Source of the DNA: Candidatus Levyibacteriota bacterium
Lineage (GTDB): Bacteria; Patescibacteriota; Microgenomatia; Levybacterales; UBA12049
Direction: 5' to 3'
Assembly: GCA_963790825.1 (NCBI GenBank)
Contig: CAWBPM010000002.1
Span: 295,159 to 359,158 of the forward strand
Length of the DNA stretch: 64,000 nucleotides
Shown here: positions 1 through 64,000 of the stretch, piece by piece
How the letters are laid out: each line of letters begins with the position of its first letter
How positions within the stretch are numbered: position 1 is the stretch's first letter
Made by a program: the position numbers and the translations under genes
The notes under the pieces: model-generated
What the model was told of the DNA's origin: nothing
Seen by the model: only the letters and a program-made list of their open reading frames with translations
Database searches by the model: none

Positions 1-351
1 CACTTTTGTTTTCCAGTCATGATTATATTTTATAAGGTGAGAATAGGGGTATGTTCTTTCACTCTCAAACGACGACCTAAAGTACTCATTAAGGTAGGCT
101 AAGGTTTGCCTTGCAGTTAGTTGTGGAATTTCTCTTTCACGCTTTGGTAAAGCAGCTGAAAGATCATCGATTGTAAATGGTTTACGTGGATTATTAATAA
201 AAACTTTTAAGAGATCTACGCCGATATTTGGAACAACAATTTCCTTTCCCTGATAACCAACACACATCTTCCTAGCTTTAAATCTTAAGTCAAGAATATT
301 TGGATTTGGACCGATTAACTCTCCAGTCATATTTGTGCAAAGTGCGCACAT
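1..351 (-). CDS. Partial CDS (C-terminus runs off window). Hypothetical protein, possibly a winged-helix DNA-binding domain.
   Basis: Reverse-strand ORF starting ATG at 349-351 (MCALCTNMTGELIGPNPNILDLRFKARK...KVFINNPRKPFTIDDLSAALPKRE) continues to position 1. Not in ORF track because it is truncated. Weak resemblance to an OmpR-type C-terminal wHTH. Confidence 0.3.
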   Translation of the reverse strand, partial: MCALCTNMTGELIGPNPNILDLRFKARKMCVGYQGKEIVVPNIGVDLLKVFINNPRKPFTIDDLSAALPKREREIPQLTARQTLAYLNEYFRSSFESERTYPYSHLIKYNHDWKTKV

Positions 352-660
352 TATATCTTATAAAAAACTACTTAACAAGACTTGATTAGCTATATATTTT
401 TTAAAGCTCTGCCTATGTTAGTAACTTAAATAAAAAATTAGTTGATATTAGGTAGAGTTTAATACCTAAATTTCGAGTATCTCGGATCGATGCCCACATT
501 TTGAGGCTAATTTTTAAGTGTACCCCTGGGTTACGCAATATCGAACACTTTTGGATTCATTCATTGAAACGTATAAACAACTTCATCGATATGTTCAAAT
601 CGTATCATATGTATAATTGTATAATTTCCTTCTTCCACCTGGGTATAGTATAATAACACT

Positions 661-1620
661 ATGGAAAATGTTACAAATTCAGGAGAACAAGTAGAAACTA
701 TAAAAAGCAAAGCTAGACATTTAGTTAAAGGCAGTTTAAGCAATAAAACTCTTGATTTAGCCGCTGTTCCCGAAATTATTGACGAAAATGGTCCATTTGA
801 TCCCCATAAAGAAATAACTAGTTCTGATTGGAATGCAATGCTTCATGGCTTACAAGAGTTTAAAAGTCGACAAAGTTCTTATTACCCCGAGCAGGCTGCA
901 TATATGGCTACTATTTTCCCAGAGAGTAAATCAATATTAGGATTTGACAAACATATGTGGGAAGCAACAAAAAAAAATACGGTAGAATATACTCAGGATA
1001 CCTTTACTGCCCTAGAATATGCACATTTTGCTGAACTATTAATGAGAATATTTCCGGAGCGAAGAGACGAATTATTGATTGATCAAATGTATCCACAATT
1101 ACAACATGCGTTAGACCATCTTACAAACCCAAACGAGCGAAGAATTCGAGCTCCATTACCATTAGCAACTTCTATGTTGAGACTGTTTCCTGACCGAAGA
1201 GAAGAAATATTAAATGGTAAAAAACCGCAATTATTAAAAGGGATAGGTAGTCACATAGCTGAGGAGGAAACAATGAATATAGCTAAATTTCGTCATCCAG
1301 ATATGGGAATTCATGCAAATGGAGATAATTTATCTGATGAGTTAGTAAGTGCAATGTATATATTCCCCGATCAGTTTGCTTCTTTGGATCTAAATAGTTT
1401 TTTATGGCGAGATATGAGATCTTCTTTACAAAATACACGAGATTTGCAGGCAATGCATTCTGGTTTGCTTTTATCTGACGAGTGGAAAAGATTTACTCAT
1501 CACGCTGCCAATATGACAGAACTTGCTAGAGGAAAAAGTGAGCTGGCATTGGGAATAAATCAAGAACCTCTTAATCCTACTCAAAAAATGCTTCCTGAAA
1601 AAACAAAGGACAAAATTTGA
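661..1620 (+). CDS. Hypothetical protein with internal IFPE(R/S) and LFPDRREE repeat motifs
   Basis: 319-aa ORF. Repeated motifs MATIFPESK, RIFPERRDELL, RLFPDRREEIL and YIFPDQFASL at regular spacing suggest an alpha-helical repeat protein. No recognisable catalytic motif. Confidence 0.5.
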   Translation: MENVTNSGEQVETIKSKARHLVKGSLSNKTLDLAAVPEIIDENGPFDPHKEITSSDWNAMLHGLQEFKSRQSSYYPEQAAYMATIFPESKSILGFDKHMWEATKKNTVEYTQDTFTALEYAHFAELLMRIFPERRDELLIDQMYPQLQHALDHLTNPNERRIRAPLPLATSMLRLFPDRREEILNGKKPQLLKGIGSHIAEEETMNIAKFRHPDMGIHANGDNLSDELVSAMYIFPDQFASLDLNSFLWRDMRSSLQNTRDLQAMHSGLLLSDEWKRFTHHAANMTELARGKSELALGINQEPLNPTQKMLPEKTKDKI

Positions 1621-1697
1621 CAAGAACCCTGAGGGGAGTCGAACTTTTTTAGCCTCAAATAATATCTTACAGTTGAAGATTATATAAATTTAGCCTC

Positions 1698-1790
1698 GTG
1701 TACCCCTGTTGTCCCACAGTTGGAACTCCACTCCTTCTGGAGAGCCTATTTCGGCTTACCTTAAAACTTCAGAGGTTTGGTTTTATTTAC
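1698..1790. repeat. ~93-bp direct repeat, copy 1, flanking the AbiE module
   Basis: Shares the cores tgtcccacagttggaac, cttaaaactt and tttggtttt(a/g)tttac with 3280-3370. About 70% identity across ~93 bp, same orientation. Confidence 0.6.
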
Positions 1791-1904
1791 TGTAACGGTA
1801 AGGTAATACCGCCGGAGGAGGCAATTATATGAATATCTTCTGTAGGGGACATTCTAAATCTATTATTGATAATATGCCTGTGTCTTCTTTATTATCGGAA
1901 ATAT

Positions 1905-2594
1905 CTATACTCTGCTTTTAAGATCAAACAACAGATCGCGGACTAATGTAGCTTTTATATGATCCTTTTGTTGGTTATTTAGTAACTCCCCAAGTCCTTC
2001 TAAAATTGTATTGGGATTTACTGTATTTTCTATAATATCAATAAGATCGGCAAAATATTCACTTGTATTTTTCCCAGTTCTCATCCTAACGATTTTCTCG
2101 TTAATTGGAAAATCCTTGACGAACATAAAATGCGCGTCATATAAATCTCTGTTTTGTAACTTTTTCCTATCGGTTATGGCGCATAGTTTATGAGCAAACA
2201 TACATTCCGGAGACAAAGTTGGAATAGTAATACCATAAAAATTTTTATTAATATATGTGTCAGGGTAATCACGCTTACTCATTTCTATTTTTACTCTCTG
2301 TTCCCCTTTTTCATAACTTCCTAACCAAAACCAAGTAAAATGTTTATTCACCTGGTCATCAATGATCAAATACTTCTTTATAATATTTGATACTGCTTCT
2401 TCAGGTAATGTTTCTGAAATGACATTAAAATCAAGATCAACGGAAAAACGATCTAATTCATAAAACATGTAGAGACACGTACCGCCTTTAAAAGCAAGTC
2501 TCCCTTGTAATTCAGGAGTCGTATATATATCTCGTAAAATATTTTTTAATATTTGTTCGTATTTCTTCCGATCTAACATATTATTTCTGTGCAT
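1905..2594 (-). CDS. abiEii: AbiEii/AbiGii-family nucleotidyltransferase toxin (type IV TA / abortive infection)
   Basis: 229 aa. The motif AFKGGTCLYMFYELDRFSVDLDFNV is characteristic of the DUF1814/AbiEii nucleotidyltransferase fold. Overlaps the upstream partner by 14 nt. Confidence 0.7.
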   Translation of the reverse strand: MHRNNMLDRKKYEQILKNILRDIYTTPELQGRLAFKGGTCLYMFYELDRFSVDLDFNVISETLPEEAVSNIIKKYLIIDDQVNKHFTWFWLGSYEKGEQRVKIEMSKRDYPDTYINKNFYGITIPTLSPECMFAHKLCAITDRKKLQNRDLYDAHFMFVKDFPINEKIVRMRTGKNTSEYFADLIDIIENTVNPNTILEGLGELLNNQQKDHIKATLVRDLLFDLKSRV

Positions 2595-3168
2595 TAATAA
2601 CTTTAATAAGTGCGTTCACTTCATTCTCTAATCTCTTATTTCCATAAATTTTTGATATCAGCGAAAGCTTTTCCGCGTCAACACCAAGAAGATTATCAAA
2701 ATAAAAACCGGGGAAGACGTATAAACAATCACAAATAGTTCGTTCTTTATCCGCTATAATGTATCTGCCATTATCGGTTAATCCTAGCTGAGAATAGAAG
2801 ATCGTTTCCTTAGCTTTATGATAGATATAATGTTGATCATTTATTGTATATTTTTTACTCCGTAAAGATATTGCATATATCGTTTCATAATATTGAAACG
2901 TTAATCCATGCATTTGGCTTGCGGTATATAAAGAAATATATGATAATGGAACAAGTTTTTGAACAATATCCAAGGGAGTGTAGTCTTGCCCATACGCGTA
3001 TACACCCTTAGAAATATGTAGTAGCCGCTTTTCTCTCAAGTAATATTTTATACGCTCAATGAGTTTTCTTCGTTCAGAAATTTTCCACAAAATTGATAAA
3101 TCTTCTATTGTAAATACCTTTTTCCCAGAAGTTGCCAATTTCTCTATATTTGTAGTTTGATGCTCCAT
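2581..3168 (-). CDS. abiEi: AbiEi-family antitoxin / transcriptional regulator
   Basis: 195 aa. Pairs with and overlaps the AbiEii gene. Has an N-terminal wHTH-like region and a C-terminal domain typical of AbiEi_4 proteins. Confidence 0.6.
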   Translation of the reverse strand: MEHQTTNIEKLATSGKKVFTIEDLSILWKISERRKLIERIKYYLREKRLLHISKGVYAYGQDYTPLDIVQKLVPLSYISLYTASQMHGLTFQYYETIYAISLRSKKYTINDQHYIYHKAKETIFYSQLGLTDNGRYIIADKERTICDCLYVFPGFYFDNLLGVDAEKLSLISKIYGNKRLENEVNALIKVINAQK

Positions 3169-3279
3169 AGGGTAGTATTCCTACCCTATACAATATCAAG
3201 TAGCTTTATAATTGTCAATATACATGTCGTGACTATCAATAATGACAAACTACTACCCTAATCTTACTATAGGTCTGTA

Positions 3280-3370
3280 GTACGCCTGCTGTCCCACAGT
3301 TGGAACCCCTAGCCTCCTTGACAGTCTAATTCATCTTAGCTTAAAACTTTAGGAATTTGGTTTTGTTTAC
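3280..3370. repeat. ~93-bp direct repeat, copy 2
   Basis: See the repeat at 1698-1790. Confidence 0.6.
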
Positions 3371-3383
3371 AACAAATATATTA

Positions 3384-3992
3384 TTACAAGTTACCTGTTA
3401 AAAACGTCCTGGGATTTACCGGTATTCCATAGGCGTTGATCTGAAAATGTAAATGCGGACCTGTGGCGTTGCCTGTCTCTCCTTCATAGCCGATAATGGT
3501 ATTTGTGTCAACAGTTGTTCCAACCTTTGTTGTAACTGCCTCCATATGGCCGTACAAGCTCGTTACATGACTTCCGTTGTCAATAACGACATAATTCCCA
3601 TATCCCAGGCTATCTTCTCCCGCAAACGTCACAGTACCTTTAGCAAACGGGTGTATCGGATCTCCTTGAAGGCCTTGTGGGTTGGCAATATCAATACCGG
3701 TGTGGAGTATCTGGTATGGAGGGTCGGGTTGTCCAAATTCAAGCGTCACGATACCCGTTGCGGGCCACGCCATTGACTCAGTAAAATCTGAGGTTGTCCC
3801 ATCTAAATTATGGATCTCAACCGTGTTAGTCGTGAGGTTGAGTGTGACGAGTTTGTCAGAAACGACTTGGAATCCAAAATTTGTTAATACGACTATACCG
3901 ATAATGGGAAGGAGAAGAATAAAAATAAAAACACCGGCAACAATTTTAAATTCAAAGCGATTGGAAAAAAGAGCGAATGCAACATATGGCAT
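3384..3992 (-). CDS. M23 family metallopeptidase with N-terminal TM anchor (T4SS-associated cell-wall hydrolase candidate)
   Basis: GNYVVIDNGSHVTSLYGHM...GETGNATGPHLHFQI is the LytM/M23 signature. A TM helix lies near the N-terminus. Sits immediately downstream of VirB4. Confidence 0.75.
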   Translation of the reverse strand: MPYVAFALFSNRFEFKIVAGVFIFILLLPIIGIVVLTNFGFQVVSDKLVTLNLTTNTVEIHNLDGTTSDFTESMAWPATGIVTLEFGQPDPPYQILHTGIDIANPQGLQGDPIHPFAKGTVTFAGEDSLGYGNYVVIDNGSHVTSLYGHMEAVTTKVGTTVDTNTIIGYEGETGNATGPHLHFQINAYGIPVNPRTFLTGNL

Positions 3993-3998
3993 GGTGTT

Positions 3999-5864
3999 TT
4001 ATATGTATATCTCCTTCGGATCGGTAGTTAAAAGCGGATGTTCTTTCTCCGATGCTACGACTTTGACGGCTACGTGATTCTGATCGGCAATGATTAACGC
4101 TTCGCCCCGCTCACAGGTTAGGAGAAATTGTGATTCGTATTCACTCAAATGAAATTCCTGTGTGACCTGTTTAATTGTTGTAGTGTCCTGGCGCATGAGG
4201 ATACGAAGGGAAGACTGACTGGCAATGGCTCTCCCATAATCTTGTTTGAGGAAATCCTGTGCCTGTTGGGAAATAATGGTGACTCCCAGGTAATATTTCC
4301 GTGCTCGTCGGACTAATCCGGCAATAAATCTGGCTGATTCAACGTGTTCCAAAAGCATCCAACCTTCATCTATCACGAGCATACGTTTTTGTGGATGAGA
4401 TTTCACCTGTGACTCAACAAAATTAGCAATGACCACCATCATAATTTGCCTGAGAGATTCATGAAGATCTTTTATATTGAAAACGATAAGACGATTCTCA
4501 AGTTGTATATTTGTCTGTTCATCAAAAACTGTCGATAGTGATCCTTTGACAAACCGTTCCAATCTATTGCAAATATCTTTTTGCTTCATTGTTTTAAGAG
4601 TTTTATATAAGTCTTTGACTAATGGGAATTCCTGGTGTTTTGCATTCATTTTTTTCTTTCCATTCATTGTGAAGCCAAATTCTTTGTAGGTCAGAAGTAT
4701 TGCCTTATCCATTACCGCCCGCTCTTCGGGAGAGAGTCCTTCAACCATAAGGGAAATAATTTCGGTAAGATTCTGAATATGTTCAGATAAAACATTTTCA
4801 CCATTTTGTGTAATAGAAAAATCAAAAGGATTTATTTTCTCCTTACTGGTAGCGGATAGTTTAATATACGTTCCCCTTACAGATTTTGCCAGTTGTTTGT
4901 ATTCCCGCTCAGGATCAATAACAATCACCTTTGTCCCCTGCATGAGCTGTCTGAGGATTTCAACTTTTGTGGTGTAACTTTTACCGGATCCGGATTGAGC
5001 AAAGATAATGGCATTGGCATTATTGAGTGAAAACCTGTCGACAATAACCAGCGAGTTATTTGATTTGTTAATGCCATAGAGTATTCCTGCCTCCTGCACA
5101 AGTTCTGAAGAGACAAAAGGAAAGGTTAGTGCGCCGGAGGAGCTGTCTAGATTTCGCCTCTGAGAGAGCAGGTTTTCTCCCCTCGGGAGTACCGATTGTA
5201 ACCCTTCAATCTGCTGGTAGATTGCGGTTTTTATATAAAACAACCTGGTTGCCATAACCGTTTCTAAAATCTTGGTGATTTTATTAAGTTCCGATACAGA
5301 GTCGGCAGTAATAGTCATGTAAATGGAAAACTGAAACAGCTTTTCTTTTCCCCGTTGAATATTGTTTTTAAGCAGAATTGCCGAATCCAGGGGATCGGTA
5401 ATTTCAGAACCAACTAACCGTCCGTTTTTAATCATCGCCCGTTTTGTTGCTTCAAGCTCAGTTATTTTTCTGTTCAGTTTTGGCAGAGCAAGGAGTGGAT
5501 CAACTTTTTCAATATGATAGGAGATGTCGATGTTGTAGTTAAAGTTGATAAGCATACTAAGCCATCCCGTACCGGCAACATAGGGAAACCCGCTGATAAA
5601 CAGTGTACGGACAAACTTTTCTCCCATTGACAAGTAACTGCTATTTTCCATCAGTCCCGAGTACGAAATTAAATCAATCTGGTCCTGTTCGCCGAAATTA
5701 AACTGAAATGATTTTTTCAATAATTCTTTTTTCTTGTTTTTGTATTGCAACTTTTTTTGCAAGCGTTTCATTGTCCTTTTTAAATGAATTCGCTTTGCGT
5801 TTTGCAGCGGTTGTAATGAAATATCGGTTAGATTAAACATATGATGTTTTAAGCAGCATATCAA
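3999..5864 (-). CDS. virB4: VirB4/TrbE/CagE-family T4SS ATPase, C-terminal part of a split gene
   Basis: Walker A FAQSGSGKSYTTK and a Walker B-like MLVIDEGWMLL. The conserved N-domain stretch LFISGFPYVAGTGWLSMLINF is present. Overlaps the upstream ORF by 32 nt in another frame. Confidence 0.8.
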   Translation of the reverse strand: MICCLKHHMFNLTDISLQPLQNAKRIHLKRTMKRLQKKLQYKNKKKELLKKSFQFNFGEQDQIDLISYSGLMENSSYLSMGEKFVRTLFISGFPYVAGTGWLSMLINFNYNIDISYHIEKVDPLLALPKLNRKITELEATKRAMIKNGRLVGSEITDPLDSAILLKNNIQRGKEKLFQFSIYMTITADSVSELNKITKILETVMATRLFYIKTAIYQQIEGLQSVLPRGENLLSQRRNLDSSSGALTFPFVSSELVQEAGILYGINKSNNSLVIVDRFSLNNANAIIFAQSGSGKSYTTKVEILRQLMQGTKVIVIDPEREYKQLAKSVRGTYIKLSATSKEKINPFDFSITQNGENVLSEHIQNLTEIISLMVEGLSPEERAVMDKAILLTYKEFGFTMNGKKKMNAKHQEFPLVKDLYKTLKTMKQKDICNRLERFVKGSLSTVFDEQTNIQLENRLIVFNIKDLHESLRQIMMVVIANFVESQVKSHPQKRMLVIDEGWMLLEHVESARFIAGLVRRARKYYLGVTIISQQAQDFLKQDYGRAIASQSSLRILMRQDTTTIKQVTQEFHLSEYESQFLLTCERGEALIIADQNHVAVKVVASEKEHPLLTTDPKEIYI

Positions 5865-6450
5865 TTGTTTGTCCTTTTAACGCCTGTGTTTTTATTTGGT
5901 CGGGATTGTAAAAAGAATAAAACAAATCAAGAAGTTCCAGGCTTGTTAGCTGTCTTGCTTTCATACCGAGTTTCTCGATACCCTTGCTGACAATATCCCG
6001 TTCTAAATATAAATGCTCCTTAATTGTTGTAAAATCATTTTTTCCCGTGTTGTTAAAGGGAACAATAACGTAAAACCGGCGGGAAAGAATCTTGTTGCCG
6101 CGGACCATTTGTTTAATAAACGTACAATAAGTATCAATTTGCTCTCTGTATATTGCTTCTTTTTCCTCTGTTCCTTTGATTTGTATTTGCTGGGTGTAGG
6201 AATCAATATCCATTTCCCTGACCCTAATAAGGATTTGCAGAGAGGAAGGCAGAGAATTTAAAAAGTTCTGGAAGCTATCAATTATAACATCCTGTTCTTC
6301 CTCGGATTTTAATTCGAAGTTAATCGAAGAAGTTTCCAGAACCAGACGGTACTGGTTATTCGGTAATATCAGTATATTATCTTTTACTTCTTTAATCCGG
6401 ATTTGCCGGCGGGAGCCGACTTTCTTATTTGATTTGTTCAATGCCAACAT
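5833..6450 (-). CDS. Probable N-terminal segment of the VirB4-like ATPase (frameshift-separated) or a separate T4SS accessory protein
   Basis: 205-aa ORF ending inside the start of the VirB4 ORF (overlap 5833-5864, different frame). The combined length of ~815 aa matches full-length VirB4. Confidence 0.4.
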   Translation of the reverse strand: MLALNKSNKKVGSRRQIRIKEVKDNILILPNNQYRLVLETSSINFELKSEEEQDVIIDSFQNFLNSLPSSLQILIRVREMDIDSYTQQIQIKGTEEKEAIYREQIDTYCTFIKQMVRGNKILSRRFYVIVPFNNTGKNDFTTIKEHLYLERDIVSKGIEKLGMKARQLTSLELLDLFYSFYNPDQIKTQALKGQTIDMLLKTSYV

Positions 6451-6940
6451 TTAGCCCTCCTTTTTTGTTTGTTTTTATTGAGAATATATACTTAGGGCTG
6501 AGAATGAGCTGCTCCAAGCGGATAATATCAGAAAATACGATTTTTTTAAGGGAGATTTTTTCAACCTTTTTGTCTTTTGCCCTTTTAAGTAAGCGGAATT
6601 GCCTTTTCTCAGTTACCGGCAGATATATGTCCCGCCCGTACGCATCATTTTTGTTATACACATAATATTTCGGCCTGAGGTTATACCTAAGTAAAATACA
6701 AATCCAGCTTAGAACAACTTTCCCTTTTATTCTGAGAGCAAGGGTAAGACTGATAATCGCGGCAATGAGCGCGGCGGCAATTTTTACAATGCTTAGATGC
6801 AGCTTTGGCGGAAGGATGATAAATTCAACTGTTGACAGGAAAACCGGAATCATAAGCAAGATAATCTGTGTTAAATTGAGGCTTCCCGCAATCCTGTCCT
6901 CAACGGTTGTAATCTGCGCCGGAATAATTCTGGTTCTCAC
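6425..6940 (-). CDS. Small membrane protein, VirB3/TcpE-like T4SS component candidate
   Basis: 171 aa with two or three hydrophobic helices (IILLMIPVFLSTVEFIIL, IAAALIAAIISLTLAL). Position between VirB6-like and VirB4 matches VirB3 synteny. Confidence 0.3.
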   Translation of the reverse strand: MRTRIIPAQITTVEDRIAGSLNLTQIILLMIPVFLSTVEFIILPPKLHLSIVKIAAALIAAIISLTLALRIKGKVVLSWICILLRYNLRPKYYVYNKNDAYGRDIYLPVTEKRQFRLLKRAKDKKVEKISLKKIVFSDIIRLEQLILSPKYIFSIKTNKKGGLNVGIEQIK

Positions 6941-8235
6941 GCGTTAACGTACCTCCTTCGCCGTACTGCGTCATCGTCATCGGTTTGTTGTTGTTGTTGT
7001 TGCGACCCGGCATTTTCCCCCTTACGGCTTGTCATAGTATTAAGCATTTGTCCGCCCATATGGATTAAAGCACCCATTCGGGAGGTATAGAACATCATTT
7101 GGAATAACCAGGTGGGAATTTTAAGAAGGGTTAGAAATAGTCCTATGGCAATGACAATTGAGAGAAGTGAGCTGTCCGGATTATCGGGGATAGCCAGAAA
7201 GGAGGAAGCAAGTTGTATGACAACCACGTGCACAAAAATAATAAAGACGGTAACAAAGTATCCCTTAACCGCTGCCTCGGCAAAATCCGAGAACTTGGGG
7301 ACTGCCCACATGAGAAAGATAAAAGGAGAGAGGACGCCGGCCAGGACAACGAGAATAAGCCTGACAATATACATAAAAAGGAGGATAATTGCCACGATCA
7401 AAAAGATGATAAAAAAGATTAAAGTAATTATTGGTGTATGCCCGGTCAAAACACTCACAGGACTTATGGCATTGACCACCCATGCGTGGCTCAAACCCCC
7501 TGTTGTGTTAATCACCTCACTAACCAGTGCGTTGCAGGTGGTAATAACGTAGTCGCAAAGAAACAGGGAGACATTCGCGCCTAAAAATGCCAAACCGATA
7601 CGGGGAAGTAGGTGTTTAAGCTCTATCTCCTCAAAGCCAAAGGTTGAAGCCGACATAAAATGCAACCCTAAAAGAGCAACAACGAGAACAAATAACGAAT
7701 CAACAATTCCCAGGCTTACTGTCCAGAAGTGAAATACAACTGAGTTGCTAAGTAAACTTGGAGTTGTGGTTAGATAACCTATAATCGCATTCACAATTGG
7801 CTGTGTTGCGCTTTGCACTATGTTTTGCATCAGTCCTGTAATTGCGCTGATAAGAACCTGTGCAATGGCGCCCGTTGGACTTTGGGCTGCAATGGGAATC
7901 AAACTGGTTGCTAAGGAGGCAGCGGGTGAGACGGGGGCAATAAGGGCATTTTGCAAAAGAGAGACAACAACATTTGCCGAAAGAACAAGAGAAAGACCTA
8001 TGAGGGCATTTCTGATAGTTTTCCTGGCCTGCTCCAACGCTTCCGGATGGCCGGTTGAGGTGATGTATTGGTATCCTCCTTTAATTAAGAAGAGAATCGC
8101 TGATGCCGATGCTAAAAGAGTAAGAATCTGAAGGGTGTCACTTGTGTAGTTGGTAATGTCCGCTCCTGCCGCAAATACAGGCGGAACGACAAAAAGAAAG
8201 AGAGTAGCTCCATAAAGTAAGATCTTCTGCTTCAT
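6937..8235 (-). CDS. VirB6/TrbL-like polytopic membrane protein with an N-terminal pilin-like domain and a C-terminal polyQ/polyD tract
   Basis: 432 aa with more than six TM segments. Residues 1-110 (signal peptide plus two hydrophobic segments, GGYQYITSTGHPEALEQARKTIRNALIGLSLVL) are paralogous to the 113-aa pilin-like ORF upstream. C-terminus reads SQQQQQQTDDDD, encoded by a (ttg)6 repeat at 6985-7002. Confidence 0.45.
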   Translation of the reverse strand: MKQKILLYGATLFLFVVPPVFAAGADITNYTSDTLQILTLLASASAILFLIKGGYQYITSTGHPEALEQARKTIRNALIGLSLVLSANVVVSLLQNALIAPVSPAASLATSLIPIAAQSPTGAIAQVLISAITGLMQNIVQSATQPIVNAIIGYLTTTPSLLSNSVVFHFWTVSLGIVDSLFVLVVALLGLHFMSASTFGFEEIELKHLLPRIGLAFLGANVSLFLCDYVITTCNALVSEVINTTGGLSHAWVVNAISPVSVLTGHTPIITLIFFIIFLIVAIILLFMYIVRLILVVLAGVLSPFIFLMWAVPKFSDFAEAAVKGYFVTVFIIFVHVVVIQLASSFLAIPDNPDSSLLSIVIAIGLFLTLLKIPTWLFQMMFYTSRMGALIHMGGQMLNTMTSRKGENAGSQQQQQQTDDDDAVRRRRYVNA

Positions 8236-8247
8236 AACTTGTAATTC

Positions 8248-8589
8248 CTATTGACTTGCCTGCGCCGTACCGAATGCTGTCGTCGCAAGATCGGTTATAA
8301 TCGTTGATAATACAAACGCTCCCAAAACTATTGCCAGTCCGATTGCCGAGTAAAATATAGTTTTTTTGGACCGGTCTAACGATTCCGGATTACCGGATGA
8401 AGTGATATACCCCACTCCTCCCCAGACAAAAAAACCGGCTGCTACTAAACCTGCCAGTGTGACAAGAACCGAGATGATGCTTTGGATAAAGGTTTGAATC
8501 TTCGTAACGTCTGCTGAGGCGGCAAACGCCGGCGTCGCAGTTATAAGAGACGTAAGTACTAACGATGACAGAAAGATTAGTTTTCTCAT
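8248..8589 (-). CDS. VirB2/TrbC-like pilin candidate
   Basis: 113 aa with a signal peptide ending AFA-AS and two hydrophobic segments, the typical topology of conjugative pilins. Sits adjacent to the VirB6-like gene. Confidence 0.45.
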   Translation of the reverse strand: MRKLIFLSSLVLTSLITATPAFAASADVTKIQTFIQSIISVLVTLAGLVAAGFFVWGGVGYITSSGNPESLDRSKKTIFYSAIGLAIVLGAFVLSTIITDLATTAFGTAQASQ

Positions 8590-8860
8590 GTTCCTCCTTT
8601 CTTCTTAGGATTTTTCTTACAAAAAAGCTGCTCATGACGAGCAGCAGTAATTGAAAAGATTATACAGAAAAATATACGAAATGCAAGGGGATTTTTCATT
8701 ATTCGTTATAACCGGTCGTTTTTTTCTGATAAGATCAATAATCTAAAACGGAATATCCGCAGTCATATTTTCTTTTGTTGCAGAGTTTACTATAAAATGC
8801 TCTTACATTTATTTATAAAGGGTACTACTTTTTAAAAAGAGAGTTGAAATATTCTTAAAA

Positions 8861-11266
8861 GTGAACTACTCTAATAGGGGGTTAAGAATTTTACTGAGAT
8901 TTACAGTAGGAAATAAAATGAAAAGATATTTGCTTCAAAAATTGGCTCTTTTAGTGATCGGGTTTTTTATGTTCCCCTCTGCTTCTTTTGCTTATACAAC
9001 CAATATGAACGCCTCAGTTGTTTTAGGGCAAACAAGCTTTAGTACGAATTCTACAGGTACAACCTCCAGTACTCTTAACGGTCCTAGAAATCTTACTATT
9101 TGTAATGGTAAGTTAATTCTTGCTGATTTAACTAATTCTCGAGTACTTATTTGGAATTCTATACCAACACAGAACGGGCAAGCAGCAGATGTCGTAGTCG
9201 GACAACCTGACTTTACAAGTAACACGATAAATAATGGTGGTATTAGCGCTGCAACATTGAATAAGCCGTTAGCTGTCGGCTGCTTTGGTAACAAACTATT
9301 CATTGCCGATACAGAAAATAGTCGTGTTTTGATTTATAACTCGATTCCTACCTCAAATGGAGCCTCAGCAGATGTCGTAGTCGGACAACCTGATTTTTCT
9401 CATAACACTGTCAATAATGGCGGAATTGGAGCGAATACATTAAATAGACCACATGGAGTAACGTCGGATGGACAAAGATTATTTATTTTAGATGCCGATA
9501 ATCGACGACTACTCATATTCAATTCAATACCAACCACAAATAATGCATCGGCAGATACTGTGATAGGGCAGACAAATTTTACAAGTAATGGCATAAGTTG
9601 TTCGGCTAGCGGGTTTGATCATGAAGCACTCGGTGTATACGTATATGGAGGTAAAATTGTCGTTGCACAAACGTTTTTAACTAGCCTGGGCGCCTCTGGT
9701 CACAGAGTTTTAATTTTTAATAGCATTCCGACGAGCAACGGCGCTTCCGCTGATGTTGTCATTGGCCAGTCTAGTTTTACTGATTGTTCATCATATGCAG
9801 GCACTGCAGCGAATACCGTAGATAGGCCTTTTGGAGTCTTCGTAGATTCTAAAGGTAGACTCTATATTGGTGATAGAGGAAATCAAAGAGTTTTAGTTTT
9901 TAATACAATTCCCTCATCAAATAAAGCTTCCGCAGATTTGGTGATTGGTCAACCTAATTTTACTAGCAATAGTGTAAATCAAGGACAAGCTTCTCCTGGC
10001 GCAAATACTTTAAATGGTGCTGCTTATATTACGGGTACAGACACACAATTATTTATTACAGACAGTACGAACAATCGTGTCCTCATTTACAACGACATAA
10101 CGAGTAACCCATCAATGTCCCTCGGCAACAACATCTCTTCCTCACCTAATGGGAATAATAAATTGCGTTTCACCGGAAGTGCCTCTGTAGATTCTCCCTA
10201 CACCGTCAAAAGTGTCCAATATCAAATCAATGGGGGTGGTTGGAATAATGCAACACTGACAAACAGCAATGCACAAACAACCTCCTTTTACTTTGACTTC
10301 TCACCAACTGACAACAACTATTCTGGAGACGGGTATACCATCCAAGTACAAACGACAAGCAACAATCAGGATGTGAAGAGCAACGGCTTTTATTTCACCC
10401 CATTCAACTTGAATAGTCCAGGAAACAATGCATATACCACCAGTACCACACCCACTTTCTCTTTCTCCATCAACCAAGGGAGATTCACAGACCTCTCCAG
10501 TAACCTCGATCACTTCCAAGTGCAAGTACAAAAGATTAATGATGTCAATGGTAACCATTTGAGTAGTAGCTGGCAAACTTACATTGACAACATCCCCGTC
10601 AGTTTCCAGAATAATAAGAACAATTCACAGAATCTGCAACAAAACAGCAGCAATACATATGAAACGACTAAATTCCTTGCTACCTACAGTAGTGACAACA
10701 GCAACATCAGTGTTTATGCCAAACCAATTGACAGTACAGGCAACACCACTGGAAATACCTCATTTGACCAGGGTGGAACAGTCCTGTCTTCTGGAACTTA
10801 CCAATGGCAGGTAGTTGCTATTGATAAATCAGGACACCAACAAACAACAGGCAGTAATACCCTTCGAGTCAATAGTCTGATTACCAATACAACCGGAGCA
10901 ACAATTCACTTTCCCCTTTCTATTCTCTATCTTTCAACTCTTGGCAACGTGAATCTCTCAACGGATTATTCCCAAGGAATCAAATCAACCTATACTATCT
11001 ATAATACTGCACCAACCTTCTACGGGATTGCCTATGCAGGAGCAACAGTCACCCTTACTCTAACAGACAGTGTATGTGTCACATCGTCCTCAAGCACAAC
11101 ACTATGCACAAAAACCTATACTACAACTGCAAATCCTGATTCGAGATTTGGGATCAATATCCCAACGGGAGATTTAAATAGAAACAAAACGTACACTGTT
11201 AACATGAATGTGACACAGAACGGGAACTATAATGAACTGCCTGAGTTTTCCCTCAAAGTACTCTAA
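8861..11266 (+). CDS. Large secreted NHL-repeat (beta-propeller) protein with C-terminal Ig/fibronectin-like Ser/Thr/Asn-rich domains
   Basis: Signal peptide, then at least seven repeats of the form NSRVLI(W/Y)NSIPTxNGxxADVVVGQPDF(T/S)xN (NHL-type blades), then beta-rich low-complexity domains. Transcribed divergently from the T4SS operon. Confidence 0.7.
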   Translation: MNYSNRGLRILLRFTVGNKMKRYLLQKLALLVIGFFMFPSASFAYTTNMNASVVLGQTSFSTNSTGTTSSTLNGPRNLTICNGKLILADLTNSRVLIWNSIPTQNGQAADVVVGQPDFTSNTINNGGISAATLNKPLAVGCFGNKLFIADTENSRVLIYNSIPTSNGASADVVVGQPDFSHNTVNNGGIGANTLNRPHGVTSDGQRLFILDADNRRLLIFNSIPTTNNASADTVIGQTNFTSNGISCSASGFDHEALGVYVYGGKIVVAQTFLTSLGASGHRVLIFNSIPTSNGASADVVIGQSSFTDCSSYAGTAANTVDRPFGVFVDSKGRLYIGDRGNQRVLVFNTIPSSNKASADLVIGQPNFTSNSVNQGQASPGANTLNGAAYITGTDTQLFITDSTNNRVLIYNDITSNPSMSLGNNISSSPNGNNKLRFTGSASVDSPYTVKSVQYQINGGGWNNATLTNSNAQTTSFYFDFSPTDNNYSGDGYTIQVQTTSNNQDVKSNGFYFTPFNLNSPGNNAYTTSTTPTFSFSINQGRFTDLSSNLDHFQVQVQKINDVNGNHLSSSWQTYIDNIPVSFQNNKNNSQNLQQNSSNTYETTKFLATYSSDNSNISVYAKPIDSTGNTTGNTSFDQGGTVLSSGTYQWQVVAIDKSGHQQTTGSNTLRVNSLITNTTGATIHFPLSILYLSTLGNVNLSTDYSQGIKSTYTIYNTAPTFYGIAYAGATVTLTLTDSVCVTSSSSTTLCTKTYTTTANPDSRFGINIPTGDLNRNKTYTVNMNVTQNGNYNELPEFSLKVL

Positions 11267-11482
11267 GCTAGACTGGCTAACCTAACAGTCAAAATGGACG
11301 AATAAAGAAAATGTAATTACGGATGGATGTATCCGGAATGTCGAAATTTGCATCCGGACATTTTTGTCAGGGGAACCTTGGTAAAGTAATCCCTGAAATC
11401 AAACTGTCTACCGCTGTTTTCAATAAATTCATTGATTTCGTATTTAATTTCCTAACTGATATATAATAACTAACAGACAAAG

Positions 11483-12172
11483 ATGACAAAGGAGCTTTTA
11501 ACATCCCATCCCAGAAGGATCAATTTGGAAGAGGTTGATAAGTCACTGACTAGAGTAGTTGTGCACTGGAAAAGAATTGATAACGAGTTAGATAGTATGA
11601 AAATCGGTAGAAAAGAGCCTCCCTTTACTATGCAAGTGAAAGACCAGATGATATCAGGTTATGTTCATTTAGATGACTTACTTTCCCAAGGTGTAAGACC
11701 ATTTTCAGATGAAAGTATCTCTGAAATGCTTAAATTTAACAACAGGATTCATTATGGTACGGATACACAATTAATGACAGAATATGACTCTGCAATCTCA
11801 GCCAATGCAGAAAGATATTACAAACGAATTAATCCTATCAAGGACTGGTATGCAGCACATGAAGTCAAAGGGCATCATCCGTATGAATTGGCTGCTGAAA
11901 TATACGTAGCGATTTTAGGACGTCCACAGTTGTTTATAGAAGGAAATCACAGGGCAGGGACTTTAATAGCCGATTACATCCATGCTTTTTTCGGACATCC
12001 GATATTTGTGCTTACAGTGAGAAATGCATTAGACTTTTTTGAACCGGCTGGTAAAATAAAACATTTTTATAAAGCATCCGCTTGGCAGAAGCTAAACCCG
12101 CCAGAGTATAAAAAACGGTTCGGAAAGTTCTGGAGAGAGCATATTGACCATAGGTACTTGTTGCCAGAATAA
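11483..12172 (+). CDS. Fic/Doc-fold domain protein with a degenerate active-site motif
   Basis: QLFIEGNHRAGTLIADYI aligns to the Fic motif HPFxDGNGRxxRLL, but the catalytic His is replaced by Gln and the second Gly by His. Confidence 0.3.
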   Translation: MTKELLTSHPRRINLEEVDKSLTRVVVHWKRIDNELDSMKIGRKEPPFTMQVKDQMISGYVHLDDLLSQGVRPFSDESISEMLKFNNRIHYGTDTQLMTEYDSAISANAERYYKRINPIKDWYAAHEVKGHHPYELAAEIYVAILGRPQLFIEGNHRAGTLIADYIHAFFGHPIFVLTVRNALDFFEPAGKIKHFYKASAWQKLNPPEYKKRFGKFWREHIDHRYLLPE

Positions 12173-12222
12173 TATACTTGAATTTATTGAAAAACAAAGT
12201 ATAATGCGAAACGGAATCTTAT

Positions 12223-12489
12223 ATGAGCCAAGAAAGAAAATGCGGGCAGTGTAGTTTTTTTGATCCAATGCAGGTAGACAAAACAACACCCTTCGGCGCA
12301 AAAAATTTAGATAATGGTCAGATAGTCCGAAAGGGTGTATGCAGAGTCAATAAAGGATTGCGTTTCGGAATATTGGATGAAACAAGAGATTGCAGACAGC
12401 AACCACCTCAGGAGCATTTTATTGCAATAAATAGTCGGCAGAAGGTAAATTCCTGTCCCACAAATCCATCATTGTCTACCTCAAACTAA
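12223..12489 (+). CDS. Small Cys-containing hypothetical protein (possible zinc-ribbon)
   Basis: CGQC...GVCRV spacing. 88 aa. Weak support only. Confidence 0.25.
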   Translation: MSQERKCGQCSFFDPMQVDKTTPFGAKNLDNGQIVRKGVCRVNKGLRFGILDETRDCRQQPPQEHFIAINSRQKVNSCPTNPSLSTSN

Positions 12490-12518
12490 CATGTAATAGC
12501 AGAGACTAATCTGAATAA

Positions 12519-12911
12519 TTATCTTTTGAAATGTTTGCGTGATTTTCTTAACCCATCTGTACCGTGAGTGTATTTTATAACTCCACGAAGTTGTCTCTTA
12601 CCCGATTCTTTATCTCTACGGAATACTGGATACATCATACCGTTTTTATCAAGGTCTATTTCTTTTACGATTCTTTCTTCCCCAGCCGTGTTCGGTTTTC
12701 TGACTCTATAGTATTTCCCTTTTCCATCGGGAAGAACATATAGAATATGGCGAGTCCTACTATCCTCTCCGGGGAAAAGGTCACGCATGTCCAGATCCAT
12801 TACCTCACTTGAATAGTTTCCGGCTTTAAGTAATTCATTGACTGCTAAATCGTCTGCCTGTTTATCAACTGTATCAATTGGTTGCTTTGCCCAAAAAAGT
12901 TCAATTGTCAT
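12519..12911 (-). CDS. Hypothetical protein
   Basis: 130-aa ORF with good coding appearance. Basic C-terminus. No recognisable motif. Confidence 0.4.
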   Translation of the reverse strand: MTIELFWAKQPIDTVDKQADDLAVNELLKAGNYSSEVMDLDMRDLFPGEDSRTRHILYVLPDGKGKYYRVRKPNTAGEERIVKEIDLDKNGMMYPVFRRDKESGKRQLRGVIKYTHGTDGLRKSRKHFKR

Positions 12912-13210
12912 GCCTGAGAGTATATCACATAACTTTAAATTACTAATTTATAACAAGTGTAGTTTACTACTTGATTTATTTTTTATTGAGTACTATCTTT
13001 ATTAACAAGACTTAAGAAAGTAATACTTTATCTTAGGTTGTTTGGTACAGATTGAACTTGACAGTCAATCTCTGCCTAAAAATCCCCGCATGTTTTAGAC
13101 AAAGCTCTTAAGTAAACAGAATATTATAGATTCTAAAAAGGTTTCGGGGCAGCCGGTATTATTTAGCTATACAAAGAATAGCATTAAGAATCCTAATATT
13201 TTCTAGTTTA

Positions 13211-13612
13211 TTAATTAATTTCTTGAAATAGACAAGTTTCTCCGTTGGCAAGACCAAGTATCCCGACATGAATAAAAAATTGTTTCCAATTATTTCCTAA
13301 GGCAATTCCTAAGTTTTCTTCTCCCTTGAATTTATCACAGCGGTAAGTTTTTATTTCGCTATTATACGAAATAACAAGCTTATAATCGTGATTATATTTA
13401 TTTAAATAACTTAAAGTTTGTATATCTCCGTCTCTTTTGTAAGTTGTTAAATCTGGTTCATACACTACTGACCCCATTTCTCTTTTTCCTTCCTGGTTTA
13501 TTCTGTACATTGCAACGAAAACATTGTAGGAAAATACGTTTAGTTCCGGTCTGTCTTCTATAGCCAAGGGTCTTGGTATAAAAGAATATAGGGAACCATT
13601 TTTTATATCCAT
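13211..13612 (-). CDS. Hypothetical protein, tandem paralog A (immunity-protein-like family)
   Basis: 133 aa. About 40% identical to the adjacent 13651-14073 product. Shared motifs ERPELNVF, YDPDL(T/S)TYK, DYKL(V/I)IS(Y/F)N and WK(Q/R)FF(I/L)HVG(I/L)LG(L/F)A(N/K)GET. Confidence 0.5.
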   Translation of the reverse strand: MDIKNGSLYSFIPRPLAIEDRPELNVFSYNVFVAMYRINQEGKREMGSVVYEPDLTTYKRDGDIQTLSYLNKYNHDYKLVISYNSEIKTYRCDKFKGEENLGIALGNNWKQFFIHVGILGLANGETCLFQEIN

Positions 13613-13650
13613 AATATTTCATCCCCCTCCACCTTAAAGATTTAAGACCT

Positions 13651-14073
13651 TTAGTTTGTTTGTTTAATTTCATCAAACAAATAGGTTTCTCCTTTTGCAA
13701 AACCCAGTAACCCGACATGTAGAAAAAATCGTTTCCAATCATTCTCCCCGTCAGCACAGCCTACAATTTTATCCTTATTGTATTTAGCGCAACTGTAAGT
13801 ATTCTTAACGGCATTAAAAGAAATAATAAGTTTATAGTCCTGATTGAAAATATTTTTATAACTTAAACTTTTAATATCACCGTTATCTTTATAAGTAGAT
13901 AAGTCGGGATCGTAAAAGACTGAACACACAACCATTTTTCCTTCCTCATTTAATCCGTGAGATGAAACAAATACATTAAAAGGGAAAACATTAAGCTCAG
14001 GTCTTTCTTTTATCTCTAAACGGGTTGGCAAAAAAACAAACAAAGAATCTTTATCGATACTTATCATACCCAC
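13651..14073 (-). CDS. Hypothetical protein, tandem paralog B
   Basis: See 13211-13612. AT-rich pair. Confidence 0.5.
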   Translation of the reverse strand: MGMISIDKDSLFVFLPTRLEIKERPELNVFPFNVFVSSHGLNEEGKMVVCSVFYDPDLSTYKDNGDIKSLSYKNIFNQDYKLIISFNAVKNTYSCAKYNKDKIVGCADGENDWKRFFLHVGLLGFAKGETYLFDEIKQTN

Positions 14074-14445
14074 CTCCTTTCCAACAAAAAACCTCTCCTG
14101 AAAGAGAGGTATAATACAAAAAAATTGTTTACCAAATTTTCTTGGTCAAATCCGTCCCTTTCCAAGGGCTGGGTTTGGCACCGCTTAATAATTACCGGTT
14201 GCCGGGTGGGTCACTGAGCCAGAACTCTCGCCACCGCTCTTGATTAATTGTTAAGCCTATTAAATAACTTTTTAAAGGCTTTGTCAATAATTCAATACTA
14301 AGGAGTTGTTTAGGCTCTTCTAGGCAAGAGTCAAGCATTCTTTATTCTCAGTCAGTTAGTTGAACTCGCGGAATCGGTAAATGTCCAAAACAGCGAGACT
14401 AATTTTAATGCTTTTTGTAAAGCTTTCCCTTCTCCTTGTCCCAAA

Positions 14446-14476
14446 TAAAGCCCTTTTTAGCCGCGTGGACAATTCT
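14446..14476. repeat. ~31-nt direct repeat flanking the abrB-doc module (copy 1)
   Basis: taaagccctttttagccgcgtggacaattct matches acaaagccatatttagccacgtggacaatctt at 15214-15246. Confidence 0.5.
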
Positions 14477-14499
14477 TTGTGTCCAATACAAAGAGAATA

Positions 14500-14892
14500 T
14501 TAGTTAATTCTTCTTGAGTTATTCATAATCCAATTACATATCTCCTCTATACCTATCTTTTTCGTTATAATTTCCAGAATGAATTTTTCTAATTCATTTT
14601 GAGATACCGTCAACTCAAACCCATTTTGTGCCAAAAAAATAATCATACTCACTGTTCCTGTACGCTTATTACCATCTATAAATGCATGGTTATTAACTAG
14701 CGAATATAGTAAGGCTGAAGCTTTTTCGAAAACAGAAGGATATAAATCTAGACCTGAGAAGGTTGTTTGAGGTCTAAATACTGCAGATTCAATTAAGGCT
14801 AGATCCCTTATTCCATGTGAACCACCATATCTATCAATTTGGTCCTCATGGATTAGAATAATTTGCTCAAGTGTTAAGTAAACAATATCCAC
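14500..14892 (-). CDS. doc: Doc (death-on-curing) family toxin, Fic-fold kinase
   Basis: Canonical Doc motif HAFIDGNKRTG. 130 aa. Immediately downstream of an AbrB-type antitoxin gene. Confidence 0.85.
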   Translation of the reverse strand: MDIVYLTLEQIILIHEDQIDRYGGSHGIRDLALIESAVFRPQTTFSGLDLYPSVFEKASALLYSLVNNHAFIDGNKRTGTVSMIIFLAQNGFELTVSQNELEKFILEIITKKIGIEEICNWIMNNSRRIN

Positions 14893-14897
14893 ATTTT

Positions 14898-15146
14898 CTA
14901 CTTTAGGGCAAGTTTTCTTAATGCATCCCCGTAGTGTTCGTTAACCTTTTTAAGTAAATCCAGAAATTCAGGAGTTAAAGAAGAACGTACTTGCTTCTCC
15001 CCCTTTTTACGAATAACCAATGATTTTGTTTGCGGATCTGTTTCGATAATAACTTGAGTTCCTGTTTCAAAACCGGTTTGCTCTAATAGCAGTTTTGGAA
15101 TAATAACTCCAGTTGAATTTCCAACTTGAATAATTTTTTGCTCCAT
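14898..15146 (-). CDS. AbrB/MazE/SpoVT-type antitoxin (Phd-equivalent partner of Doc)
   Basis: VGNSTGVIIPK swapped-hairpin signature. 82 aa. 5-nt gap to doc. Confidence 0.75.
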   Translation of the reverse strand: MEQKIIQVGNSTGVIIPKLLLEQTGFETGTQVIIETDPQTKSLVIRKKGEKQVRSSLTPEFLDLLKKVNEHYGDALRKLALK

Positions 15147-15147
15147 A

Positions 15148-15184
15148 GTTATAACATGTTATAACATATTTGGATACTTGTCAA
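15148..15184 (-). promoter_or_regulatory. Putative abrB-doc promoter and operator (two abutting palindromic GTTATAAC boxes overlapping the -10)
   Basis: gttataacatgttataac at 15148-15165, two bases from the start codon. TTGACA on the minus strand at 15179-15184, 15-17 nt upstream of TATAAC. Confidence 0.4.
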
Positions 15185-15213
15185 GAACCAGTATTGTAGC
15201 CCGACTTGTCATA

Positions 15214-15246
15214 AACAAAGCCATATTTAGCCACGTGGACAATCTT
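15214..15246. repeat. ~31-nt direct repeat flanking the abrB-doc module (copy 2)
   Basis: See 14446-14476. Confidence 0.5.
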
Positions 15247-15303
15247 CATGTTCAAAACGGAGAAGGGGATATAGATTCTAAAAAGGTTTCGGGGCAGCCG
15301 GTA

Positions 15304-15474
15304 TTATTTTCTTCTTCCTCTACCGCCGATATGACCGGCTTTCCGGGCTTCCTCAGAGGTAAATTCATGCGCTCTGCCAAGTCTGTGTGCTTCCTTACCA
15401 CCGCTTCGGGCTATTCGGCGCTGCCTGTCTTTATCCATTGAGCCAAAACCCCTCCGTTTAGTATTATTAGTCAT
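15304..15474 (-). CDS. KGG-repeat general stress protein (YciG-like)
   Basis: MTNNTKRRGFGSMDKDRQRRIARSGGKEAH...GHIGGRGRRK matches the KGG stress-induced family. The ORF-track start at 15525 is probably too far upstream. The 3-prime end overlaps the 38-nt repeat at 15272-15309. Confidence 0.55.
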   Translation of the reverse strand: MTNNTKRRGFGSMDKDRQRRIARSGGKEAHRLGRAHEFTSEEARKAGHIGGRGRRK

Positions 15475-15563
15475 AACTCTCACTATAAAGTTATCACGAA
15501 AAAAGTGCAAGTCCAAATATTCCAAACATGAATCATGACTGATCGCAGGGTAATTTAATACTA

Positions 15564-15603
15564 GGAGACCCTTCGTCTCCTCTGCGCAAGGGTCAAGATG
15601 AAC
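15564..15603. repeat. Inter-cassette element E1 (GC hairpin GGAGAC-N5-GTCTCC plus box GCAAGGGTCAAGATGAAC)
   Basis: Member of a mosaic family with copies at 14312-14340, 16372-16411, 17057-17110, 18358-18385, 18501-18536, 19251-19299 and 20056-20091. Confidence 0.6.
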
Positions 15604-15660
15604 TTAAGCTATCCACGAATGAATAAACTGTTACTTTAAATATTTACTCTAGGAGTATAA

Positions 15661-16311
15661 TTATTTCGTTTTCTCGTTTAGAATTTGTGAGATAACTTGT
15701 TGAGGGTCAGGAGTTTGCGGGTCTCGTTGAAAGCCCCATTTTCTATTAGTTTTTGTATAACCATGTCTATAGTACCAATGCGTTAGCTCTGAATCATCCA
15801 TTCCTCCATCACGAGCTGATGGATTGAGATATACTCTCAAGTTTTTGCTATCTGCTAAAGCATTTAGATTATCTAATAAGAAACTGCCTAACCCTCTGGC
15901 ACTTTTATATCCATATTCTTGAGGGAGCATACTTGTCATTGTGCGAATATATGTAAGATAAAGGGCCTTCTCCTTGCCATCTTCTTCTTCAATACTACCA
16001 AAATCTACTGATGCGACCGCATTTGGATCACGCAGTTGTTCTTCTATATGGCCAAATATTGAAGAACTCAAATCTCCAGACATTATCAATTCCCGCATTC
16101 TTACAGCTTGTTCTTGCCAATTGGGTACTCTCAATACCCATAATAATCTACCTATATGGGGGGGTAATTCTCCTTCAAATATATAAGGTAATCCCTTAAT
16201 AGCTACTTCTCTGGTAAATTTTAATGGTTCCGCACTTACAGCCTCATTGGCTGTTGGGAATTCATTTACTGATTCTTCCGACTTTGAAGGTAGTTCGCTT
16301 CGTAGATCCAT
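15661..16311 (-). CDS. GNAT-like N-acetyltransferase domain protein (possible GNAT toxin). Low confidence.
   Basis: C-terminal half contains ARGLGSFLLD, resembling GNAT motif A (R/Q-x-x-G-x-G/A). 216 aa. No obvious partner antitoxin. Confidence 0.35.
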   Translation of the reverse strand: MDLRSELPSKSEESVNEFPTANEAVSAEPLKFTREVAIKGLPYIFEGELPPHIGRLLWVLRVPNWQEQAVRMRELIMSGDLSSSIFGHIEEQLRDPNAVASVDFGSIEEEDGKEKALYLTYIRTMTSMLPQEYGYKSARGLGSFLLDNLNALADSKNLRVYLNPSARDGGMDDSELTHWYYRHGYTKTNRKWGFQRDPQTPDPQQVISQILNEKTK

Positions 16312-16371
16312 AAAACGAGTATACCAAAATTCGTTGTATCTTTCATTTAATTAAAAACAGTGCCAATATAA

Positions 16372-16411
16372 GGAGCCCCTTCGGCTCCTCTTTTCAAAGG
16401 TCAAGATGAAC
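16372..16411. repeat. Inter-cassette element E2 (hairpin GGAGCC-N5-GGCTCC plus TCTTTTCAAAGGTCAAGATGAAC)
   Basis: See E1. Confidence 0.6.
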
Positions 16412-16483
16412 GTGTATTTGTTTAAAATACGATTTGGCAATAGTTTAGCAAAGAGCAGTATTTAGTAAATTGGGTTATATAAA

Positions 16484-17011
16484 TTATTTGCCTGTAGGTT
16501 TGGATACTGAATCCTGAAGTTTGGCAATTGCAGCTCTCATTATAAGATGAGGCCTAGTGGAATATTGCTCTTCTAATCTATTTTCAATCTCTTCATCTGG
16601 AACTGAATGCTCCAATCCCCAGCCAGAAAATGTAATGTCCACCTCGAAATTGAATACTTGCTTAAGTCTCTCAGGCATTTTGGGATACTCATAATGCTTC
16701 ACACTCCAAGTATCTGAAATAACATCGCTTCCATTCATATTACATTCAGTATGACGGATAGTCTGCGATTGAGGGGTATACCACTGTGAGAGTTGACTGA
16801 GAGCTAGTTCATTACCAGTATCTCCTAATAACTCAATTGCGTGTAGTTGGCTTTCTATCTTTCGTTCTTTTCGGGAAAGCTTCCTAGTGATTCCGTTCCA
16901 GATAATTTTACCTTGTCCAATACGTATAAGATCTTGGACTTCTTGTGGAGCCGCAGTAAATTCCGGGTCTTCTTTATGAAATATTCTGCCAATTCTTTCA
17001 ACTAATGGCAT
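16484..17011 (-). CDS. Hypothetical protein
   Basis: 175-aa ORF with good coding appearance. No motif recognised. Confidence 0.4.
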   Translation of the reverse strand: MPLVERIGRIFHKEDPEFTAAPQEVQDLIRIGQGKIIWNGITRKLSRKERKIESQLHAIELLGDTGNELALSQLSQWYTPQSQTIRHTECNMNGSDVISDTWSVKHYEYPKMPERLKQVFNFEVDITFSGWGLEHSVPDEEIENRLEEQYSTRPHLIMRAAIAKLQDSVSKPTGK

Positions 17012-17244
17012 ATTTGATAGGAATATACTCCTTATGAGGCTGGCTTGTCAAATATACCGGCTATAAAAAGGGCTTAGCCCCTCTTCCGCAAGGGTTTCCG
17101 GCTTTGCTTCCAATAAATTAGGGCTTTCAGCCCGTCACCCTTGCATTATTCACCCCCTCTTTTGCTTCGCACATATCAGAAAGCAGGCCGCAGGCTGCTT
17201 TCTGGAATATATATTTTCCAAATATGAACAGCCGGAAGGGGGTG

Positions 17245-17350
17245 AAACACAAAAATATGCAATTACTTACAAAACAGTTACGGGAAACTATCCAGCCGTT
17301 ATATTCCACAGAGACGGAAGCCGATCCGGATGTGAAGTGTAAATTTTTTC
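17245..17350 (+). pseudogene. Truncated paralog (5-prime fragment) of the DUF2958 gene at 20213-20524
   Basis: Translates to MQLLTKQLRETIQPLYSTETEADPDVKCKFFLPG, against MNKQMMLLTKQLTQRLPKLYEQENNTDPMVICKFFLP. Preceded by the same ~55-nt hairpin-containing leader (17171-17228 versus 20140-20197). The reading frame terminates after ~35 codons. Confidence 0.4.
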
Positions 17351-17500
17351 TTCCCGGAAGAATTATTGAGAGGGATCAATAGGGAAGAATAATAAGCTTG
17401 CAGGTGACTCAAGTAGAGTTTTAATATAGAATAGATATTTCAGATGTACATTATGTACCTTATTGACAAAACGTAATAAATGGTATATAATAGCTGCATT

Positions 17501-17800
17501 ATGACAAGTATATCTACTATTAATGTTACCAAGGCCCGGGATAACTTGGCTGAAATATTGGGGAGAGTAAGATTTGGTGAAGAAACAATCACAATAGAAA
17601 AAAAAGGGAAACCTTACGCAGTAATCATAAGCCCTAAAGAGCTTAAAAGATATCAAGAAATAGCTAAAAAGGCATTTTCTACTACTGTGGCTAGCATTCG
17701 AGCAAAAAATACTGCTGTAAATGAAAATGAACTTATGGAAGATGTAACTAAAGCTGTTGAAGAAACTCGACAAGAACGATATGAACAACGAGGAAAATAA
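17501..17800 (+). CDS. Phd/YefM-family antitoxin
   Basis: TINVTKARDNLAEILGRV...ITIEKKGKPYAVIISPKELKRYQE is the Phd/YefM fold signature. Precedes and overlaps a PIN-domain gene. Confidence 0.7.
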   Translation: MTSISTINVTKARDNLAEILGRVRFGEETITIEKKGKPYAVIISPKELKRYQEIAKKAFSTTVASIRAKNTAVNENELMEDVTKAVEETRQERYEQRGK

Positions 17801-18236
17801 TCTTCCAAGAGTTACCATTGACACAAACCTTGTTATTAGCGGTACTATTTCTCCAAACAGTGTTCCAAGCCAACTTATCACATTCTGGATTAACGGCGGC
17901 TTCAACTGGATTCAAACTCAAGAAACGTTTAACGAAATAAAAGAAGTATTTACCAGAAAAAATATAAAAATGAAATATCATCTAAATCCTAAAGAAATAC
18001 AAGCGTTTCTTGATAATTTATCTATAGGAGCAGAATTCGTAAAACCAATTCCAATAGAATCTCTTCCAATTCATTCTCGAGACGCAAAAGATAATATTTT
18101 ACTATCTTGTACGTTAGGTGGGAATTGCGATTTTCTTATTACTGGTGATGAGGATTTATTAGTCCTTAATGGAGAGAAAAAGTTGGGAAAGTTACAAATT
18201 ATAAAAGTAGTTGACTTTTTGCAAAGAAAAAAATAA
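17757..18236 (+). CDS. PIN-domain ribonuclease toxin (VapC-like)
   Basis: N-terminal VTIDTNLVISG and C-terminal CDFLITGDEDLL are the acidic motifs of the PIN fold. The start may be the internal Met at 17781. Confidence 0.65.
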   Translation: MKKLDKNDMNNEENNLPRVTIDTNLVISGTISPNSVPSQLITFWINGGFNWIQTQETFNEIKEVFTRKNIKMKYHLNPKEIQAFLDNLSIGAEFVKPIPIESLPIHSRDAKDNILLSCTLGGNCDFLITGDEDLLVLNGEKKLGKLQIIKVVDFLQRKK

Positions 18237-18561
18237 GTCAGAGTTTCCTTTCCTTCCAAGTACTGGATGCTTCAATACGAATCCTAATCATTATACGAAC
18301 CAGAGGTAATCAAAAATATAAAACACATATAAAAACGTCTTCGGTTTTTCTATGACTTGGGTTTCCGGCTTCGCCTCCAATGAATTCTTTAGTAATTAAA
18401 ATAATTTTATTGGGAATAGCAATCTATATCATCTGGTTATTATCCGGGATATTCTTCTAATCACATTATATATCTTTCATAACCCATACAACCATAGAAG
18501 GGGCTTAGCCCCTCTAATGCAAGGGTTTCCGGCTTACACGGTCTTCAAAATACACTCACTT

Positions 18562-18924
18562 TCAAGATTGATCTTCGGGGGTCTCATATCGATTGGGTTT
18601 ACCGCGTGTAGGCTCCGGGGTATATCCACCATATAAACCTGACTGCTTTGCTCTCTCTGTCATAATCCTTGCACCGGTTGATTCAATCATTCGGTCTAAT
18701 TGTTCTTTTGTATAAGATCCCAAGTAATAATCAACGTGGCCTGCGCTTGAAAGGTAACCAGGACCATGTTCATGTTCTTCTTGGCATTTTGCAGGGGTGG
18801 GGGTTTCCTGACGAATTGTTTGATGAAAGACGGATCTAAAACGTTCTTTAATTCCTCCCAATATTCCAAATGACCCTGACTCTTTGCCCATACGTATATT
18901 ATACGCCTGATGGTCAAATTTCAT
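18562..18924 (-). CDS. Hypothetical protein
   Basis: 120-aa ORF. The neighbouring 18972-19199 ORF shares a GHV...Y..G(Y/S)T stretch and may be a truncated paralog. Confidence 0.3.
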   Translation of the reverse strand: MKFDHQAYNIRMGKESGSFGILGGIKERFRSVFHQTIRQETPTPAKCQEEHEHGPGYLSSAGHVDYYLGSYTKEQLDRMIESTGARIMTERAKQSGLYGGYTPEPTRGKPNRYETPEDQS

Positions 18925-19377
18925 TAAGAAGGGGATGCTTATGGGGATTGGTTTTTTATTTAAAGATAAATTTAACTTTGTTCTGAAGGATTACTGTCAT
19001 TTGATTGGTTATCTGTATAGCCTAGTCTGTATAAATCACCCCTAACGTGGCCTGGTCCACTATAATTTGAAGGTGAATATCCGCTATATTGATTACGCGG
19101 GCTAGGAGGTGTATATTTTGTTTCTGCCTTAAATGCCAGGTAAAATAAATGTCTAACTTTCCCAATAACCCTTTGGAACATCGGTGATTCTTTACTCACA
19201 ACTGTATTATACTCCCGGGAGTCAAATTTTTTAAAGTCACAAACGAGTATTCTCCTCTAAAAACCCATTCAGTTTCTCTGCACAAGAATCAAGATGAATA
19301 TCCTTTTTATCAACAATTTTGTGCAGACAATTATTTGTTTAGTTTTGCTAATCAGTTGGCTAAGTATAATAATTGAA

Positions 19378-19947
19378 TTATTTTGTAGTTGCAGGGACAA
19401 GTGGATGTCTAAAAATAGTCTCTGCGTTTAACATGTGCCCCGCAGGCGTTCTGCCTGTCAGATACATTCTTACAGTTTCCGGCCAATCTATTCTTTTGGG
19501 GAAACGTGAATCGTCAACTTTGTCGAAAAAGTGAGTATAACGTTTTGCGAGATTTGGATGTAACCGAGTGGGTAAGTAACTTAATCCTGAAGTTACCTTG
19601 ATAGTATCATCATATTGGTAAGCGGCTATACCTCTCATCTTAGTTTCTAGATCAACAAGATTACCTGATTCATCGCACTGGACCACCATATCAACCAGTC
19701 TGGTAGAAAATCCAAACACTTGACTTTTTCCCCATTTAATTCCTGGTCGAATTCTAACATTTAGCTCATATAATCCATTACCTCTGCCATATTTACGAGA
19801 GTATGCTTCAAGTAAAAATTCCCCTTGTTGGGTGTAATACAGGTGAGGATCTTCAAAAGTACCCATAGAAGTACTTTCTGCTTGAAGATCTACGTAATTA
19901 AATGACTCTCTTAATCTAGGCATAAATATCTGGGTATTATAGCACAT
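19378..19947 (-). CDS. Hypothetical protein
   Basis: 189-aa ORF with good coding appearance. No motif recognised. Confidence 0.45.
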   Translation of the reverse strand: MCYNTQIFMPRLRESFNYVDLQAESTSMGTFEDPHLYYTQQGEFLLEAYSRKYGRGNGLYELNVRIRPGIKWGKSQVFGFSTRLVDMVVQCDESGNLVDLETKMRGIAAYQYDDTIKVTSGLSYLPTRLHPNLAKRYTHFFDKVDDSRFPKRIDWPETVRMYLTGRTPAGHMLNAETIFRHPLVPATTK

Positions 19948-20147
19948 CTTAATTCAAAGTGATTGGGCTGGGGTGATAGGTACCAGTTGAGGAGTTAATG
20001 TAGAAGCATACTCCAATGGTGTTTTGTAGTCAAGGGCTTGTACCGGCTATAAAAAGGGCTGCGCCCCTCTTTTGCAAGGGTCGAGATAAACGAAGTCGTT
20101 GCTTCGCCCTTGCAAAATTCACCTTGCATATTAGTCTTCGGATATCA

Positions 20148-20171
20148 GAAAGCAGGCCGCAGGCTGCTTTC
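20148..20171 (+). promoter_or_regulatory. Perfect 8-bp-stem hairpin (GAAAGCAG-N8-CTGCTTTC) in the DUF2958 gene leader. An identical copy lies at 17179-17202.
   Basis: Seen directly in the sequence. Followed by an AT-rich stretch and the start codon ~40 nt downstream. Function could be promoter, operator or terminator. Confidence 0.4.
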
Positions 20172-20212
20172 TGGAATATATATTTTCCAAAAATATTAAC
20201 AGCTGAACGGAG

Positions 20213-20524
20213 GTGAATAAACAAATGATGCTACTTACTAAACAATTGACACAGAGACTACCAAAGCTATATGAGCAGGAAAACAATACTGATCCGATGG
20301 TTATCTGTAAGTTCTTTTTACCGATGACCAAATGGACTTGGTACGCCATAGAATTTGACGGAAAAGATACGTTTTTTGGCTACGTTGTCGGAGATTATCC
20401 GGAGCTTGGTTACTTTACTCTGTCAGAGCTAAAAGATATTGAGGGCCCATACGGGCTAAAGGTTGAGCGGGATATGTATTTCGACCCTCAACCGCTCTCA
20501 AAGATACAAGCGGGGGAAAGATAA
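20213..20524 (+). CDS. DUF2958-family protein (commonly carried on conjugative elements)
   Basis: 103 aa. KFFLPMTKWTWYAIEFDGKDTFFGYVVGDYPELGYFTLSEL resembles the DUF2958 family seen on plasmids and ICEs (from memory, not a search). Confidence 0.5.
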   Translation: MNKQMMLLTKQLTQRLPKLYEQENNTDPMVICKFFLPMTKWTWYAIEFDGKDTFFGYVVGDYPELGYFTLSELKDIEGPYGLKVERDMYFDPQPLSKIQAGER

Positions 20525-20581
20525 AGAAAAGTCTCTGCCGCCGGAACTGCCACCGGCGGCAGATCCTGCCCGCCTACCCAG

Positions 20582-21382
20582 TTATTCTACTTTTTCCCAA
20601 ACATCAGGGGTTTTAGCATTAAGTATTCTCTCATTCCAGGATAAATATAGAGGGAATGGTTCATCAAATTGTTTTTCAAATAGTGCTTTTGCAAAGTAAT
20701 ACAGGTGTTTCTTTAACTTTTCTCTTGGGCAAATAAATAAAACTGCGGGGAACGCTTGCCCGTTTGCGTTGTCCTCCCAATTACCTCCCTCAACATATTG
20801 CATGTATGTTAATATCCGTGAACGAAGTATTCCGGCAGAAGCATAGTCTCTGAATAATTCAAGGAAATATCTTCTGGTTTTCTCTTTTGTTTTTACTGAT
20901 ATATAAGCACTTGGCAGGGGAGTAGGAAAATACTCATATTGCAGCAATTGGCTTTCAGTAAAAAAACGGATCTCTTCATCTTTTTTCTTCTTTGCTAAAA
21001 AGAAAAGATAAACATCTGCTAAGTCTAGACAGTAAGAAATAAAACTTTCTGTCCGACTCTTTTCTTTGTACACTTTACCCAGTGCTTCAACGTCGCAGTC
21101 CTTTTCCTGTTTTAGGATTTGTATTCCTTTAGTACCCAGAAAATAGACAGCCGGCTTTGTCCGGTTTTTAAATGAATCAGGCAGATAATATCTGTGAATA
21201 TACTTATTATCTTTTAAGTCTTTAAGCCAGAGTTGTATTCTTTTGGGGTTTTTATGATTGAATAATATTTGCAGTTGGTTAGTATTTAGGAATCTGAATT
21301 TATATATATATTTTAATATTTGTTTTTCTTTGCCGGTTATTTTAACTTCTGTTTTGTTCTCTGTTTTTATTATTTTTTTCAT
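20582..21382 (-). CDS. Replication-relaxation (Replic_Relax, PF13814-like) family wHTH protein
   Basis: N-terminal EKQILKYIYKFRFLNTNQLQILF matches the wHTH start typical of Replic_Relax proteins. Lies immediately downstream of the VirD4-like gene, as in Gram-positive conjugative elements. Confidence 0.45.
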   Translation of the reverse strand: MKKIIKTENKTEVKITGKEKQILKYIYKFRFLNTNQLQILFNHKNPKRIQLWLKDLKDNKYIHRYYLPDSFKNRTKPAVYFLGTKGIQILKQEKDCDVEALGKVYKEKSRTESFISYCLDLADVYLFFLAKKKKDEEIRFFTESQLLQYEYFPTPLPSAYISVKTKEKTRRYFLELFRDYASAGILRSRILTYMQYVEGGNWEDNANGQAFPAVLFICPREKLKKHLYYFAKALFEKQFDEPFPLYLSWNERILNAKTPDVWEKVE

Positions 21383-21490
21383 GCTGGGTTTATATATTTA
21401 TGCCTCTTATATTTATATAAGATATAATAGGAAGAACTTTTTTGTAATTTAGCTTCATTTTAAGCATATTTTTGTAGGTACTCGCACCTA

Positions 21491-24196
21491 CTATTTTATC
21501 TGCTTCGTATCATCGGGAAGTGACCCTGTTATTTTATTTTTTGTCTCCGTAGTTTCTTTCTGTCTTGCTGCTTGCTGCTCTTTATTGACCGGTTTTTTCA
21601 GGTAGACAATTGCCCAGTTATTTCTCGAAGATGCAATGAGTTTCTCCATCTTTTTACTATCTCTTTTGACGGGCATATAGATTGTCTCACCGGAAAAAGG
21701 TTCTTCGGATTCTATGGCTGAAATTTTAATATAGAATCTGTAACGGGGAAGACTCATTATTTCGCCCTTTACTAAGTAGGGCGCAAACTGGTTAAGCATT
21801 AAATCTTCATCAATATAATTGCCGGACCGGAATGAGATAACTGTGGTAACGTTTGCCAGGATAATATTGGTAACATCCCTGTCTTTTTGCTGGGAGGTTG
21901 ACTGCTCGGCAATAATTAAAGGCATCCTGTACTTTCTGCCCTCTGTTATCATTTTTGTAAATGACTGGGTTGCAAAATTTTGGAATTCGTCAACATATAC
22001 ATAAAATGTTTTCCTCTTGCTCTCCGGTATATATGCTCTTTTTAATGCAGCTTGCTGGAGTTTGGTCATGATTGTTGTTCCCATGAGCCGTGAGGAGTCT
22101 TCACCTAATTTTTGTGAGAAATTACAAATGAGAATTTTACCGCCGTTTATAATTTCATCAAAATTAATAGTGGATTTCTCCTGTTCTAAAATTCTTTTAG
22201 CAGTAGGAGAGCGGAGAAACCTTCCAACCTTGGCTGTAATCCCCTGAGTCATTTTTACTATCTGATAATCTCCGGCTTTGCCGAATTCATATTTCCAGAA
22301 ATCTACTAAATCCTCATCCGTCAGTTTTGACACAACCTGTTTGCGAAAGGTAGGATTAGTCATGATTTTATTGATGGTAAATAATGTTGCGCCCGGTACA
22401 GTAAACGCTGTGTAAATAGTATTTCTTAAAATATATTCAATTCTGTGAGCATTAGTACTCTCATCTTTTGAAAATACTTTTCTGAAAAGCGACACTACAC
22501 CTTCTGCAACTACCTCTTTTTCCAGCTCCGCTTCGTCTTCATCGAGTCCGGGTGTCAACTCCATGACGTTTATTCCGATCGGATACTTTAAGTCTATCGG
22601 GTTAATATATATGAGATCGTCTTTCCGGCTTGTCGGAATAGAAGCCACTAAATCTTCTGCTACATCTCCATGCGGATCAATAAATGCTAAACCGCGGCCT
22701 TCTTCAATATCATGTTTTGCCATGGAAAACATTAAGGTAGTTTTACCTGAACCGGTTCGGCCTAAAATATACATATGCGTTTGCCGCTCTTCTTCGGTTA
22801 ATCCGATCGGCGTTGTTACTCCCGCATAATTATTTTCTCCAAAAACAGTATCCAGCTCCGTACCGTTTTTTAGTGTTATTGGGGCGGGTAATTCTTTTGA
22901 ATGTGCTTTTACAATGTTTTCCGTTTGCGTAACATACTTAAAAGGAAAATGATATAGGTCTGCTATCTCAGACGCGGAATATAATGAGGAACTTGCATTG
23001 TTAATTAAAGATAACATTCGTTTTCGAAACACAAATAGTTGTACCCGATCCGAGACATATGGAATTCCATATGTTTTGAAGAAGGACTGATATTTAGGAA
23101 CGTTATACATAGCAAGGGAGGAATGAAAACCTTTAACCCTCTGTGCAACTTCAGACTTTTCCTTCATAACAACTAGTAACCTGATTGATCCTTCAAACAA
23201 CTCCTGATCAATTTTTGTTTTGATTGACTGGATCACTTCCTGCTCAAAGCTACTTAGTATCCTAGCCGGCCGAAGGTGCTGCATTTGTATAACTTGCTGA
23301 TACTGGTATTGCCCGGAAATATGTATCGACTGTGTGTTTGAATGCATCAGCTCAGTTATTGCCCACTGCAGATTATTTCCGATTGCCAATATCATTTTAA
23401 GTAATACTTTTAGAAGGAATAACAATATTTTTACAACTAAAGGTGCTCGGGGTTTACTTAAATACCTTAGTATATCTTCATTGTTGAGGATCATCTGAGA
23501 AAGAATATCCGCTTCTTTGATTTTGGTTCCGGAAACTACTACTTGCAAAGAGATTAATTCTCCGGGTTTTAACTGCGTCATCATACCGGTGATATACGCA
23601 ACCGGATCATGTTCCTGCAGAGTGGATTGTTTTTGCAGAGGAAAAGCAAAATGTTTTCTTAATTGAAACCCGGCAACTTTTATATGCAATTTATTATTAG
23701 TTTTATCAACAGTGGGAATATATTCACTAGTTGTTTTCACCAGGACATGGGGAAGGTAGGAGAGAATCTCCCGTTTTATGTTCTCTTTTTCTTCCGGTGT
23801 TGTCCTGACAATGAAACGGATTCCCAGCTCTCTGCTTGAAACAATTTCGAAAGAAAGAATCGTTTTCCTGCCCAGTAATTTATCTGTAAACGAATCCCGC
23901 TTTGATAAGCCGTGTATCATTGAAAAAAATTCCTGCGTGGTATATGCAGACTTTTCGCTTATTGTCGGAGGGGTAATTTCAAGCAGAACCGATTCTTCAT
24001 TCATTAGTTTTCTGAAATTGAAATACCAGCGGGCAATTAGTATTACCAGCACACATACGACAAGAAAAAGAATAAAAGGAAAGGATGAGAAAGGAGAGTG
24101 ATGAGCAAAGTTAATAAACTCATCTTTTAAATGAGGAAGAGAGGCAGTTAACCGGCTAAGTATATATCCAGCTTCCCAATGATGCCAGTCATTCAT
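21491..24196 (-). CDS. virD4: Type IV coupling protein (VirD4/TraG/TraD family) with a long N-terminal membrane-anchored extension
   Basis: Walker A ILGRTGSGKTTLMF, Walker B FYVYVDEFQNFAT and an N-terminal TM helix. 901 aa. Confidence 0.8.
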   Translation of the reverse strand: MNDWHHWEAGYILSRLTASLPHLKDEFINFAHHSPFSSFPFILFLVVCVLVILIARWYFNFRKLMNEESVLLEITPPTISEKSAYTTQEFFSMIHGLSKRDSFTDKLLGRKTILSFEIVSSRELGIRFIVRTTPEEKENIKREILSYLPHVLVKTTSEYIPTVDKTNNKLHIKVAGFQLRKHFAFPLQKQSTLQEHDPVAYITGMMTQLKPGELISLQVVVSGTKIKEADILSQMILNNEDILRYLSKPRAPLVVKILLFLLKVLLKMILAIGNNLQWAITELMHSNTQSIHISGQYQYQQVIQMQHLRPARILSSFEQEVIQSIKTKIDQELFEGSIRLLVVMKEKSEVAQRVKGFHSSLAMYNVPKYQSFFKTYGIPYVSDRVQLFVFRKRMLSLINNASSSLYSASEIADLYHFPFKYVTQTENIVKAHSKELPAPITLKNGTELDTVFGENNYAGVTTPIGLTEEERQTHMYILGRTGSGKTTLMFSMAKHDIEEGRGLAFIDPHGDVAEDLVASIPTSRKDDLIYINPIDLKYPIGINVMELTPGLDEDEAELEKEVVAEGVVSLFRKVFSKDESTNAHRIEYILRNTIYTAFTVPGATLFTINKIMTNPTFRKQVVSKLTDEDLVDFWKYEFGKAGDYQIVKMTQGITAKVGRFLRSPTAKRILEQEKSTINFDEIINGGKILICNFSQKLGEDSSRLMGTTIMTKLQQAALKRAYIPESKRKTFYVYVDEFQNFATQSFTKMITEGRKYRMPLIIAEQSTSQQKDRDVTNIILANVTTVISFRSGNYIDEDLMLNQFAPYLVKGEIMSLPRYRFYIKISAIESEEPFSGETIYMPVKRDSKKMEKLIASSRNNWAIVYLKKPVNKEQQAARQKETTETKNKITGSLPDDTKQIK

Positions 24197-24382
24197 ATAC
24201 TCTCGGGCAGAAACACCTAAGAGCAGAAGTTAGCTTGAGTTATAGCACAGTTTAGGAAAAAAGTAAAAAATAGGAAACACTGAATGTCTAAAACATCGAA
24301 ACTTTATGCACGAATAAGATGTTAATAATAATCGATATTCAATGTAAGGATAGAGAGTAAAGACATTCTGCATTTCTAGACG

Positions 24383-24652
24383 CTATACCTGCTGCTTTGG
24401 CGGCAATGTACCTGAAGTAGTAGTAACAAAAGGAATAGTTGCTGTACCTTGTGTATTTACGGATGAAGTTCCAGAAGTATTAGTTTGTACTTGTCCCACT
24501 CCTGATACGACATTTGTTTGTGCCCCACTAGGTTTTGCGAACAACGGGCTTACAGGTACTTGTGATCTGTTACTTGTATTGATCGTTGCGACATTGAGAG
24601 TAGGAAGTCCTGCAAATAATTTTGTAGAATCGTCAGAGTACCCCAACCGCAC
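24383..24652 (-). CDS. Hypothetical Ser/Thr-rich small protein
   Basis: 89-aa ORF of low complexity. Weak support. Confidence 0.2.
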   Translation of the reverse strand: MRLGYSDDSTKLFAGLPTLNVATINTSNRSQVPVSPLFAKPSGAQTNVVSGVGQVQTNTSGTSSVNTQGTATIPFVTTTSGTLPPKQQV

Positions 24653-24826
24653 TTTCTATCGAACCGCTTTTAGCTTGGCTAACCAAGTTAATGGATGTAT
24701 ACCAGAAAACTATAGAGTTAAATTAAAAAATCTTTCGTAGTGTTTATTCTTCAGTTCAATTGACATTACAAAATACATAATCTAATCTATAGATAGAAGA
24801 ATATTCAGTAAGAGTTATAAAAACAT

Positions 24827-25177
24827 ATGGGTACATACTCCGTGAAAGCACGAATCTTAATGGTTTTTGTCATGATTATTCTTGATATATTATTGACAAT
24901 ATGCGGACTTGTGTTGGTTTTTCTGTTTTGTTATGCGGACGGCTGCCCAACTCCACAACATGCTGGTTTAATATCATATGGTATTATCTTTAGCATTTCA
25001 AGTTTATTAACAAGTATAGGCTTTGGAATGACTAAGCAAACAAATAAACTTAAATTTAATTTAAATTTATTCATATGGTTGTTTATTATCAATATAGTAG
25101 TAAATATAACCATAGTCTTGCTTATATCGCTTTTTAATCCCGCAATGTTCTATAAATCACTTTTGGCAAACTTATAG
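24827..25177 (+). CDS. Small integral membrane protein
   Basis: 116 aa with three or four hydrophobic helices. Confidence 0.35.
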   Translation: MGTYSVKARILMVFVMIILDILLTICGLVLVFLFCYADGCPTPQHAGLISYGIIFSISSLLTSIGFGMTKQTNKLKFNLNLFIWLFIINIVVNITIVLLISLFNPAMFYKSLLANL

Positions 25178-25761
25178 TTAATAAAAAGCTTTTGCATTTT
25201 CTTAATTTCTCCCCACCTCTGCCTCAGCTCTCTAATATATCAAAATCCTAGTTAGCCAAAATAATCTACTTTCATTGGCTATAACGATACATTAGAGGCA
25301 ACTGAGGTTAAACTTTATACGTGATGTTTATGCCAAATAACGAAAATTTGTCTGTTTTTAGGGAATAGACTCTTAGCTCTCTGGTTCGAATCCCTTTTGG
25401 TTGTCAAAAGAGTTTAAGCTAACGAACTCGACCTAGGATTTATATCTTTGAAATTAAGATTGGTTTGTTCTATCAATCTATTCTCGCATTTGCAAACACG
25501 AGCGACCCGTTTGGTACCCCTGATGCACTTTCTTTTGAGCTCTTTCTGCCTTGTATTAACAAAATTAGGGTCGTTTATCAAGAATCCGAATCTATCGATA
25601 GTGATCAATTATTACCCCAGGATACTTCTTTCTTTAGGGGATATTATGTGAAGAATATGAATTAAAGAATTATTTATTTTAAGCACAGGCTGGCTGTTTC
25701 AGATTTCCCGAACTTTTGAACCTATTTAAAAGCACTCAGGGAGCGTGCTTCACCTGAATAA

Positions 25762-26022
25762 CTACTTTGCAACTCCTTCAAAAATCAGCTGTTTAATAAA
25801 AGTTTGATAAGGTACATCCATCTGATGCGCCTTTATTTTAACTCGATCAATTAATGTTTGTGGTAAGCGGATTGTAATAGGCTTACTGGTTAACTTTAAA
25901 TTAGGAAATTTCCAATTCTCAACATGACTATAGTCTACATACTCTGTAGAATCATGAGTCTGCCAAAATTTTCTTTCTTCATCTTCATTATTAAATTTAG
26001 GAATTTGCTTTAATTGTTTCAT
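25762..26022 (-). CDS. brnA: BrnA-type antitoxin (RHH/CopG-like)
   Basis: FNNEDEERKFWQTHDSTEYVDYS...PITIRLPQTLIDRVKIKAHQMDVPYQTFIKQLI matches the BrnA family. 4-nt gap to brnT. Confidence 0.75.
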   Translation of the reverse strand: MKQLKQIPKFNNEDEERKFWQTHDSTEYVDYSHVENWKFPNLKLTSKPITIRLPQTLIDRVKIKAHQMDVPYQTFIKQLIFEGVAK

Positions 26023-26026
26023 ATAT

Positions 26027-26320
26027 TTATCCTTCTTTGTACACCTCCATTTCTTTTTTGTTAGCTCCTCTTCCTGAGATTATTCTAATTTTATCTTTCC
26101 TGATGGCAAATACTACAAAAAGCATTTTATTTTCTGTAGTTTTTCCTATTGCAATGAAACGCTCTTCCTGTTCTTGATGTTTGAAATCTTTTTTTATCTT
26201 AACATCTTCGTCTAAAAATACTTCTTCCGTTTCATTTGGAGCTATACCATGTTTTTTATAGCTTTTATCTATATTCCACTTATCCCATTCAAATCCAAAA
26301 ATAGCATTCAAATCAATCAT
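26027..26320 (-). CDS. brnT: BrnT-type ribonuclease toxin (DUF497)
   Basis: FEWDKWNIDKSYKKHGIAPNETEEVF...IRIISGRGANKKEMEVY matches BrnT/DUF497. Confidence 0.8.
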   Translation of the reverse strand: MIDLNAIFGFEWDKWNIDKSYKKHGIAPNETEEVFLDEDVKIKKDFKHQEQEERFIAIGKTTENKMLFVVFAIRKDKIRIISGRGANKKEMEVYKEG

Positions 26321-26476
26321 CTGTACATATGATACATGTACAATAGTCGCATGTCAATAGCTAAAATTATCGCTTTAGCCTCTGCTGATCATAGTAAAGT
26401 ATTCGAGTCGCCTCAGGGTTCAAACATTCTTAAGTCTAACAAAGGTGAGATTATTTTTGAAGATTAATTAGCAATT

Positions 26477-26557
26477 TAGCCCGTTCTATCAATCTATTCG
26501 TATGTTTGATACTGTAGGCGTCCCCTTTGGTACCCCCTATGGGACGATGTCCGAACC
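26477..26557. repeat. tRNA-Leu-flank-derived element, copy B
   Basis: Shares tagcccgtt(c/a)tatcaatctattcg...cgtcccctttggtacc with 47652-47716 (the native tRNA-Leu 3-prime flank) and, more loosely, with 25465-25522. It adds the motif tggtaccccctatgggacgatgtccgaacc, which recurs at 44768-44797 and 45157-45186. Confidence 0.55.
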
Positions 26558-26643
26558 TATCTAACTATATCAATTGATCCTAACGAAAAATCCGAACTGC
26601 TGTTAATCCTTAACCTTTTTAAAATTAAGAAAGGAGAACAGCA

Positions 26644-27102
26644 GTGATAATGTCGTATTTTAACAAATTATTAGCCGTAAAAGAAGCGATAGATGTCTCA
26701 AAACTATATAACGAAAAGACGTTTTATAAGGCTTTTATTAAAGACTTAGAGAGAGTAAGAAATGAGGTAATTATTGAATCTCCATTTATTACCATTGAAC
26801 GGGTAAAATATTTTATACCGATATTTACTAAGCTAATAAAAAAAGGTGTACAAATTCATGTGTATACTCGTATAGCTGAAGAACAATCTGACGAAATGCA
26901 GTATCAAACTGAAAAGGGAATAGATCTACTAGAAGAGATTGGCGTTTTTGTTGTACCAGTGAATTGTTTTCTGCATAGGAAGTTAGCTATTATTGATAAC
27001 AATATAGTATGGGAGGGAAGTTTGAATATCTTATCGCAGAGAAACAGTCAAGAATTCATGCAAAGACTCAATAATCAATCAGAAGTAATCAAAATTGTAT
27101 AG
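26644..27102 (+). CDS. Phospholipase D-like (HKD) domain nuclease, Nuc-like
   Basis: The single HxK(x)4D motif HRKLAIIDNNIVWEGSLNI indicates a homodimeric single-HKD nuclease. Paralog of 46376-46825 (about 45% identity). Confidence 0.7.
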   Translation: MIMSYFNKLLAVKEAIDVSKLYNEKTFYKAFIKDLERVRNEVIIESPFITIERVKYFIPIFTKLIKKGVQIHVYTRIAEEQSDEMQYQTEKGIDLLEEIGVFVVPVNCFLHRKLAIIDNNIVWEGSLNILSQRNSQEFMQRLNNQSEVIKIV

Positions 27103-27130
27103 TTTTTAGGAATTAATATATATTGATAGT

Positions 27131-27412
27131 TTAATTTAATGTCGCATTTTCTTCCTTAACTTTTTCTGCCAAAAACATCTTAACTAAAGACTGATAAGGT
27201 ACATCACGTTTATTCGCAATAGTTTTGAGTGATGCAACTAACCATTCCGGAAGTCTGATTGAGACAGTTTTAGTTGAAGGCTTAAGTTTTAAGAATACAG
27301 GGTTAACAATAGCCGAACTGGCATCAAAATAGTCAAGCAAGTCATGGTTTGACCAGAACTCTCTTTCTTCATCTTCATTTTTAAACTCTGGTAATTGTTT
27401 GAGATTGCTCAT
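27131..27412 (-). CDS. brnA: BrnA-type antitoxin, second copy
   Basis: FKNEDEEREFWSNHDLLDYFD...VSIRLPEWLVASLKTIANKRDVPYQSLVKMFL. Confidence 0.75.
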   Translation of the reverse strand: MSNLKQLPEFKNEDEEREFWSNHDLLDYFDASSAIVNPVFLKLKPSTKTVSIRLPEWLVASLKTIANKRDVPYQSLVKMFLAEKVKEENATLN

Positions 27413-27424
27413 AATTTATTATAT

Positions 27425-27772
27425 TCACCTCTTTTCTGCTTTTTTCTCTTGTTCTTCTTGCGCTATATATAATGCTCTTCCTTTTTTACTCATATCCCAG
27501 GAAGCTATAACTCTGATTTTGTTATTTCTTATTGTAAAATAGATTTCAAGTCTTCTTCCTGCATCCGTTTTTCCAAGTATACCGAATCGTCGCTCATCAA
27601 GCGTTGAGTGTTTTGGATCTTTTAAGAAAATGAGTGGTTTATTAAAAAACACTTCCTCACTTTCTCTGGGTTCTGTATGATGTTTCTCCCTATTTTTAAT
27701 GATATTTACATCATTCCACTCAAAACCTTCTATATTCGCAAGATCATCCAGATCGAAATCATCTACGCTCAT
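27425..27772 (-). CDS. brnT: BrnT-type toxin, second copy
   Basis: FEWNDVNIIKNREKHHTEPRESEEVF...IRVIASWDMSKKGRALY. Confidence 0.8.
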   Translation of the reverse strand: MSVDDFDLDDLANIEGFEWNDVNIIKNREKHHTEPRESEEVFFNKPLIFLKDPKHSTLDERRFGILGKTDAGRRLEIYFTIRNNKIRVIASWDMSKKGRALYIAQEEQEKKAEKR

Positions 27773-27876
27773 ATGTTGTTATTATGTATATAACCATACA
27801 ATACAATTTGCAGTTTGTCAATAGCTTATAGTTAATATTTTACAACATAATAACATATATGTTATAAATAGCTATT

Positions 27877-28149
27877 ATGAGAACCTTGGAAGATTTTGAA
27901 AAAGAATTATTATCAGACCCTGAAGTTAAAAAGGAGTATGACAAACTTGCTCCTCGCTACGCATTGATTTCAGAATTAATAGCTGCACGTATAAAAAAAG
28001 GGTTAACGCAAAAAGAGTTAGCTGAAAGAATAGGAACTACACAATCATCCATTGCGCGATTAGAAGGGGGGAATGTAAATCCTTCTCTTGATTTTTTGGA
28101 GAAAATAGCACATGTATTAGAAAGTCAGCTTACAGTTCATTTTGCTTAA
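27877..28149 (+). CDS. XRE-family HTH protein (HigA-like antitoxin/regulator)
   Basis: LTQKELAERIGTTQSSIARLEGG is a classic XRE HTH. 90 aa. Divergent from BrnT-2 with inverted repeats in the shared intergenic region. Confidence 0.7.
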   Translation: MRTLEDFEKELLSDPEVKKEYDKLAPRYALISELIAARIKKGLTQKELAERIGTTQSSIARLEGGNVNPSLDFLEKIAHVLESQLTVHFA

Positions 28150-28409
28150 AACCTCATCTCATTATTCCAGCCTTCAAAATTTCAATAAAATGTCGTAAAG
28201 ATGTCATTCTGCGATATGAAGCATAGAAAGCTAGAAAAAATAATTCCTACTTTCAATAAATATTATTGGAAATGCTTCTGGCTATAACCATAGTTTATAG
28301 CCAAACCACTAGGAGGTAATCTTATGTCGTGAAATGATGTTTTACGACGCGGACGTAATATTGCAAGTTTAGCTCTACTACGGTTTAATTTCTTTAAGAG
28401 CTTATTGTT

Positions 28410-29195
28410 ATGATAAAAAAGATAGTATCAAGTATTTACACTGTTCTTGCCTCTCTATTTATAGCATTCGTAAGTTTTTGTATTATAGGAGTCTCATATG
28501 AAAAATCAAATTCATCTCATGTACAACCGTGGCAAATATTATTAGTTTTTGTGTTTCTCTTCAGCTTACTTATGTTTGTCGTTTCTGTCATTGGGAGCAT
28601 CCTGCATCATTTCTCAAAGGCGAGTACTCAAGTCACACCTAGCACTCCTTTAGAAACAAATGACTACATGACAGTACAAAATCAGAATTTTTCGATTCCA
28701 AATACCTCAAACATACAGCAAATGTCAACAAATCAAACTACTTATATTAATTATTCTCCTGTACAACGCTCTATAAATAGTAAGTTGATATTTAAAGTTA
28801 TTGCCAAATATGCATCTTTTATCTTTCTTATAAATCTTGCTTGTATATCCCTATCCGTGGTTATTTTTGGTGCTTTTGGGGCAATTTTACATTTTACTGA
28901 AGCATTAGGGATACTTTATGCTCTAATTTTTGGTAATATATTATCCTTGCCGTATGGATATATATTTTGTTATAAAGCCGTAGAAGAATATTTCCATAAA
29001 GGAGGGCTTACACAAAAGAATATTGGTTTTACGATTACTTTTACTGTTGTTATACTTGTTAGTTTAGCTTGGGGAATTATTAATTTACAACTTACTCATA
29101 CTTTTAATTTTCAGTATGGCTTCATACCTTTGCTACTTGCTATAATTGCTGCTAAAAGAGCAGAACGTAAATTTAATCAAGCTATACCCTCCTAA
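28410..29195 (+). CDS. Integral membrane protein, hypothetical
   Basis: 261 aa with six or more hydrophobic helices. Confidence 0.5.
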   Translation: MIKKIVSSIYTVLASLFIAFVSFCIIGVSYEKSNSSHVQPWQILLVFVFLFSLLMFVVSVIGSILHHFSKASTQVTPSTPLETNDYMTVQNQNFSIPNTSNIQQMSTNQTTYINYSPVQRSINSKLIFKVIAKYASFIFLINLACISLSVVIFGAFGAILHFTEALGILYALIFGNILSLPYGYIFCYKAVEEYFHKGGLTQKNIGFTITFTVVILVSLAWGIINLQLTHTFNFQYGFIPLLLAIIAAKRAERKFNQAIPS

Positions 29196-29278
29196 TGCCA
29201 CAGAGTTTGTTTTTAGTATCTCACTTTGACTAGTGGGTATATTACTCATGTCCTAAAACCGGGTTTATGCAACACGAA

Positions 29279-29572
29279 TTATTTCTTGTAGTTGAATGAC
29301 AACAGGGCGTACATAATGAAAAACGGCAGAAGAAGAAAAACAATATATTGAGTTAATAAATTACCTAAAGACAAATTATATAATGAATCTGGACATTGAC
29401 TTAATAGAGAATAGCTTCCCCAAGAAGTATGATGACTAAAATCTATCACCATAGGACATAATCTTGGAGCTGAAGACATTGACACTAGACGTGTCACAAA
29501 AACTACAATAATTGCGACACATGTGCTTATGAGTAGTTTGTGTTTTTGTAAATTAGATTTTCTCATCGTCAT
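29279..29572 (-). CDS. Small membrane protein, hypothetical
   Basis: 97 aa with two hydrophobic helices. Confidence 0.35.
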   Translation of the reverse strand: MTMRKSNLQKHKLLISTCVAIIVVFVTRLVSMSSAPRLCPMVIDFSHHTSWGSYSLLSQCPDSLYNLSLGNLLTQYIVFLLLPFFIMYALLSFNYKK

Positions 29573-29837
29573 TTTTAGTATTACTTATCTCTCTTTAGAA
29601 GTCAAACTATGCCTATAACGATAAATTGTCGGCATATGTTAAACAGGATTATGTATAAGTTTATACCAAATAACGGAAAGTCTGCGTTTCATGGTCACAA
29701 TATATTTAATACCAAAATTCCCCCAAAAGGGACTCGAACCTAAAATCGAGGGAAAATAGAGAAAACTGAGCCTAAAACTTACTTAGGTTCGAGCGTCCCA
29801 TACGGGTTGTTAAATTTCGAGGCTGTTTTTAAGGTGT

Positions 29838-29910
29838 ACCCCTGGAGGGATTCGAACCCCCGACCTTGTCGTTAGAACCGACCAGCTCTATCCTCTGAGC
29901 TACAGGGGCG
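29838..29910 (-). tRNA. tRNA-Arg (anticodon TCT)
   Basis: Manual cloverleaf fold: acceptor GCCCCTG/CAGGGGT (G1-U72), D-stem GCTC/GAGC, anticodon loop GTTCTAA, T-arm GGGGG-TTCGAAT-CCCTC. CCA is not encoded. Confidence 0.8.
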
Positions 29911-30024
29911 GATTTGTACTCATATTCTACCAATAATACCAACTTCCTGCAAACCAACCAACCCCTCCTCATTTTCTGCTTCGTTGCGAATAATAAAGAG
30001 ATTGCGTATAATAAAAGAGGTATG

Positions 30025-31020
30025 CTTGAAAAAATTATTCGCTATTTGCTAAAAAACCAGGTGATTCTGGCGCTTACTATTATCCTTATTTGCTGGTTTA
30101 TTATTCAGACTAGAGACATTTTAGTATTATTTTTTCTGGCATATATTGTAATGGCGGCACTTTTACCGTTCGTGTCTTTTCTGAAAACCAAACATTTACC
30201 TAAACTATTAACCGTTATCATTCCTTATATTGGTGTGTTATTTATTTTAATTTCTCTAGCTTTTCTCCTCGTTCCGTTTATTACCGCACAAATTCAATCG
30301 CTTTTTTCTATTTTCCCCCAATATCTGAACCATTCTGCTAATATTTTCGGTTTTAAAACAGATCCTAAGCAAATTCAAAATTATATCTCCAATGACTACA
30401 GTATCTTAGGATCAAATGCTTTGGCAGTCACCGGACAACTTTTCGGCGGTGTATTTTCTCTTTTAACGATATTTATCGTCAGTTTCTATATGCTTGTCTA
30501 TCATGAGCATTTTCAGAACTGGCTGGCAGGATTGGCTTCTCCCCATTCACATCTCCGCATTATTAAAATTCTCGGTGAAATTGATGATAGACTGGGAGCC
30601 TGGCTTCGGGGACAAGTAGTTTTGTCTTTCTTTGTCGGTCTTTTCAGTTGGATCGCATTAGCCCTACTCCATGTACCTTATGCCTTACCGCTGGCTATTA
30701 TAGCAGGATTTCTTGAAATACTGCCAACCATCGGTCCTATTCTCTCGGCAATTCCATCGGTTATCGTGGCACTGACTGTCTCACCGAGCCTTGCGTTTTG
30801 GGTAGTAGTAGCATATATTATTATTCAGCTTCTTGAGAGTAATCTATTGGTGCCGAATGTGATGCAGAAAGCCGTAGGACTGAATCCGATTGTTGTCATT
30901 TTTGGTATCACAATAGGAGTGACTTTAATGGGAATAACCGGAGCTCTACTTTCTCTTCCTTTTATTTCCTTTCTCGTTGTTTTGTTTAACAGTATCCACG
31001 CTGAGGAACCGAGTAAATAA
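30025..31020 (+). CDS. AI-2E family transporter (PerM/YdiK-like, UPF0118)
   Basis: Eight-TM topology with a conserved C-terminal region. The ORF-track start at 29914 abuts the tRNA, so the MLEKII start at 30025 is more plausible. Confidence 0.7.
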   Translation, partial: LEKIIRYLLKNQVILALTIILICWFIIQTRDILVLFFLAYIVMAALLPFVSFLKTKHLPKLLTVIIPYIGVLFILISLAFLLVPFITAQIQSLFSIFPQYLNHSANIFGFKTDPKQIQNYISNDYSILGSNALAVTGQLFGGVFSLLTIFIVSFYMLVYHEHFQNWLAGLASPHSHLRIIKILGEIDDRLGAWLRGQVVLSFFVGLFSWIALALLHVPYALPLAIIAGFLEILPTIGPILSAIPSVIVALTVSPSLAFWVVVAYIIIQLLESNLLVPNVMQKAVGLNPIVVIFGITIGVTLMGITGALLSLPFISFLVVLFNSIHAEEPSK

Positions 31021-31085
31021 CCCTTACTAACCACTAATCTCTTCTTTCCAAAGTGAATTGTTCTGAATCCTTTGCGAAAGACTAT

Positions 31086-31156
31086 GAGCGGGTGAAGGGA
31101 ATCGAACCCTCGTATCAACTTTGGAAAAGTTGTGTTCTGCCATTGAACTACACCCG
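31086..31156 (-). tRNA. tRNA-Gly (anticodon TCC)
   Basis: Acceptor GCGGGTG/CACCCGC, D-arm GTTC-AATGGCA-GAAC, anticodon stem CAACT/AGTTG with loop TTTCCAA, T-arm GAGGG-TTCGATT-CCCTT. Confidence 0.85.
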
Positions 31157-31238
31157 CGAGATCACTTCGTATTTTATACAAAATCACGGGTAATTGCAAA
31201 ATTTTGTGTGATCCTATTTATAGGAGTATAATTAACAT

Positions 31239-31934
31239 ATGAACCTGAAACGGATATTTAATGAGCTAAAAAAATACTCTCCGGAAGTATTCTTTAATCG
31301 GAAAAAAACCTATGTGTACGTAGCGATGGGGGACAGTTCGGTTGAAGGAATGGGTGCTACTAAACCGGAGAGGTCGTATACCGGAATTATTTATACTGCT
31401 CTTAAGGAAAAACGAAATTCGGTTGAGTATCATAATTTGGGGAAAGCATTTGCCAGTATCAGAGATGTTGTAGATTCACAGCTTGATAAGGCGATTTCTT
31501 TAAATCCCGATCTGATTACGCTGTCGGTCGGTGCCAATGATGTGCCGAAACGAACGCAACTTTTGCAATTTGAGAAAGATTTGAATTATCTTTTTAACCG
31601 GCTGAAAAATGAAACAACTGCGGAAATTATTATTAATACCATTCCCGACATGTCCTATACTCCGTTTTTAAAAGATAAACTCCATTTGCGGACACTCAGT
31701 AAAGTACTGGTGTGGAGGTTAAATCAAAAAATTAAGAAACAAGCTGAAAAAGCTCATATTTACGTTATTGATCTTTATGAACAAAGTAAAATTTTTCTGA
31801 AAAACTATCCGGAAGGAGTCTCGGAAGACGGATTCCATCCTTCTGATTTCGGCTACGCCCTGTGGGCTAATATTATCTTAATGCAAATTCCTCATATACT
31901 GCTTCAGCCAAAGCATAAATTTCGCTTCTGGTAA
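31239..31934 (+). CDS. SGNH/GDSL-family hydrolase
   Basis: Block I VAMGDSSVEG. Block III/V GANDVPK and DGFHPS. Confidence 0.75.
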   Translation: MNLKRIFNELKKYSPEVFFNRKKTYVYVAMGDSSVEGMGATKPERSYTGIIYTALKEKRNSVEYHNLGKAFASIRDVVDSQLDKAISLNPDLITLSVGANDVPKRTQLLQFEKDLNYLFNRLKNETTAEIIINTIPDMSYTPFLKDKLHLRTLSKVLVWRLNQKIKKQAEKAHIYVIDLYEQSKIFLKNYPEGVSEDGFHPSDFGYALWANIILMQIPHILLQPKHKFRFW

Positions 31935-31968
31935 GCACTCATGATATAATTTCTCACTTAAATTTCAT

Positions 31969-32823
31969 ATGAGGAAATACCGAAAACATAGAAAATACAC
32001 AAAGAAGCACAGGAAAAATAAGCTGCTCACAAACTATACTTTTTCTTTTAGCACGGTACTGATAGGCTTTATTCCGTTAATTACTATATCTATTATTATT
32101 TTTTCCTATTTCTTTATCAGGACTACATATTTTCATGAAGCGTTCCAAGGATTTTCTTTGCCGGTTCCCAGCGTTGCAATTCGCCTCCCGCAAGTTGTTC
32201 CAGAAATAAATAGCATTAAAAACCAAACAATTATTACTATTCATTCTGTCCGCTTTCCTTCATTTTCCTTCCCGCACATTCCAATAAAAATCCCGCTTCC
32301 ATCTTTTGTGCTACCTCACCTAACTTTACCCGCTATAGTTGCCCCGCAATTTACCTTTCCCGGGTTTATTCTGCCTTCTCTTAGTTTTCCTCAAATTGAT
32401 TGGGAGTTCGTAGGAGAAAAAATATTACAAATTCTGTCTATTCCAACACAAATCTGGCTCTCCTCTACACAGAAGATTATAAGTGGGGGAGAAGTAGTCA
32501 TTCAATTACTTATACTTCTGAATCCACTTCCGGGGATAAAGGTTATACTGCAAATTATTTCTGTTTTCATAAATACACTATTTATGGGTACTGCTCAAAT
32601 TATCCAAAGCTTTTTGGCGGGAATCCGGCAGTTTTTTCATACGCTCTTCTTGCCTTTGGATCCTTTTTTTCTTTGGCTGCATGAAAGAACAGATTTTAAT
32701 ATGGACGTGGCGCATAAAACGTTTGTTATAATTACTCCGTTTACACACTTACTTAGTTTATCGTTCCAAACTACGCTTAATGAAATATTAAAGAGTTTTC
32801 AGGATACTTTTTCTGTATTTTAG
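31969..32823 (+). CDS. Hypothetical membrane protein with a basic N-terminus and Pro-rich FP(S/H)xSFP repeats
   Basis: 284 aa. N-terminus is lysine/arginine rich, followed by a TM helix and repeated (F/L)PxxxFP motifs. Confidence 0.4.
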   Translation: MRKYRKHRKYTKKHRKNKLLTNYTFSFSTVLIGFIPLITISIIIFSYFFIRTTYFHEAFQGFSLPVPSVAIRLPQVVPEINSIKNQTIITIHSVRFPSFSFPHIPIKIPLPSFVLPHLTLPAIVAPQFTFPGFILPSLSFPQIDWEFVGEKILQILSIPTQIWLSSTQKIISGGEVVIQLLILLNPLPGIKVILQIISVFINTLFMGTAQIIQSFLAGIRQFFHTLFLPLDPFFLWLHERTDFNMDVAHKTFVIITPFTHLLSLSFQTTLNEILKSFQDTFSVF

Positions 32824-32856
32824 GAAGATTTCTTCGGGTCAATTTGCCTATCAGGT

Positions 32857-35256
32857 TTACCTAGATACTTGGGGTAAGATTTGCGACAATGCCCGGTCTA
32901 CTGTCAGAACAGGCATACCGCTATTTTTAATCGTTTGTAATTCCGCATCTAAATCAGAACCGGAAATACTATATGGATCAGTAGGATTATCTACTTGATG
33001 ATAGACCAAAACCAGCCATGTTTTATCTTGTTTTGCCTGCTCTACCCACGCTGTCACCTGGGAAGGAGTTGTACTGGTATTTACATCCTGAACTAAAATA
33101 TCATAAATATTAAAATTATCTTTTGAGTTATACCCTGTTTCTACTCCCCGATGTGAACGGTAATACTCTTTAATAACAGCCATTACCTGATCGTTGTATG
33201 CGCCGTATGGCGTAGCAAAATCATTAAATGATGTTCCGAATATCGTCTGTAAATCTTTTTGAGATTGGCCTAGCTCTATCTGCAGTTGATCAGGAGTCAC
33301 TGTGGTCAAATCAGGATGATCCAGTGTATGAGCAGCAAGTTCATCGCCTGCAGATTGTAACTCTGCAGCCTGCGTAGCCGTCATGAAAAAATCCGTGTTT
33401 AAAAAGCCTGAAACTAAATAGAAAGTTCCCGGTAAATTATATTTTTGCATGATAGGGAATGCACCGGAATATTGCGACTCAATTCCGTCGTCCCACGTGA
33501 TACTGACTAGTCCCTGATTAAATCCTTCCGGTACATAATTTACCACTTGGTAATCATCGGTTATTAAGAAACCTACGGATGAAAGAAGATGCATCACGGT
33601 CATCGTCTGTGCACTTGCCGGTGCGGTAAATGACGCGACGTACTGTGTCCAGTTTGTTTCGGCTTGAGCAGGGTTAAGTTCTGAGTAGCTTTGCGTACCA
33701 TCGCTACTGGTAAACTCTATTACAATACGGGAGGTAGTATTTGACTCATAGTAGTCTTTAAAGTAATATTTTTGCATAGGTGTTACCGGTTGCGAATCAT
33801 AATACCACTTGGCATCTCCGCTTGTATAACTGGTAACTTGCGTTTCTACGCTCTTAGTGCCGGTGTGTCCGGTCGAAAGATAAGTGAATACCGGCGTATT
33901 GGTTCCCCAGCTATTTGTATGCCAGCCTAGCGGCTGTCCGTTTAAACTTGAGGTCTGTTCAAGTGAGTTATTCGGCACATTATCCGTAATAACAGGTGTT
34001 TCGACAGTTTGGCTCGTCAAAGAAACCGAGTCAACGTAAAGAACAGACGTGGCAGATCCTGATATATCATGCAAAACAATACCGGTAATAGTTTTATTAT
34101 CAGCACTCAGGCTGGAAAGCGGAATATTATAAACCGTCCAACTTCCCTGAGTAGGCTGTCCGCCCAGCGAGCCAAGATCAATTGGTGTAGTTATTGCTTT
34201 TCCCGTATTGTCTTCCACGTAAATAGCGTAATCTGAATTGCCTTGTCCGGCTTGCAAGGCAAAATGAAGCATGGTATAGCTACTTGTATCAATACCGGTA
34301 GGGTTATGTAAATCTAATCCGGAGTAGGCAGCTGTCGCTGTGTAATTAATCGACTGTGATCCGGCGTAAACCGGGGATGAATTGGCAAAGTTTATATTGC
34401 TGTCCCAGGACCAGCTTTGCCAGCCGCTGGATAAATTATCATCATAGATAACGTGACTACCTGGAATCGGCGTAATTGTTGGCGTAGGTGTAGGCACGGA
34501 AGTAACCGAAGGCATAGGAGTTGTTGTCGGCAAAGGCGTACTGGTAGGCGTCGGTGACGGTTTATTGGTCGGGGTAGGCGTAATCGGTTTTGTTGGCGCA
34601 GGAGTCATTGTTGGCGTTAAAGTCGGTTTATTGGTCGGGGTAGGCGTTCTCGTCGGAGTTACAGAAGGTTTAGAAGTAGGCGTTGGGGTTGGAATAGTAT
34701 AGGTTATTGCCAATACCGGTTGATTGCTGCTTGCTTCTTTTGATCTAATTGTAAGCGTATCATTTCCGTTGGATTTAATCGCCAGGGAAACAATCTTTCC
34801 CGCATTACCAGAAACAAAAGACGTTAAATCTATTGTAACAGTACCTGTTTTCGAAGCGGTAAAGGTTTTTACTATTTGCGAACCTACGACAGGTTGTTTA
34901 CTATAAGTTATTCCTGTTTCAGTCCACGAGGTATCTGTTACTTGATATATCTGTTCCGAATTGATTGAAGCGTTGGTTATACTGAGAGATAACTGTGCTT
35001 TTGTAATTACCTTAGCGGACAGAGAAGATAGGTCAAATTTAAAATATGTTACATCTGTTGGTGATTTAATTACGTTTAGTGAGCTGGAAGTGCCATAATT
35101 GGTAGAGGGAAGTGACGAATTGACATACGAATCCGCAGTCGGTTTAAGAGAAATCGTCGTACTTGCGGCTAATGCATTTTCATGCAAAGATAACCCGCTA
35201 AATACGCAGATCAAAACAATTACAAGAATGCCAAGGACCCTTTTTATCAGATTCAT
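32857..35256 (-). CDS. Large secreted polysaccharide deacetylase (NodB-homology domain) with Pro/Thr linker and N-terminal beta-rich domains
   Basis: C-terminal ITWDDGIESQY...LAAHTLDHPDL are NodB motifs 1 and 2. Long PT-rich linker TPTPTSKPSVTPTRTPTPTNKPT. Signal peptide after MNLIKRVLGILVIVLI. Confidence 0.7.
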   Translation of the reverse strand: MNLIKRVLGILVIVLICVFSGLSLHENALAASTTISLKPTADSYVNSSLPSTNYGTSSSLNVIKSPTDVTYFKFDLSSLSAKVITKAQLSLSITNASINSEQIYQVTDTSWTETGITYSKQPVVGSQIVKTFTASKTGTVTIDLTSFVSGNAGKIVSLAIKSNGNDTLTIRSKEASSNQPVLAITYTIPTPTPTSKPSVTPTRTPTPTNKPTLTPTMTPAPTKPITPTPTNKPSPTPTSTPLPTTTPMPSVTSVPTPTPTITPIPGSHVIYDDNLSSGWQSWSWDSNINFANSSPVYAGSQSINYTATAAYSGLDLHNPTGIDTSSYTMLHFALQAGQGNSDYAIYVEDNTGKAITTPIDLGSLGGQPTQGSWTVYNIPLSSLSADNKTITGIVLHDISGSATSVLYVDSVSLTSQTVETPVITDNVPNNSLEQTSSLNGQPLGWHTNSWGTNTPVFTYLSTGHTGTKSVETQVTSYTSGDAKWYYDSQPVTPMQKYYFKDYYESNTTSRIVIEFTSSDGTQSYSELNPAQAETNWTQYVASFTAPASAQTMTVMHLLSSVGFLITDDYQVVNYVPEGFNQGLVSITWDDGIESQYSGAFPIMQKYNLPGTFYLVSGFLNTDFFMTATQAAELQSAGDELAAHTLDHPDLTTVTPDQLQIELGQSQKDLQTIFGTSFNDFATPYGAYNDQVMAVIKEYYRSHRGVETGYNSKDNFNIYDILVQDVNTSTTPSQVTAWVEQAKQDKTWLVLVYHQVDNPTDPYSISGSDLDAELQTIKNSGMPVLTVDRALSQILPQVSR

Positions 35257-35381
35257 TACAGTATTATAGTATATATTATAGGATATGTCAAGTTGTACAT
35301 TATTTATGTTTCCAGGCACAAATAGGCGTTATGTGTCAAAATATTAAGCTTTTTGCTATACTACGTTTGAATTTTTTAATT

Positions 35382-36647
35382 ATGAAGAAAGCACAGGAAG
35401 TCATTGTCTATCTTAAACCCCGCAAAAAAATAATGAGAAAATCCACTCCGAAGAAGAAAAAGAAAGCCTTAAGATCCTTGCAATTAGCTGCCTGGAATAT
35501 TACGCAAAAAAATATCGCCGGGAAACTGCTCCTATTATTAACCGGGGTCCTTTCCGCGTCCTTGTTGGCTATTATCCTAATGATTGGTGCAATATATTTT
35601 TTTATTCAAACACATGAAGAATTTGCCGCAAATCTGGCAGACTATACACTCAGGCCGATTATTGGAAGTCAGGCTACGGTAAGCTTGGAAGCTGCTTTTT
35701 TTAACTTACAGGATAAGTTTAATCAGTTGCAGTACTTATTTAATAAATCGTCAGATAGTGTAATTGCCGATACGAAAGTTCCCCCCTTTCCCACAATACA
35801 GCCTGTTGATACTGCTTTTACGCTTAAACCGATTCCACCTATCCTTACCGATTCCAAACTCCCCGGAGAAGGTATCTGGACATCATTTGTCGGATCTGAC
35901 GAAGCGGTTATGGGTAAAACCGTATTCCGACCCGATCCGGAGCGTCCCTACGCAGTCGTAACACTCGTGAAAATGGATATGAACAAGCTTTCATTGGGAA
36001 GTGTAGCCGGTCTCAGAGAACCCGGAGGTCCTCAGAATCCGGGCCCGGGCATGGTACCTATGGATATCCAAAACAGTAACCATCTCTTGGCCGCCTTTGA
36101 CGGTGGTTTTCAGGGTAAAGACGGTTATTACGGCATGGTCGTGGGAAATAAAGAGTATCTCCCTTTGCAAAAAAATTTGGCAACGTTTGTTATTCACAGG
36201 AATCACAAACCGGAAATTTTACGCTTTTCAGGTAAAAACATCGGTGATGATGTTCTGGTTGCCAGACAAAATGGACCGCTTCTTATCGAAGATTCGCAAA
36301 TTGTTGCCACTTCCAGTGCCTGGGATACGCAAACATGGGGATTGACTACCACAAACAGTATGTATACCTGGCGGTCTGGTGCGGGAATTACGAAAGAAGG
36401 AGATCTTATCTATGCCTCTGGTCCGTCTCTTATCCCTGAGACTTTGTCCGTTGCCCTTAAAGCTGCAGGTTCGGTAAATGCAATGCAACTTGATATTAAT
36501 CCTGTATGGGTGCGCTTTGTAATTTTTCACTCCTTGGAAAATGGTCAATATTCATTTGATCCGCTAACGCAGGATATGGTAAATGGAGGATATGAATACT
36601 TGCATGGCTATCAAAAAGACTTCTTCTATGTTTACAGGAAGACGTAG
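35382..36647 (+). CDS. Phosphodiester glycosidase family protein (NAGPA/DUF2233-like)
   Basis: C-terminal AAGSVNAMQLDINPVW resembles the MQLDGGGS motif. N-terminal TM anchor. The start is uncertain (35331, 35382 or 35433). Confidence 0.55.
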   Translation: MKKAQEVIVYLKPRKKIMRKSTPKKKKKALRSLQLAAWNITQKNIAGKLLLLLTGVLSASLLAIILMIGAIYFFIQTHEEFAANLADYTLRPIIGSQATVSLEAAFFNLQDKFNQLQYLFNKSSDSVIADTKVPPFPTIQPVDTAFTLKPIPPILTDSKLPGEGIWTSFVGSDEAVMGKTVFRPDPERPYAVVTLVKMDMNKLSLGSVAGLREPGGPQNPGPGMVPMDIQNSNHLLAAFDGGFQGKDGYYGMVVGNKEYLPLQKNLATFVIHRNHKPEILRFSGKNIGDDVLVARQNGPLLIEDSQIVATSSAWDTQTWGLTTTNSMYTWRSGAGITKEGDLIYASGPSLIPETLSVALKAAGSVNAMQLDINPVWVRFVIFHSLENGQYSFDPLTQDMVNGGYEYLHGYQKDFFYVYRKT

Positions 36648-36723
36648 ACCTAGAATTAGGGATTTATGCAAAGATTTTTTTTAACTTATATATAAAAATA
36701 GAGTTAGCAATTACGAGTTACTA

Positions 36724-37215
36724 TTATTTACTTTGCTTATAAGGATGTTTCTCTTTTTTCTGCTTTGGGGGGTTAGGGCTATAAAATGACTCATGCACTC
36801 CATCCATTAGGCCTCCGACAAGGCCAAAAACCGGCATAGTAAAGGATAAGCTAGTCGCATAATATCCGGCAGAATCTTTAAAATAACTCAGAGCTTCTCC
36901 CGCATTTCCCTGATCGATGGAGCCCTTGGTTGCTATTCCCACTGCGGTTCCCAGTATTATACCCGCTCCAACTATTGCTCCTTTTTTTGCTCCGCGTCTG
37001 AATCTCGGCCAAGAAAAGGGTTCCTGTTCTTCCGATTCTGAAATTGTAGGGAATATTCTCTCTGTAAAAGAAGGTCCTACTTCCGGAATCTTAACTAATA
37101 TTTGCTTCCTGCTTTGAGCGGCTTCCCTGCGTCGTCTCACCTCGCAAAGGTCAATTGGTCTTCTCGACACAGTTGACTGATATATATTCCTTGTTTCTTT
37201 CTCTTGACGTCCCAT
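36724..37215 (-). CDS. Hypothetical protein with a glycine-zipper membrane segment
   Basis: GAIVGAGIILGTAVGIATKG glycine zipper. 163 aa. Confidence 0.4.
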   Translation of the reverse strand: MGRQEKETRNIYQSTVSRRPIDLCEVRRRREAAQSRKQILVKIPEVGPSFTERIFPTISESEEQEPFSWPRFRRGAKKGAIVGAGIILGTAVGIATKGSIDQGNAGEALSYFKDSAGYYATSLSFTMPVFGLVGGLMDGVHESFYSPNPPKQKKEKHPYKQSK

Positions 37216-37396
37216 ATTATATATTATACTACAGTTTTATCATTTTTACAAATAAAGCAAAAAGTATTATTTTTTTTATTTAACTTAGAATTTATTTCTA
37301 TAATTCCCATTACCTTCGGGACGAGGTACTTATGTGCTTAATAATAACTGTTATTGATTTTATAAACAACCAAGTATATACTCTGAGAAATCCTAT

Positions 37397-38239
37397 ATGA
37401 TAAAAGAGAGACCTCTTAGTGAAAGACCAGCTAACTTTCGAGAAATAGACATTACGCGAACCGTAAATGAACGCTTAGATCAGATAATACAGCAGCATCC
37501 GATTTATAGAAAATATACCCATGAAACAACACACTTACGATCAATTTATGAAGACGAAAGTATTCAGGATGAACTACTTAGATTAAAGCCGGATGGGACG
37601 TATACCCGTCGTCAATTTCTTATTAAATCAGCAATAAACGGAGCGAGAAAGGCTGTAATAGGGACGTTAGTTGTCGGTGTACTCGGCGGAGCAGGGTATG
37701 GGTACTTTGATTTAGGTAGAAAATACTATGATGAGTACCTTTCCCCGGAATCCCAGAAAAAGGCTGCCGCAGAAGCTCTGGAAAAAAGAAAGCAGTTTGA
37801 AGATACACATACATTAAACAGCAAAGCGTCTGTTAAATCTTCTACTGGTTGGAGTATCCGTTATCCGAAAATTAATAAGAGTGAATTTTTTGCTTCTGCA
37901 GGAAAAGAAATTCCTCTGCAGTCAAACCAGATTATCGCTATTGAAGAAAGTAAAAACCTGCAGGGCACAGGAATCGCTGTTTTGGCTGAATATCAGAGAG
38001 TAGATGGACATAAAGTCGCTGAGTTAAATATCGCCCTGGACGGCGAATACGGTGCCGAAGGTACTCACTACCTGCCAGTTCTCTTAAGCACAAAAGGCGC
38101 AACCAATTTTGATCCGAGAATTATTGAATTCGACCATACTTCTGCTAATAAGAGCCAAGTTCAGTACAGATCGTTTAGAATTATCCCGGGAGAGCATATA
38201 AAATTTGCTATGCAACCTGTTATACCACTTCATAGATAA
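37397..38239 (+). CDS. Hypothetical single-pass membrane protein
   Basis: 280 aa. TM segment AVIGTLVVGVLGGAGYGYF. Confidence 0.45.
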   Translation: MIKERPLSERPANFREIDITRTVNERLDQIIQQHPIYRKYTHETTHLRSIYEDESIQDELLRLKPDGTYTRRQFLIKSAINGARKAVIGTLVVGVLGGAGYGYFDLGRKYYDEYLSPESQKKAAAEALEKRKQFEDTHTLNSKASVKSSTGWSIRYPKINKSEFFASAGKEIPLQSNQIIAIEESKNLQGTGIAVLAEYQRVDGHKVAELNIALDGEYGAEGTHYLPVLLSTKGATNFDPRIIEFDHTSANKSQVQYRSFRIIPGEHIKFAMQPVIPLHR

Positions 38240-38349
38240 ACCTACTCTCATTTACTTTCCTTCAACCGACAATTTTCAGGTCTTCCTGTTCATGCTACAA
38301 TTACTGAGAAGATAGATAGTTAAAAGTATAACCTGCGCCAATTAACTGT

Positions 38350-40065
38350 ATGGAAAACAGCGGAACACAAAGATCAAAAATAATTTACCTGGTAACAATT
38401 GTTCTAATTGGTATATTTATCCATGGAATTATTTTATTTAATGGTTTCGTTGGAGACGACACAGAGATGATACTAAATAATACCCTCATGCAGCCGATAA
38501 ATAACATTCCCACATTGTTTACTCACATCTACATAACTCCAGGTATTTCTAATGAAATCTCGGGAGCACATTACAGACCTATGATGCTTGCCTATTTCTC
38601 TCTGATCAAATCGCTCTTCGGAGCTAATCCATTCTTTTTTCATTTACCTCAGCTTCTTTTTCATATTACGAATAGCGTGTTACTATTTCTTTTCTTCACA
38701 TTCTTTTTTCGCAAAAAAGTTGCGTTTGTATTGGCGCTCGTTTTTCTTGTCCATCCGGTAAACGATGAAACTGTTGCCTATATTTCCAATCTTCAGGATA
38801 TTCTCTTTTTCTTCTTCGGTATTTTAGCTATAGTTTTATTGGCAAAACAAAATAGAGACAAATTAACTTCATTTTTCTTAGCGTTCTGTCTACTTTGCTC
38901 TTTGTTATCAAAAGAAACAGCTATTTTATTTTTTATTGTCGCCTGCTTGTACTGGATGTTTTTTATCAGGCAGAAAATAGGGTATTACATATTTATAACC
39001 CTCATTCCCTCCTGTGTTTATCTTTTCCTCCGTTTCACTTCTGCCACTGTTAATTCATTTCGTATAGAACCTTCCCCAATGATGCAATTATCTTTTCCCG
39101 AGCGATTGATCTCAATTCCCAAAGTTATATTTTATTATTTCCAGACATTTTTTTACCCTGCCCAGCTGGCGTTTTCCCAGGAATGGGTAATACACTCGGT
39201 AACGGTAAATGATTTTTATCTTCCCCTGCTATTTGATTTGTTATTTTTTCTTTTTTTTATCGGAATTGCTGTTTATCTCTATAGTTATAAGGAAAATAAG
39301 GAGGTATTTACTAAGTATTTGTTCTTCTTTTTGTGGTTTTGTGCAGGAATGCTTTTCCATATGCAACTAATTCCGCTCGACATGACCGTCGCTGACAGAT
39401 GGTTTTATTTTCCAATTGTGGGGTTACTGGGCATGATTGGAGCGATATCTATCTTATTAAAAAAACCAATTTATAAAAAGTATAAAATACCCATTTTACT
39501 GCTTGTTACTTTCATAATATGCTTATTGTCGATACGGACAATACTGCGAAATTTTGAATGGAGAGACGGCCTCACTCTTTATAGTCATGATATTACGATC
39601 TCCAAAGATTCCGCTAGATTACAAAACAACCTTGGAAACGAATTGGTCAAGAACGGTCAAATCGATGCGGCACTTCCTCATTTCCAACAAGCAGTTGAGC
39701 TTGATCCAAAATTGTGGGTCGCATGGGATAACATAGGAATTATCTATGAGAAGAAGGGACAAATTCAAAAAGCAAAAAAATATTATCAGCTAGCTATGAA
39801 AGAGAATTTTATTCCTGCGTATGAAAATATGGCACGGGTAATTTTGCAGAATGATAATAGTCCGATGCCTGCAAAAACGTTTTGCTTACAAAGTATTAAA
39901 AAATATCCGCTGGACGCAACCCTTTGGTTAACACTGTCACTGTCTGATAATCAGCTGGGAAATCATAAAAACGCGCTTTCAGAAGCAGAACATGCATACA
40001 GTCTTATCCCTGATGAGAAGACTCTGTATGTTATTCAATCCATACAGAGTACGCTGTCTAAATAA
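38350..40065 (+). CDS. Polytopic membrane protein with C-terminal TPR repeats (PMT/TMTC-like glycosyltransferase fold, DUF1736-like)
   Basis: About 11 TM helices with an early loop FVGDDTEM (the DE motif of GT39-like enzymes), then a C-terminal TPR region NLGNELVKNGQIDAALPHFQQAVELDPKLWVAWDNIGIIYEKKGQIQKAKKYYQLA. Confidence 0.55.
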   Translation: MENSGTQRSKIIYLVTIVLIGIFIHGIILFNGFVGDDTEMILNNTLMQPINNIPTLFTHIYITPGISNEISGAHYRPMMLAYFSLIKSLFGANPFFFHLPQLLFHITNSVLLFLFFTFFFRKKVAFVLALVFLVHPVNDETVAYISNLQDILFFFFGILAIVLLAKQNRDKLTSFFLAFCLLCSLLSKETAILFFIVACLYWMFFIRQKIGYYIFITLIPSCVYLFLRFTSATVNSFRIEPSPMMQLSFPERLISIPKVIFYYFQTFFYPAQLAFSQEWVIHSVTVNDFYLPLLFDLLFFLFFIGIAVYLYSYKENKEVFTKYLFFFLWFCAGMLFHMQLIPLDMTVADRWFYFPIVGLLGMIGAISILLKKPIYKKYKIPILLLVTFIICLLSIRTILRNFEWRDGLTLYSHDITISKDSARLQNNLGNELVKNGQIDAALPHFQQAVELDPKLWVAWDNIGIIYEKKGQIQKAKKYYQLAMKENFIPAYENMARVILQNDNSPMPAKTFCLQSIKKYPLDATLWLTLSLSDNQLGNHKNALSEAEHAYSLIPDEKTLYVIQSIQSTLSK

Positions 40066-40234
40066 ATATTATCTAGTCGGGGATACATTACCTTATCCGA
40101 AACTACTATTTAGAAAACCAAAAACGATATTCCACAGCTTTATCTATGGATTGAATTCTAATCCAGCCTCTCCAGCCGATCTTTGTCTTCTTGATACTGT
40201 AAGATGGCTTGGAAAATAGTCTTGAGACGGATAT

Positions 40235-41590
40235 CTATGTGGATGATATTCCTTTTCGTAAGGGGAAGATGACAATAAATTGCGAGCCTTGATTTTGAAT
40301 ACTCTCGACCGATATTTTACCACCCATTTTTTCTACCAGTTGTTTTGTAATCCATAGTCCCAAACCTGTTCCATATACATCTTTCGTTTTTTCATTATAT
40401 AACCGTGAAAATTTACTAAATAATTTTTGCCGGTCTTCCTCAGAGATACCTACTCCCGTGTCTCTGACAAATACCTTTATATTATTTTTTTCGATCTCAG
40501 TGTAAATAGTTACACTTCCTTCAGGTGTATATTTAAGTGCATTACTTATCAAGTTTGAGAAAATTTCAATCATTTTATTTTTATCACATAAAACCGGAAG
40601 AGGATTTTGATACGGGGTATAGATTAAGGATAAATGCTTTTCTTGGAACTGAATTTTGAAGTCAGAAATAACATTCTGTATGATGTCCCGAATGTCCGAA
40701 ACTCCTAAGTCAAACTTCACCCGTTTCTCTTCAATACGAGAAACATCAAGTAAATTTTCAACTAAAACCATAAGACGGGTTGTGCTTTCAAGCAGAATAT
40801 TTACTTGTCTTTGCAATTTATCATTTATTTTCACCAGCGGATCATTAAGTATTAACAACGTATAACCATGTATGGCAGTAAGAGGAGTGCGGAGTTCATG
40901 TGAGGCAACGGAAATAAAATCATCTTTAAGTTTATCTACTTCATTTAGTTTCTTATATAATAGCGATATTTCAAAAAATCTGAAGTGGTTCAAGAGTAAT
41001 AGCATGATAACGAACATAGTGACGGCTAATATTATGAAAGAATCCTGGGTCGTTCGATTACTCATAAGATCAATTTCTGAAGCTGAGAGATATAAATTAA
41101 CAACTGCAATTTTATTACCGGTTGCATCATGAACAACCGACACAACAAGCCAAATACGTTCAGGCTTTCCTTGTCCGACAGCTGCAAAAATTTCTTTTGA
41201 TAATGTCTGGTTAGTATCCCACGCAAGATGATTAAGTATTGAATCAGAAACTAATTGTGTCAGAGGAGATGTTGTAGCTAAAGATGAAAAATCATTTTGA
41301 TTTGGCCGAAATACTTCAATCGCTTTTATTTCCGGAAGATCTTTGATGATATCACGTACATAGCTCTGGACATCGGAATTTGTATTAATCTTTTCCTCCA
41401 GTCCCCGTGACAAAACCGTTTCAACCAGTAATGCTTTGTTTGTAAGTTCAAAATCCATATCCCGCTTTTGAGCGTTAAGCAGAAATAATGTATTTGTAGC
41501 AATTGCAATAGGAACTATAATTATGACTACTATTGCATAAATAAGCTGGGAATTATTTGATGTAATAAAAAATTTTGGGATGAATCTCAT
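40235..41590 (-). CDS. Sensor histidine kinase
   Basis: H-box SVASHELRTPLTAIHGY. G2 box GTGLGLWITKQLVEKMGG. N-terminal TM plus an extracytoplasmic sensor domain. Confidence 0.8.
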   Translation of the reverse strand: MRFIPKFFITSNNSQLIYAIVVIIIVPIAIATNTLFLLNAQKRDMDFELTNKALLVETVLSRGLEEKINTNSDVQSYVRDIIKDLPEIKAIEVFRPNQNDFSSLATTSPLTQLVSDSILNHLAWDTNQTLSKEIFAAVGQGKPERIWLVVSVVHDATGNKIAVVNLYLSASEIDLMSNRTTQDSFIILAVTMFVIMLLLLNHFRFFEISLLYKKLNEVDKLKDDFISVASHELRTPLTAIHGYTLLILNDPLVKINDKLQRQVNILLESTTRLMVLVENLLDVSRIEEKRVKFDLGVSDIRDIIQNVISDFKIQFQEKHLSLIYTPYQNPLPVLCDKNKMIEIFSNLISNALKYTPEGSVTIYTEIEKNNIKVFVRDTGVGISEEDRQKLFSKFSRLYNEKTKDVYGTGLGLWITKQLVEKMGGKISVESIQNQGSQFIVIFPLRKGISST

Positions 41591-43095
41591 GGTTTATAAA
41601 GTGAATCTATTTTTTTAAATTGAAATATGGCATATAGAACTGCAAGTGATACTAAGATTGCTGTTACAGTTAGGATAATGAAGTTTTGTATGGCTGAATC
41701 TTCACTGGTTGAAGCAAGCTCCAAACTTTGATTATCCCTGCTCGCCGCAAACGCAGAAGTTATAAAAAATGTTGCAATCTGTGATCTGATTTTTGTCCCA
41801 TCCGGTCTTGATACGACAGCATAGGTTGTATGTTTTCCAGGATCAAGTGGCTTCTCTAGATCATAGGTCCATACCCCGTTTGCGTCAGTTTTCACGGTCA
41901 CGATGAGAGGATTTGAATAAATCAAAAGCGTAATAATATAATTCGGGACTGATTTCCCTGTTATGGTAAGTGCTGTTTTATTTTGTACTTGTGTATTTTT
42001 AATCGTTGTAATACCGGTTTTTGTATCCACTGGAAAAGTGAGAGTATTAAAACGGGACGGTAGAATTATAGTTCTCTCAGTATTTAACTCCCCATTTTGT
42101 TGATTCGCAACTGTTATTTCGATTGAAGGAATAAGTATTTTTGTACCTGTGTTGCTTGATGCAACCGCATTCAGTACGTATTGTCCGTTTGGAGTATTTG
42201 TTGTATCCCAGCTAAATTTTGTTGATGTTGCATTGTCCGGAATGAAAGCTTGACCTAAATATAAATATCCTGTGTCATTATTGACTAAAACTTTGAGTCC
42301 AATATCAACTGAGGAGTTTCCTATACCACTTATGTTTAATACTATTGATTTATTTACTGTTTGTCCATTTTTAAGATTTTGTATGAAATAACTGGGTGCT
42401 GTCTCGATCTGACTGGGTGAGGTATAGCTGTTTGGTAATACCGCTATTGTTGGCGTGACCACATCAATGGTATTCCAGAATTGGCCAACAACAGGAGTGG
42501 GGGTAGGCGCAGCAAGCAAGGTATTTACTGTACTAAGTGTCGGTGTTGGAAGTAATGATGAGTAAGGAGTGGGAGACCATGTGGGTGTGGGAAAGTAATA
42601 AGAGCTCTGTGTTGGTATCAAGGTTACTGTTGGAGGATATATTATTGGAGTACTTGTTGGTGAGGGTATATTTGTTGGTGTGGCAGTAGGCTGCTGTATA
42701 CAGCAAACTTGTTGAGTTGTTCCGCCCGGTATATCAGAACAATCAGATGGGCCGGTATTTGTTTCACTACCGGAACATGACTGTGCGCAATGTCCTCCGG
42801 TTGCACTGCACTGTGTGCCGGTATATCCCCCGACGCAGCAAACTGCTGTACCACCATTACCATTACTATCGGTACAACTATAATTACTATCAACTGATCC
42901 GCCATCCGGTCCGGGACAATGAACCGGATTTACACATTTTCCGCCGCTGCTATTTCCGCACATATTGGTAGAAGATAACACCTGCGAAGCTATATTCGGA
43001 GAAGTGGATTTAGAATTAGAATGTGAGAGAAGGAAAATAAAAAATAGCTCAATGCAGATGAGGCAAATGATTAGTAAGAGCATAATTCTTTTCAT
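41587..43095 (-). CDS. Secreted Cys-rich, Pro/Thr-rich protein with a C-terminal anchor, hypothetical
   Basis: Signal peptide, Cys-rich block of about 20 Cys, PT-rich linker, beta-rich domain and a C-terminal hydrophobic helix. Confidence 0.5.
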   Translation of the reverse strand: MKRIMLLLIICLICIELFFIFLLSHSNSKSTSPNIASQVLSSTNMCGNSSGGKCVNPVHCPGPDGGSVDSNYSCTDSNGNGGTAVCCVGGYTGTQCSATGGHCAQSCSGSETNTGPSDCSDIPGGTTQQVCCIQQPTATPTNIPSPTSTPIIYPPTVTLIPTQSSYYFPTPTWSPTPYSSLLPTPTLSTVNTLLAAPTPTPVVGQFWNTIDVVTPTIAVLPNSYTSPSQIETAPSYFIQNLKNGQTVNKSIVLNISGIGNSSVDIGLKVLVNNDTGYLYLGQAFIPDNATSTKFSWDTTNTPNGQYVLNAVASSNTGTKILIPSIEITVANQQNGELNTERTIILPSRFNTLTFPVDTKTGITTIKNTQVQNKTALTITGKSVPNYIITLLIYSNPLIVTVKTDANGVWTYDLEKPLDPGKHTTYAVVSRPDGTKIRSQIATFFITSAFAASRDNQSLELASTSEDSAIQNFIILTVTAILVSLAVLYAIFQFKKIDSLYKP

Positions 43096-43419
43096 AATTT
43101 AATAATGAGTTATCTATAAATAAAAAGCAAGAAAGAATTAGTATTAAACAATTCTTGAACTTATCAAAAATATATTGCCACAGTAGTCCAAATGGTTAAT
43201 CCTGTAGTTAAAGATACTATTTGTCGTTTTATTTTCTGAACTTTACTGCGGACGGAGAGAAAGTACTATCACACCAAGCTAAAGAACTATTTGCAACCCT
43301 TTAAAACTGAGTTCTCTGTTATCTAGCCGGGGATACAGTATGATATTCGGAACTTCTATCTGGAAAACCCTAACGATATTCCAAAGCTCTTTTTAGTTTC
43401 TTATGTTTTAGTAAAAATC

Positions 43420-43930
43420 TTATCCTCTATTTTTGTTTAAATATTTTCTTGTTATAAACAATATTACAGGTATAAAGATATAACTAATCAATCCTATAAT
43501 TACTAAATTATAATTATGGCGGTAATATGCTGAATTAAAATATTGAACAATAAAGAATGAACCACCAATGAATAAATAGATAAATAGAAGAATTATATGA
43601 CTCCAAATCCACCTTATCCTAGTTTTAATACTTGTGAATTTAGTTGATAAAAAGTAGGCATATATTATTCCTAATCCGTATGTAATAAATTGCCAATATA
43701 TAGGAATAGAAAAATAATCTCCACCATATCCAAATATATTTCCTAATTGTTGAATAATTATTATTGGAAGAAAAAATAATGCTTTTAGAAATATTATGAT
43801 ACCAATTAGTATGTTGAATAGGGGAATGGTTCTTAAGCTAATATAGTAAACATTAGTATTAATTGTGAAAAATATATCAATAGATAATATTAATACAAAA
43901 AAATAGGAACAGAATTAGTTTATTACTCAT
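43420..43930 (-). pseudogene. Frameshifted small polytopic membrane protein gene in a ~20% GC island
   Basis: ATG at 43928-43930 gives 17 codons and then a stop. A +1 shift at the A7 run (43897-43903) opens a ~150-codon frame (VLILSIDIFFTINTNVYYISL...IPVILFITRKYLNKNRG) ending at 43420. That frame contains no Met. The region is strongly AT-rich compared with its flanks. Confidence 0.35.
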
Positions 43931-44027
43931 TATTTACATTATTGCACAAAATTAGGTGAATACAAGTATAAAAGACAGGATTTATATATTGGATAACCTT
44001 TTCTTTTATAAAGCTAACTGAGTAAAG

Positions 44028-44101
44028 TCGGGGACAAAGGACTTGAACCTTCGACCTCGCGGTCCCAAACCGCGCGCTCTAGCCAACTGAGCTAGTCCCC
44101 G
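44028..44101 (-). tRNA. tRNA-Pro (anticodon TGG)
   Basis: Acceptor CGGGGAC/GTCCCCG (C1-G72 is typical for Pro), D-arm GCTC-AGTTGGCTA-GAGC, anticodon stem CGCGG/CCGCG with loop TTTGGGA, T-arm GAAGG-TTCAAGT-CCTTT. Confidence 0.85.
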
Positions 44102-44227
44102 AGTAGCAAGTGTATTATACAATAAGGTAAAGGTGAAAGAAACAGTAGGTGACTGAGTAGCAGGCAAAACATTATTTCAACAAATATAAGAAGCAAAAGA
44201 AAAGTAGTATTAAATCAAAGGCCTCAA

Positions 44228-44674
44228 TCACCGGGTCCTCGGAAGAGTCCGCTTATAATAATCGTGTATCGCTATTTTATAAACCTTTCTACGTTGCTCT
44301 TCCGTCAGCGAGGTAAAATTTCGGGTATACCTTTCGGGTACCGGTAAATATTCAAATTCACCTTTAATAAGATCAGCTTCTTGAGTAGCAGCATCATTAA
44401 TTTCCACTCTGAAAAGAGCACCAGGTTTTCGCTGTGTTTCCTGAATATATTCACTACTAATAATAAAAGTATTACCAAGGGTTTCATTAGATAAAAAGGG
44501 GAAAGATACGATTGTCATGCCGTCTGACTGATTTTCTTTGGACCCAAAAGATATTATAGTAGCTACAGTAGGCCACCTACGCTCAGGCCGCTGGGGTAAC
44601 GGTTCTACGCGAGAAACCCCACCAGCAGAATTTCTAAAACCAGAGCTCTCAAGTTCTTTTGCTAATATAGCCAT
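44228..44674 (-). CDS. Hypothetical protein
   Basis: 148-aa ORF with good coding appearance. Confidence 0.4.
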   Translation of the reverse strand: MAILAKELESSGFRNSAGGVSRVEPLPQRPERRWPTVATIISFGSKENQSDGMTIVSFPFLSNETLGNTFIISSEYIQETQRKPGALFRVEINDAATQEADLIKGEFEYLPVPERYTRNFTSLTEEQRRKVYKIAIHDYYKRTLPRTR

Positions 44675-44879
44675 TAGTATTAATATTATTAAAGTTATAT
44701 AAGTATAAAATTAAAGGAGGGTATGAAAATTGTAATATTTTGAGGAGTAATTATTTACCAAGACATCTGGTACCCCCTATGGGACGATATTCGAACCCAT
44801 ATTCAATAACTTGGTCCTACAGAAAAAGAGTTTATGTTGAAAAATATTAAATGAGGGAAACTATGAAGAAATGTGTATA

Positions 44880-45080
44880 TTATTTTGCTTTATTTGCTCT
44901 TCCTCTCCAAAGAAAACTACCAAACAACATCATAACTCCTACAACTATTCCTGCTACAAGTACTGGCATACCAGCTGCTCCAGATGATAGTGAACATAAA
45001 CCCAATATTATTGCAACTACACCTGCGCCTAATGTAAGACCCGCCATATATATTGCTTTTTCTCGTGGTGTATTTCCCAT
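44880..45080 (-). CDS. Small two-helix membrane protein
   Basis: The minus-strand 66-aa product is strongly hydrophobic (GLTLGAGVVAIILGLCSL, VLVAGIVVGVMMLFGSFLW). It is preferred over the overlapping plus-strand ORF. Confidence 0.3.
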   Translation of the reverse strand: MGNTPREKAIYMAGLTLGAGVVAIILGLCSLSSGAAGMPVLVAGIVVGVMMLFGSFLWRGRANKAK

Positions 45081-45259
45081 GTTTTGATTATGGTATACGA
45101 TATTTTAAATGTCAATAGAAGAGTTTTGAAAACCCAAATATATTATAGGTCTTGGTACCCCATATGGAACGATGTCCGAACCTACGTAGCCTCACTTGAG
45201 TCTAAAGAAAAGACCGAATTGTTGCTAATTCTACAAAAAAATAAAACGGGATAAATCTA

Positions 45260-46198
45260 TTAGCTTTTATGTTGTTTAACAAAATTATCAAGATCTGCTT
45301 TTTCAATACGAATAAATTTTCCGCCTAATTTTACAGCTTTTAGTTTATTACTTCTAACATACCTTCTAACGCTTTCCGGATCAATCTGAAGTATTCTTGC
45401 CACCTCAATGGTTGTATAAAAAATTTGATTTTGTTGCTTTAACGAAATTGATTCCTGCGGCTTGAATGCTTCTAGGTAAATATCCAAAGATCTATTTATC
45501 GCATCATAGATTAATTCATAGTATGCGTTCATCTGTTCTTTTGTTTGCCCTATTTCCAGTGCAGTAAGATATCTATTTCTTTCTTCTTTTTTAATAATTG
45601 CAGGAGGAAAACCTGTCTGGATTAAGATAAAATTCATTAAAAGTCTGGCTGTCCGACCATTACCATCAGTAAACGGATGAATAGTTACCAGTTTAAAATG
45701 AGCATCACTAGCTAATTGTACTGGATTATCATTTGCAGTTCGTAACCATTGCACAAATTCGTTCATTAAGTCTGGTACCTTTAATGGGTTAGGAAGAATA
45801 GTTGTTGAGCCGGCTATTCTAACCGGAGTACTTCGTAATCTTCCAGCATTTGTATCATCAATTTTTTCTAATATAATTCTATGAATCTGCAGAATATCTT
45901 GAAATGTCAGTTCTTCTCTCTTTTTTTGCCGGGCTAGTCCTTGAATATAGGAAAAAGCCTTTGCATGATTAATTGCCTCTAAATGTTCATTTAGACTTTT
46001 ACCTTCCACTGTAATCCCTTTTTCCACAACAAGAGCAGTCTCTTGCCGAGATAGCGTATTCCCTTCAATTGCATTTGAAGTATAAGTTAATTCAACCCTA
46101 TACCACTCTTCAAGGTTATTTTCTATTGTCTTTGAAAAGGGTTTATAGCTATCCAAAAGGGATTTTTTTAGAAGAAGATCTTTTAGAATTTCATTCAT
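45260..46198 (-). CDS. fic: Fic-family protein with a C-terminal excisionase/MerR-like HTH
   Basis: Canonical HPFTDGNGRTARLL. The C-terminal IEVARILQIDPESVRRYVRSNKLKAVKLGGKFIRIEKADLDNFV resembles an Xis-type HTH. Confidence 0.8.
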   Translation of the reverse strand: MNEILKDLLLKKSLLDSYKPFSKTIENNLEEWYRVELTYTSNAIEGNTLSRQETALVVEKGITVEGKSLNEHLEAINHAKAFSYIQGLARQKKREELTFQDILQIHRIILEKIDDTNAGRLRSTPVRIAGSTTILPNPLKVPDLMNEFVQWLRTANDNPVQLASDAHFKLVTIHPFTDGNGRTARLLMNFILIQTGFPPAIIKKEERNRYLTALEIGQTKEQMNAYYELIYDAINRSLDIYLEAFKPQESISLKQQNQIFYTTIEVARILQIDPESVRRYVRSNKLKAVKLGGKFIRIEKADLDNFVKQHKS

Positions 46199-46375
46199 AC
46201 ATTGCTATTTTATACTACTTAAGACGACTTGTCAAGGATAAAAGTAGCATTGTATAGTAATGAATAGCAATAAGCCTATAATGGTGTACCCCTGGTGCAA
46301 ATTGCTTCGAACCCCTGCTGGCTCATTTTAATAATTTGATGGAGGCTTATCAAGCTGCCGGAGAGGAGACTAGGC

Positions 46376-46825
46376 ATGAATAACCTTCTTATTTCCCAAT
46401 TATTCGATGAGACAACCTTCTATGAACAGTTCATACATGATTTAGAAAAGTGCCAACAAGAGGTTATAATCGAAAGCCCGTTTATCACAACTGATAGAGC
46501 ACAACTATTTTTGCCGATTTTTCAACGCCTGCTGGATAAAGGAACCAAAATTTACATAGTTACCAGAGATCCGAAAGAACATTTTGAGGGAATGGAGGTT
46601 CAGTCTGAAGCAATTATACGAAAGTTTGAAGAAATGGGAGTCCAGACATTTCTCTGTTTAGGCAATCATCACCGGAAACTTGCGATTCTTGATAAACAAA
46701 TACTTTGGGAGGGAAGCTTGAATATCCTCTCTCAAACACATAGTATGGAAATTATGCGAAGAATTGATAATGACAGCCTAACTTTAGAAATGTTTCGCTT
46801 TCTTAAATTTTACAAATATATCTGA
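46376..46825 (+). CDS. Phospholipase D-like (HKD) nuclease, paralog 2
   Basis: HHRKLAILDKQILWEGSLNILSQ HKD motif. Colinear with 26644-27102. Preceded by the tRNA-Arg 3-prime-end motif at 46283-46295. Confidence 0.7.
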   Translation: MNNLLISQLFDETTFYEQFIHDLEKCQQEVIIESPFITTDRAQLFLPIFQRLLDKGTKIYIVTRDPKEHFEGMEVQSEAIIRKFEEMGVQTFLCLGNHHRKLAILDKQILWEGSLNILSQTHSMEIMRRIDNDSLTLEMFRFLKFYKYI

Positions 46826-46864
46826 GATTTCTGGTTGAATATGTGGGAATTATTTATCGAAAGA

Positions 46865-47458
46865 CTATGCTTGTTGACTCTTGATAAAATCTTCAAGCTC
46901 TTGAAGAGGATTATTGCCATATTTTTCTTTGAAGTATTCCCCTTGTAATACTAATCCTTGTAATTCATGTGGTTGCAACATGTACTTAATTCCATTGTTA
47001 CCAGAACCAGGTTGTATTCTTTTTTCTTGAGGTGGTAACACAGCTAGTCCTCCTACATCAGCTTTATCTTGTAACCAATGAAGGGTTTCTTCTACGCCAA
47101 AACTCTCATAATACTGTCTTACTGTTAGTTGTGGCTTTATTGGGATATCACTACCATAATCTTCTACTATGGTTGCTGATAAATCCATTCCATCTAATTT
47201 TCTTAGCTCGTCAACTTGTAGCCCGATAAGCTTTTCTCCATTTTCAATTTTTACGAAACCATTTATTCCTGTCATAGAACCCGTATGTTCACCTATCTTA
47301 AGCTTAGGACTATCTGCTCGCTGGTACCTTTTTAACACCCATTTCATTCCAGAATCGAGTCCCATTAGCGCTTCGTTTAAAACGGGCGCTTCTGCACTTA
47401 GATTATAGTGCTGTTTGAGACTATTTATTACTCCTTCATAAGGCGCAGGGGATTCCAT
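46865..47458 (-). CDS. Hypothetical protein
   Basis: 197-aa ORF with good coding appearance. Confidence 0.45.
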   Translation of the reverse strand: MESPAPYEGVINSLKQHYNLSAEAPVLNEALMGLDSGMKWVLKRYQRADSPKLKIGEHTGSMTGINGFVKIENGEKLIGLQVDELRKLDGMDLSATIVEDYGSDIPIKPQLTVRQYYESFGVEETLHWLQDKADVGGLAVLPPQEKRIQPGSGNNGIKYMLQPHELQGLVLQGEYFKEKYGNNPLQELEDFIKSQQA

Positions 47459-47651
47459 ATTACATATTAGTAGTATACCAAAATATAATAATGATATTTT
47501 TAGATTCTACATATTCAACTACGCATCCAGTTTAAAAACACACTAGAAAATAAGTTTTCGAACATCCCATAAAGTGTTCGAGTCCCTCCAGGATTAGCCC
47601 TTCTTTGAGGCCATGAAAAATAAGATTAAATTTGAGGACTAATTAGTAGAT

Positions 47652-47716
47652 TAGCCCGTTATATCAATCTATTCGAGGTATTGACAAAGACATCGTCCCC
47701 TTTGGTACCGCGAGAG
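47652..47716. repeat. tRNA-Leu 3-prime flank element, native copy C (bipartite GTACCAAAGGGGACG ... GAATAGATTGATAnAACGGGCTAAT on the tRNA strand)
   Basis: Overlaps the 3-prime end of tRNA-Leu and the sequence immediately downstream. Copies lie at 26477-26534 and, more loosely, at 25465-25522. Confidence 0.55.
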
Positions 47717-47788
47717 AGACTCGAACTCTCATGTCCTTGCGGACGAAGGCTCTTAAGGCCTTTGTGTCTACCATTCCACCACCGCGGC
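47703..47788 (-). tRNA. tRNA-Leu (anticodon TAA) with encoded CCA and a long variable arm
   Basis: 86 nt. Acceptor GCCGCGG/TCGCGGT, D-region TGGTGGAATGGTAGACAC, anticodon stem AAGGC/GCCTT with loop CTTAAGA, variable arm GTCC-GCAA-GGAC, T-arm GAGAG-TTCGAGT-CTCTC, then ACCA. Confidence 0.85.
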
Positions 47789-47883
47789 GCGCACTGCGTG
47801 GAAAAACACCCCTGGTTTCACCCACGCCTGTCAAGCAGGCGAACTCGACCAAAGGTCTCCGTTCCAGCTTTCATCCTCTTTAG

Positions 47884-47929
47884 GTTGCGCTACAGCTGTA
47901 ACACTAATCAAGCGCTGTAACCGCGCAAC
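47884..47929 (-). terminator. GC-rich 7-bp-stem hairpin ~35 nt downstream of the dacA-like gene (terminator or structured RNA element)
   Basis: GTTGCGC ... GCGCAAC with internal sub-pairing. Not followed by a U-tract. Confidence 0.3.
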
Positions 47930-47964
47930 TATAAATTGTATTTTACTTGAAACCGCTTGGTTAT

Positions 47965-48933
47965 TCAACTATGCTGAGGCGGGGTGACTCCCTCAACTTG
48001 CAGCGAATAATCAAGGAGTGATTTCATTTCACTTCTCCTGTCCTCTGAGTTGAGTAAGATTCCGATGACTTCATGACCTTGGTAGTTTAAGTAAGTAATG
48101 AGGCAATATCCTGCTTCCGGTGTATAACCGGTTTTAATTCCTTTAACACCCGGGTAGGTAGTAAGCAGGTTTGTCTCATTATAAATATCATATGCTTTAT
48201 GCGTACTGCTTGCCGCTAAGTGATACTCCGTGCTTGCAGCTATATGAACAAATAGGGGGAAATTATCCAGGGCATATTTACTGATAACCAGAAGATCTTG
48301 TGACGTTGTATATTGCTTACCATCTCCTTCCAAACCCGTCGGATTGCTAAAGTGCGTGTCGGTGAGCCCAAGTGCTTGCGCTTTATCATTCATTGCTTGA
48401 ATAAAAGCCGTACGTCCTCCGGGGTAATTGCCAGCCAGTGTTTCCGCAGCATCATTACCCGAATTAAGAATCAATCCGTAAAGCAGCTCTTCAAGCGACA
48501 ATATTTCTCCGGGTGAAAGCCCCATACTATCTTCTCCCACCAGGTCGGATCCATCTACTACATACCTATCATCTGCTTTCTTATTTTCTAAAGCAACTAT
48601 TGCGGTCATAATTTTTGTTAACGATGCCATAGGAAGTCTTTGGGTCGGGTTTTTTTCAAAAATAGCTTTATTTTCTAAAAGATCGTAGGTGAGAGCGCTT
48701 TTGGCACCTATGTTGGGTCTGACTATTTCGCTTCCGAGAATTTGTTGAAGACTGGGAAACCAGAAATCAAGATTGGTTACTTCTCTATTTTTTCCAAGCA
48801 TTAAAAAACCAGGCAAGGGAGAAGTATAAGATATAGTCCGCTCACTGACCGGTGTGAATAGCCAAAGCAATAAACTGAAAAGAATGGAAGCCAGAATAAC
48901 AGTCGTAAGATAGAGAAGCCAATGTTTGAGCAT
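47965..48933 (-). CDS. dacA: D-alanyl-D-alanine carboxypeptidase (S11, PBP5/DacA-like)
   Basis: SxxK motif ASLTKIMT, SxN motif SGN, KTG motif KTGYT. N-terminal TM/signal. Confidence 0.8.
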   Translation of the reverse strand: MLKHWLLYLTTVILASILFSLLLWLFTPVSERTISYTSPLPGFLMLGKNREVTNLDFWFPSLQQILGSEIVRPNIGAKSALTYDLLENKAIFEKNPTQRLPMASLTKIMTAIVALENKKADDRYVVDGSDLVGEDSMGLSPGEILSLEELLYGLILNSGNDAAETLAGNYPGGRTAFIQAMNDKAQALGLTDTHFSNPTGLEGDGKQYTTSQDLLVISKYALDNFPLFVHIAASTEYHLAASSTHKAYDIYNETNLLTTYPGVKGIKTGYTPEAGYCLITYLNYQGHEVIGILLNSEDRRSEMKSLLDYSLQVEGVTPPQHS

Positions 48934-49022
48934 TGTTTTATGATATCACAGAGAAAAGGGGCAATGCAGTCCTATATATCTTTTGCTAAATGCTATGGTA
49001 TAATAAACTGTAGCATTTCGTT

Positions 49023-49886
49023 ATGAATATCAAGCCTTTCTCGTTTTCTCTGGTTAGTTTTAATATTTTAGGAACTCCTTATGCAGTATACAAAACCCCG
49101 TCGTCCAGGTTACTTCCGAAACATCGGAAACAGCGCTTCATAAGAATAGCTGAGGAATTGAATTCAGGAGCAGCAGATATTGTCTGCTTTCAGGAAGTAC
49201 ATACCTATCCGCAAGTTCGACTGCTCAAAAAAACCATGACTGAATTTCCTTATATATCCTATAAAAAGTTCTTGTACGGGCCGAGAGGAGGATTGGTAAC
49301 TTTTTCCAAGTTTCCTATCCATTCTTCGGAATATATTACATTTAATAAGATGGGGACGATTCGCAACAAATCAATTGTGGCAAAAATCAGCAGAAAGGGT
49401 ATCTTGCTGGTAAAACTTGAAAAAGAACCACTATATATTCTGAATACCCATCTGACTGCAAATATCGACTGGAATTGGGTAAGTACGAACCGCTATATTC
49501 CGTTTATTACTTCGCAGCTTGAACAGCTAAAGAATATTGTTAAATCTTTGTCAAATTTCCCGATCGAGATTATCATAGCGGGGGACTTTAATATTCCGAA
49601 AAATTCTATGTATTATAAAATGTTCACGAAGGGACTTAACCTCATGGATGTTTTCCAAAGTTCGCAAAAAAATACTTACAACGAAGAACATCTGCCGCTA
49701 GGTAAGAAATCGGAGTGTGTCGATTTTATTTTTATCGTGAAAAACGGTACGCCGTTTAAAGTGGAAGAAAAAGAATATGTTTTTGACAAAAAAGTGATTT
49801 TGAATAATATTTCAACCTTTCTCTCGGACCACATCGGACTAAGAGCACGGCTGCAATTTGCTTTCGGAAATAAAAAACAGAATTAA
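49023..49886 (+). CDS. Endonuclease/exonuclease/phosphatase (EEP) family protein
   Basis: VSFNILGTPYA...DIVCFQEV N-terminal motif, plus C-terminal GDFN and SDH motifs. Confidence 0.7.
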   Translation: MNIKPFSFSLVSFNILGTPYAVYKTPSSRLLPKHRKQRFIRIAEELNSGAADIVCFQEVHTYPQVRLLKKTMTEFPYISYKKFLYGPRGGLVTFSKFPIHSSEYITFNKMGTIRNKSIVAKISRKGILLVKLEKEPLYILNTHLTANIDWNWVSTNRYIPFITSQLEQLKNIVKSLSNFPIEIIIAGDFNIPKNSMYYKMFTKGLNLMDVFQSSQKNTYNEEHLPLGKKSECVDFIFIVKNGTPFKVEEKEYVFDKKVILNNISTFLSDHIGLRARLQFAFGNKKQN

Positions 49887-49944
49887 AATTGCCTGTCTTT
49901 TTTATCTCTTGTCGTTTTTGTTTTTTTCATTATATAATTGTTTT

Positions 49945-50718
49945 ATGGATTTTCTGCATGCAACCATCCTATCAATAGTTGAGGGAGTTAGCGAATTCCT
50001 GCCCATTTCCTCAACCGGACACCAGGTGCTGACTGCAAGTCTCCTCAATATTCCCGAAACGGACTTTGTCAAAAGCTTTGAAATTATCATCCAGCTTGGT
50101 GCAATTATGGCGGTAGTGGTTCTTTATTTTAAGACATTTATGCAAAACTTAGAGGTTTGGAAAAGAATTATTGCAGCCTTCATTCCTACGGCAATTGTCG
50201 GTTTCGTTCTCTATAAATTTATTAAGGCCTATCTTTTGGGTAATATCATGGTGACGCTTTGGGCACTTCTCATTGGCGGAGTCATTCTGATTATCTTTGA
50301 ACTCTTATACAAAGAAAAGGATCACCATGTCGAGCAAATTGAACAAATCTCCCTGAAAAATGCTTTTTTTATCGGAGTCTTCCAATCCCTCTCCGTTATT
50401 CCAGGTGTATCTCGTGCTGCTGCGACAATCATCGGAGCATTATTCTTGGGAACGAAAAGAAAGGCAGCTGTTGAGTTCTCATTTCTTCTGGCAGTACCGA
50501 CAATGATAGCGGCTACGGGACTGGATGTGGTGAAGGCAAATTTTTCTTTCTCGTCCCAAGAACTTATCACTTTGGGAATCGGACTGATAATTGCTTTTAT
50601 TACCGCGATGCTTACAATAAAGTTTTTTATTCGTTTTATTCAACATCATACGTTTATTCCTTTCGGCATATACCGCATTCTCCTGGCAATTGTTTTCTGG
50701 CTGGTATTTCTTCGCTAA
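49945..50718 (+). CDS. uppP: Undecaprenyl-diphosphate phosphatase
   Basis: MDFLHATILSIVEGVSEFLPISSTGHQVL is the UppP/BacA signature. 8-TM protein. The start is set at the internal Met. Confidence 0.85.
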   Translation: MDFLHATILSIVEGVSEFLPISSTGHQVLTASLLNIPETDFVKSFEIIIQLGAIMAVVVLYFKTFMQNLEVWKRIIAAFIPTAIVGFVLYKFIKAYLLGNIMVTLWALLIGGVILIIFELLYKEKDHHVEQIEQISLKNAFFIGVFQSLSVIPGVSRAAATIIGALFLGTKRKAAVEFSFLLAVPTMIAATGLDVVKANFSFSSQELITLGIGLIIAFITAMLTIKFFIRFIQHHTFIPFGIYRILLAIVFWLVFLR

Positions 50719-53700
50719 ATACTTATATCTTCCGGGCGTAGATTCAACTTTCCTTCAGAAGAATGAAATATAAGATAATAGACAACCGGAATAAAGAATA
50801 GCATAATCGATCCAGAGAACATTAGGCCGGCAATAATGGCTCCACCTAAGCCTTGCCAAAGTGCATTAGACAGAGTAACTGGAATAAGCCCGATAATCGC
50901 AGTGAACGAGGTTAAAGCAATCGGCTCAAGTCTGCTTTCCGCAGCATCAATAATTGCGTCCGTAAACTCCAGTCCAAACCGTAAGTTCTGATTGATCTTG
51001 TCGACAATAAGAATTGAGTTTTTTACTACGATTCCGAAAAGTGCCAAAATACCAATCAGGGCAGGAAAGGAAAGAGGCGTTTGTGTCATGCCGAAAACGA
51101 TAAAGACGCCTGAGATTGACAGCGGGATAACAAGCATGACGATGAATGCCTTACGAAACGATGAAAATTGCAAAACCATGGTAATAATAATGAGCAAAAA
51201 AGAAAGAACCATAGCCTGCAGAATTGAGGTAACAGACTCTTGATTCTGCTGATTGACGCCTCCAGTCGACCAAGAATACCCCTCCGGCAAATTCAATGAG
51301 TCAGCGTATTTTCCGACATCCGCATTCTTTTGACTTACAGAAAAACCTTTTGTGACACTCGCAGTAACTGAAATAGTTCTCTTACCACCCTCCCGAGTAA
51401 TAAGGGTAGGATTTGCTTTTATTGTAATAGTACCAAGCCCCAAAAGTGGAATCGGGCCATTGTTAGTTGGGATCATAATACTGCTGAGCCCTTGGACTGT
51501 TTCCACGCCGGAGTCCGTACGGAACACAATTGATTGATCCTGCGTATTTCCTTGCTCAATTTTTACATTTTGGTCCAGAGTAAATCCCGTCGCATAGGTC
51601 CGAAGCCACAGTCCCACTTGATCCGCCGTTATTCCGGCATCAACTAATTCCTGATAATCAGGGACGAAGACAATCTTGCTCGTTCCTGATTTTATTGATT
51701 TATCGACATTAGTAATACCCGGCTGCTTTTTCAAATATGCTTCTAGAGAATTTGCATAATTATCCAGTACAGTTAAATCGTCACCAAAGAGCTTAACCTG
51801 AATATCTGATCCGGCTGGCGGTCCTCCAGACTCTTCAATAACTGAAAAAATACCCTTTTGATAATTTTTGTATTTACTCCGAATCTCCTGAGCCAAGTCA
51901 ACCGAAGATAGTTTCTGCTCACCAGTCGGTGGAAGAGTTAACGTAATCGTCGCAAGATTCCCTCCACCACCACTTGCACCAAATCCGCTGTCAGGTCCTG
52001 AACCAATGCTAAGAGATGCAAGATGCACCTCGGGAAACTTTCTTAGATCATCCAAGATTTTTATTGATTCTTTTTGAGTTTGCTCAATATTAGTTCCCGC
52101 AGGAAGCTCGAGAGAAACTTGTAAGGATTCCTGCGAACTTGCTGGAAAGAACTCATTTCGAACGAAGCCGAGAGGCAACAGAAGATAAGAGAAAACCGAG
52201 AAAATCACAACCATGATTATTGCTTTTCGCCTATTTGTTTTACTAGATAATATTTTATTGAGTACATATCGATATTTCTCACTAATAATATCAAAACTGA
52301 TAATTCCCCTGTTCAAATATTGCTGTAAATTTCTTCTTCCAGTATTCTTTCTGGTTCGCTGTTTTATGCCAAAAAATCTTACATCAAGATTTATCAAACG
52401 GTTTTTAATTCTGGAATATAACAGATTTTTTACCTGAAAATAAATGAAGAGATTAATAATAAAGAGCAGGATTGTTGGAATAAAATAGATTCCTTTCGGT
52501 GCTAAGACAAGAAATACTACGATAAGAAGAAAAAGGATAATACCGCGGGTCAGAAAAACGACTCTGGCAGGAATACTTGGCTTAAGAATGATAATTACTA
52601 AAGGCAAGGTTATAAACATTGCCACGCCAAACGATGCCAGAAGCGCAGTCGAAACAACAATCGGAATCGGTTTAATAAATTCGCCGATAATGCCGGTCGA
52701 AAGCAGCAGCGGCAGAAATGCCCAGACTGTCGTCAGTGTCGTTGTGAAGATCGCTGTTCTAAAATCCCGCCAGACCAGAAGTCCTGCCTGCATCGGGGTA
52801 AACTTATTAGTTCGATAATAACTGGACAATGCAGAGATAACCACAATCGTATCATCAACTAAAAGCCCGAGGGATAAGAGTAAAGCAAAAAACGCTATGA
52901 AACTTAAGTCAATAGAAGTTCCATGCATAACTATAAATGTAATAAGAAATGTTAGTGGTATCGCAGACGAAGCAACCAAGGCTTGCCGCATTCCTAGAAA
53001 AAGTACAATTACCAAAAATACCAAGGCAAAAGTAATAACAAGGTCGCGAACCAAATCATTAAATTGCCTCTCTATTAAGTCTCCGCTATCAAGGACTGTA
53101 GAGACAGTAAATTGCCCGGGATATTTAGCAACGAATGCTTTAACCGCATTATGAGCATCCTGATCGGAGGAAGTAATATTGGCTGAACTCTTTTTAAAAA
53201 CGCTAAACGTCACAGCCTGAGTTGCTTGATGATTTTTATCTGCAATATATGAACCCACCGATCCAGGCTGCTGGTTAATTGAGATAGTTGCAATATTTGA
53301 TAGAAGCACAGTCGTGTTATTATTGAGAGTTATTCGAAGATTGCGAAGATCTTCAACCGTGGTGATCGTCGGGTCAATCGTGAGCGCAAAGGATGAATTC
53401 GCAGTATTAATATTTCCTGCAGGTTGCGAATTAATTGCAGTAGTAATCAAGCCCGAAAGCGCTTGTGGATTAACTCCATACATGGCAATAGCTTCAGGCT
53501 TAATGACAACCTGAATCTCCTGATTATCGAGTCCCGCTGTATCAACAGTATTTATAGACGATACATCTTTTAAGCTGTCCCTAAGTCCTCTACTGAATCT
53601 AACCAGAGATGCCGGATCATCATCACTGACTGTAAATATCCAAACAGGTGTATTTTGGAAATCAAGTTTCTGAACATGGGGAGTTGTCGCATCTTTTGGT

Positions 53701-54107
53701 AAGTTATTGACACTTTGAACTGCATTCTGCACATCGGTTGTCGCTTTATCAGGATCAACACCGGATAAAAATTGCAGAACAACAACTGAAGTAGAGTTCT
53801 GCGAAGTTGAAGTCATAGTATCAATGTTCGATACATTGCTTACTGCTTTTTCAACCGGGTCTGTTAATAAAGACTCCACGTCGCCAGGATCTGCACCGGG
53901 TAGGGAAGTAGAAATAGTAACAATTGCGATATTAATAGTAGGATTCAAAACACGAGGAATACTCATAAAACTAGTTATGCCAAAGACAATAATGAGAAGG
54001 ACCAGTAGAATAACAAGTCGGGGATTGCGAAGATACCTGGCTATCCTACTGTTTTCAAGCTCAGGATCGAATTTGAGTTTTCGTAAATATGAAGTCAATA
54101 TTGCCAT
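50715..54107 (-). CDS. RND-superfamily efflux transporter permease (AcrB/HAE-like)
   Basis: 1130 aa. 12-TM architecture with two large extracytoplasmic loops. Precedes an adaptor gene on the same strand. Confidence 0.8.
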   Translation of the reverse strand: MAILTSYLRKLKFDPELENSRIARYLRNPRLVILLVLLIIVFGITSFMSIPRVLNPTINIAIVTISTSLPGADPGDVESLLTDPVEKAVSNVSNIDTMTSTSQNSTSVVVLQFLSGVDPDKATTDVQNAVQSVNNLPKDATTPHVQKLDFQNTPVWIFTVSDDDPASLVRFSRGLRDSLKDVSSINTVDTAGLDNQEIQVVIKPEAIAMYGVNPQALSGLITTAINSQPAGNINTANSSFALTIDPTITTVEDLRNLRITLNNNTTVLLSNIATISINQQPGSVGSYIADKNHQATQAVTFSVFKKSSANITSSDQDAHNAVKAFVAKYPGQFTVSTVLDSGDLIERQFNDLVRDLVITFALVFLVIVLFLGMRQALVASSAIPLTFLITFIVMHGTSIDLSFIAFFALLLSLGLLVDDTIVVISALSSYYRTNKFTPMQAGLLVWRDFRTAIFTTTLTTVWAFLPLLLSTGIIGEFIKPIPIVVSTALLASFGVAMFITLPLVIIILKPSIPARVVFLTRGIILFLLIVVFLVLAPKGIYFIPTILLFIINLFIYFQVKNLLYSRIKNRLINLDVRFFGIKQRTRKNTGRRNLQQYLNRGIISFDIISEKYRYVLNKILSSKTNRRKAIIMVVIFSVFSYLLLPLGFVRNEFFPASSQESLQVSLELPAGTNIEQTQKESIKILDDLRKFPEVHLASLSIGSGPDSGFGASGGGGNLATITLTLPPTGEQKLSSVDLAQEIRSKYKNYQKGIFSVIEESGGPPAGSDIQVKLFGDDLTVLDNYANSLEAYLKKQPGITNVDKSIKSGTSKIVFVPDYQELVDAGITADQVGLWLRTYATGFTLDQNVKIEQGNTQDQSIVFRTDSGVETVQGLSSIMIPTNNGPIPLLGLGTITIKANPTLITREGGKRTISVTASVTKGFSVSQKNADVGKYADSLNLPEGYSWSTGGVNQQNQESVTSILQAMVLSFLLIIITMVLQFSSFRKAFIVMLVIPLSISGVFIVFGMTQTPLSFPALIGILALFGIVVKNSILIVDKINQNLRFGLEFTDAIIDAAESRLEPIALTSFTAIIGLIPVTLSNALWQGLGGAIIAGLMFSGSIMLFFIPVVYYLIFHSSEGKLNLRPEDISI

Positions 54108-54131
54108 ACATAAAATAAAGTAGTCATCTTA

Positions 54132-55580
54132 TTAATACGCATCCACCTTATCTCCAACGACAACGTTTCTATCGGTAATCACTTGGTCTCCTAGGGTTAG
54201 CCCATGGACAATTGCGACAAAACTAGCAAAAACGCTGCCGAGTGTAACTTGTCTCGTCACTGCTCTATGATTTTTCATTATTAGTAGGTAATCACTGTTC
54301 TGCGTTTGAAAGACGGCGTCAAGCGGAACAAAAGGAGCAGCGGCCAATGTATTCACTGAGCCGATTGGAACATCGACAGATAAGTATGTACCATCTGTAA
54401 CCAAAGAATCCGCGCTATTTGGTATTGCATATGCAATAGCGAACAATTGTCCATCTGTTGCTTCACTCGCTATAAAAATCGGACGAACAGAATAGGACTT
54501 ATCTCCAATATGAAGTGTACTGGCATCGAGTTTTGATATGTTTTCAACGATATTTTGTGGAACCAAAACCACGGCTGTTGCATGTTTATCATTCGATGAA
54601 ATTTCAGCCAGCTGCGTACCGGGATTCACCTGTTCACCAACCCGAACATAAATACGCTCTACTGTACCATTAAACGGACTAACAGGCAGCATCGCCGATG
54701 CGCTCACATCTGCCATGTCTGTCTGAAGCTTACTCACCTCAACATTTAACTCCAACGCTTTTTCCTGCAAATCCAATTGTTTCATCGCTAGGTCGCGCTG
54801 CGCATCTGCAAGCTGTCCGGGAGCCTTGCTGCCATCTGTTTGTTCCTGAAGGTTACTGAGTTGCTGCCTAAGCTGATTCTGTGCCCCTTGGAGCTGGTTA
54901 ATTGTCGATTCTGACTGAACAAGAGCGGATGGAGATGCACCGCTGCTTTGCTCGTCAGATAATTGTTGATTTAACGTATCCAGAATAGTCTGATTAGCAT
55001 TAATCAGCGAATTTGTATCGCTGGCAGATTGGGTAGCAATCTTCTGTTGGTCAGTAAAATTATCATGAGTTATGTTGGTAATATCACGCTGTTTTTGGAT
55101 AGCATCTTTTTGTTCCTGCTCGCTATCAACGGCATTTTGGTACTGCTTGTCAGCAATCTGCGCCTGAAGAGCTGGTGTACTTCCGCCTTGATAATTACTG
55201 GAAAGCGTAAGAATTTGCGTCCCTTGATATACAGAGTCCCCCTCCGAAACCGCAATACTTTGTACAACACCAGAGCTTAAGGCAACTATTTTAATTACCC
55301 CTGCTTTATCAATTTTCGCTTCAAATGTCGATTTCGGTGTCTCGCCGATACTAAATGTATGAACCATTTTCGTTGGGGTACCCGCTTCTATTTCAGGTTT
55401 CGGTGTATTAACAGTATGCCCAATAAGAATGACAATAAAAAGAAAACCTAAGGCAATAAAAAAAGCACCCAATGGCCTATTTTTAATAAAGATAGTTGCT
55501 CTCTTATAACTCTTCCGATGTAGTTCTCTCTGAAAAAATGAATTGATCTTTTCTTTAATGGTTAAAATGATAGATTTCAT
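54132..55580 (-). CDS. Efflux periplasmic adaptor / HlyD-like membrane fusion protein
   Basis: N-terminal TM, long coiled coil (QLQGAQNQLRQQLSNLQEQ...) and a C-terminal beta-barrel/lipoyl-like region. Confidence 0.7.
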   Translation of the reverse strand: MKSIILTIKEKINSFFQRELHRKSYKRATIFIKNRPLGAFFIALGFLFIVILIGHTVNTPKPEIEAGTPTKMVHTFSIGETPKSTFEAKIDKAGVIKIVALSSGVVQSIAVSEGDSVYQGTQILTLSSNYQGGSTPALQAQIADKQYQNAVDSEQEQKDAIQKQRDITNITHDNFTDQQKIATQSASDTNSLINANQTILDTLNQQLSDEQSSGASPSALVQSESTINQLQGAQNQLRQQLSNLQEQTDGSKAPGQLADAQRDLAMKQLDLQEKALELNVEVSKLQTDMADVSASAMLPVSPFNGTVERIYVRVGEQVNPGTQLAEISSNDKHATAVVLVPQNIVENISKLDASTLHIGDKSYSVRPIFIASEATDGQLFAIAYAIPNSADSLVTDGTYLSVDVPIGSVNTLAAAPFVPLDAVFQTQNSDYLLIMKNHRAVTRQVTLGSVFASFVAIVHGLTLGDQVITDRNVVVGDKVDAY

Positions 55581-56055
55581 GAGATATTAGTAAAGTTTGG
55601 ACACAAAATGAATATGCCTAAAAAAACCTTTGCTATTATAGGATAAATAATTTGGTATGTCAAAGGATACACAAAATTGTATAGTTTTACCCTATTGACA
55701 ACTTACGAGAAGCTTATTATATGATAATGACAAGCTGTAAACCGCTGACCGCAATCGGAAGCAAGATTACTCGCGTTATTTTCTGCCCTGTAACCAAGTA
55801 ATCGAAATAGCCATTTATACTGTATATTATGATATATTCTGCCCAGGATTATCACGACATATTTTTCTTTCGAAATCCCTTTACATTTAAGTTTTGTATT
55901 TGAGGGATTTTTTGTGGAAAAAAAACGTTTAATGAGCTAGAAGGAGGCTTGCCCCTCCGAAGTCTGAACCTAAAACAGAAAATTGTTTAATAAATAATTT
56001 AGGAGCGAAACCATCCGTCGCTAAAGCTTTGGATGGCGAAGGGAGGTGAACAAAT

Positions 56056-56649
56056 ATGACAAATTTAATGAAAAAAGTATCAGTAAGTATCGCGACATTA
56101 TCTTTGCTCGCCGTCGCAAGCACACCAGCAGCATTTGCAAGTGTTACTGTCACCGGGGGTGGTGCACTTTCTAATACAACTGCTAAAGTTACAACGTCTA
56201 GTAGTAATCTGACTGTTCAGAGTAATGTAACTTCTGTAGCAACTTTTACAAATAGCAGCGCAACGACTGGTAATAATTCTTCTTCCTTTAATACAAAAGG
56301 AACAAGTGGCGCGACTTCCGGAACTGCCACATCAACAGTTAAAACAACTGTTATTGGCGGTGTTAATCTGGATATGGCTCCCGCGTGCGGATGCAATACT
56401 ACGACCCCTGACGTTACCGTTAGTGGTGGTGGTGGTGCAGGTTCAAAAACCAGCGCAGATGTGACCCAAAAGAATTCAAATACAACAATTCAGACAAATT
56501 ACACGAATGTTGTAACGGCAACGAATTCCAATGCGTCAAGCGGAGGCAATTCTTCTTCCTTTAATACGGGGGGAACAAGTGGCGCATTATCAGGAGATGC
56601 TACTTCTTCGGTTACAACAACCGTCGGAGTATCGGGAAATGTCCTGTAA
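56056..56649 (+). CDS. Secreted Ser/Thr/Asn-rich protein with an internal tandem duplication
   Basis: Signal peptide ending AFA-SVTV. Two ~90-aa repeats (SVTVTGGGALSNTTAKVT... and DVTVSGGGGAGSKTSADVT...). Confidence 0.5.
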   Translation: MTNLMKKVSVSIATLSLLAVASTPAAFASVTVTGGGALSNTTAKVTTSSSNLTVQSNVTSVATFTNSSATTGNNSSSFNTKGTSGATSGTATSTVKTTVIGGVNLDMAPACGCNTTTPDVTVSGGGGAGSKTSADVTQKNSNTTIQTNYTNVVTATNSNASSGGNSSSFNTGGTSGALSGDATSSVTTTVGVSGNVL

Positions 56650-56700
56650 GTTTTTACTCGGGTAATGATAAATCTCCCGGCAGATGTCTGTCGGGAGATT

Positions 56701-57234
56701 TTATTTTTCCTGAGCTACCACTACAAACCGTTTACTGTCTAAAAAATCAGTGCAGGTATACATCGTAAGTTGTTTTTTCGAACTATCGCCAAGAACGGAT
56801 GTATTGTCCGGCGATACTACTTGCGTATATTGAATGGTAAATATTTGTTTCGTACCATTGTTGTATTTAATTTGAATTTTTTCTCCGGGTTTTGCATTTA
56901 CTAACGGTCCAAAGATGCTTGTCCAGTCATGGCCGTAAATAATACTGTTGCCGATTTCACCCGGAATAGGGGATGAGACTAGATACGATGCTCCTTCAGT
57001 CGTGGTTTCCCAAGTATTATTCGTGATATGAGACTCAAAAATCGGCACGTCGATACGGACATCTTTTATTACGATCTCGACCGGCTTAAGTTTTAACGTT
57101 GAATTATGCGGCGCGGGCTGATGGGTAAAAAACAGTTGGTTCGTAGCGTATTTTTGCCACAGTAAAAATCCGGCACAAAGAAAATAGATAATTCCGGCGA
57201 TAATTAAACCTTGGGGAAGAAAGCGTTTTAGCAT
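56701..57234 (-). CDS. srt: Sortase (class E-like)
   Basis: N-terminal TM, YGHDW region and TLxTC active site LTMYTCTDF. The start is set at MLKRFLP. Confidence 0.75.
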   Translation of the reverse strand: MLKRFLPQGLIIAGIIYFLCAGFLLWQKYATNQLFFTHQPAPHNSTLKLKPVEIVIKDVRIDVPIFESHITNNTWETTTEGASYLVSSPIPGEIGNSIIYGHDWTSIFGPLVNAKPGEKIQIKYNNGTKQIFTIQYTQVVSPDNTSVLGDSSKKQLTMYTCTDFLDSKRFVVVAQEK

Positions 57235-57244
57235 AAGCGCCTCC

Positions 57245-57991
57245 TTAGTTTTGTACTTTTTTGCGCAGAAATAAACCTGAAGACAGTAAAGCCAAACCGT
57301 CCACAAGATAGGAGAGGATAGTAGAACTACTTCCCGTGTATGCCAATGCTGCTACTTCCCGAACCGGACTACCGGAAGAAGACGATGATGAAGAAGATGA
57401 ACCTGATGAGCCGGACGAACTGCCTGAGGAATTATTGGAAGATGAGCCGCTATTTGATTCACTTGACGCTGGAGCAGAAGTCGGGGTTGGCATCGGGGTC
57501 GGCGTCTCGGTCAGTTCTGCAGATTCACTTGCTGTTTCGGATGGGGTCGGCGTGACTTCTTCCGTAGGCGTTAGTGTAGTTTCTGCACTTTCGCAGCTAA
57601 AATTAGAATTTTGCGCCGCATAGGGACCACTGTGTAAACCAAAATTTTCACCTTCTAAAATATACCATCCCTGACTCAGTAAGTCGTTTCTCTGGTCACC
57701 TGTGAGATCTTCTATATACCACCAATTTGTCTGAATTCCCAGACTTCCGTTGTCCGGACAGAAGCATTGTGTAGCCGAATTATCTTCTACCTGGTAAACC
57801 GTGTCTGCTCCGGAATACATTACAGGATCTCCGGCAATTGCGTGCATACCGGTAGAATATTGTGCGATAATATTACCTGTCGGGTTAGTACACGAGGGAA
57901 AATCCGGTTGAGTCCAGGCGAAAACTGCGTGAACTCCAATAACCGTAAAGAGCATGAAACAAGCTGCGGATAGTGCTAAAACCTTTTTCAT
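57245..57991 (-). CDS. Secreted Ser-rich surface protein with a C-terminal LAYTG sorting signal (sortase substrate)
   Basis: Signal peptide, then a Cys-containing domain, then SSESNSGSSSNNSSGSSSGSS, then LAYTG followed by a hydrophobic helix and an RKK tail. Confidence 0.55.
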   Translation of the reverse strand: MKKVLALSAACFMLFTVIGVHAVFAWTQPDFPSCTNPTGNIIAQYSTGMHAIAGDPVMYSGADTVYQVEDNSATQCFCPDNGSLGIQTNWWYIEDLTGDQRNDLLSQGWYILEGENFGLHSGPYAAQNSNFSCESAETTLTPTEEVTPTPSETASESAELTETPTPMPTPTSAPASSESNSGSSSNNSSGSSSGSSGSSSSSSSSSGSPVREVAALAYTGSSSTILSYLVDGLALLSSGLFLRKKVQN

Positions 57992-58093
57992 ATTTATCTT
58001 ATAAATTATCTTTATAGGATTATAACATACTCTTCAGCATTGTCAAGAGCCCAGGAAAGAGCGGGGATTAATTTCAACTTAGACTATTATTTT

Positions 58094-59326
58094 CTATAAG
58101 TGGAAGTAAAAATGAAGATGTTTAAAAAAAGTTGTCAGGAAATTTTCCGGTACTTTAGAAAGCACAATGTTACTATAGCCACCTAACAGTACTGAGTTTG
58201 TCTTTCTATAGTATTTTTGTGCAGAAACTTGAATTGTTATGTGACCCGGCTTATAAGGAGTTGAGACTTTCCCATTTGTATCGGTCAGCATCTTTTGTCC
58301 GGCAATTATTACCTGCGCATTTTTAATAGGGATATTTTTGTTATCAGTCACAATAATTATTGCTCCACGGCCTAAATAAACTTGCTTTATAATTTCGGCA
58401 GCATCCTTGGGTTTATTGTTATCATCCCAAATCGCAGTGGTTCCACCGATATTTACCCAATAATTAACTCCCAAGACATTTGAGTTCATAGCAACGTTTC
58501 GTAAAACGGACTGGATCCAATCGGCCTGTTCGATATCAGTCATATTGCCATTAATACCTGGGATCGGCGCTCCAAATTCTCCCAGCACTATTTTTCCTCC
58601 GCTTTTTTCTCCAATTGTTTGTAAATCCTTAGCCAATTGACTTGGATTTTTTACGTAATGATCGACAACTACCAATCCATCCATTGCCTTAGTTGTCGGT
58701 TTATCCATAACCAGTTTTGCCACATCTCTATTCATAGAAGCGTAGTTTGAACTGACTTGTTTGCCGATTTTGCTAAACGTACTTTTCGTCATCTGATATT
58801 CTTTTATCATAAATTTCCTAAAGCCTGCTGTATCCTTGGTCTCTCTGGGATCACCGGGTCCGCCATTCTCGCACTCCGGACAAGCGGTAAAAATATCACC
58901 GTTTTCAAATAAATCGGGGTTACTGAGAATAAATGCTTGGGTTTTTAGTAAGTGTTGTGAGCGGGTAATTGCCTGGTAGCCAAACCAACCCTCCCATCCG
59001 GACCAATTACCGCGAAACCAGATATGCATGTGGTATTTCCTCGCAGAGACTACCCATTCTTTAAGGACCGGTAAAAATTCCGGGTCATACGGCGTATCAA
59101 TTGCGACATAGTTTGCTCCGGTTTTGGAAATTACTTCCATTTGCTTATCTATTACTTTAGGAAAATCACTATTTCCCAATTCATTTCGAGCCAAATCTCG
59201 GGAATATTTCATTGTATCGATCGATTGAAATTGCCACTGCTTGAGCGGACCCTGAGCGAAAAATGTAGAGGGATGAACTAAAATAAATATAAGTAACAAA
59301 AAAATAATAATAACTATCTGTTTCAT
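58094..59326 (-). CDS. Secreted glycoside-hydrolase-like (TIM-barrel) protein. Hypothetical.
   Basis: Signal peptide. Aromatic-rich WFRGNWSGWEGWFGY. C-terminal beta-sandwich-like tail. Assignment is tentative. Confidence 0.35.
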   Translation of the reverse strand: MKQIVIIIFLLLIFILVHPSTFFAQGPLKQWQFQSIDTMKYSRDLARNELGNSDFPKVIDKQMEVISKTGANYVAIDTPYDPEFLPVLKEWVVSARKYHMHIWFRGNWSGWEGWFGYQAITRSQHLLKTQAFILSNPDLFENGDIFTACPECENGGPGDPRETKDTAGFRKFMIKEYQMTKSTFSKIGKQVSSNYASMNRDVAKLVMDKPTTKAMDGLVVVDHYVKNPSQLAKDLQTIGEKSGGKIVLGEFGAPIPGINGNMTDIEQADWIQSVLRNVAMNSNVLGVNYWVNIGGTTAIWDDNNKPKDAAEIIKQVYLGRGAIIIVTDNKNIPIKNAQVIIAGQKMLTDTNGKVSTPYKPGHITIQVSAQKYYRKTNSVLLGGYSNIVLSKVPENFLTTFFKHLHFYFHL

Positions 59327-59345
59327 AAAAAGATAAAAATAAATC

Positions 59346-60983
59346 TTAGTCTTTTATCTGCGCAAGTATCGGTTTCGTCTCGAGATGTGAGAGATATTGC
59401 GGTTTCAATTGATAAATATCGGCAAAAGGAAATGAGTGAACGAGCGTATAGTCATTGATAAATTCCGGGTTTTTCCCAACGAGCTTAAAGGTTTGATCGC
59501 TAACATCATTTGTACGCATAATTATATATCTCGCCCAATGCATAGGATCCTTTGTTGCGCTGTCCCAGTACACACCTGTTCCCTCATGAATAAAGCGGCT
59601 CATCGGCAAGCCGGATGAGAAAATGATCGCGTCGTGAGATGCGGCAGCAATCAGAACAAATCCAGAGTTGTTGAGGGCGTTTTTATGCAGCCAGCCTGAA
59701 ACTTCGCTAACGTTCTTTTGGCTTGATCCCACTCTGGCATCATCAATAGTTACCGCGTCTCCGTTACTTAATGCAAAAAAAATGTTAAACAAAATTAATC
59801 CGATGAACAAATAGCGCAAATCCTTGAAGCGATGTACTAAGTAGCCGACAAATATCGCGATGCTGGGAGCCATAAGTATTCCGTAGCGGACATTAAACCA
59901 GGTATTTCCGGATATTCCCTGAACAAAGAGCACGGAAAATCCCAGATAAAGAGCAAGGATATTAAAAAATAAAGGTGCAAACAGTGCAGTCATGGCGATT
60001 TTAATATTTGTTTTAATATTTTTATTTACAAAGAAGGCGATAGCCCCAAAAAGTCCCAGGAGTAAAATCGGGAAATATTCATTGTAAGCCAGGGCATAAA
60101 AATACACTTTTGCAGAAAGCAGCATGTTTCCCTTAGTCGCGAGTACCCCGGCTCCGGCCAGTTGCTGTTGCTGCGCATGGGCAGAGTAAGGCCCGAATAC
60201 AAAATACAGAGCATCATGAAAAATAAGTTGATTCCATAAAAACCATAAGGCGATACCGAACCCGGACAGGGTAAAAAACAGGAAAAACATACCTTCGGCC
60301 GCTTTCTTCCCTCTTGCTCTCCAGGTGAGTACAACAACCAGAAAACAAACAAACACGAAGAGGAACCATCCATCGTACCTATTTAATGTCGATAGCATAA
60401 TCCAGAATGCGGATTTAATTAAGTTAAGTAAATTATTACTTTTCTGCCAAAGTAACAATTCATAGACACCGGCCGTCATAGTCGCAATAAGCATGAGCTC
60501 GGTCATTGCGGTCGACTGCATATATAAAACGTTAAGGTTAGCTGCAAAAACAAATACTCCGACAATTCTGGGAAAAAGTGATACACCAAGTTTTTCCAGG
60601 AATTTATAAACCAGGTATCCTGTGGCGACAAATGAAACCATCGATTGTATAGCTCCCGAGAGACCGCTATGCCACATAAAGTCATTCCAGACGGTGAAGC
60701 TGGTAAGAAGATGGGGAAGCGGCAGCCAAACACTTCCTAGTTGTGCCATGCCGGTTTTTAATCCTTCAACTACACGCCGCCCAATATCGAGATGCGACCT
60801 TGCATCATTGTACGACAGCCCCAAGCCATCCAAATAGAACACTATATAACAGCAAATAGAAATTCCTGTCAATAAAATAACGAGTGATAAAAGTGCATAT
60901 TTATTGACAAATTTTTTATTTTTTTGATATATTCTTATCTTGGGTAATTCGAAAAGCATATTGCCATTTTTAATCTTAATCAT
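59346..60983 (-). CDS. Polytopic membrane protein, GT39/ArnT/GT-C-like glycosyltransferase candidate
   Basis: About 12 TM helices with an early loop YNDARSHLDIGRR (D-x-R-S-H after TM1). Confidence 0.4.
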   Translation of the reverse strand: MIKIKNGNMLFELPKIRIYQKNKKFVNKYALLSLVILLTGISICCYIVFYLDGLGLSYNDARSHLDIGRRVVEGLKTGMAQLGSVWLPLPHLLTSFTVWNDFMWHSGLSGAIQSMVSFVATGYLVYKFLEKLGVSLFPRIVGVFVFAANLNVLYMQSTAMTELMLIATMTAGVYELLLWQKSNNLLNLIKSAFWIMLSTLNRYDGWFLFVFVCFLVVVLTWRARGKKAAEGMFFLFFTLSGFGIALWFLWNQLIFHDALYFVFGPYSAHAQQQQLAGAGVLATKGNMLLSAKVYFYALAYNEYFPILLLGLFGAIAFFVNKNIKTNIKIAMTALFAPLFFNILALYLGFSVLFVQGISGNTWFNVRYGILMAPSIAIFVGYLVHRFKDLRYLFIGLILFNIFFALSNGDAVTIDDARVGSSQKNVSEVSGWLHKNALNNSGFVLIAAASHDAIIFSSGLPMSRFIHEGTGVYWDSATKDPMHWARYIIMRTNDVSDQTFKLVGKNPEFINDYTLVHSFPFADIYQLKPQYLSHLETKPILAQIKD

Positions 60984-62646
60984 AGCGAATCTCCTTTTTA
61001 ACCATCACATAATAGGCTAATATTCCTCCTGTTACTCCACAGACTAAAAACACGATAATTGAATAATAGACTACCGGCGTTACTAGCCGGTTGGCAAATG
61101 TCTGATATACAAAAGACTTTGAATTACCGGAAAGTAAATATTCCCAATTTCTTTGATATGTGTATAATTGTGTTGTCCCTGAGATTTTTTCGAGTTCTGC
61201 CACTTGTACTTGCGGAGGAATCGCGCTGGTGGTAATTGCGCCAAGCGTATTAACGGAGATGGAATAAAATGCTGCCAAAATAAATATAGTTAGAAAAATA
61301 TATTTTTTCCGCCAGTATGTTAAAAGCAGAGCAATAAAAATTGAAAGAACCGCATATGCCGGAATAAGATAACGTGATCCAAAAGCCCATCCACCCCATG
61401 GGTCGCCCCACAATTCGTACAATATAACGTTTACAACTATAATTGACGCAAGAAAAACTGACATTTTTACTTTCTTTCTCATGGCTTTAGCCAGACCAAT
61501 TATGCCAAAAAGGACAACCGGTGTGTAAAAAATAATTCCTCTGTCAGGACTTAAAAATTGAATATAAAATCCGTTTAAACTATTTCGGGTATTAAAAAAA
61601 CCTACCGTTGACTGCGCATGCAGACTGGATAAATAGTTAAATGACATTTCTTTTCCTTTTGTAGGATCAACCGGTTTTCCATTCGCATTTATTTGGGCAA
61701 TATTGGGAATAGTTCCCGAAAGTTGTAATGGATTTCCATAGGAAGCGTAATTAAACCAAAGAAGAAATGCTGCCGGGATAATTACAATAATAGTTGTAAG
61801 CACTTTATATATATTTATTTTTACAGCCGGTTTATTCCTAATCTCAGTAAAAGAGATCATTCTCCCTAGCGCAAATAATCCAATGGGAAACATGAAGAAT
61901 ACGTTTGGATAATCCAGAGGAACCGCTAAGGCATAAGAAAAGAAAACAACAAGTAGTGACCAGAGTTTCTGTGATCTTAATAACACATACACGCTTAGTA
62001 ATATTAGGAAGGTTGACATTTGGTGTTCATACAGATCAACAGCGTAGGTAAAAGCAGGTGTTGCGAATAAAAATATCAATGCCCCCACGCTCGCAGCTAA
62101 ACGATTAGCTCTTAGTCGAATCGCAATAAGTCGTATAAGAGCGAAATTAAAGAGAGCAAAAAGTGCTATTACTCCAAATGCTCCGACTTGTGCTGCTCCC
62201 AAAATTTTTCCAATAAGATAGCCTGGAATAATAAGAAAGGATAAAAGGGGAGCGAAAAGAGAAACGTAATTCCCATTTGAATATCCCAGGTCCGGGGTAG
62301 AGAAGCGAGCAATGGGAACTGAAAAATGAAATGATTTGTTTTCTACAATTGAATACATCAACGCATATCTTCCACGCTCCGGAGAGAGTTCGAAAGGACC
62401 GGAGGAGGTCCACTTATTAGTATTTAACTCAACAGCACTAGGATTACCCGGTAATCCACGTAATGATAAGAATAGAATTACAGCGCAAAACAGCAGCAAC
62501 AATGGCCACCATAGTTTACTCCTAAGTATGACATTCAGTATATTAGACAGAAATTTCCTAAAAACTGAAGCATTATCTCTTAATATCCCGAACGAAAATT
62601 TAGGGATACTAAATTTATTAAACTGATTTTTTATTAAAGTTAACAT
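60976..62646 (-). CDS. Polytopic membrane protein (GT-C/DUF2079-like), tandem with the preceding gene
   Basis: 556 aa with more than 10 TM helices. The first extracytoplasmic loop contains ELSPERGRYAL. Confidence 0.4.
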   Translation of the reverse strand: MLTLIKNQFNKFSIPKFSFGILRDNASVFRKFLSNILNVILRSKLWWPLLLLFCAVILFLSLRGLPGNPSAVELNTNKWTSSGPFELSPERGRYALMYSIVENKSFHFSVPIARFSTPDLGYSNGNYVSLFAPLLSFLIIPGYLIGKILGAAQVGAFGVIALFALFNFALIRLIAIRLRANRLAASVGALIFLFATPAFTYAVDLYEHQMSTFLILLSVYVLLRSQKLWSLLVVFFSYALAVPLDYPNVFFMFPIGLFALGRMISFTEIRNKPAVKINIYKVLTTIIVIIPAAFLLWFNYASYGNPLQLSGTIPNIAQINANGKPVDPTKGKEMSFNYLSSLHAQSTVGFFNTRNSLNGFYIQFLSPDRGIIFYTPVVLFGIIGLAKAMRKKVKMSVFLASIIVVNVILYELWGDPWGGWAFGSRYLIPAYAVLSIFIALLLTYWRKKYIFLTIFILAAFYSISVNTLGAITTSAIPPQVQVAELEKISGTTQLYTYQRNWEYLLSGNSKSFVYQTFANRLVTPVVYYSIIVFLVCGVTGGILAYYVMVKKEIRYD

Positions 62647-62649
62647 AAA

Positions 62650-63717
62650 TTATTGTAATTTTTTAAAAAGAAATTCATGGTCACGCGTATTCTTCTCGGG
62701 AAAAATAATTTGCTTCATTCTTCTGAGCAAATTAATCGATTTCCACCATACCATAACCAGCTTATTTTTTGTATAATATAAATCGTAAAGTAAACGGTAA
62801 TCAGATGTAAATTCAAGTTTATAGGTACTGATGCCTCCTCCAAGATCAAGCGTATCAACACCATTTTCTTTTAGACTCTGCAATAAATATAGGAGTATAG
62901 TTTTACCGGGACGTAATTTCCCGTATTCATGCAGATATGCAGTCTGATAAGCAACAAATACTTTCCTGTATAAAAAGCCGAACTGGTAGGCGATAGGTAT
63001 AGTATTGTAATAGAGAAATCCTATCCGAACTAACTGGCTGCAATTTTTACTGATAGTTTGAAAGAAATCCTTTGTTTCTTGCTGTGAGAAAATATCCATT
63101 GAACGCAGTTTTTTTGCGCTGTTCTGTTCCAGGACGAACATCGTGTGCAAATGATTCTGCAGATTTTCAACTCCATTATACATTTTAAATCTAAGTTGAT
63201 CTGGGTTTTTCTTTATTGTGCTTCTGATCTGACTTAGCGTTGACTTTGAAATAGTAAGTAATGGATCTTTCTCCAGATTTACACAAGGGTTGACCGACAT
63301 CAAAGAAAAGAACATATCCGGAAAAATGTCGTGAAGAAGATTTGTAGCCTTACTGTCAACTTTATGTATAAATAAATTTCTTTTCGCAAGTATGTTCCCG
63401 AAAAAATATTTGAATAATTCCCTGTCATATTCTTTTACCAGAAATGCAGTATCAACAAGGAATTTATCACCTAAAACACCCAGGATTTTTATCCCAAAAT
63501 GTCTATCAATATGAAGCGGCAATATTGCGACCAATTCACCATCTCGATAACATACATATAATTCATAGTCAGTTATGTTTCCTGTTTCCAGACATGTTTG
63601 AAACCACTCGTAGGAGTTAAATACGCTTGCGTTCTCAGACTTTTTCCATAACTCCTGCCAATGCGTACTAAGAACCTCATCGAGATTAGTAAGTATTTTT
63701 GCTTGATATTGTTGCAT
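62650..63717 (-). CDS. GNAT-fold acyltransferase of the CelD/BioF2/FemAB-like family (Acetyltransf_6-like)
   Basis: 355 aa. Two-lobed GNAT-like organisation. Lies downstream of two GT-C-like membrane proteins. Confidence 0.5.
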   Translation of the reverse strand: MQQYQAKILTNLDEVLSTHWQELWKKSENASVFNSYEWFQTCLETGNITDYELYVCYRDGELVAILPLHIDRHFGIKILGVLGDKFLVDTAFLVKEYDRELFKYFFGNILAKRNLFIHKVDSKATNLLHDIFPDMFFSLMSVNPCVNLEKDPLLTISKSTLSQIRSTIKKNPDQLRFKMYNGVENLQNHLHTMFVLEQNSAKKLRSMDIFSQQETKDFFQTISKNCSQLVRIGFLYYNTIPIAYQFGFLYRKVFVAYQTAYLHEYGKLRPGKTILLYLLQSLKENGVDTLDLGGGISTYKLEFTSDYRLLYDLYYTKNKLVMVWWKSINLLRRMKQIIFPEKNTRDHEFLFKKLQ

Positions 63718-64000
63718 AATTATTTTCCTATAACCTTTCGTATATTTCGATATGCCATATATATCTTCATATGTTGCTTGAGTAGCTCAAACAAATTATG
63801 TCTTAATATATATATTATTTTTAGATAAAACCGTGCTGCGCTATTTTGAGAAATTACAACTCGATATAACTTTCTATATTCTTTCGAAAACGATCTTTTA
63901 ATTGCTGCATCACCACTTCCGAAATCAAGTTTTTCAACATGAATCGAATTGAGATAATCGATAAGTTTAACTAGAAATACTCGCAGTATAGAATAATTGT

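Follow-up and report, generated by a model that had tools for sequence, protein, structure and literature searches.

Recurring copies of a tRNA-Arg 3' end in a Patescibacteria genomic island as probable attachment-site scars of tRNA-targeting serine integrase elements

The use of tRNA genes as integration sites is seen as a habit of tyrosine integrases. In the tRNA-targeting islands and ICEs of that family (Islander-type, ICESt3, P4-like), an intact tRNA bounds the element on one side, a displaced copy of the tRNA 3' segment bounds it on the other, the tRNA is restored by the element, and tandem accretion leaves several partial repeats. In Myxococcus phage Mx8 (intP) and in the archaeal SSV1-type integrases, which are also tyrosine recombinases, attP lies within the integrase's own gene, the frame of which is changed or split on integration, so that the C-terminus encoded after integration differs from that of the excised form. 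Arrays of att-flanked segments that adjoin a tRNA and have no recombinase of their own are found among the CIMEs of streptococcal ICEs (accretion-mobilisation) and in the tycheposon islands of Prochlorococcus (10.1101/2020.12.28.424599). Serine integrases (S-Ints) are not known to target tRNA genes; a 2020 survey listed 14/297 as candidates only and called for proof (PMC7192596). The attachment sites of the large serine recombinases (LSRs; Listeria LI/A118, Bxb1, phiC31) share very short identity, and their zinc-ribbon motif lies 5 bp nearer the centre in attB than in attP (PMC3783163). For the T4SS clusters widespread in Patescibacteria, one study reports that most are without a relaxase and proposes a co-opted chromosomal system; recombinases and tRNAs are not mentioned in it (PMC12102498).

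The window analysed here is a stretch of 64,000 nucleotides from a genome of the Patescibacteria (candidate phyla radiation). A scan of it with the 13-mer GGTGTACCCCTGG, the antisense of the acceptor 3' strand, discriminator and 3-4 downstream bases of tRNA-Arg(TCT), gave exact matches at 29833-29845 and 46283-46295, a 12/13 match at 517-529 (exact 12-mer at 518-529) and an 11/13 match at 1697-1709 (exact 11-mer at 1698-1708), all on the same strand. The initial annotation had reported this recurrence, and it is real: dinucleotide shuffles of the window, by which the chance expectation for the 13-mer was estimated, gave 0.30 expected matches against the four seen, a count reached in 0/100 shuffles. 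Its positions hold for three copies and were off by one at the tRNA gene, which it had placed at 29834-29846. The composite pattern is matched three times against 0.00 expected, and the word GGGGTAC occurs ten times on the minus strand of the window and once on the plus strand. The copies at 518 and 29833 do form a direct repeat around the island, as had been claimed; they are spaced 29.3 kb apart, and their similarity extends with the flank to 27/32 nt (498-529 vs 29814-29845). No repeat copy was found within 9.3 kb upstream of the window (L001). The number of sites was underestimated at four, since further copies of the same kind lie at 3280-3306, 24638-24664, 25514-25540, 26530-26556, 44770-44796 and 45155-45181, plus the tRNA-Leu end at 47705, for at least nine scars and two occupied tRNAs. 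The copy at 46283 belongs to a second, small island that lies between tRNA-Pro and tRNA-Leu (Table 1).

What ties these copies together is their geometry. The nine non-tRNA copies, tRNA-Arg and tRNA-Leu share a single orientation throughout. A pattern like GTAC(C/G)-N15-(T/A)TCGAAC is present in 9/9 of the non-tRNA copies, the intervening 15 nt varying freely while a reading frame xTP-5aa-E is kept, whereas in real tRNAs, including tRNA-Arg and tRNA-Leu, the distance to this box is 5 bp shorter. The attP-like sites of five relatives (L038, L045, L053, L059 and L098) have the same spacing as the scars in the window, their box being likewise 5 bp further out than in tRNAs, and the native tails of L053 and L059 can be aligned with the peptides that the scar tails encode. 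Since this 5-bp shift is the published difference between the attP and attB sites of LSRs, the copies are best taken as att-site scars of tRNA-targeting LSR elements. The intact, functional-looking tRNA-Arg(TCT) gene (57.9 bits vs Rfam) is an occupied target with its right arm in attB geometry, and tRNA-Leu is another with an attB-type right arm. We consider it likely that the 13-mer is the attachment-site core of a Patescibacteria clade of LSRs that is carried on T4SS conjugative elements and integrates into tRNA 3' ends. We infer that the TTCGAAC box is the motif of the zinc-ribbon domain (ZD) and that the crossover lies in or adjoining GTAC. The positions of the left-arm box are inconsistent between subfamilies.

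Table 1. Features of the tRNA-Arg island and of the second island (between tRNA-Pro and tRNA-Leu) in the window
Feature	Coordinates	Strand	Description
Scar E1	498..546	+	Left arm resembles tRNA-Arg left arm; core GTGTACCCCTGG, then attP-type right arm GTACC-N15-ATCGAAC; outermost left copy
Scar E2	1698..1790	+	Core GTGTACCCCTG; attP-type right arm with TTGGAAC box
Scar E5	3280..3370	+	Decayed core GTACGCCTG; attP-type right arm; directly adjoins M23/VirB4 end of T4SS backbone
T4SS module	3384..8589	-	M23 peptidase, VirB4, TraC-like, PrgI-like, VirB6/TrbL, VirB2-like pilin; collinear with L038 and L039
Mobilisation module	20213..24196	- (DUF2958 on +)	DUF2958, Replic_Relax relaxase candidate, type IV coupling protein
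Scar X24638	24636..24726	+	Core AGTACCCC, attP-type right arm, conserved tail EPLLAWLTKLMDVYQ; at position of relatives' small gene and LSR
Scar X25514	25456..25540	+	LSR 3' coding remnant of ~65 nt, core GGTACCCCTGA, attP-type right arm
Scar D6a	26395..26561	+	LSR 3' coding remnant (..SPFYQSIRMF..VPFGTPYGTMSEPI*), core, attP-type right arm
PLD-like (PLDc_2) gene	26644..27102	+	Downstream of D6a; 47% identical to PLD adjoining LSR in L038
tRNA-Arg(TCT)	29836-29909 (29814..29909 with flank)	-	22-nt downstream flank common to E1; G1.U72; ends ..GGTAC
Scar D6b	44770..44796	+	attP-type, GTACC-N15-TTCGAAC
Scar D6c	45155..45181	+	attP-type site
Scar E4	46283..46382	+	Exact 13-mer core, attP-type right arm; stop of conserved tail frame (CTPGANCFEPLLAHFNNLMEAYQ...) overlaps ATG of PLD gene
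PLD-like gene	46376..46825	+	Downstream of E4; 55% identical to L038 PLD
tRNA-Leu(TAA)	47703-47788 (47570..47788 with remnant)	-	LSR 3' coding remnant on + strand enters tRNA 3' end, then tRNA antisense

The island at 0.5-29.8 kb encodes a pilin, VirB6, VirB4, M23, a coupling protein and Replic_Relax, together with toxin-antitoxin cargo, and it thereby holds the gene set of an MPF-FATA-type ICE (VirB4, coupling protein, relaxase candidate, pilin/VirB6 and cell-wall hydrolase). The cassettes between E1, E2 and E5 measure 1.2 kb and 1.6 kb, and a 91-nt direct repeat (79%), with its left copy at E2 and its right copy at E5, brackets a cassette of AbiEi/AbiEii. Cassette cargo consists of AbiE, BrnT/CopG, PLD, Fic and a 319-aa gene of no assigned function.

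In the window and in the 9.3 kb upstream of it, where the initial annotation had suggested looking, ORFs down to 80 aa have no integrase domain, and a tblastn search found no LSR body. The earlier statement that the integrase is absent is therefore accurate for the window, but the recombinase is not simply missing, because LSR 3' remnants persist at three copies. A protein profile of the LSR C-terminus matches only 26472-26561 (E 1.9e-5), 47650-47880 (E 0.0023) and 25423-25662 (E 0.0075), and a DNA profile (nhmmer) matches D6a (E 7.9e-11), tRNA-Leu (E 4.3e-12) and X25514 (E 2.4e-6), with no other match. The remnants are detectable over the last ~65 nt of the LSR gene, and farther upstream only decayed traces are left. 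By the DNA profile, no LSR-like sequence is detectable in the left arms of E1 and tRNA-Arg, so this pair is not cleanly assignable to attL and attR. Two independent assemblies have the integrated form only. The tie between enzyme and site is indirect, as the window and its 9.3-kb upstream region have no recombinase gene.

The recombinase itself can be followed in relatives. Among 71 informative metagenomic LSR loci, 58 have the antisense of a tRNA 3' end inside the LSR ORF, and 16 tRNA species are represented, including Arg(TCT). L038 and L039, the backbones of which are collinear with the island, carry an LSR with Resolvase, Recombinase and Zn_ribbon_recom domains, the domain set of the described LSRs; in L039 it overlaps a tRNA-Gly. 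In relatives a small gene and the LSR directly follow the relaxase/coupling-protein module, and the LSR-att-PLD order of L038 recurs at D6a and E4. The locus L098 matches L100 and L109 without a difference through the LSR and for 7 nt into tRNA-Glu, up to ..TTTGGTAGC; there, after TGGTAGC, a sharp breakpoint separates it from them, as would fit exchange at a central dinucleotide with little flanking identity. The nearest relatives of the window are ~55% identical in the flanking gene, and the single GTDB locus has no tRNA-Arg there. VirB4 shares 75-83% identity with thousands of homologues from Patescibacteria, compared with ~55% at most for the flanking AI-2E gene. This high conservation could also reflect a vertically inherited chromosomal T4SS, as has been argued (PMC12102498).

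Directly observed are the repeats with their geometry, the remnants of LSR genes and, in relatives, the overlap of LSR and tRNA with its breakpoint; the order of events in the array we infer. In intact relatives the relaxase and coupling protein (both on the opposite strand) are followed by a small gene and then by the LSR gene, the final codons of which enter the tRNA in antisense, so that attP would fall within the 3' coding end of the recombinase itself. When the element integrates, it would provide the tRNA with its last few bases, and the native C-terminal tail of the LSR (xTP-5aa-EP-LL..L..Y) would be moved to the element's far end. The nine non-tRNA copies would then be attP-type right arms, marking distal or internal junctions of elements and of small cassettes piled beside the tRNA. 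The scars probably accreted in tandem. Recombinase genes would have been deleted down to remnants, which would leave the array fixed unless an LSR acts in trans.

With at least nine scars and two occupied tRNAs, the island resembles a tandem or composite array, built from decayed elements and small cassettes with att flanks, and not a single element between attL and attR. The initial annotation had proposed the latter, an element inserted into tRNA-Arg; it was correct as to the kind of feature, attachment-site relics of elements that target tRNA 3' ends, and the single clean element gives way to a composite array. Between 518 and 29833 there is a conjugative backbone. The copy at 518 combines an attP-type right arm with a left arm resembling the one at tRNA-Arg, and it may represent an attP-like junction of internal position and not the true distal attL. 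The feature in the window is a decayed relic, and it does not prove present-day mobility.

A single element inserted by a classical tyrosine integrase, with 518 as attL, 29833 as attR, the integrase lost and the other copies incidental, is an unlikely alternative. It would account for an intact tRNA at one end, an exact 12-nt direct repeat (27/32) at the other and mobile-element genes between them, but no tyrosine integrase domain occurs in the window or in the islands of relatives, which carry an LSR at exactly the equivalent position. The LSR remnants also speak against it, as do seven more copies of fixed geometry in the tRNA-Arg island and the second island. In addition, the tRNA sequence is not reproduced in the non-tRNA arm of E1, and the +5 shift of the box is a hallmark of LSRs and not of tyrosine integrases.

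We think it very unlikely that the motif acts in cis as a regulatory or leader sequence (promoter, operator or 5' UTR) shared by accessory genes, among them the 319-aa gene and the PLD paralogues. Copies do lie 64-132 nt upstream of plus-strand genes at 661, 26644 and 46376, and a TATAAT-like hexamer abuts the copy at 46283. The distance is 132 nt from the copy at 518 to the gene at 661 and 81 nt from the copy at 46283 to the gene at 46376. However, E2, E5, D6b, D6c and X24638 have no matching plus-strand gene downstream, the same sequence is the 3' end of the recombinase gene in relatives, neither strand has a conserved RNA fold, and the adjacency to genes is already explained by the LSR-attP-PLD order of L038.

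That the copies are decaying tRNA pseudogenes or tRNA-like RNAs (minihelices) left by duplication of a tRNA gene is highly improbable, even though a T-loop-like box and the acceptor 3' strand follow each other in tRNA order. The copies have no 5' halves; at these sites ARAGORN gave no hit, and Rfam gave none even at E<=10; the spacing in every copy exceeds that of any tRNA by 5 nt; T-stem pairing, cloverleaf, minihelix and common fold are all absent; and the 15 intervening nt vary freely while the frame is kept. Chance recurrence, suggested by the shortness of the word (11-13 nt), is refuted by the shuffles and can be given next to no weight; the composite pattern, the strand bias and the extended flank similarity also speak against it.

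The preferred reading, att-site scars of LSR elements, sets the locus apart from each of the described systems. It shares the layout of the tyrosine-integrase islands, but the recombinase would be a serine one, the exchanged segment of the tRNA only its last few bases, and the non-tRNA arm an attP arm with a 5-bp-shifted box instead of a tRNA copy. Compared with other LSR sites, with which it shares the box shift and the very short identity, the targets would be tRNA genes and not protein-coding genes, attP would fall within the 3' coding region of the integrase itself, and the vehicle would be a Patescibacteria conjugative element and not a phage. Unlike in the Mx8 and SSV1 types, only the C-terminal tail would be swapped, for residues encoded by the tRNA antisense. 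The 1.2-kb and 1.6-kb cassettes, which may be mobile, recall CIMEs and tycheposons, but the recombinase family and the host phylum are different. The T4SS has the MPF-FATA-like gene set (VirB4, VirB6, pilins, M23) of the Patescibacteria systems described before (PMC12102498), but a coupling protein, a Replic_Relax gene, an LSR and a tRNA junction are linked to it here and in relatives.

A broader proposal, to which we would give about even chances, is that a large clade of Patescibacteria serine integrases has specialised for tRNA 3' ends (at least 16 tRNA species), keeps attP in its own 3' coding end, and exchanges its C-terminal tail for tRNA-antisense residues, which might help to set directionality. 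It would move the "chromosomal, co-opted" T4SS clusters as true ICEs and would assemble, in linkage with tRNA genes, arrays of defence and toxin cassettes that have att flanks but no integrase and could be mobilised in trans. A whole serine clade appears to do systematically what is held to be a tyrosine-integrase habit, and genomic scars give a direct view of its attP/attB geometry. The matter bears on whether the widespread Patescibacteria T4SS is a conjugation machine or a co-opted system (PMC12102498); the linkage to coupling protein, relaxase candidate, integrase and tRNA junctions argues that part of it, at least, is or was mobile. These compact LSRs, whose targets (tRNA 3' ends) are predictable and highly conserved, could also interest those who use serine integrases in genome engineering.

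The two islands are mixed with respect to the type of their sites. Cores of the Arg type sit in the tRNA-Leu island, and remnants of the Leu-flank type sit in the tRNA-Arg island, a distribution for which additional rearrangements or trans-mobilised cassettes are needed.

The repeated 13-mer from the 3' end of tRNA-Arg that had been described in the initial annotation was confirmed, with the coordinates of the tRNA-Arg copy shifted by one. All four copies, two of them exact, lie on one strand. The sequence, GGTGTACCCCTGG, is antisense to the acceptor 3' strand of tRNA-Arg together with its discriminator and the bases that follow. Chance would provide 0.30 matches, and four were reached in none of 100 shuffles; the composite pattern of 13-mer and T-loop box gave 3 matches against 0.00 expected. 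The copy at 518 (E1), the outermost one for at least 9.8 kb, is like tRNA-Arg at 27 of 32 nt and extends into the downstream flank of the tRNA (repeat pair D18). Additional copies, and the end of tRNA-Leu, were found by repeat finding and pattern scans. Those at 1698 and 3280 are 91-nt direct repeats on either side of the AbiE cassette (D3). GGGGTAC has 10 occurrences on the minus strand against a single one on the plus strand. In plus-strand sense, the nine non-tRNA copies (scars) all have the form GTAC(C/G), 15 variable bases and a (T/A)(T/C)(C/G/T)GA(A/G)C box. The antisense T-loop forms this box in tRNA-Arg and tRNA-Leu, exactly 5 bp closer than in the non-tRNA copies. Two tRNA-3'-like pieces with the tRNA-type spacing, 60–100 nt to the left of scar 1698 and of tRNA-Arg, respectively, may be older truncated junctions.

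Coordinates of repeat copies and other features in the window and in related loci
Feature	Position	Strand	Remark
tRNA-Arg(TCT)	29836-29909	minus	ARAGORN and Rfam
13-mer at tRNA-Arg	29833-29845		exact
13-mer copy	46283-46295		exact
13-mer copy (E1)	517-529		12/13
13-mer copy	1697-1709		11/13
Additional copies	3280, 24638, 25514, 26530, 44770, 45155		
tRNA-Leu	47703-47788		
tRNA-Leu end	47705		
tRNA-3'-like piece	1626-1645		..CCCTGAGGGGAGTCGAAC..
tRNA-3'-like piece	29722-29740		..CCCCCAAAAGGGACTCGAACC..
Repeat families D4, D5, D9, D14	13125-20194		intergenic
Pfam-less ORFs	13211-13612, 13651-14073		
SAM riboswitch	14145-14249	minus	RF00162, 49.7 bits
Replic_Relax gene	20582-21382	minus	PF13814
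Coupling-protein start to scar 24638	24197-24664		
Replic_Relax gene, locus L039	5856-6623		
Small conserved gene, locus L116	3738-3950		
Long-spacing site, locus L038	21175-21201	minus	
Long-spacing site, locus L077	8272-8298	plus	

The possibility that the copies are themselves tRNAs was rejected, as they have neither an ARAGORN call nor a 5' half. An Rfam search of the whole window (E ≤ 10) gave zero tRNA-like matches at the extra copies, and folding of each copy on both strands revealed no common RNA structure. A scan of viral contigs for GTTCGA-N7-14-CAGGGGTACAC returned 35 matches, nearly all of them phage tRNA genes; the sole match with the long spacing is inside GC-rich coding sequence and was considered a chance match.

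Window VirB4 is 75–83% identical to thousands of Patescibacteria proteins. Two related loci, L038 and L039, encode large serine recombinases (LSRs) with Resolvase, Recombinase and Zn_ribbon_recom domains. L039, whose protein is named by NCBI as from Microgenomates group bacterium Gr01-1014_5, has the order tRNA-Gly, 526-aa LSR, small gene, coupling protein, Replic_Relax, DUF2958, and pilin through M23. The final 21 codons of this LSR are antisense over tRNA-Gly, of which no distal repeat was found within the 21.8 kb searched. The L038 LSR has 510 aa and ends with ..STPSGTMFVPI and a stop, and the DNA at its end, GTACCCCATCTGGGACGATGTTCGTACC, is a long-spacing element as in the window; the PLD gene that follows shares 55% and 47% identity with the window's two PLDs.

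A metagenome scan with these two LSRs as queries provided 80 loci, 71 of them informative (LSR gene 3' end within the contig and at least 75 nt beyond). At 58 of the 71 the LSR reading frame contains the 3' end of an antisense tRNA, and the overlapped tRNAs belong to 16 species, including Arg(TCT) (L116); several other LSR contigs end right at the LSR/tRNA point. LSRs without a tRNA (L038, L045, L053, L059, L098) have the long-spacing site in its place. The LSR 3' end of L098 is identical to those of L100 and L109 as far as ..CCCATTTGGTAGC and then diverges abruptly, L100 and L109 continuing into tRNA-Glu and L098 into a long-spacing TTCGCAC site. The divergence marks a recombination breakpoint 7 nt into tRNA-Glu. 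Extra long-spacing, attP-type sites away from the LSR were noticed in L038 and L077, the latter matching window scar 25514 at 22 of 27 positions. This suggests that tandem arrays occur in further genomes as well.

Directly upstream of the LSR, 73–75 of 82 loci have a conserved, Pfam-less gene of 92–117 aa, a candidate directionality factor or regulator. Upstream, 39 loci have a divergent coupling-protein gene and 21 a Replic_Relax gene. Replic_Relax, which is also beside the coupling protein in the window, is a candidate relaxase of Patescibacteria T4SS clusters, reported to be mostly relaxase-free (PMC12102498).

LSR remnants were detected in the window. A profile built from the final 66 residues of 58 LSR proteins, compared with all six-frame fragments of the window, matched only to the left of scar 26530 (E 1.9e-5), tRNA-Leu (0.0023) and scar 25514 (0.0075); a nucleotide profile of the final 400 nt matched at the same three places (E 7.9e-11, 4.3e-12 and 2.4e-6, respectively) and no others. 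On the plus strand the scars retain the frame xTP-5aa-E(P/H/L), and in the longer ones it extends into a tail that aligns with the native LSR tails of L053 and L059. The stop of this frame overlaps the PLD start codon at scar 46283 and is 85 nt ahead of the second PLD at scar 26530, both matching the L038 order of LSR, att site and PLD. The place after the coupling protein that the small gene and the LSR occupy in relatives holds only scar 24638 in the window. These two genes are absent exactly between the coupling-protein start and this scar, whose left arm is not LSR-like; we speculate that the LSR deleted its own gene here by recombining with a pseudo-site.

For serine integrases the distance from the centre to the outer zinc-ribbon-domain motif is 5 bp shorter in attB than in attP (PMC3783163). 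The 5-bp difference between tRNA and non-tRNA arms fits this rule, and the tRNA side would therefore be attB-type (B') and the long-spacing side attP-type (P'). Placing the box at about +13 to +18 (tRNA) and +18 to +23 (P') would put the centre in or next to GTAC. We infer that such a centre agrees with the L098/L100 breakpoint and with the unusual G1.U72 and ..GGTAC ends of tRNA-Arg, tRNA-Leu and four tRNA-Glu genes, the last overlapped by L038-like LSRs (L040–L042, L048). This end was found in 6/6 tRNAs occupied by L038-like elements versus 5/41 bystander tRNAs, which suggests that the element supplies the tRNA from position 72 onward. As a general mark of LSR-occupied tRNAs G1.U72 was rejected (7/62 versus 5/41 bystanders); it is limited to the two tRNAs of the window and those of the L038-like subfamily. 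Both E1 and tRNA-Arg have a symmetric box in the left arm at a fixed distance, which is inconsistent across subfamilies, so that any placement of the crossover dinucleotide is tentative. Under this scheme tRNA-Arg and tRNA-Leu would be P|B' junctions, scars 26530 and 25514 P|P' junctions, as expected within tandem arrays, and scars 46283, 24638, 44770, 45155, 1698 and 3280 x|P' junctions. E1 combines a left arm shared with tRNA-Arg and a right arm of the P' type, and may be either a distal junction with a P-resembling B arm or an internal attP-like junction.

The initial annotation had proposed that E1 and the tRNA-Arg copy are placed as expected for attL and attR of an element integrated into the 3' end of tRNA-Arg, although no integrase is present. 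Reading the repeats as att relics left by insertion at a tRNA 3' end holds up in kind; the single element gives way to what looks like a composite array, with many scars in two islands. The region from 0.5 to 29.8 kb has a conjugation backbone (VirB2-like pilin, VirB6/TrbL, PrgI-like, TraC-like, VirB4, M23 peptidase, DUF2958, Replic_Relax, coupling protein) and cargo (AbiEi/Eii, Fic/MazE-like, PIN, two BrnT/CopG pairs, a PLD-like gene, an NHL protein, a SAM riboswitch). A second, small island from tRNA-Pro to tRNA-Leu contains a Fic-HTH gene, the PLD paralogue and unknown ORFs. No integrase domain was detected in any ORF of the window or of the 9.3 kb upstream (independent assembly L001), as proposed, but the idea was incomplete in that the enzyme was probably a serine integrase. 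The 319-aa and 261-aa ORFs beside the two ends were considered as divergent integrases and rejected, with zero Pfam or PDB sequence matches.

According to a survey, serine integrases were not known to target tRNA genes, and only 14 candidates among 297, in need of proof, were found there (PMC7192596). A 2025 survey of T4SSs in Patescibacteria, in which neither recombinases nor tRNAs are mentioned, favours a co-opted system that is not conjugative (PMC12102498). Our literature searches found no description of an LSR/tRNA arrangement of this kind, which in the window itself survives as a decayed relic.

The window genome is from Patescibacteria, and its flanking AI-2E gene is at best 54–58% identical to anything else. 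Among genome contigs scanned with AI-2E, the sole matching GTDB representative was a distant Levyibacteriota MAG (55% identity), whose locus has neither tRNA-Arg nor synteny to the window left flank. Both island junctions were confirmed in the independent Logan assembly of ERR11594402 (L001, L120). This assembly breaks within the island (about 13–20 kb) and in tRNA-Gly, which fits an assembler confused by repeats. The intergenic repeat families of the island (hairpin and GCAAGGGT, with one 40-nt exact pair) are interspersed among small unknown ORFs and toxin-antitoxin genes, and the run looks like paralogous cassettes. The SAM riboswitch within the mobile island is upstream of two Pfam-less ORFs.

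Follow-up and report, generated by a model that had tools for sequence, protein, structure and literature searches.

What are two direct repeats of about 90 nucleotides doing on either side of a small abortive-infection operon in the genome of a Candidatus Levyibacteriota bacterium? We addressed this question in a window of 64,000 nucleotides (the whole stretch of DNA that was analysed), where an AbiE gene pair lies between the two copies. The repeats are neither a private duplication, nor an RNA gene, nor a target duplication generated by insertion. In the explanation that we favour, to which we give roughly an even chance, they are att-type junctions of an integrase-less AbiE mini-island, itself part of a tandem island array at a tRNA-Arg gene.

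The AbiE operon and its insertion at this locus

The operon comprises the following features.

1905 to 2594, minus strand: abiEii, DUF1814 nucleotidyltransferase toxin (ORF of 229 aa)
2581 to 3168, minus strand: abiEi, putative antitoxin and autorepressor of 195 aa (identified by PADLOC)
3169 to 3218, minus strand: predicted AbiE promoter and operator (10 of 12 promoter match, with TG)

AbiEii is recognized both by Pfam (PF08843, E = 2.2e-23, 83.9 bits against a cut-off of 22.5) and by PADLOC (PDLC02324, E = 1.4e-55), and in its sequence GGTCLYMFYELDRFSVDLDF can be read as a G[GS]...DxD motif of the pol-beta type. Because the alignment with its homologues, which are 224-225 aa long, begins at residue 6 and covers residues 6-229, the true start of abiEii is probably the ATG at 2579, 1 nt past the abiEi stop. 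The two genes are co-oriented with abiEi upstream, and their frames either overlap by 14 nt or, with abiEii starting at its sixth codon, are separated by a gap of 1 nt. AbiEi is matched over its full length by PADLOC (PDLC02255, E = 2.6e-36, residues 8-189). It has no Pfam match at E <= 0.01; at a relaxed cut-off the Pfam family AbiEi_4 appears below threshold (E = 0.012, 16.1 bits against a cut-off of 25), and NCBIfam TAA_AbiEi matches the N-terminal part only, again below cut-off. The predicted promoter consists of a -35 box, TTGACA (3218-3213), and an extended -10 box, TATTGT (3195-3190), and an inverted repeat, ATAGGGTAGGAATACTACCCT, at 3189-3169 abuts the abiEi ATG. Four AbiE loci have TTGACA unchanged, and likewise the inverted repeat TAGGGTAG-N5-CTACCCTA that follows the -10 box and precedes the ATG; the inverted repeat is consistent with autoregulation by AbiEi.

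These features parallel those of the AbiE system described by Dy et al. 2014 (PMC3985639), including a bicistronic operon that opens with the antitoxin gene, a DUF1814 toxin of family PF08843, an AbiEi that is full-length by PADLOC, and an inverted repeat in the promoter. Differences from that system are the short AbiEi (195 aa), which is missed at Pfam and NCBIfam thresholds, and the presence of only one evident operator-like inverted repeat. The likeness is one of sequence, from which toxicity and phage defence would be predicted for this clade. Judged on these data, the operon represents a type IV toxin-antitoxin/abortive-infection module that is intact, was acquired horizontally and has its own predicted promoter. 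The initial annotation, which had called the pair a two-gene module of this type, is thus confirmed by Pfam and PADLOC, and the module itself is ordinary.

That the operon was inserted here, as also suggested at first, is borne out by three observations. Among relatives of the adjacent T4SS/M23 operon, the closest five have neither AbiE nor the repeat at the matching position, and their downstream regions are not alignable; this same cassette of ~1.3 kb is present in at least seven other genomic contexts; and G+C is 31% across the cassette versus 37-40% on either side. The adjacent 319-aa protein in the left flank is an ORFan. The only other copy of the locus, L001, has an identical arrangement, and neither an empty site nor a circular junction was found among L001 and the five T4SS/M23 relatives.

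Repeats flank the cassette at three of eight homologous AbiE loci, with sequences that are unrelated between loci, as in L007, where a perfect 27-nt repeat of local promoter sequence is found on either side. The remaining five loci have no flanking repeat, which rules out such repeats as a general property of the cassette and makes them a property of the site. AbiE without the repeats in relatives, which had been named as one of two signs of a fortuitous duplication, is indeed seen: homologous AbiE cassettes elsewhere lack this repeat, and DNA homology with L005, L006 and L007 is limited to window positions 3228-1902, so that the repeats are not part of the AbiE cassette.

Structure and uniqueness of the flanking repeats

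The repeats and the elements within and beside them are listed below.

1700 to 1790, minus strand: repeat A, downstream att-like site, 114 nt past the abiEii stop
3280 to 3370, minus strand: repeat B, upstream att-like site on the coding strand, 13 nt past the stop of an M23 peptidase gene; left-arm class gamma (see below)
1700 to 1726, minus strand: core motif in repeat A, GTTCCAACTGTGGGACAACAGGGGTAC (motif pattern and sequence model)
3280 to 3306, minus strand: core motif in repeat B, GTTCCAACTGTGGGACAGCAGGCGTAC (pattern match; model R1, E = 1e-5)
1624 to 1656, minus strand: separate fragment resembling a tRNA 3' end, GAGGCTAAAAAAGTTCGACTCCCCTCAGGGTTC, with true tRNA spacing (the 'T-arm fragment' of the initial annotation)

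A repeat search of the 64-kb window returned a two-copy family of 91 nt with a spacing of 1580 nt, whose members are 79% identical without gaps (BLAST E = 2e-17). The 17-nt perfect core, TGTCCCACAGTTGGAAC, is present at just two positions in the 64 kb, compared with an expectation of 0.04, and the 3' block of the repeat, with the 10-nt core CTTAAAACTT, occurs twice against 0 expected. Direct repeats of ~93 bp with these two cores, as originally reported, are therefore real. To call the module 'exactly bracketed' was an overstatement, since 114 nt separate repeat A from the AbiEii stop and repeat B lies 111 nt away from the AbiEi start.

On the plus strand, TTTAC forms the end of both repeats. 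On the minus strand, a T-loop-like GTTCCAAC is present inside both, and repeat A is terminated by CAGGGGTAC, the acceptor 3' end of tRNA-Arg, which in repeat B reads CAGGCGTAC, with one mismatch. T-arm fragments had been described beside each repeat; one of them, GGGGAGTCGAAC at 1633-1644, does lie near repeat A, and no such separate fragment exists at repeat B. This aside about tRNA nevertheless provided the key clue to the motif family described below. A near-identical 24-nt counterpart of the fragment at 1624-1656 adjoins an IS200-type transposase gene in the relative L012.

Several identities for the repeats can be set aside. Across positions 1500-3500, no Rfam match was obtained even at E <= 10 and ARAGORN reported no tRNA at the repeats; folding of both strands, as RNA and as DNA, was no better than that of shuffled sequence (z from -0.9 to +1.5), and an alignment of five element members supported no more than 10 pairs, all weak, its covariation term being -0.12. 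A structured RNA or a tRNA pseudogene is rejected, with Rfam, ARAGORN and folding all at background. Stops or missing starts in all six frames dispose of a coding remnant; BLAST extension of repeat B into L004 was not above shuffled controls, which leaves native sequence downstream of the M23 gene, shared with relatives, without support; and an IS200/IS605-type insertion after TTAC finds no transposase or matching end structure at the locus. In wider searches, the composite two-core pattern had 0 matches in genome and viral contig collections, and the 21-nt core had a single match in a metagenome contig collection, in unrelated coding sequence.

A family of sites related to the 3' end of tRNA-Arg(TCT)

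The minus-strand 3' ends of the repeats carry a 27-nt motif, GTTCSA-N12-CAGGSGTAC. The window contains nine copies, all on the minus strand, and with further copies in the relatives L002 and L014 the family is known from three genomes. In addition to the two copies in the repeats, the window holds the following sites and the related tRNA gene.

520 to 546, minus strand: outermost motif site (element 470 to 546), right-arm class 1, homologous to the tRNA-Arg 3' flank
24638 to 24664, minus strand: motif site, left-arm class beta
25514 to 25540, minus strand: motif site, left-arm class beta, right-arm class 3
26530 to 26556, minus strand: motif site, left-arm class alpha, right-arm class 3, upstream of a BrnT/BrnA-like pair
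29836 to 29909, minus strand: tRNA-Arg(TCT) gene, whose 3' end, CAGGGGTAC(AC), is the common junction sequence
44770 to 44796, minus strand: motif site, left-arm class alpha
45155 to 45181, minus strand: motif site, left-arm class alpha, just downstream of a Fic-HTH_17 gene
46286 to 46312, minus strand: motif site 88 nt upstream of that Fic-HTH_17 gene; left-arm class beta

Allowing at most one mismatch, the motif pattern has four matches in the window, all of them exact, against 0 expected; with at most three mismatches it has nine, against 1.9 expected. The sequence model R1, built from 11 motif sites, recovers those sites at E = 8e-8 to 4e-5 and additionally finds a new site in L014 (E = 1.4e-3). 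Most sites are located 75-210 nt upstream of a minus-strand start codon, and the motif flanks non-AbiE genes as well.

In its final 9 nt the motif is identical to the 3' acceptor end of the tRNA-Arg(TCT) gene at 29836-29909, and with two further bases the 9-mer forms CAGGGGTACAC, the 3' end of this tRNA. In repeat A, the last 11 nt of the core motif together with the next two bases, CAGGGGTACAC, are identical to that 3' end; the core of repeat B runs from a T-loop-like GTTCCA through 12 nt to a 9-mer resembling the tRNA-Arg acceptor 3' end, so that the direct repeats bounding AbiE include the 3' end of the presumed target tRNA, exactly in repeat A and with one mismatch in repeat B. The tRNA-Arg 3' end and its flank also recur at 529-498 (84% over 32 nt, E = 4e-4), in an alignment that extends over ~50 nt. 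tRNA-Arg(TCT) is the presumed primary attachment site. The motif spacer measures 12 nt versus 7 in a real tRNA, and the motif sites are therefore not simply displaced tRNA ends. Moreover, three sites (44.8-46.3 kb) lie upstream of tRNA-Arg, a poor fit to a simple array at one tRNA.

A comparison of 14 sites revealed that their left and right flanks reassort, with the junction always at the 9-mer. Left arms of classes alpha, beta, gamma and tRNA combine freely with right arms of classes 1, 2 and 3, for instance as alpha/2 and beta/2 at the two L002 sites (L002a and L002b), alpha/3 at the site at 26530, beta/3 at that at 25514, and alpha/1 at the L014 site L014d. Pairwise homologies between sites end at, or begin within, the last ~12 nt of the motif. 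Repeats A and B themselves are alike in their left arm (z = 31.7), which they share over 64 nt, and not in their right arm (z = -1.3). Large serine recombinases normally do not need long arms, and the shared 64-nt arm thus has no assigned role, a point against an att reading.

These relationships bear on two earlier suggestions. The full-length 93-bp element does occur at two positions only, which had been named as the other sign of a fortuitous duplication; yet the repeats are no such duplication, because they belong to a wider family of 27-nt-motif sites whose flanks reassort at a fixed 9-nt junction. As for recombination between the repeat copies, the pattern points to site-specific recombination at att-like sites rather than to homologous recombination between them or to a target duplication that the cassette made.

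Related blocks in two other genomes and search for a recombinase

Two relatives carry blocks of comparable design. In L014, whose AbiEii is 77% identical to that of the window, tRNA-Arg(TCT) is located at 3205-3278, directly upstream of abiEi. A block of AbiE and BrnT/BrnA, which contains no integrase, is flanked there by a 109-nt, 87% direct repeat that consists of the tRNA 3' end and its flank on one side and of a motif site and the same flank on the other. In L002, a 6.4-kb block between two motif sites encodes a 510-aa large serine recombinase, the 3' end of whose gene overlaps the first site, and a 180-nt, 96% repeat begins right after GGGTAC.

L002 is the only relative in which a serine recombinase abuts a motif site. 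In the window, Pfam searches of most ORFs of at least 120 aa between coordinates 1 and ~47.5 kb found no recombinase or integrase domain. For the 556-aa neighbour immediately outside the left edge of the window, Pfam and PHROG gave no match, and it has no similarity to the L002 recombinase. When the latter was used in tblastn, the sole match, 32 aa of its tail at the 26.5-kb motif site, was not significant.

Discussion

In the explanation that we favour, the ~91-nt repeats would be analogues of attL and attR for a 1.6-kb mini-island without an integrase, which would represent one unit of a series of small accessory islands accreted in tandem downstream of tRNA-Arg(TCT). Each junction would consist of a left arm derived from the distal end of the preceding island, the 27-nt motif mimicking the T-loop-to-acceptor end of tRNA-Arg, and a crossover point located in the 9-mer CAGGGGTAC or beside it. 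Repeats B and A, with the same left-arm class and different right arms, are what would result if an element had integrated at the distal att site of a related one already in place. Recombination of A with B could then excise a circle of AbiE with one repeat and leave one hybrid copy behind, a reaction that would need a recombinase in trans, with a CcrB/DsiB-like large serine recombinase such as that of L002 as the candidate. The repeats, the motif family with its strand bias, the reassortment of arms at a fixed junction, the identity with tRNA-Arg and the L014 and L002 examples are observed directly; from them we infer that the junction is the crossover site of a recombinase, which enzyme acts there, and that the AbiE island may still be mobile. 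Given that the repeats are only 79% identical, with a longest block of 17 nt, the sites, if once mobile, may now be decayed.

A tentative reading, less probable than the foregoing, is that the repeats arose in exactly this manner and that the island has since become fixed, its att sites being fossils. The 21% divergence between the copies, with no identical block longer than 17 nt, the lack of a recombinase gene in the scanned part of the window, and the identical arrangement in L001, the only other assembly, would all be expected of inactive sites. However, the motif core is retained in both copies, and the alpha class is conserved between genomes with M23 proteins only ~78% identical, which suggests constraint or recent transfer. 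This reading differs from the favoured one in present activity alone, a point that sequence cannot settle.

It is unlikely that the repeats go back to a local event that involved no site-specific system, their copies having since drifted to 79%. Such an event could have duplicated the segment downstream of the M23 gene as AbiE inserted by illegitimate or homology-facilitated recombination, or could have recombined two related T4SS-linked elements. In this respect, the full 91-nt sequence is present just twice in the window and was not found elsewhere, 79% resembles the DNA identity of M23 3' ends between relatives (74-79%), one relative genome contains two T4SS clusters, and in L007 the cassette is flanked by 27 nt of local promoter sequence, perfectly repeated. 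Nonetheless, a local event would not explain why the repeat ends share a motif with seven other sites and with tRNA-Arg, or why homology stops exactly at this motif. In addition, no trace of a second M23 3' end is found beside repeat A, and repeat B resembles the M23-downstream spacers of relatives no more than shuffled controls do.

Still less probable is that the repeats are cis-acting or RNA elements that punctuate accessory operons and are unrelated to recombination, a category that covers tRNA-like processing signals, small RNAs, terminators and protein-binding sites. The location of all nine motif copies on the strand of the neighbouring genes, most of them 75-210 nt upstream of a start codon, and the good conservation of the alpha class in three genomes would agree with such a role. 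Furthermore, toxins of the AbiEii family are known to target tRNA acceptor ends (PMC7450476, PMC10435456), which makes a mimic of a tRNA end beside AbiE suggestive. Against this stand the Rfam, folding and covariation results given above; the reassortment of arms at a fixed junction, unexpected of an RNA gene; the absence of a gene downstream of repeat A on its strand; and the presence of the motif beside non-AbiE genes. Finally, the view that the whole 0.5-29.8 kb stretch is one conjugative element at tRNA-Arg, to which its T4SS genes, coupling protein and Replic_Relax protein might point, has against it that no integrase was found among the ORFs scanned in the stretch and that patescibacterial T4SS loci are mostly chromosomal and relaxase-less (PMC12102498).

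The att-junction explanation has a close precedent in Dehalococcoides, where tandem islands at ssrA have a CcrB-like integrase gene that overlaps attL and a motif upstream of the repeat, some units being integrase-less (PMC3146451). As in those islands and their DsiB, many direct repeats of a small-RNA-gene 3' end, downstream of the gene, delimit tandem accessory islands; upstream of the repeat there is an extra conserved motif, not alignable with the RNA gene; a recombinase gene overlaps an att site with its 3' end (here in the relative L002); and the integrase is missing from some units. In contrast, the target here is tRNA-Arg(TCT) rather than tmRNA, the cargo consists of TA and defence genes, the junction falls at the very 3' end instead of within the T-loop, the divergence among sites is much greater, and three of the sites (44.8-46.3 kb) lie upstream of the tRNA.

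Parallels also exist with CIMEs and tandem accretion at ICE/IME att sites (Pavlovic 2004 and Bellanger 2011, as summarized in PMC5704250). By that account, the common features are a small block without integrase or transfer genes, att-like direct repeats bounding the block, tandem blocks bounded by related sites, and neighbouring sites that have one arm in common and the other different. The present case departs from that account in that no functional partner element or integrase was found in the scanned region, in that the sites are only 79% alike, and in that mobility is a prediction from sequence. Integron cassette arrays likewise have short, diverse, one-strand recombination sites (attC), comparable to the site-like elements seen here between single-operon cassettes, with toxin-antitoxin cassettes as typical cargo and the crossover at one end of the site. 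Unlike attC, the elements described here have no hairpin or R''/R' core of that type, folding no better than shuffles, and no RYYYAAC/GTTRRRY ends; there is no integron integrase or attI, and the sites resemble a tRNA end.

A broader and doubtful proposal is that the motif marks an undescribed, lineage-wide cassette-exchange system in Microgenomates-type Patescibacteria that relies on one trans-acting recombinase, perhaps CcrB/DsiB-like. Single-operon defence and TA cassettes (AbiE, BrnT/BrnA, Fic, PLD-nuclease and GmrSD) would then be shuffled among many sites, not all of them adjoining a tRNA. If true, this would amount to an integron-like exchange of defence genes without an integron. In a more remote variant, the tRNA-acceptor mimic would also be a substrate or decoy for the AbiEii nucleotidyltransferase.

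The type of architecture described here is already known, and it is here seen in a little-studied lineage. Patescibacteria have tiny genomes, in which the gain and loss of defence genes are little known, and this locus, together with those of L014 and L002, offers a concrete, testable picture of the process. Small integrase-less defence and TA cassettes seem to be stacked at a tRNA-Arg gene and at sites that resemble its end, and the variable region beside the conserved patescibacterial T4SS operon emerges as a landing zone for defence cargo. The junction signature GTTCGA-N12-CAGGGGTAC is recognisable and could help to detect islands of this kind in further genomes. Provided that the sites are active, they would constitute a simple recombination system that could be tried for the genetic manipulation of these hard-to-engineer bacteria.

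Results

We find an AbiE operon, its two genes co-oriented on the minus strand, between two 91-nt direct repeats, which a repeat search returned as the single long two-copy repeat family in the first 8 kb (79% identical, ungapped). In the 64 kb, two occurrences and no more were counted both for the 17-nt core of the repeats and for the 3' block holding their 10-nt core, where about 0 would be expected; chance is excluded as their origin.

AbiE operon and flanking repeats
1700-1790: repeat A
1905-2594, minus strand: abiEii (Pfam AbiEii, E = 2e-23; PADLOC AbiEii, E = 1.4e-55)
2581-3168, minus strand: abiEi (PADLOC AbiEi, full length, E = 2.6e-36)
3280-3370: repeat B

The repeat search, core counts and Pfam/PADLOC matches agree with the initial annotation, which had placed an AbiEi/AbiEii pair between direct repeats of about 93 bp; its bracketing stands, but is not "exact", as the repeats lie 111 and 114 nt outside the genes. 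The abiEi product has no Pfam match at E ≤ 0.01, and a relaxed cut-off brings only sub-threshold Pfam and NCBIfam matches. A strong promoter-like site (TTGACA, 17 nt, then TG-TATTGT) lies 5' of abiEi, and its start codon is directly adjoined by an inverted repeat, ATAGGGTAGGAATACTACCCT, unchanged across four homologous loci. Judged from sequence, this is an ordinary type IV toxin-antitoxin/abortive-infection operon. In AbiE systems, AbiEi represses the operon's own promoter and neutralises AbiEii (PMC3985639); AbiEii is a nucleotidyltransferase, and its relatives are reported to modify tRNA acceptor ends and in this way block translation (PMC7450476, PMC10435456).

The surrounding DNA is that of a Patescibacteria (CPR) genome, low in G+C (about 31-45% in 1-kb windows, down to 31% across AbiE); the best-matching homologues of neighbouring proteins belong to Microgenomates-type lineages (Shapirobacteria, Daviesbacteria, Levybacteria), and identical proteins are on record from a 751-kb contig. 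Repeat B starts 13 nt past the stop codon of an M23 peptidase gene, the last of a T4SS operon conserved in Patescibacteria (pilins, VirB6/TrbL-like, PrgI-like, TraC-like, VirB4, M23 peptidase). Left of the AbiE island, neither a 556-aa gene starting at 331 (minus strand) nor a 319-aa gene (661-1620, plus strand) has a family match, and the latter has no homologue among 5.8 billion proteins; it contains an internal 135-nt repeat (1043-1087 and 1178-1222). A SAM riboswitch (Rfam RF00162, 49.7 bits; 14145-14249, minus strand) lies within the accessory region, upstream of a 140-aa ORF (13651-14073) without a Pfam match and adjoining a Fic/DOC gene (14500-14892).

Five relatives with the T4SS operon (M23 70-79% identical) have neither AbiE nor the repeat. 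Their downstream accessory genes encode TM2, HTH and PLD-nuclease proteins, a PIN toxin pair, a serine recombinase, GmrSD and an IS200-type transposase. Close AbiEii homologues (65-85% identity) are very common in Patescibacteria, in unrelated contexts. AbiE is best read as an insertion at a variable spot beside the T4SS operon, and the inserted defence cassette first proposed was right in outline, given the five relatives without AbiE and the drop in G+C. In the comparison envisaged, of relatives with and without AbiE at a single repeat copy, AbiE is absent from the five and so is the repeat, with no single copy left. One relative assembly, GCA_027459745.1, carries two complete T4SS operon copies, at L002 and L004 (M23 78% and 70% identical to that of the window), in different neighbourhoods, with metal-resistance genes beside both.

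Several identities for the repeats were rejected. An Rfam search gives no family match for them even with the cut-off at E ≤ 10, nor does ARAGORN detect a tRNA; as RNA or DNA, on either strand, they fold no better than shuffled sequence; and they contain no open frame. Nor do they belong to the AbiE cassette: compared with three other AbiE loci, homologous DNA begins near the -35 box (window 3228, 3199, 3195) and gives out at the abiEii end (1902-1917), short of both repeats. Flanking repeats are not a general cassette feature, being present in 3 of 8 homologous loci (the window, L007 and L014) with sequences unrelated between loci. At L007, in another genome, two T4SS pilin genes, paralogues of each other, stand on either side of a homologous AbiE cassette, which is bounded by a perfect 27-nt direct repeat, AAATTTTTTGAGGGGTTGACAAGGTTT (3368-3394 and 4675-4701), that includes the -35 box; the downstream copy of this repeat appears to act as the next pilin gene's promoter.

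The full 91-nt sequence has no further copy in the window or in 18 compared loci. The composite two-core pattern has 0 matches in genome and viral collections, and the 21-nt core has one match in a metagenome collection, coding and unrelated. The expectation that the element occurs elsewhere fails for the 91-nt unit but holds for a 27-nt core, with nine window sites and more in relatives. The minus-strand end of both repeats reads GTTCCAACTGTGGGACA(A/G)CAGG(G/C)GTAC, and the corresponding motif, GTTCSA-N12-CAGGSGTAC, is matched four times in the window, each time exactly, where 0 matches are expected, and nine times at ≤3 mismatches, where 1.9 are. All nine are intergenic and on the minus strand. 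From 11 sites we built a sequence model, which retrieves each of them (E = 8e-8 to 4e-5) and, in L014, one new site.

Motif sites and tRNA-Arg
520, 1700, 3280, 24638, 25514, 26530, 44770, 45155, 46286 (window coordinates), minus strand: motif sites, from the pattern search
29836-29909, minus strand: tRNA-Arg(TCT), 3' end shared with the motif

The motif end, CAGGGGTAC(AC), coincides base for base with the 3' acceptor strand, discriminator base and first flanking bases of tRNA-Arg(TCT), and the motif's GTTCGA resembles the T-loop; because the spacing is 12 nt in the motif and 7 in the tRNA, the sites are tRNA mimics rather than displaced tRNA ends. The tRNA 3' end and flank recur after site 520, 29.3 kb away (498-546 vs 29814-29909; 84% over 32 nt, E = 4e-4); beyond these, to about 50 nt, the similarity is weaker. 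The tRNA aside of the initial annotation was the lead that mattered, and the motif is tied to tRNA-Arg. Its T-arm-like fragment beside each repeat exists as a separate fragment at 1633-1644, adjoining repeat A but not repeat B.

A second class of tRNA-3'-end-like fragment, GTTCGACTCCCCTCAGGGTTC, occurs at 1624-1656 (minus strand), at 26401-26421 (plus strand) and at L012 3508-3535, in a relative, where an IS200-type (Y1) transposase gene is about 100 nt away. It has true tRNA spacing, yet matches no tRNA in the window. In two places GAGGCTAAAAA precedes it, and the octamer GAGGCTAA/TTAGCCTC accompanies such fragments in both orientations, around 500-1700 and 26380.

A single-tRNA array does not account for all sites, since three of the motif sites (44.8-46.3 kb) are found 5' of tRNA-Arg. 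These three delimit single-gene units in a series ending just before tRNA-Pro (44027-44101), which looks like a small cassette array not downstream of tRNA-Arg.

Units at 44770-46312
45260-46198: Fic-HTH_17
44880-45080: 66-aa membrane protein
44228-44674: 148-aa unknown protein

Two paralogous BrnT/BrnA-like pairs (25762-26320 and 27131-27772, by translation similarity only) stand on the two sides of a gene for a PLD-family nuclease (26644-27102), which has a paralogue at 46376-46825; an opposite-strand motif site lies 64-88 nt upstream of each PLD gene.

In all-against-all comparison, homology between sites takes two forms: left-arm homology ends within 3 nt after the motif, and right-arm homology starts at CAGGGGTAC and continues downstream. 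For 14 sites, the left arm and the right arm (90 nt each) were scored independently, with shuffles as the control, which gave the following classes.

Arm classes of the motif sites
Left arm, alpha: 26530, 44770, 45155, L002a, L014d
Left arm, beta: 24638, 25514, 46286, L002b
Left arm, gamma: repeats A and B
Left arm, tRNA body: tRNA-Arg
Right arm, 1 (tRNA flank): both tRNAs, L014d, site 520
Right arm, 2: L002a, L002b
Right arm, 3: 25514, 26530

These classes combine freely (alpha/1, alpha/2, alpha/3, beta/2, beta/3). Repeats A and B, with a left arm of 64 nt, score z = 31.7 for the left arm and -1.3 for the right. The alignments show the junction, and such reassortment is what exchange at a short core common to the sites would produce; the pattern looks like att sites of related elements after serial integration.

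Two relatives are informative. L014, in another patescibacterial genome (AbiEii 77% identical), has tRNA-Arg(TCT) at 3205-3278, directly upstream of abiEi, and a 2.2-kb abiEi-abiEii-brnT-brnA block without integrase. Around this block is a direct repeat of 109 nt (87%), made up on one side of the tRNA 3' end with its flank and on the other of an alpha-class motif site with that flank again. L014 3205-5640 is another toxin-antitoxin island without integrase, at the same tRNA but in a genome other than that of the window. In both genomes tRNA-Gly(TCC) is found 1.2-1.6 kb upstream of tRNA-Arg, which makes the attachment region syntenic. At L002, a T4SS-locus relative, two motif sites stand 6.4 kb apart, with GmrSD, small genes and a 510-aa large serine recombinase between them. 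The first site is overlapped by the 3' end of the recombinase gene, and a 180-nt, 96% repeat of that end begins directly after GGGTAC at the second (repeat regions 12919-13119 and 19339-19539); the block looks like a live island beside the stump of a decayed one.

Discussion

We put it at an even chance that the flanking repeats are the junctions of an integrase-less AbiE mini-island. An AbiE-bearing circle with a gamma-class att site would have integrated into a related element already in place, at that element's distal att site; the outcome would be a pair of sites whose left arms are homologous and whose right arms are unrelated. Recombination between repeats A and B would excise AbiE plus one repeat, with an enzyme acting in trans; no recombinase gene was found among window ORFs scanned (coordinates up to about 47.5 kb). 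We infer both the acting enzyme and the present-day mobility of the island, and a CcrB/DsiB-like serine recombinase is the leading candidate because of the L002 example.

Less probably, the repeats are fossil att sites with no present activity, a reading that differs from the mini-island in tense only, such that sequence cannot separate the two. A local duplication, or recombination between related elements, is unlikely, as it leaves the shared motif, the strand bias and the sharp homology boundary unexplained. A cis-regulatory or RNA element would fit the strand and position bias of the sites, but is improbable, having neither structural nor covariation support and leaving the arm reassortment unexplained.

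The L014 and L002 picture resembles the ssrA islands of Dehalococcoides, where many tmRNA 3'-end repeats delimit tandem islands, a CcrB-like integrase gene always overlaps attL, like the recombinase/site overlap in L002, and a further conserved motif lies upstream of the repeat (PMC3146451). Units without integrase were interpreted there as cis-mobilizable elements (CIMEs; PMC3146451), and the accretion/CIME concept is reviewed in PMC5704250. Between site 520 and tRNA-Arg lie the T4SS operon, genes for a VirD4-type coupling protein (21491-24196) and a Replic_Relax protein (20582-21382), and several more for toxin-antitoxin and defence functions; this interval may be one large integrated conjugative element or an island stack around a chromosomal T4SS; a chromosomal, relaxase-less T4SS is favoured for this phylum (PMC12102498).

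Tandem tRNA-associated islands and CIME-like units are a known architecture, of which this locus provides a new example from CPR bacteria. If the motif does define an active, lineage-wide cassette-exchange system, the finding would matter more.

Follow-up and report, generated by a model that had tools for sequence, protein, structure and literature searches.

The type IV secretion systems (T4SSs) described from Patescibacteria are chromosomal and often dnaA-proximal; relaxases were absent, and co-option of the machinery was inferred (Quinonero-Coronel et al., 2025; PMC12102498). The text of that paper makes no mention of an integrase, a recombinase or a tRNA. Class 8 integrative mobilisable elements (IMEs) of streptococci are compact and combine VirD4, a MobC/PF13814 relaxase and a serine integrase; in CONJscan, PF13814 (Replic_Relax) proteins are classed as MOBC relaxases (Coluzzi et al., 2017; PMC5357655). 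Here we consider a 64,000 nt stretch of a Candidatus Levyibacteriota contig (the window), which encodes both a secretion block and a coupling protein with a Replic_Relax protein. We put at about 0.7 the probability that this region is an ICE of a Patescibacteria (Microgenomatia) family, lying in an island accreted at tRNA-Arg and having lost its integrase; we place it in that family because one architecture recurs across related loci. The CPR-like host suspected in the initial annotation is borne out, the closest relatives of VirB4 and the relaxase coming nearly all from Patescibacteria/Microgenomates records, and the source contig measuring 751 kb.

An Mpf-like block had been recognized at 3384–8589, and profile searches uphold both its gene content and its coordinates. 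All of its genes, together with those for the Replic_Relax and coupling proteins, lie on the minus strand. The VirB2-like pilin (8248–8589) matches Pfam T4SS_pilin (E 3.5e-11) and TrbC (E 8e-10), both above cut-off, and scores 39.1 bits, against a cut-off of 40, with the NCBIfam model for the Mycoplasma-ICE pilin-like protein Mbov_0395. The VirB6-like polytopic membrane protein (6937–8235), with about eight TM-like segments, carries an N-terminal VirB2-like pilin domain (T4SS_pilin, residues 27–94, E 1e-9) and a weak match, below cut-off, to TrbL_4 (residues 123–401, E 7e-5); its homologue in one relative, L096, is annotated TrbL_3. The small PrgI/VirB3-like membrane protein (6425–6940) has two TM-like segments (17–37 and 40–60) and matches Pfam PrgI weakly (E 2.6e-4, below cut-off); the position of its gene is constant in all relatives, and PrgI is annotated in L098 and L099. 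The final gene of the conserved block (3384–3992) encodes an M23 peptidoglycan hydrolase (Pfam Peptidase_M23, E 3e-26) with an N-terminal membrane anchor (TM-like segment 12–46). It is colinear in loci L001–L003, L054, L064, L073 and L095–L099, and may play a VirB1-like role in opening the wall.

VirB4 is encoded in two parts, as initially proposed, and both match NCBIfam NF045971, the ‘VirB4-like conjugal transfer ATPase, CD1110 family’. The larger open reading frame (3999–5864), which also matches Pfam P-loop_TraG and AAA_10, supplies the C-terminal two thirds of a full VirB4 (model positions 144–733; 352.5 bits, cut-off 325), has the Walker A sequence AQSGSGKS and matches the VirB4 structure PDB 4ag5 with E 9e-45. 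The smaller (5833–6450; 205 aa) covers model positions 11–172 (E 4e-13) and is equivalent to the VirB4 N-terminal domain; it matches TrsD (NF041427) weakly (E 2.5e-4), and its homologues in relatives are annotated PF26593, TraC-like. The two genes overlap by 32 nt in different frames, an arrangement kept in the Levyibacteriota loci L001–L003 and in L064, while two separate adjacent genes are called at this position in L095–L099. A frameshift artefact was considered and ruled out because the split is kept in these relatives. Neither VirB11 nor VirB8/9/10 was found among the ORFs scanned across the 64 kb (main ORFs to 27 kb and all those of ≥ 90 aa beyond), in agreement with the initial annotation, and the view that this is a minimal monoderm-type T4SS is supported, the system being MPF-FATA-related.

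The coupling-protein block that had been placed at 20582–24196 is confirmed by Pfam matches above cut-off. The VirD4-type coupling protein (T4CP; 21491–24196) has a long N-terminal membrane region, assigned to DUF8128 by precomputed annotation, followed by TrwB_AAD_bind and TraG-D_C, both above cut-off, and also DUF87. Its Walker A and B sequences are GRTGSGKT and VYVDEF; DotL and TrwB were the best matches in a PDB sequence search (E about 1e-4), and NCBIfam SXT_TraD matches with E 7e-14. VirB4 and VirD4 are therefore each supported above cut-off, and VirB6 by T4SS_pilin with the weak TrbL_4 match. The Replic_Relax protein (20582–21382; Pfam, 41.7 bits, cut-off 25.3), encoded directly downstream of the coupling protein, consists of an N-terminal winged helix-turn-helix and a C-terminal alpha/beta domain of 160 residues. 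The initial annotation listed this protein and yet reported no relaxase, which is wrong because Replic_Relax (PF13814) is the MOBC relaxase family (PMC5357655); judged by its sequence, the protein is a candidate MOBC-family relaxase.

Could it instead initiate replication, or act simply as a winged-helix regulator, leaving the locus truly without a relaxase? ‘Replication-relaxation’ is within the scope of the Pfam name; the catalytic DEE of MOBC relaxases is not mappable, the window protein having Ser at a position where some family members show the expected Asp; there is no NCBIfam match, and tblastn against 72,556 plasmids returned no homologue. Nevertheless, the gene is tightly paired with that of a VirD4-type coupling protein, which lies directly upstream in 30 of 42 loci, and the order is that of TraW, oriT2 and TraX on MOBC-typed, pAD1-type plasmids. 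The alpha/beta domain extends well beyond a winged helix, a structural search gave full-length matches only to the restriction endonuclease FokI, and the family has invariant tyrosines and conserved acidic residues. Comparison with the replication-relaxation protein of pTEF1, a pAD1-like plasmid typed MOBC, gave an hhalign E-value of 3.8e-5. We consider a non-relaxase role very unlikely, and treat the protein below as the candidate relaxase.

The 108 nt between the two genes (21383–21490, minus strand) form a candidate oriT/operator region. A stem-loop, GTAGGTgcgaGTACCTAC (21474–21491), has as its last base the last base of the coupling protein stop codon; the region also contains the conserved motif ATGAAGCTAA (21449–21458) and the palindrome CTTATATAAATATAAG (21406–21421). 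In a 24-locus alignment (A2) the stem is 90.6% paired, with compensatory changes in all eight of its eight pairs; none of 500 shuffles reached this covariation, and slid controls gave 32–47%. The motif recurs in 21 loci, no more than 200 nt upstream of the relaxase gene.

We then compared 84 relaxase-anchored related loci. The recurrent order is tRNA, large serine recombinase (its 3′ end overlapping that of the tRNA), coupling protein, relaxase, DUF2958 or ArdC, cargo and the six-gene block. A serine recombinase gene lies upstream on the opposite strand in 20 of 26 loci, and in 16 of these 20 it abuts a tRNA; at least nine tRNA identities are found beside the element. The secretion block follows within 10 kb on the same strand in 10 of 25 loci, beside six different tRNA types, and the run of coupling protein, relaxase and then pilin to M23 keeps its order and strand in at least 13. 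L064 (about 11.8 kb from tRNA-Glu to M23, Pfam-verified) and L095 (at tRNA-Gly) are complete compact copies with a core of about 12 kb, and L098 is a further complete compact copy. Close relatives with VirB4 proteins 78–83% identical have unrelated sequence on either side of the block, and one MAG contains two copies of it.

Separate IME and T4SS entities exist too, because the blocks of L002, L096 and L097 stand alone, neither a coupling protein nor a relaxase being within reach, and 15 of the 25 relaxase loci have no block within 10 kb. The window might thus hold two unrelated neighbours, a resident T4SS and a decayed IME (recombinase, coupling protein and relaxase) that uses any available T4SS in trans; the intervening 12 kb would then reflect ordinary accretion of the tRNA-Arg island. 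Block-less units such as L005 (metal-resistance cargo for 10 kb) and L001 and L046 (recombinase and relaxase, no coupling protein) speak for this, streptococcal IMEs of class 8 are exactly such a unit, and tRNA-end-like cores at cassette boundaries point the same way. Chance adjacency is nevertheless hard to accept, because order and strand are the same in the 13 or more loci beside six different tRNAs, with gaps down to 1.1 kb, and we consider the two-neighbour explanation quite unlikely.

In the window, the relaxase and secretion genes are further apart than in any relative: relaxase-to-pilin gaps are 1.1–9.6 kb elsewhere and 11,992 nt here. The initial annotation was right about what fills this gap, toxin–antitoxin and stress cargo plus an NHL-repeat gene. 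The variable cargo (8590–20212) includes the NHL-repeat surface protein (8861–11266, plus strand), a SAM riboswitch (14145–14249, minus strand) accompanied by two unknown paralogues, Doc (14500–14892) with a MazE-like protein (14898–15146), a KGG stress protein (15304–15525), and a Phd/PIN toxin–antitoxin pair (17480–18236, plus strand) adjoined by a truncated DUF2958 copy (17257–17355, plus strand). Small genes of no assigned family in this region have flanking repeats in common. None of the window's cargo genes has a homologue in the other loci, where toxin–antitoxin pairs, restriction–modification, CBASS-like and metal-resistance genes are found, as is usual for mobile elements. An intact DUF2958 gene (20213–20524, plus strand; Pfam E 5e-18) converges on the relaxase gene and probably has an accessory function of the leading-region or anti-restriction type; of 49 loci whose downstream sequence is long enough, 17 have DUF2958 and five ArdC at this position. 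Beyond the M23 gene, an AbiEi/AbiEii toxin–antitoxin cassette (1905–3168, minus strand; Pfam AbiEii, E 2e-23) is bracketed by 91-nt direct repeats (family D1) at 1700–1790 and 3280–3370 that end in tRNA-Arg-3′-like sequence, the second copy lying 14–104 nt past the M23 stop codon.

A tRNA-Arg gene (tct; 29836–29909, minus strand), found by ARAGORN and Rfam, is the candidate integration site. With respect to the coupling protein it is placed and oriented as the relatives' tRNAs are, but it is 5.6 kb away, across an interval free of recombinase. A direct repeat of the tRNA 3′ end and the 22 nt beyond it lies at 498–529 on the plus strand, identical to 29814–29845 at 27 of 32 positions and containing the 9-mer CAGGGGTAC; none of 100 Markov shuffles reached 25 of 32. 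This repeat, which also resembles the oriT-like motif, is a candidate distal att scar at the far end of the accreted island. The placing of the element's ends is tentative, and the compact relatives yielded no attR. tRNA-end-like cores also occur at 25514, at 3280 and at other cassette boundaries, suggesting stepwise accretion.

The claim that the window has no recombinase holds for the ORFs scanned over the same range: no recombinase or integrase was found in them, and tblastn with four relatives' recombinases over the window returned only weak, short 3′-end relics (C-termini). Two relics resembling a tRNA 3′ end plus a serine recombinase 3′ end (25468–25527 and 26466–26590, minus strand) bracket a BrnT/BrnA pair and occupy the relatives' recombinase position; within the second, 26530–26590 aligns with the 3′ end of the L001 recombinase (E 5e-6) and 26476–26534 with the tRNA-Leu 3′ flank (E 2e-6).

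In an intact element of this family, the recombinase would excise the element, and the relaxase, bound through its winged helix, would nick at the hairpin/TTGAAGCTAA site that is conserved immediately before the relaxase gene. From there the DNA would be passed by the coupling protein to a VirB4/TrsD/VirB3/VirB6 channel, with the M23 enzyme opening the wall and the pilin contacting the recipient. In the window the transfer genes are all intact, and the recombinase has presumably been deleted, toxin–antitoxin cassettes taking its place. Such an element would no longer excise by itself; it may have become a fixed part of the chromosome, where its secretion block is possibly being domesticated, or may rely on a recombinase encoded elsewhere.

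The initial annotation favoured DNA uptake or cell–cell interaction over classical conjugation. In the same vein, the pilus-bearing T4SS could be a co-opted chromosomal machine for host interaction, serving uptake or exchange between an epibiont and its bacterial host, as proposed for Saccharibacteria, with the coupling and Replic_Relax proteins as leftovers or serving DNA secretion or replication. Most Patescibacteria T4SS clusters lack a relaxase in the published view (PMC12102498; PMC12857230), and S. epibionticum, the one Patescibacterium tested genetically, needs T4SS genes, though not the coupling protein, to grow as an epibiont, according to the account of Wang et al. (2023) in PMC12102498. 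All six secretion genes of the window are intact despite the lost integrase, and besides the stand-alone blocks of L002, L096 and L097, L003 has an intact block with the relaxase reduced to a 51-residue fragment. Against this, the window's coupling protein and relaxase are full length, 45–66% identical to those of the surveyed relatives and always paired; compensatory changes mark the conserved site that precedes the relaxase gene; and the block accompanies recombinase, coupling protein and relaxase beside six different tRNA types, amid mobile-element-type cargo. We regard co-option as unlikely, and it is compatible with an ICE origin, since domestication could come after. Nor is the initial preference for uptake or interaction over conjugation supported: a full predicted mobilisation module is present (coupling protein, relaxase-family protein, covarying hairpin with motif, opposite-strand DUF2958), and colinear relatives have the tRNA-abutting serine recombinase. 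A canonical set with a relaxase had been held to define an ordinary ICE; by that definition this is an ICE-type element minus its integrase. As a mobile element it is of an ordinary kind, but it suggests that the puzzling secretion systems of Patescibacteria can belong to conjugative elements. The secretion system itself has already been published; in the literature searched we found neither the element architecture nor a demonstration of conjugation in this phylum.

On pAD1/pTEF1 of Enterococcus faecalis the same order of coupling protein, intergenic site (oriT2) and Replic_Relax protein is seen, and the latter, which begins with a winged helix and is about 260 aa long, is a remote profile homologue of the window protein. 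Identity is, however, about 20%, the catalytic residues DEE/Y181 of TraX give no confident alignment, the two pTEF1 genes are about 700 nt apart (108 nt here) with an additional small ORF in between, and the transfer module sits on a plasmid that has a PrgB-type adhesin but lacks a VirB2 pilin. Clostridioides CTn2-type elements and Mycoplasma ICEs share monoderm hosts and small gene sets with the window, whose VirB4 passes the curated cut-off for the CD1110 family and also scores strongly with the Mycoplasma ICE VirB4 model, and whose pilin resembles the Mbov_0395 ICE protein; in the window, unlike these, VirB4 is split, and the relaxase type differs. Mycoplasma ICEs use a DDE transposase, not the serine recombinase at a tRNA of the Patescibacteria family. 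The VirD4, MobC and serine integrase trio of streptococcal class 8 IMEs matches this family, but those IMEs have no mating-pore genes of their own, whereas many family members carry the six-gene pore block, and they retain the integrase that the window lacks. The T4SSs of the Patescibacteria clade (PMC12102498; Wang et al., 2023, for Southlakia epibionticum) likewise have an MPF-FATA-related VirB4 with separate TrsD, PrgI/VirB3 and VirB6, and VirB2-like pilins although the cells are monoderm; an M23-type hydrolase follows downstream, VirB8/9/10/11 are missing, and the coupling protein is not adjacent to virB4. There the absence of a relaxase is stressed; here a coupling protein and a MOBC-family protein are colinear with the block, to which the relatives add a tRNA-abutting serine recombinase.

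The genes that the initial annotation had described in the secretion block, all on the minus strand, were borne out by the ORF listing and profile searches. They comprise an M23 peptidase (3384–3992), VirB4 (3999–5864), a 205-aa TrsD-like ORF (5833–6450), a PrgI-like protein with two TM segments (6425–6940), a VirB6-like polytopic protein whose first 95 residues form a T4SS pilin domain (6937–8235), and a VirB2-like pilin (8248–8589). The mating pore of an integrative conjugative element (ICE) is thereby represented: NF045971 was matched above its curated cut-off, and the pilin, VirB6-like, PrgI-like, TrsD-like and M23 genes are colinear. VirB4 scored 352.5 bits (cut-off 325) over positions 144–733 of the NCBIfam model ‘CD1110 family VirB4-like conjugal transfer ATPase’; its best solved relative is 4ag5 (E 9e-45), and its called start lies 8 codons downstream of a TTG start. 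The PrgI and VirB6 (TrbL) assignments come partly from conserved position and membrane topology, their Pfam scores being below the cut-offs.

The 205-aa ORF corresponds to positions 11–172 of the CD1110-family VirB4 model, and its NCBIfam match to TrsD is weak. A frameshift as the origin of this ‘split VirB4’ is excluded by conservation of the two-ORF arrangement in relatives. The two ORFs overlap in different frames likewise in L001–L003, the Levyibacteriota loci, and in the compact locus L064, and they are called as two separate adjacent genes at the equivalent place in L095–L099, five further Microgenomatia loci. The split is therefore real, and it matches the TrsD plus VirB4 pattern published for Patescibacteria T4SSs. 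The 901-aa VirD4-type coupling protein (21491–24196, minus strand) matches TrwB_AAD_bind and TraG-D_C above cut-off and has Walker A and B motifs and N-terminal TM segments; its best solved relatives are, weakly, the coupling proteins DotL and TrwB. As the initial annotation had it, the scanned ORFs of the 64 kb (main ORFs to 27 kb, all those of at least 90 aa beyond) contain no VirB8, VirB9, VirB10 or VirB11 and no Pfam match to a recombinase.

The claim that a relaxase was absent did not hold. The Replic_Relax protein (20582–21382, minus strand) scores 41.7 bits against Pfam PF13814 (cut-off 25.3), a family that CONJscan recognizes as MOBC relaxases (PMC5357655) and that is carried by 42 of the 44 homologue clusters of the window protein. 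MOBC relaxases, with TraX of pAD1 as prototype, are kin of PD-(D/E)XK restriction endonucleases and have an N-terminal winged helix (PMC12857230, PMC6736028); the catalytic domain is of PD-(D/E)XK type, with a DEE metal-binding motif and an essential Tyr (PMC6736028). An N-terminal winged helix-turn-helix is present in the window protein, and its gene adjoins that of the coupling protein, with a candidate oriT between them. The order of coupling protein, intergenic region and ‘replication-relaxation family protein’ is the same in pTEF1, a pAD1-like plasmid typed as MOBC, and hhalign paired the window protein with the TraX-like protein of pTEF1 at 71% probability (E 3.8e-5). An AlphaFold model built from 35 homologues was confident (pLDDT 89), and its C-terminal domain, alpha-beta-beta-beta-alpha-beta, is compatible with a PD-(D/E)XK fold; the only full-length structural matches in Foldseek were to FokI restriction endonuclease, and these were weak (E 1e-3).

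The DEE residues of TraX found no alignable counterpart among the 35 sequences. S158 stands where some family members have the Asp that would be expected, E175 is Glu or Asp in all 35 sequences, D179 is acidic in most, and Y105, Y172 and Y196 are invariant in the family alignment. A tblastn search of 72 556 plasmids with the window protein returned no homologue. We regard the protein as a candidate relaxase at the level of the MOBC family. The unalignable DEE residues and the negative plasmid search would suit a Replic_Relax protein that is not a relaxase; set against the pairing with a coupling protein, the gene order shared with pTEF1, the C-terminal domain with its FokI matches and the invariant tyrosines, we consider that reading very improbable.

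Between the genes for the coupling protein and the relaxase lies a spacer of 108 nt, the layout of which is conserved in 24 loci. A stem-loop (21474–21491) directly follows the coupling protein stop codon; about 20 nt after it comes the motif TTGAAGCTAA, present in the window as ATGAAGCTAA (21449–21458, minus strand), and an AT-rich palindrome (21406–21421) lies just ahead of the relaxase ribosome-binding site. In the 24-locus alignment the stem is 90.6% paired, with compensatory changes in all eight of its eight pairs; none of 500 shuffles reached the observed values, and slid controls gave 32–47%. The hairpin is not a canonical intrinsic terminator, because an A-run rather than a T-run follows it on the coding strand. 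In 21 loci the motif is found no more than 200 nt ahead of the relaxase gene, as against 22 copies across the remaining 0.9 Mb. An inverted repeat and a conserved sequence beside a relaxase gene are what an oriT looks like, and on this resemblance we predict that the spacer is the oriT. We also observed that a repeat flanking the island (498–522, plus strand) fits the oriT-like consensus (ATTTTGAGGCTAATTTTTAAG against AATTTTGAAGCTAATTTnTAAAAA) better than does the window's own copy at 21449–21458, and lies in inverted orientation; it may be an att scar or, alternatively, what is left of a different oriT.

A search anchored on the relaxase yielded 44 protein clusters and 307 metagenome stretches, from which 80 loci were fetched; 84 loci were then surveyed by tblastn with the window proteins and by ARAGORN. 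In all contexts of the closest relaxase relatives the coupling protein lies immediately upstream, and in most a large serine recombinase is encoded further upstream on the opposite strand, with DUF2958 or ArdC-N just downstream of the relaxase. Across the survey, the coupling protein gene is directly upstream of the relaxase gene in 30 of the 42 loci with enough sequence, and a serine recombinase with Resolvase, Recombinase and Zn_ribbon domains lies upstream in 20 of 26, abutting a tRNA in 16 of those 20. Nine tRNA identities were seen. The 3′ end of the recombinase gene overlaps that of the tRNA in four loci (Lys in L005, Gln in L008, Gly in L012 and L095). The pilin/VirB6 block follows on the same strand within 10 kb downstream in 10 of 25 loci, at gaps of 1.1–9.6 kb, and loci carrying the secretion block lie beside six tRNA types.

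In the window the relaxase and pilin genes are 11 992 nt apart, and mobilization genes are absent from reach of two secretion blocks found by anchoring on VirB4 (L096 and L097, with defence genes upstream). Streptococci have a compact mobilizable element made up of VirD4 coupling protein, MobC/PF13814 relaxase and serine integrase (PMC5357655). The mobilization module might belong to a neighbouring but independent mobilizable element. We think this quite unlikely, since compact and complete examples join the two parts. L064, Pfam-verified and 11.8 kb long, runs from tRNA-Glu through Resolvase, coupling protein, Replic_Relax and a HEPN-like gene to pilin, VirB6-pilin, PrgI, TrsD, VirB4 and M23, and two of the five VirB4-anchored contexts, which come from different Microgenomatia, are complete units (L095 and L098); another, L099, has copper-resistance cargo upstream. 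A small unit of mobilizable type also lies just downstream of a secretion block in L001, from the Levyibacteriota MAG DAIDHL01. The final 207 nt of its serine recombinase gene are present twice, 6.4 kb apart (14771–14980 and 21194–21400; 80% amino-acid identity), and the two copies, which could be the att sites of the unit, bracket the recombinase, a 92-aa ORF, Replic_Relax and GmrSD-HEPN but no coupling protein. Two ORFs near the secretion blocks of this MAG that had been taken for coupling proteins (811 aa in L001, 899 aa in L002) proved to be GmrSD-HEPN and DUF1800 respectively.

The closest relatives of the window VirB4 are found in Levy-, Davies-, Woyke- and Gottesmanbacteria, across which VirB4 is 75–83% identical, whereas two neighbouring genes shared with the window (NAGPA-like and BacA; 20146–21207 in L002, 6318–7079 in L099) are about 50% identical. 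The difference hints at, and is compatible with, horizontal spread of the block, possibly recent. Among the closest relatives, the sequences on either side of the secretion block are unrelated. DAIDHL01 itself holds two six-gene secretion blocks in unrelated contexts (L001 and L002), with VirB4 proteins 83% and 78% identical to that of the window.

When the recombinases of four relatives were compared with the window by tblastn, at E up to 10, only short relics of 3′ ends were recovered. Since an element-encoded integrase is absent, we take the window to hold a decayed member rather than an autonomous ICE. A tRNA-Arg (29836–29909) lies upstream of the coupling protein in element orientation, as in relatives, at a distance of 5.6 kb; the space between contains two BrnT/BrnA pairs, a PLD-like gene, an HTH gene and membrane ORFs. 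One relic (26530–26590) corresponds to the 3′ end of the recombinase gene in L001 (E 5e-6), another (26476–26534) to the 3′ flank of tRNA-Leu in the window (E 2e-6), and the copy at 25468–25527 is weaker. Short sequences resembling a tRNA 3′ end joined to a serine recombinase gene 3′ end, like the overlap in relatives, were seen at 47600–47702, beside tRNA-Leu (47703–47788), at 26466–26590 and at 25468–25527; motif copies lie at 44769 and 45154. Together they suggest several past integrations, with later deletion of the recombinase genes.

The last 10 nt of tRNA-Arg and the 22 nt beyond are repeated at 498–529 with 27 of 32 positions identical; even 25 of 32 was reached in none of 100 shuffles. 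The terminal 9-mer of the tRNA, CAGGGGTAC, has five copies against 0.14 expected, all on the minus strand (520, 1700, 25514, 29836 and 46286), in intergenic positions at cassette edges. The cassettes so edged carry an unknown 319-aa ORF, an AbiE pair, a BrnT/A pair and Fic-HTH/PLD. A copy with one mismatch (3280–3288) lies 96–104 nt past the M23 stop codon, within one of two 91-nt repeats (1700–1790 and 3280–3370) that bracket the AbiE pair. Such a pattern resembles one accretion after another at att cores of tRNA type, and its simplest reading is that cassettes were added stepwise at tRNA-Arg, leaving a candidate ICE core at about 3.37–25.5 kb. These ends are provisional, because the 498–529 repeat also resembles the oriT-like motif and because blastn-short and a 7–9-mer scan found no convincing attR in relatives. 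GC content does not mark the island.

The gap between relaxase and pilin genes holds an NHL-repeat protein, Doc/MazE-like and Phd/PIN toxin–antitoxin pairs, a KGG stress protein, a SAM riboswitch, a DUF2958 gene with a truncated second copy, and several unknown genes. The riboswitch (14145–14249, minus strand; RF00162, 49.7 bits, gathering score 44.4) is directly followed by tandem paralogous ORFs of 140 and 133 aa (13651–14073 and 13211–13612, minus strand), for which there was no Pfam match and no homologue among the 99 fetched loci; by their position, they are a putative SAM-regulated gene pair carried as mobile-element cargo in a bacterium with a reduced genome. A duplication (17063–17355 and 20049–20260; 53 nt at 98% identity) covers the beginning of the DUF2958 gene together with the hairpin upstream of it. 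The second copy ends after about 33 codons, some 125 nt ahead of the Phd/PIN pair (17480–18236, plus strand), which probably disrupted it. Two families of 42–47-nt repeats with small GC hairpins (15557–15603, 16365–16411 and 19253–19299; 17063–17104, 18494–18535 and 20049–20090) flank small unknown genes (15661–16311, 16484–17011, 18562–18924 and 19378–19947), which look like cassettes with common untranslated regions.

We conclude, with a probability of about 0.7, that the window carries an ICE that lacks an integrase and belongs to a Microgenomatia family integrating at tRNA genes. The initial annotation, a T4SS island possibly used for DNA uptake or cell–cell interaction, is thus upheld in its observations other than the missing relaxase, and in part in its interpretation. 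The current literature treats Patescibacteria T4SSs as relaxase-less and co-opted for an epibiotic lifestyle, and regards them as essential for epibiosis, with co-option as probable (PMC12857230). A co-opted T4SS would suit the lost integrase; the relaxase-family gene beside a coupling protein and the unrelated flanks of the block point away from it, and we judge it unlikely. The ICE, co-option, independent-element and non-relaxase readings are not mutually exclusive.

The data bear on whether Patescibacteria T4SSs conjugate, as the six-gene pilin-bearing system recurs as the pore module of tRNA-integrated elements with a coupling protein, a MOBC-family protein and a serine recombinase. The predicted oriT (hairpin plus TTGAAGCTAA), the candidate att sites at tRNA genes and the compact elements, whose core spans about 12 kb between provisional ends, offer handles on conjugation in uncultivated bacteria, and the elements could become genetic tools. 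The window and its relatives also offer a route by which secretion systems could become domesticated. A bolder proposal, to which we give rather less than even odds, is that the pilus-bearing T4SS of Microgenomatia, and perhaps Patescibacteria T4SSs widely, chiefly serves the transfer of very small ICEs that form a large family, so far undescribed. Such ICEs would have a core of ∼12 kb, insert into tRNA genes with the help of a serine recombinase, rely on MOBC-like relaxases often missed by standard profiles, and actively move defence, toxin–antitoxin and metal-resistance genes between CPR lineages; ‘relaxase-less, co-opted’ systems, including the integrase-less window, would be stages of decay or domestication.

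The known parts of Patescibacteria T4SSs are a VirB4 clade, TrsD, PrgI, VirB6, VirB2-like pilins and M23-type hydrolases; the coupling protein is encoded at a distance, and relaxases are rare, 58 of 109 being of MOBC type and 39 of 109 having the gene of a coupling protein nearby (Quinonero-Coronel et al., 2025, PMC12102498). The text of that study makes no mention of integrases, recombinases or tRNA sites, and the open-access literature searched yielded nothing further on CPR relaxases with serine recombinases or on Patescibacteria conjugative elements. Within those open-access papers, no earlier description of the architecture at family level seems to exist. The window has the gene set of the Patescibacteria clade, namely VirB4 with adjacent TrsD, PrgI/VirB3, VirB6 and a VirB2-like pilin in a Patescibacteria genome. 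Most reported systems occupy a stable chromosomal site, for example near dnaA/dnaN, and have no relaxase. The window differs on both counts: flanks vary among its close relatives, ORF profile scans found no replication genes in it, and a relaxase-family gene is present. The secretion system itself is already known, and the window is a decayed member of an ordinary mobile-element class rather than a new type of system. Compared with known kinds, it is thus a new, decayed member of the ICEs, with a candidate MOBC relaxase, a VirD4 coupling protein and an MPF-FATA-like pore.
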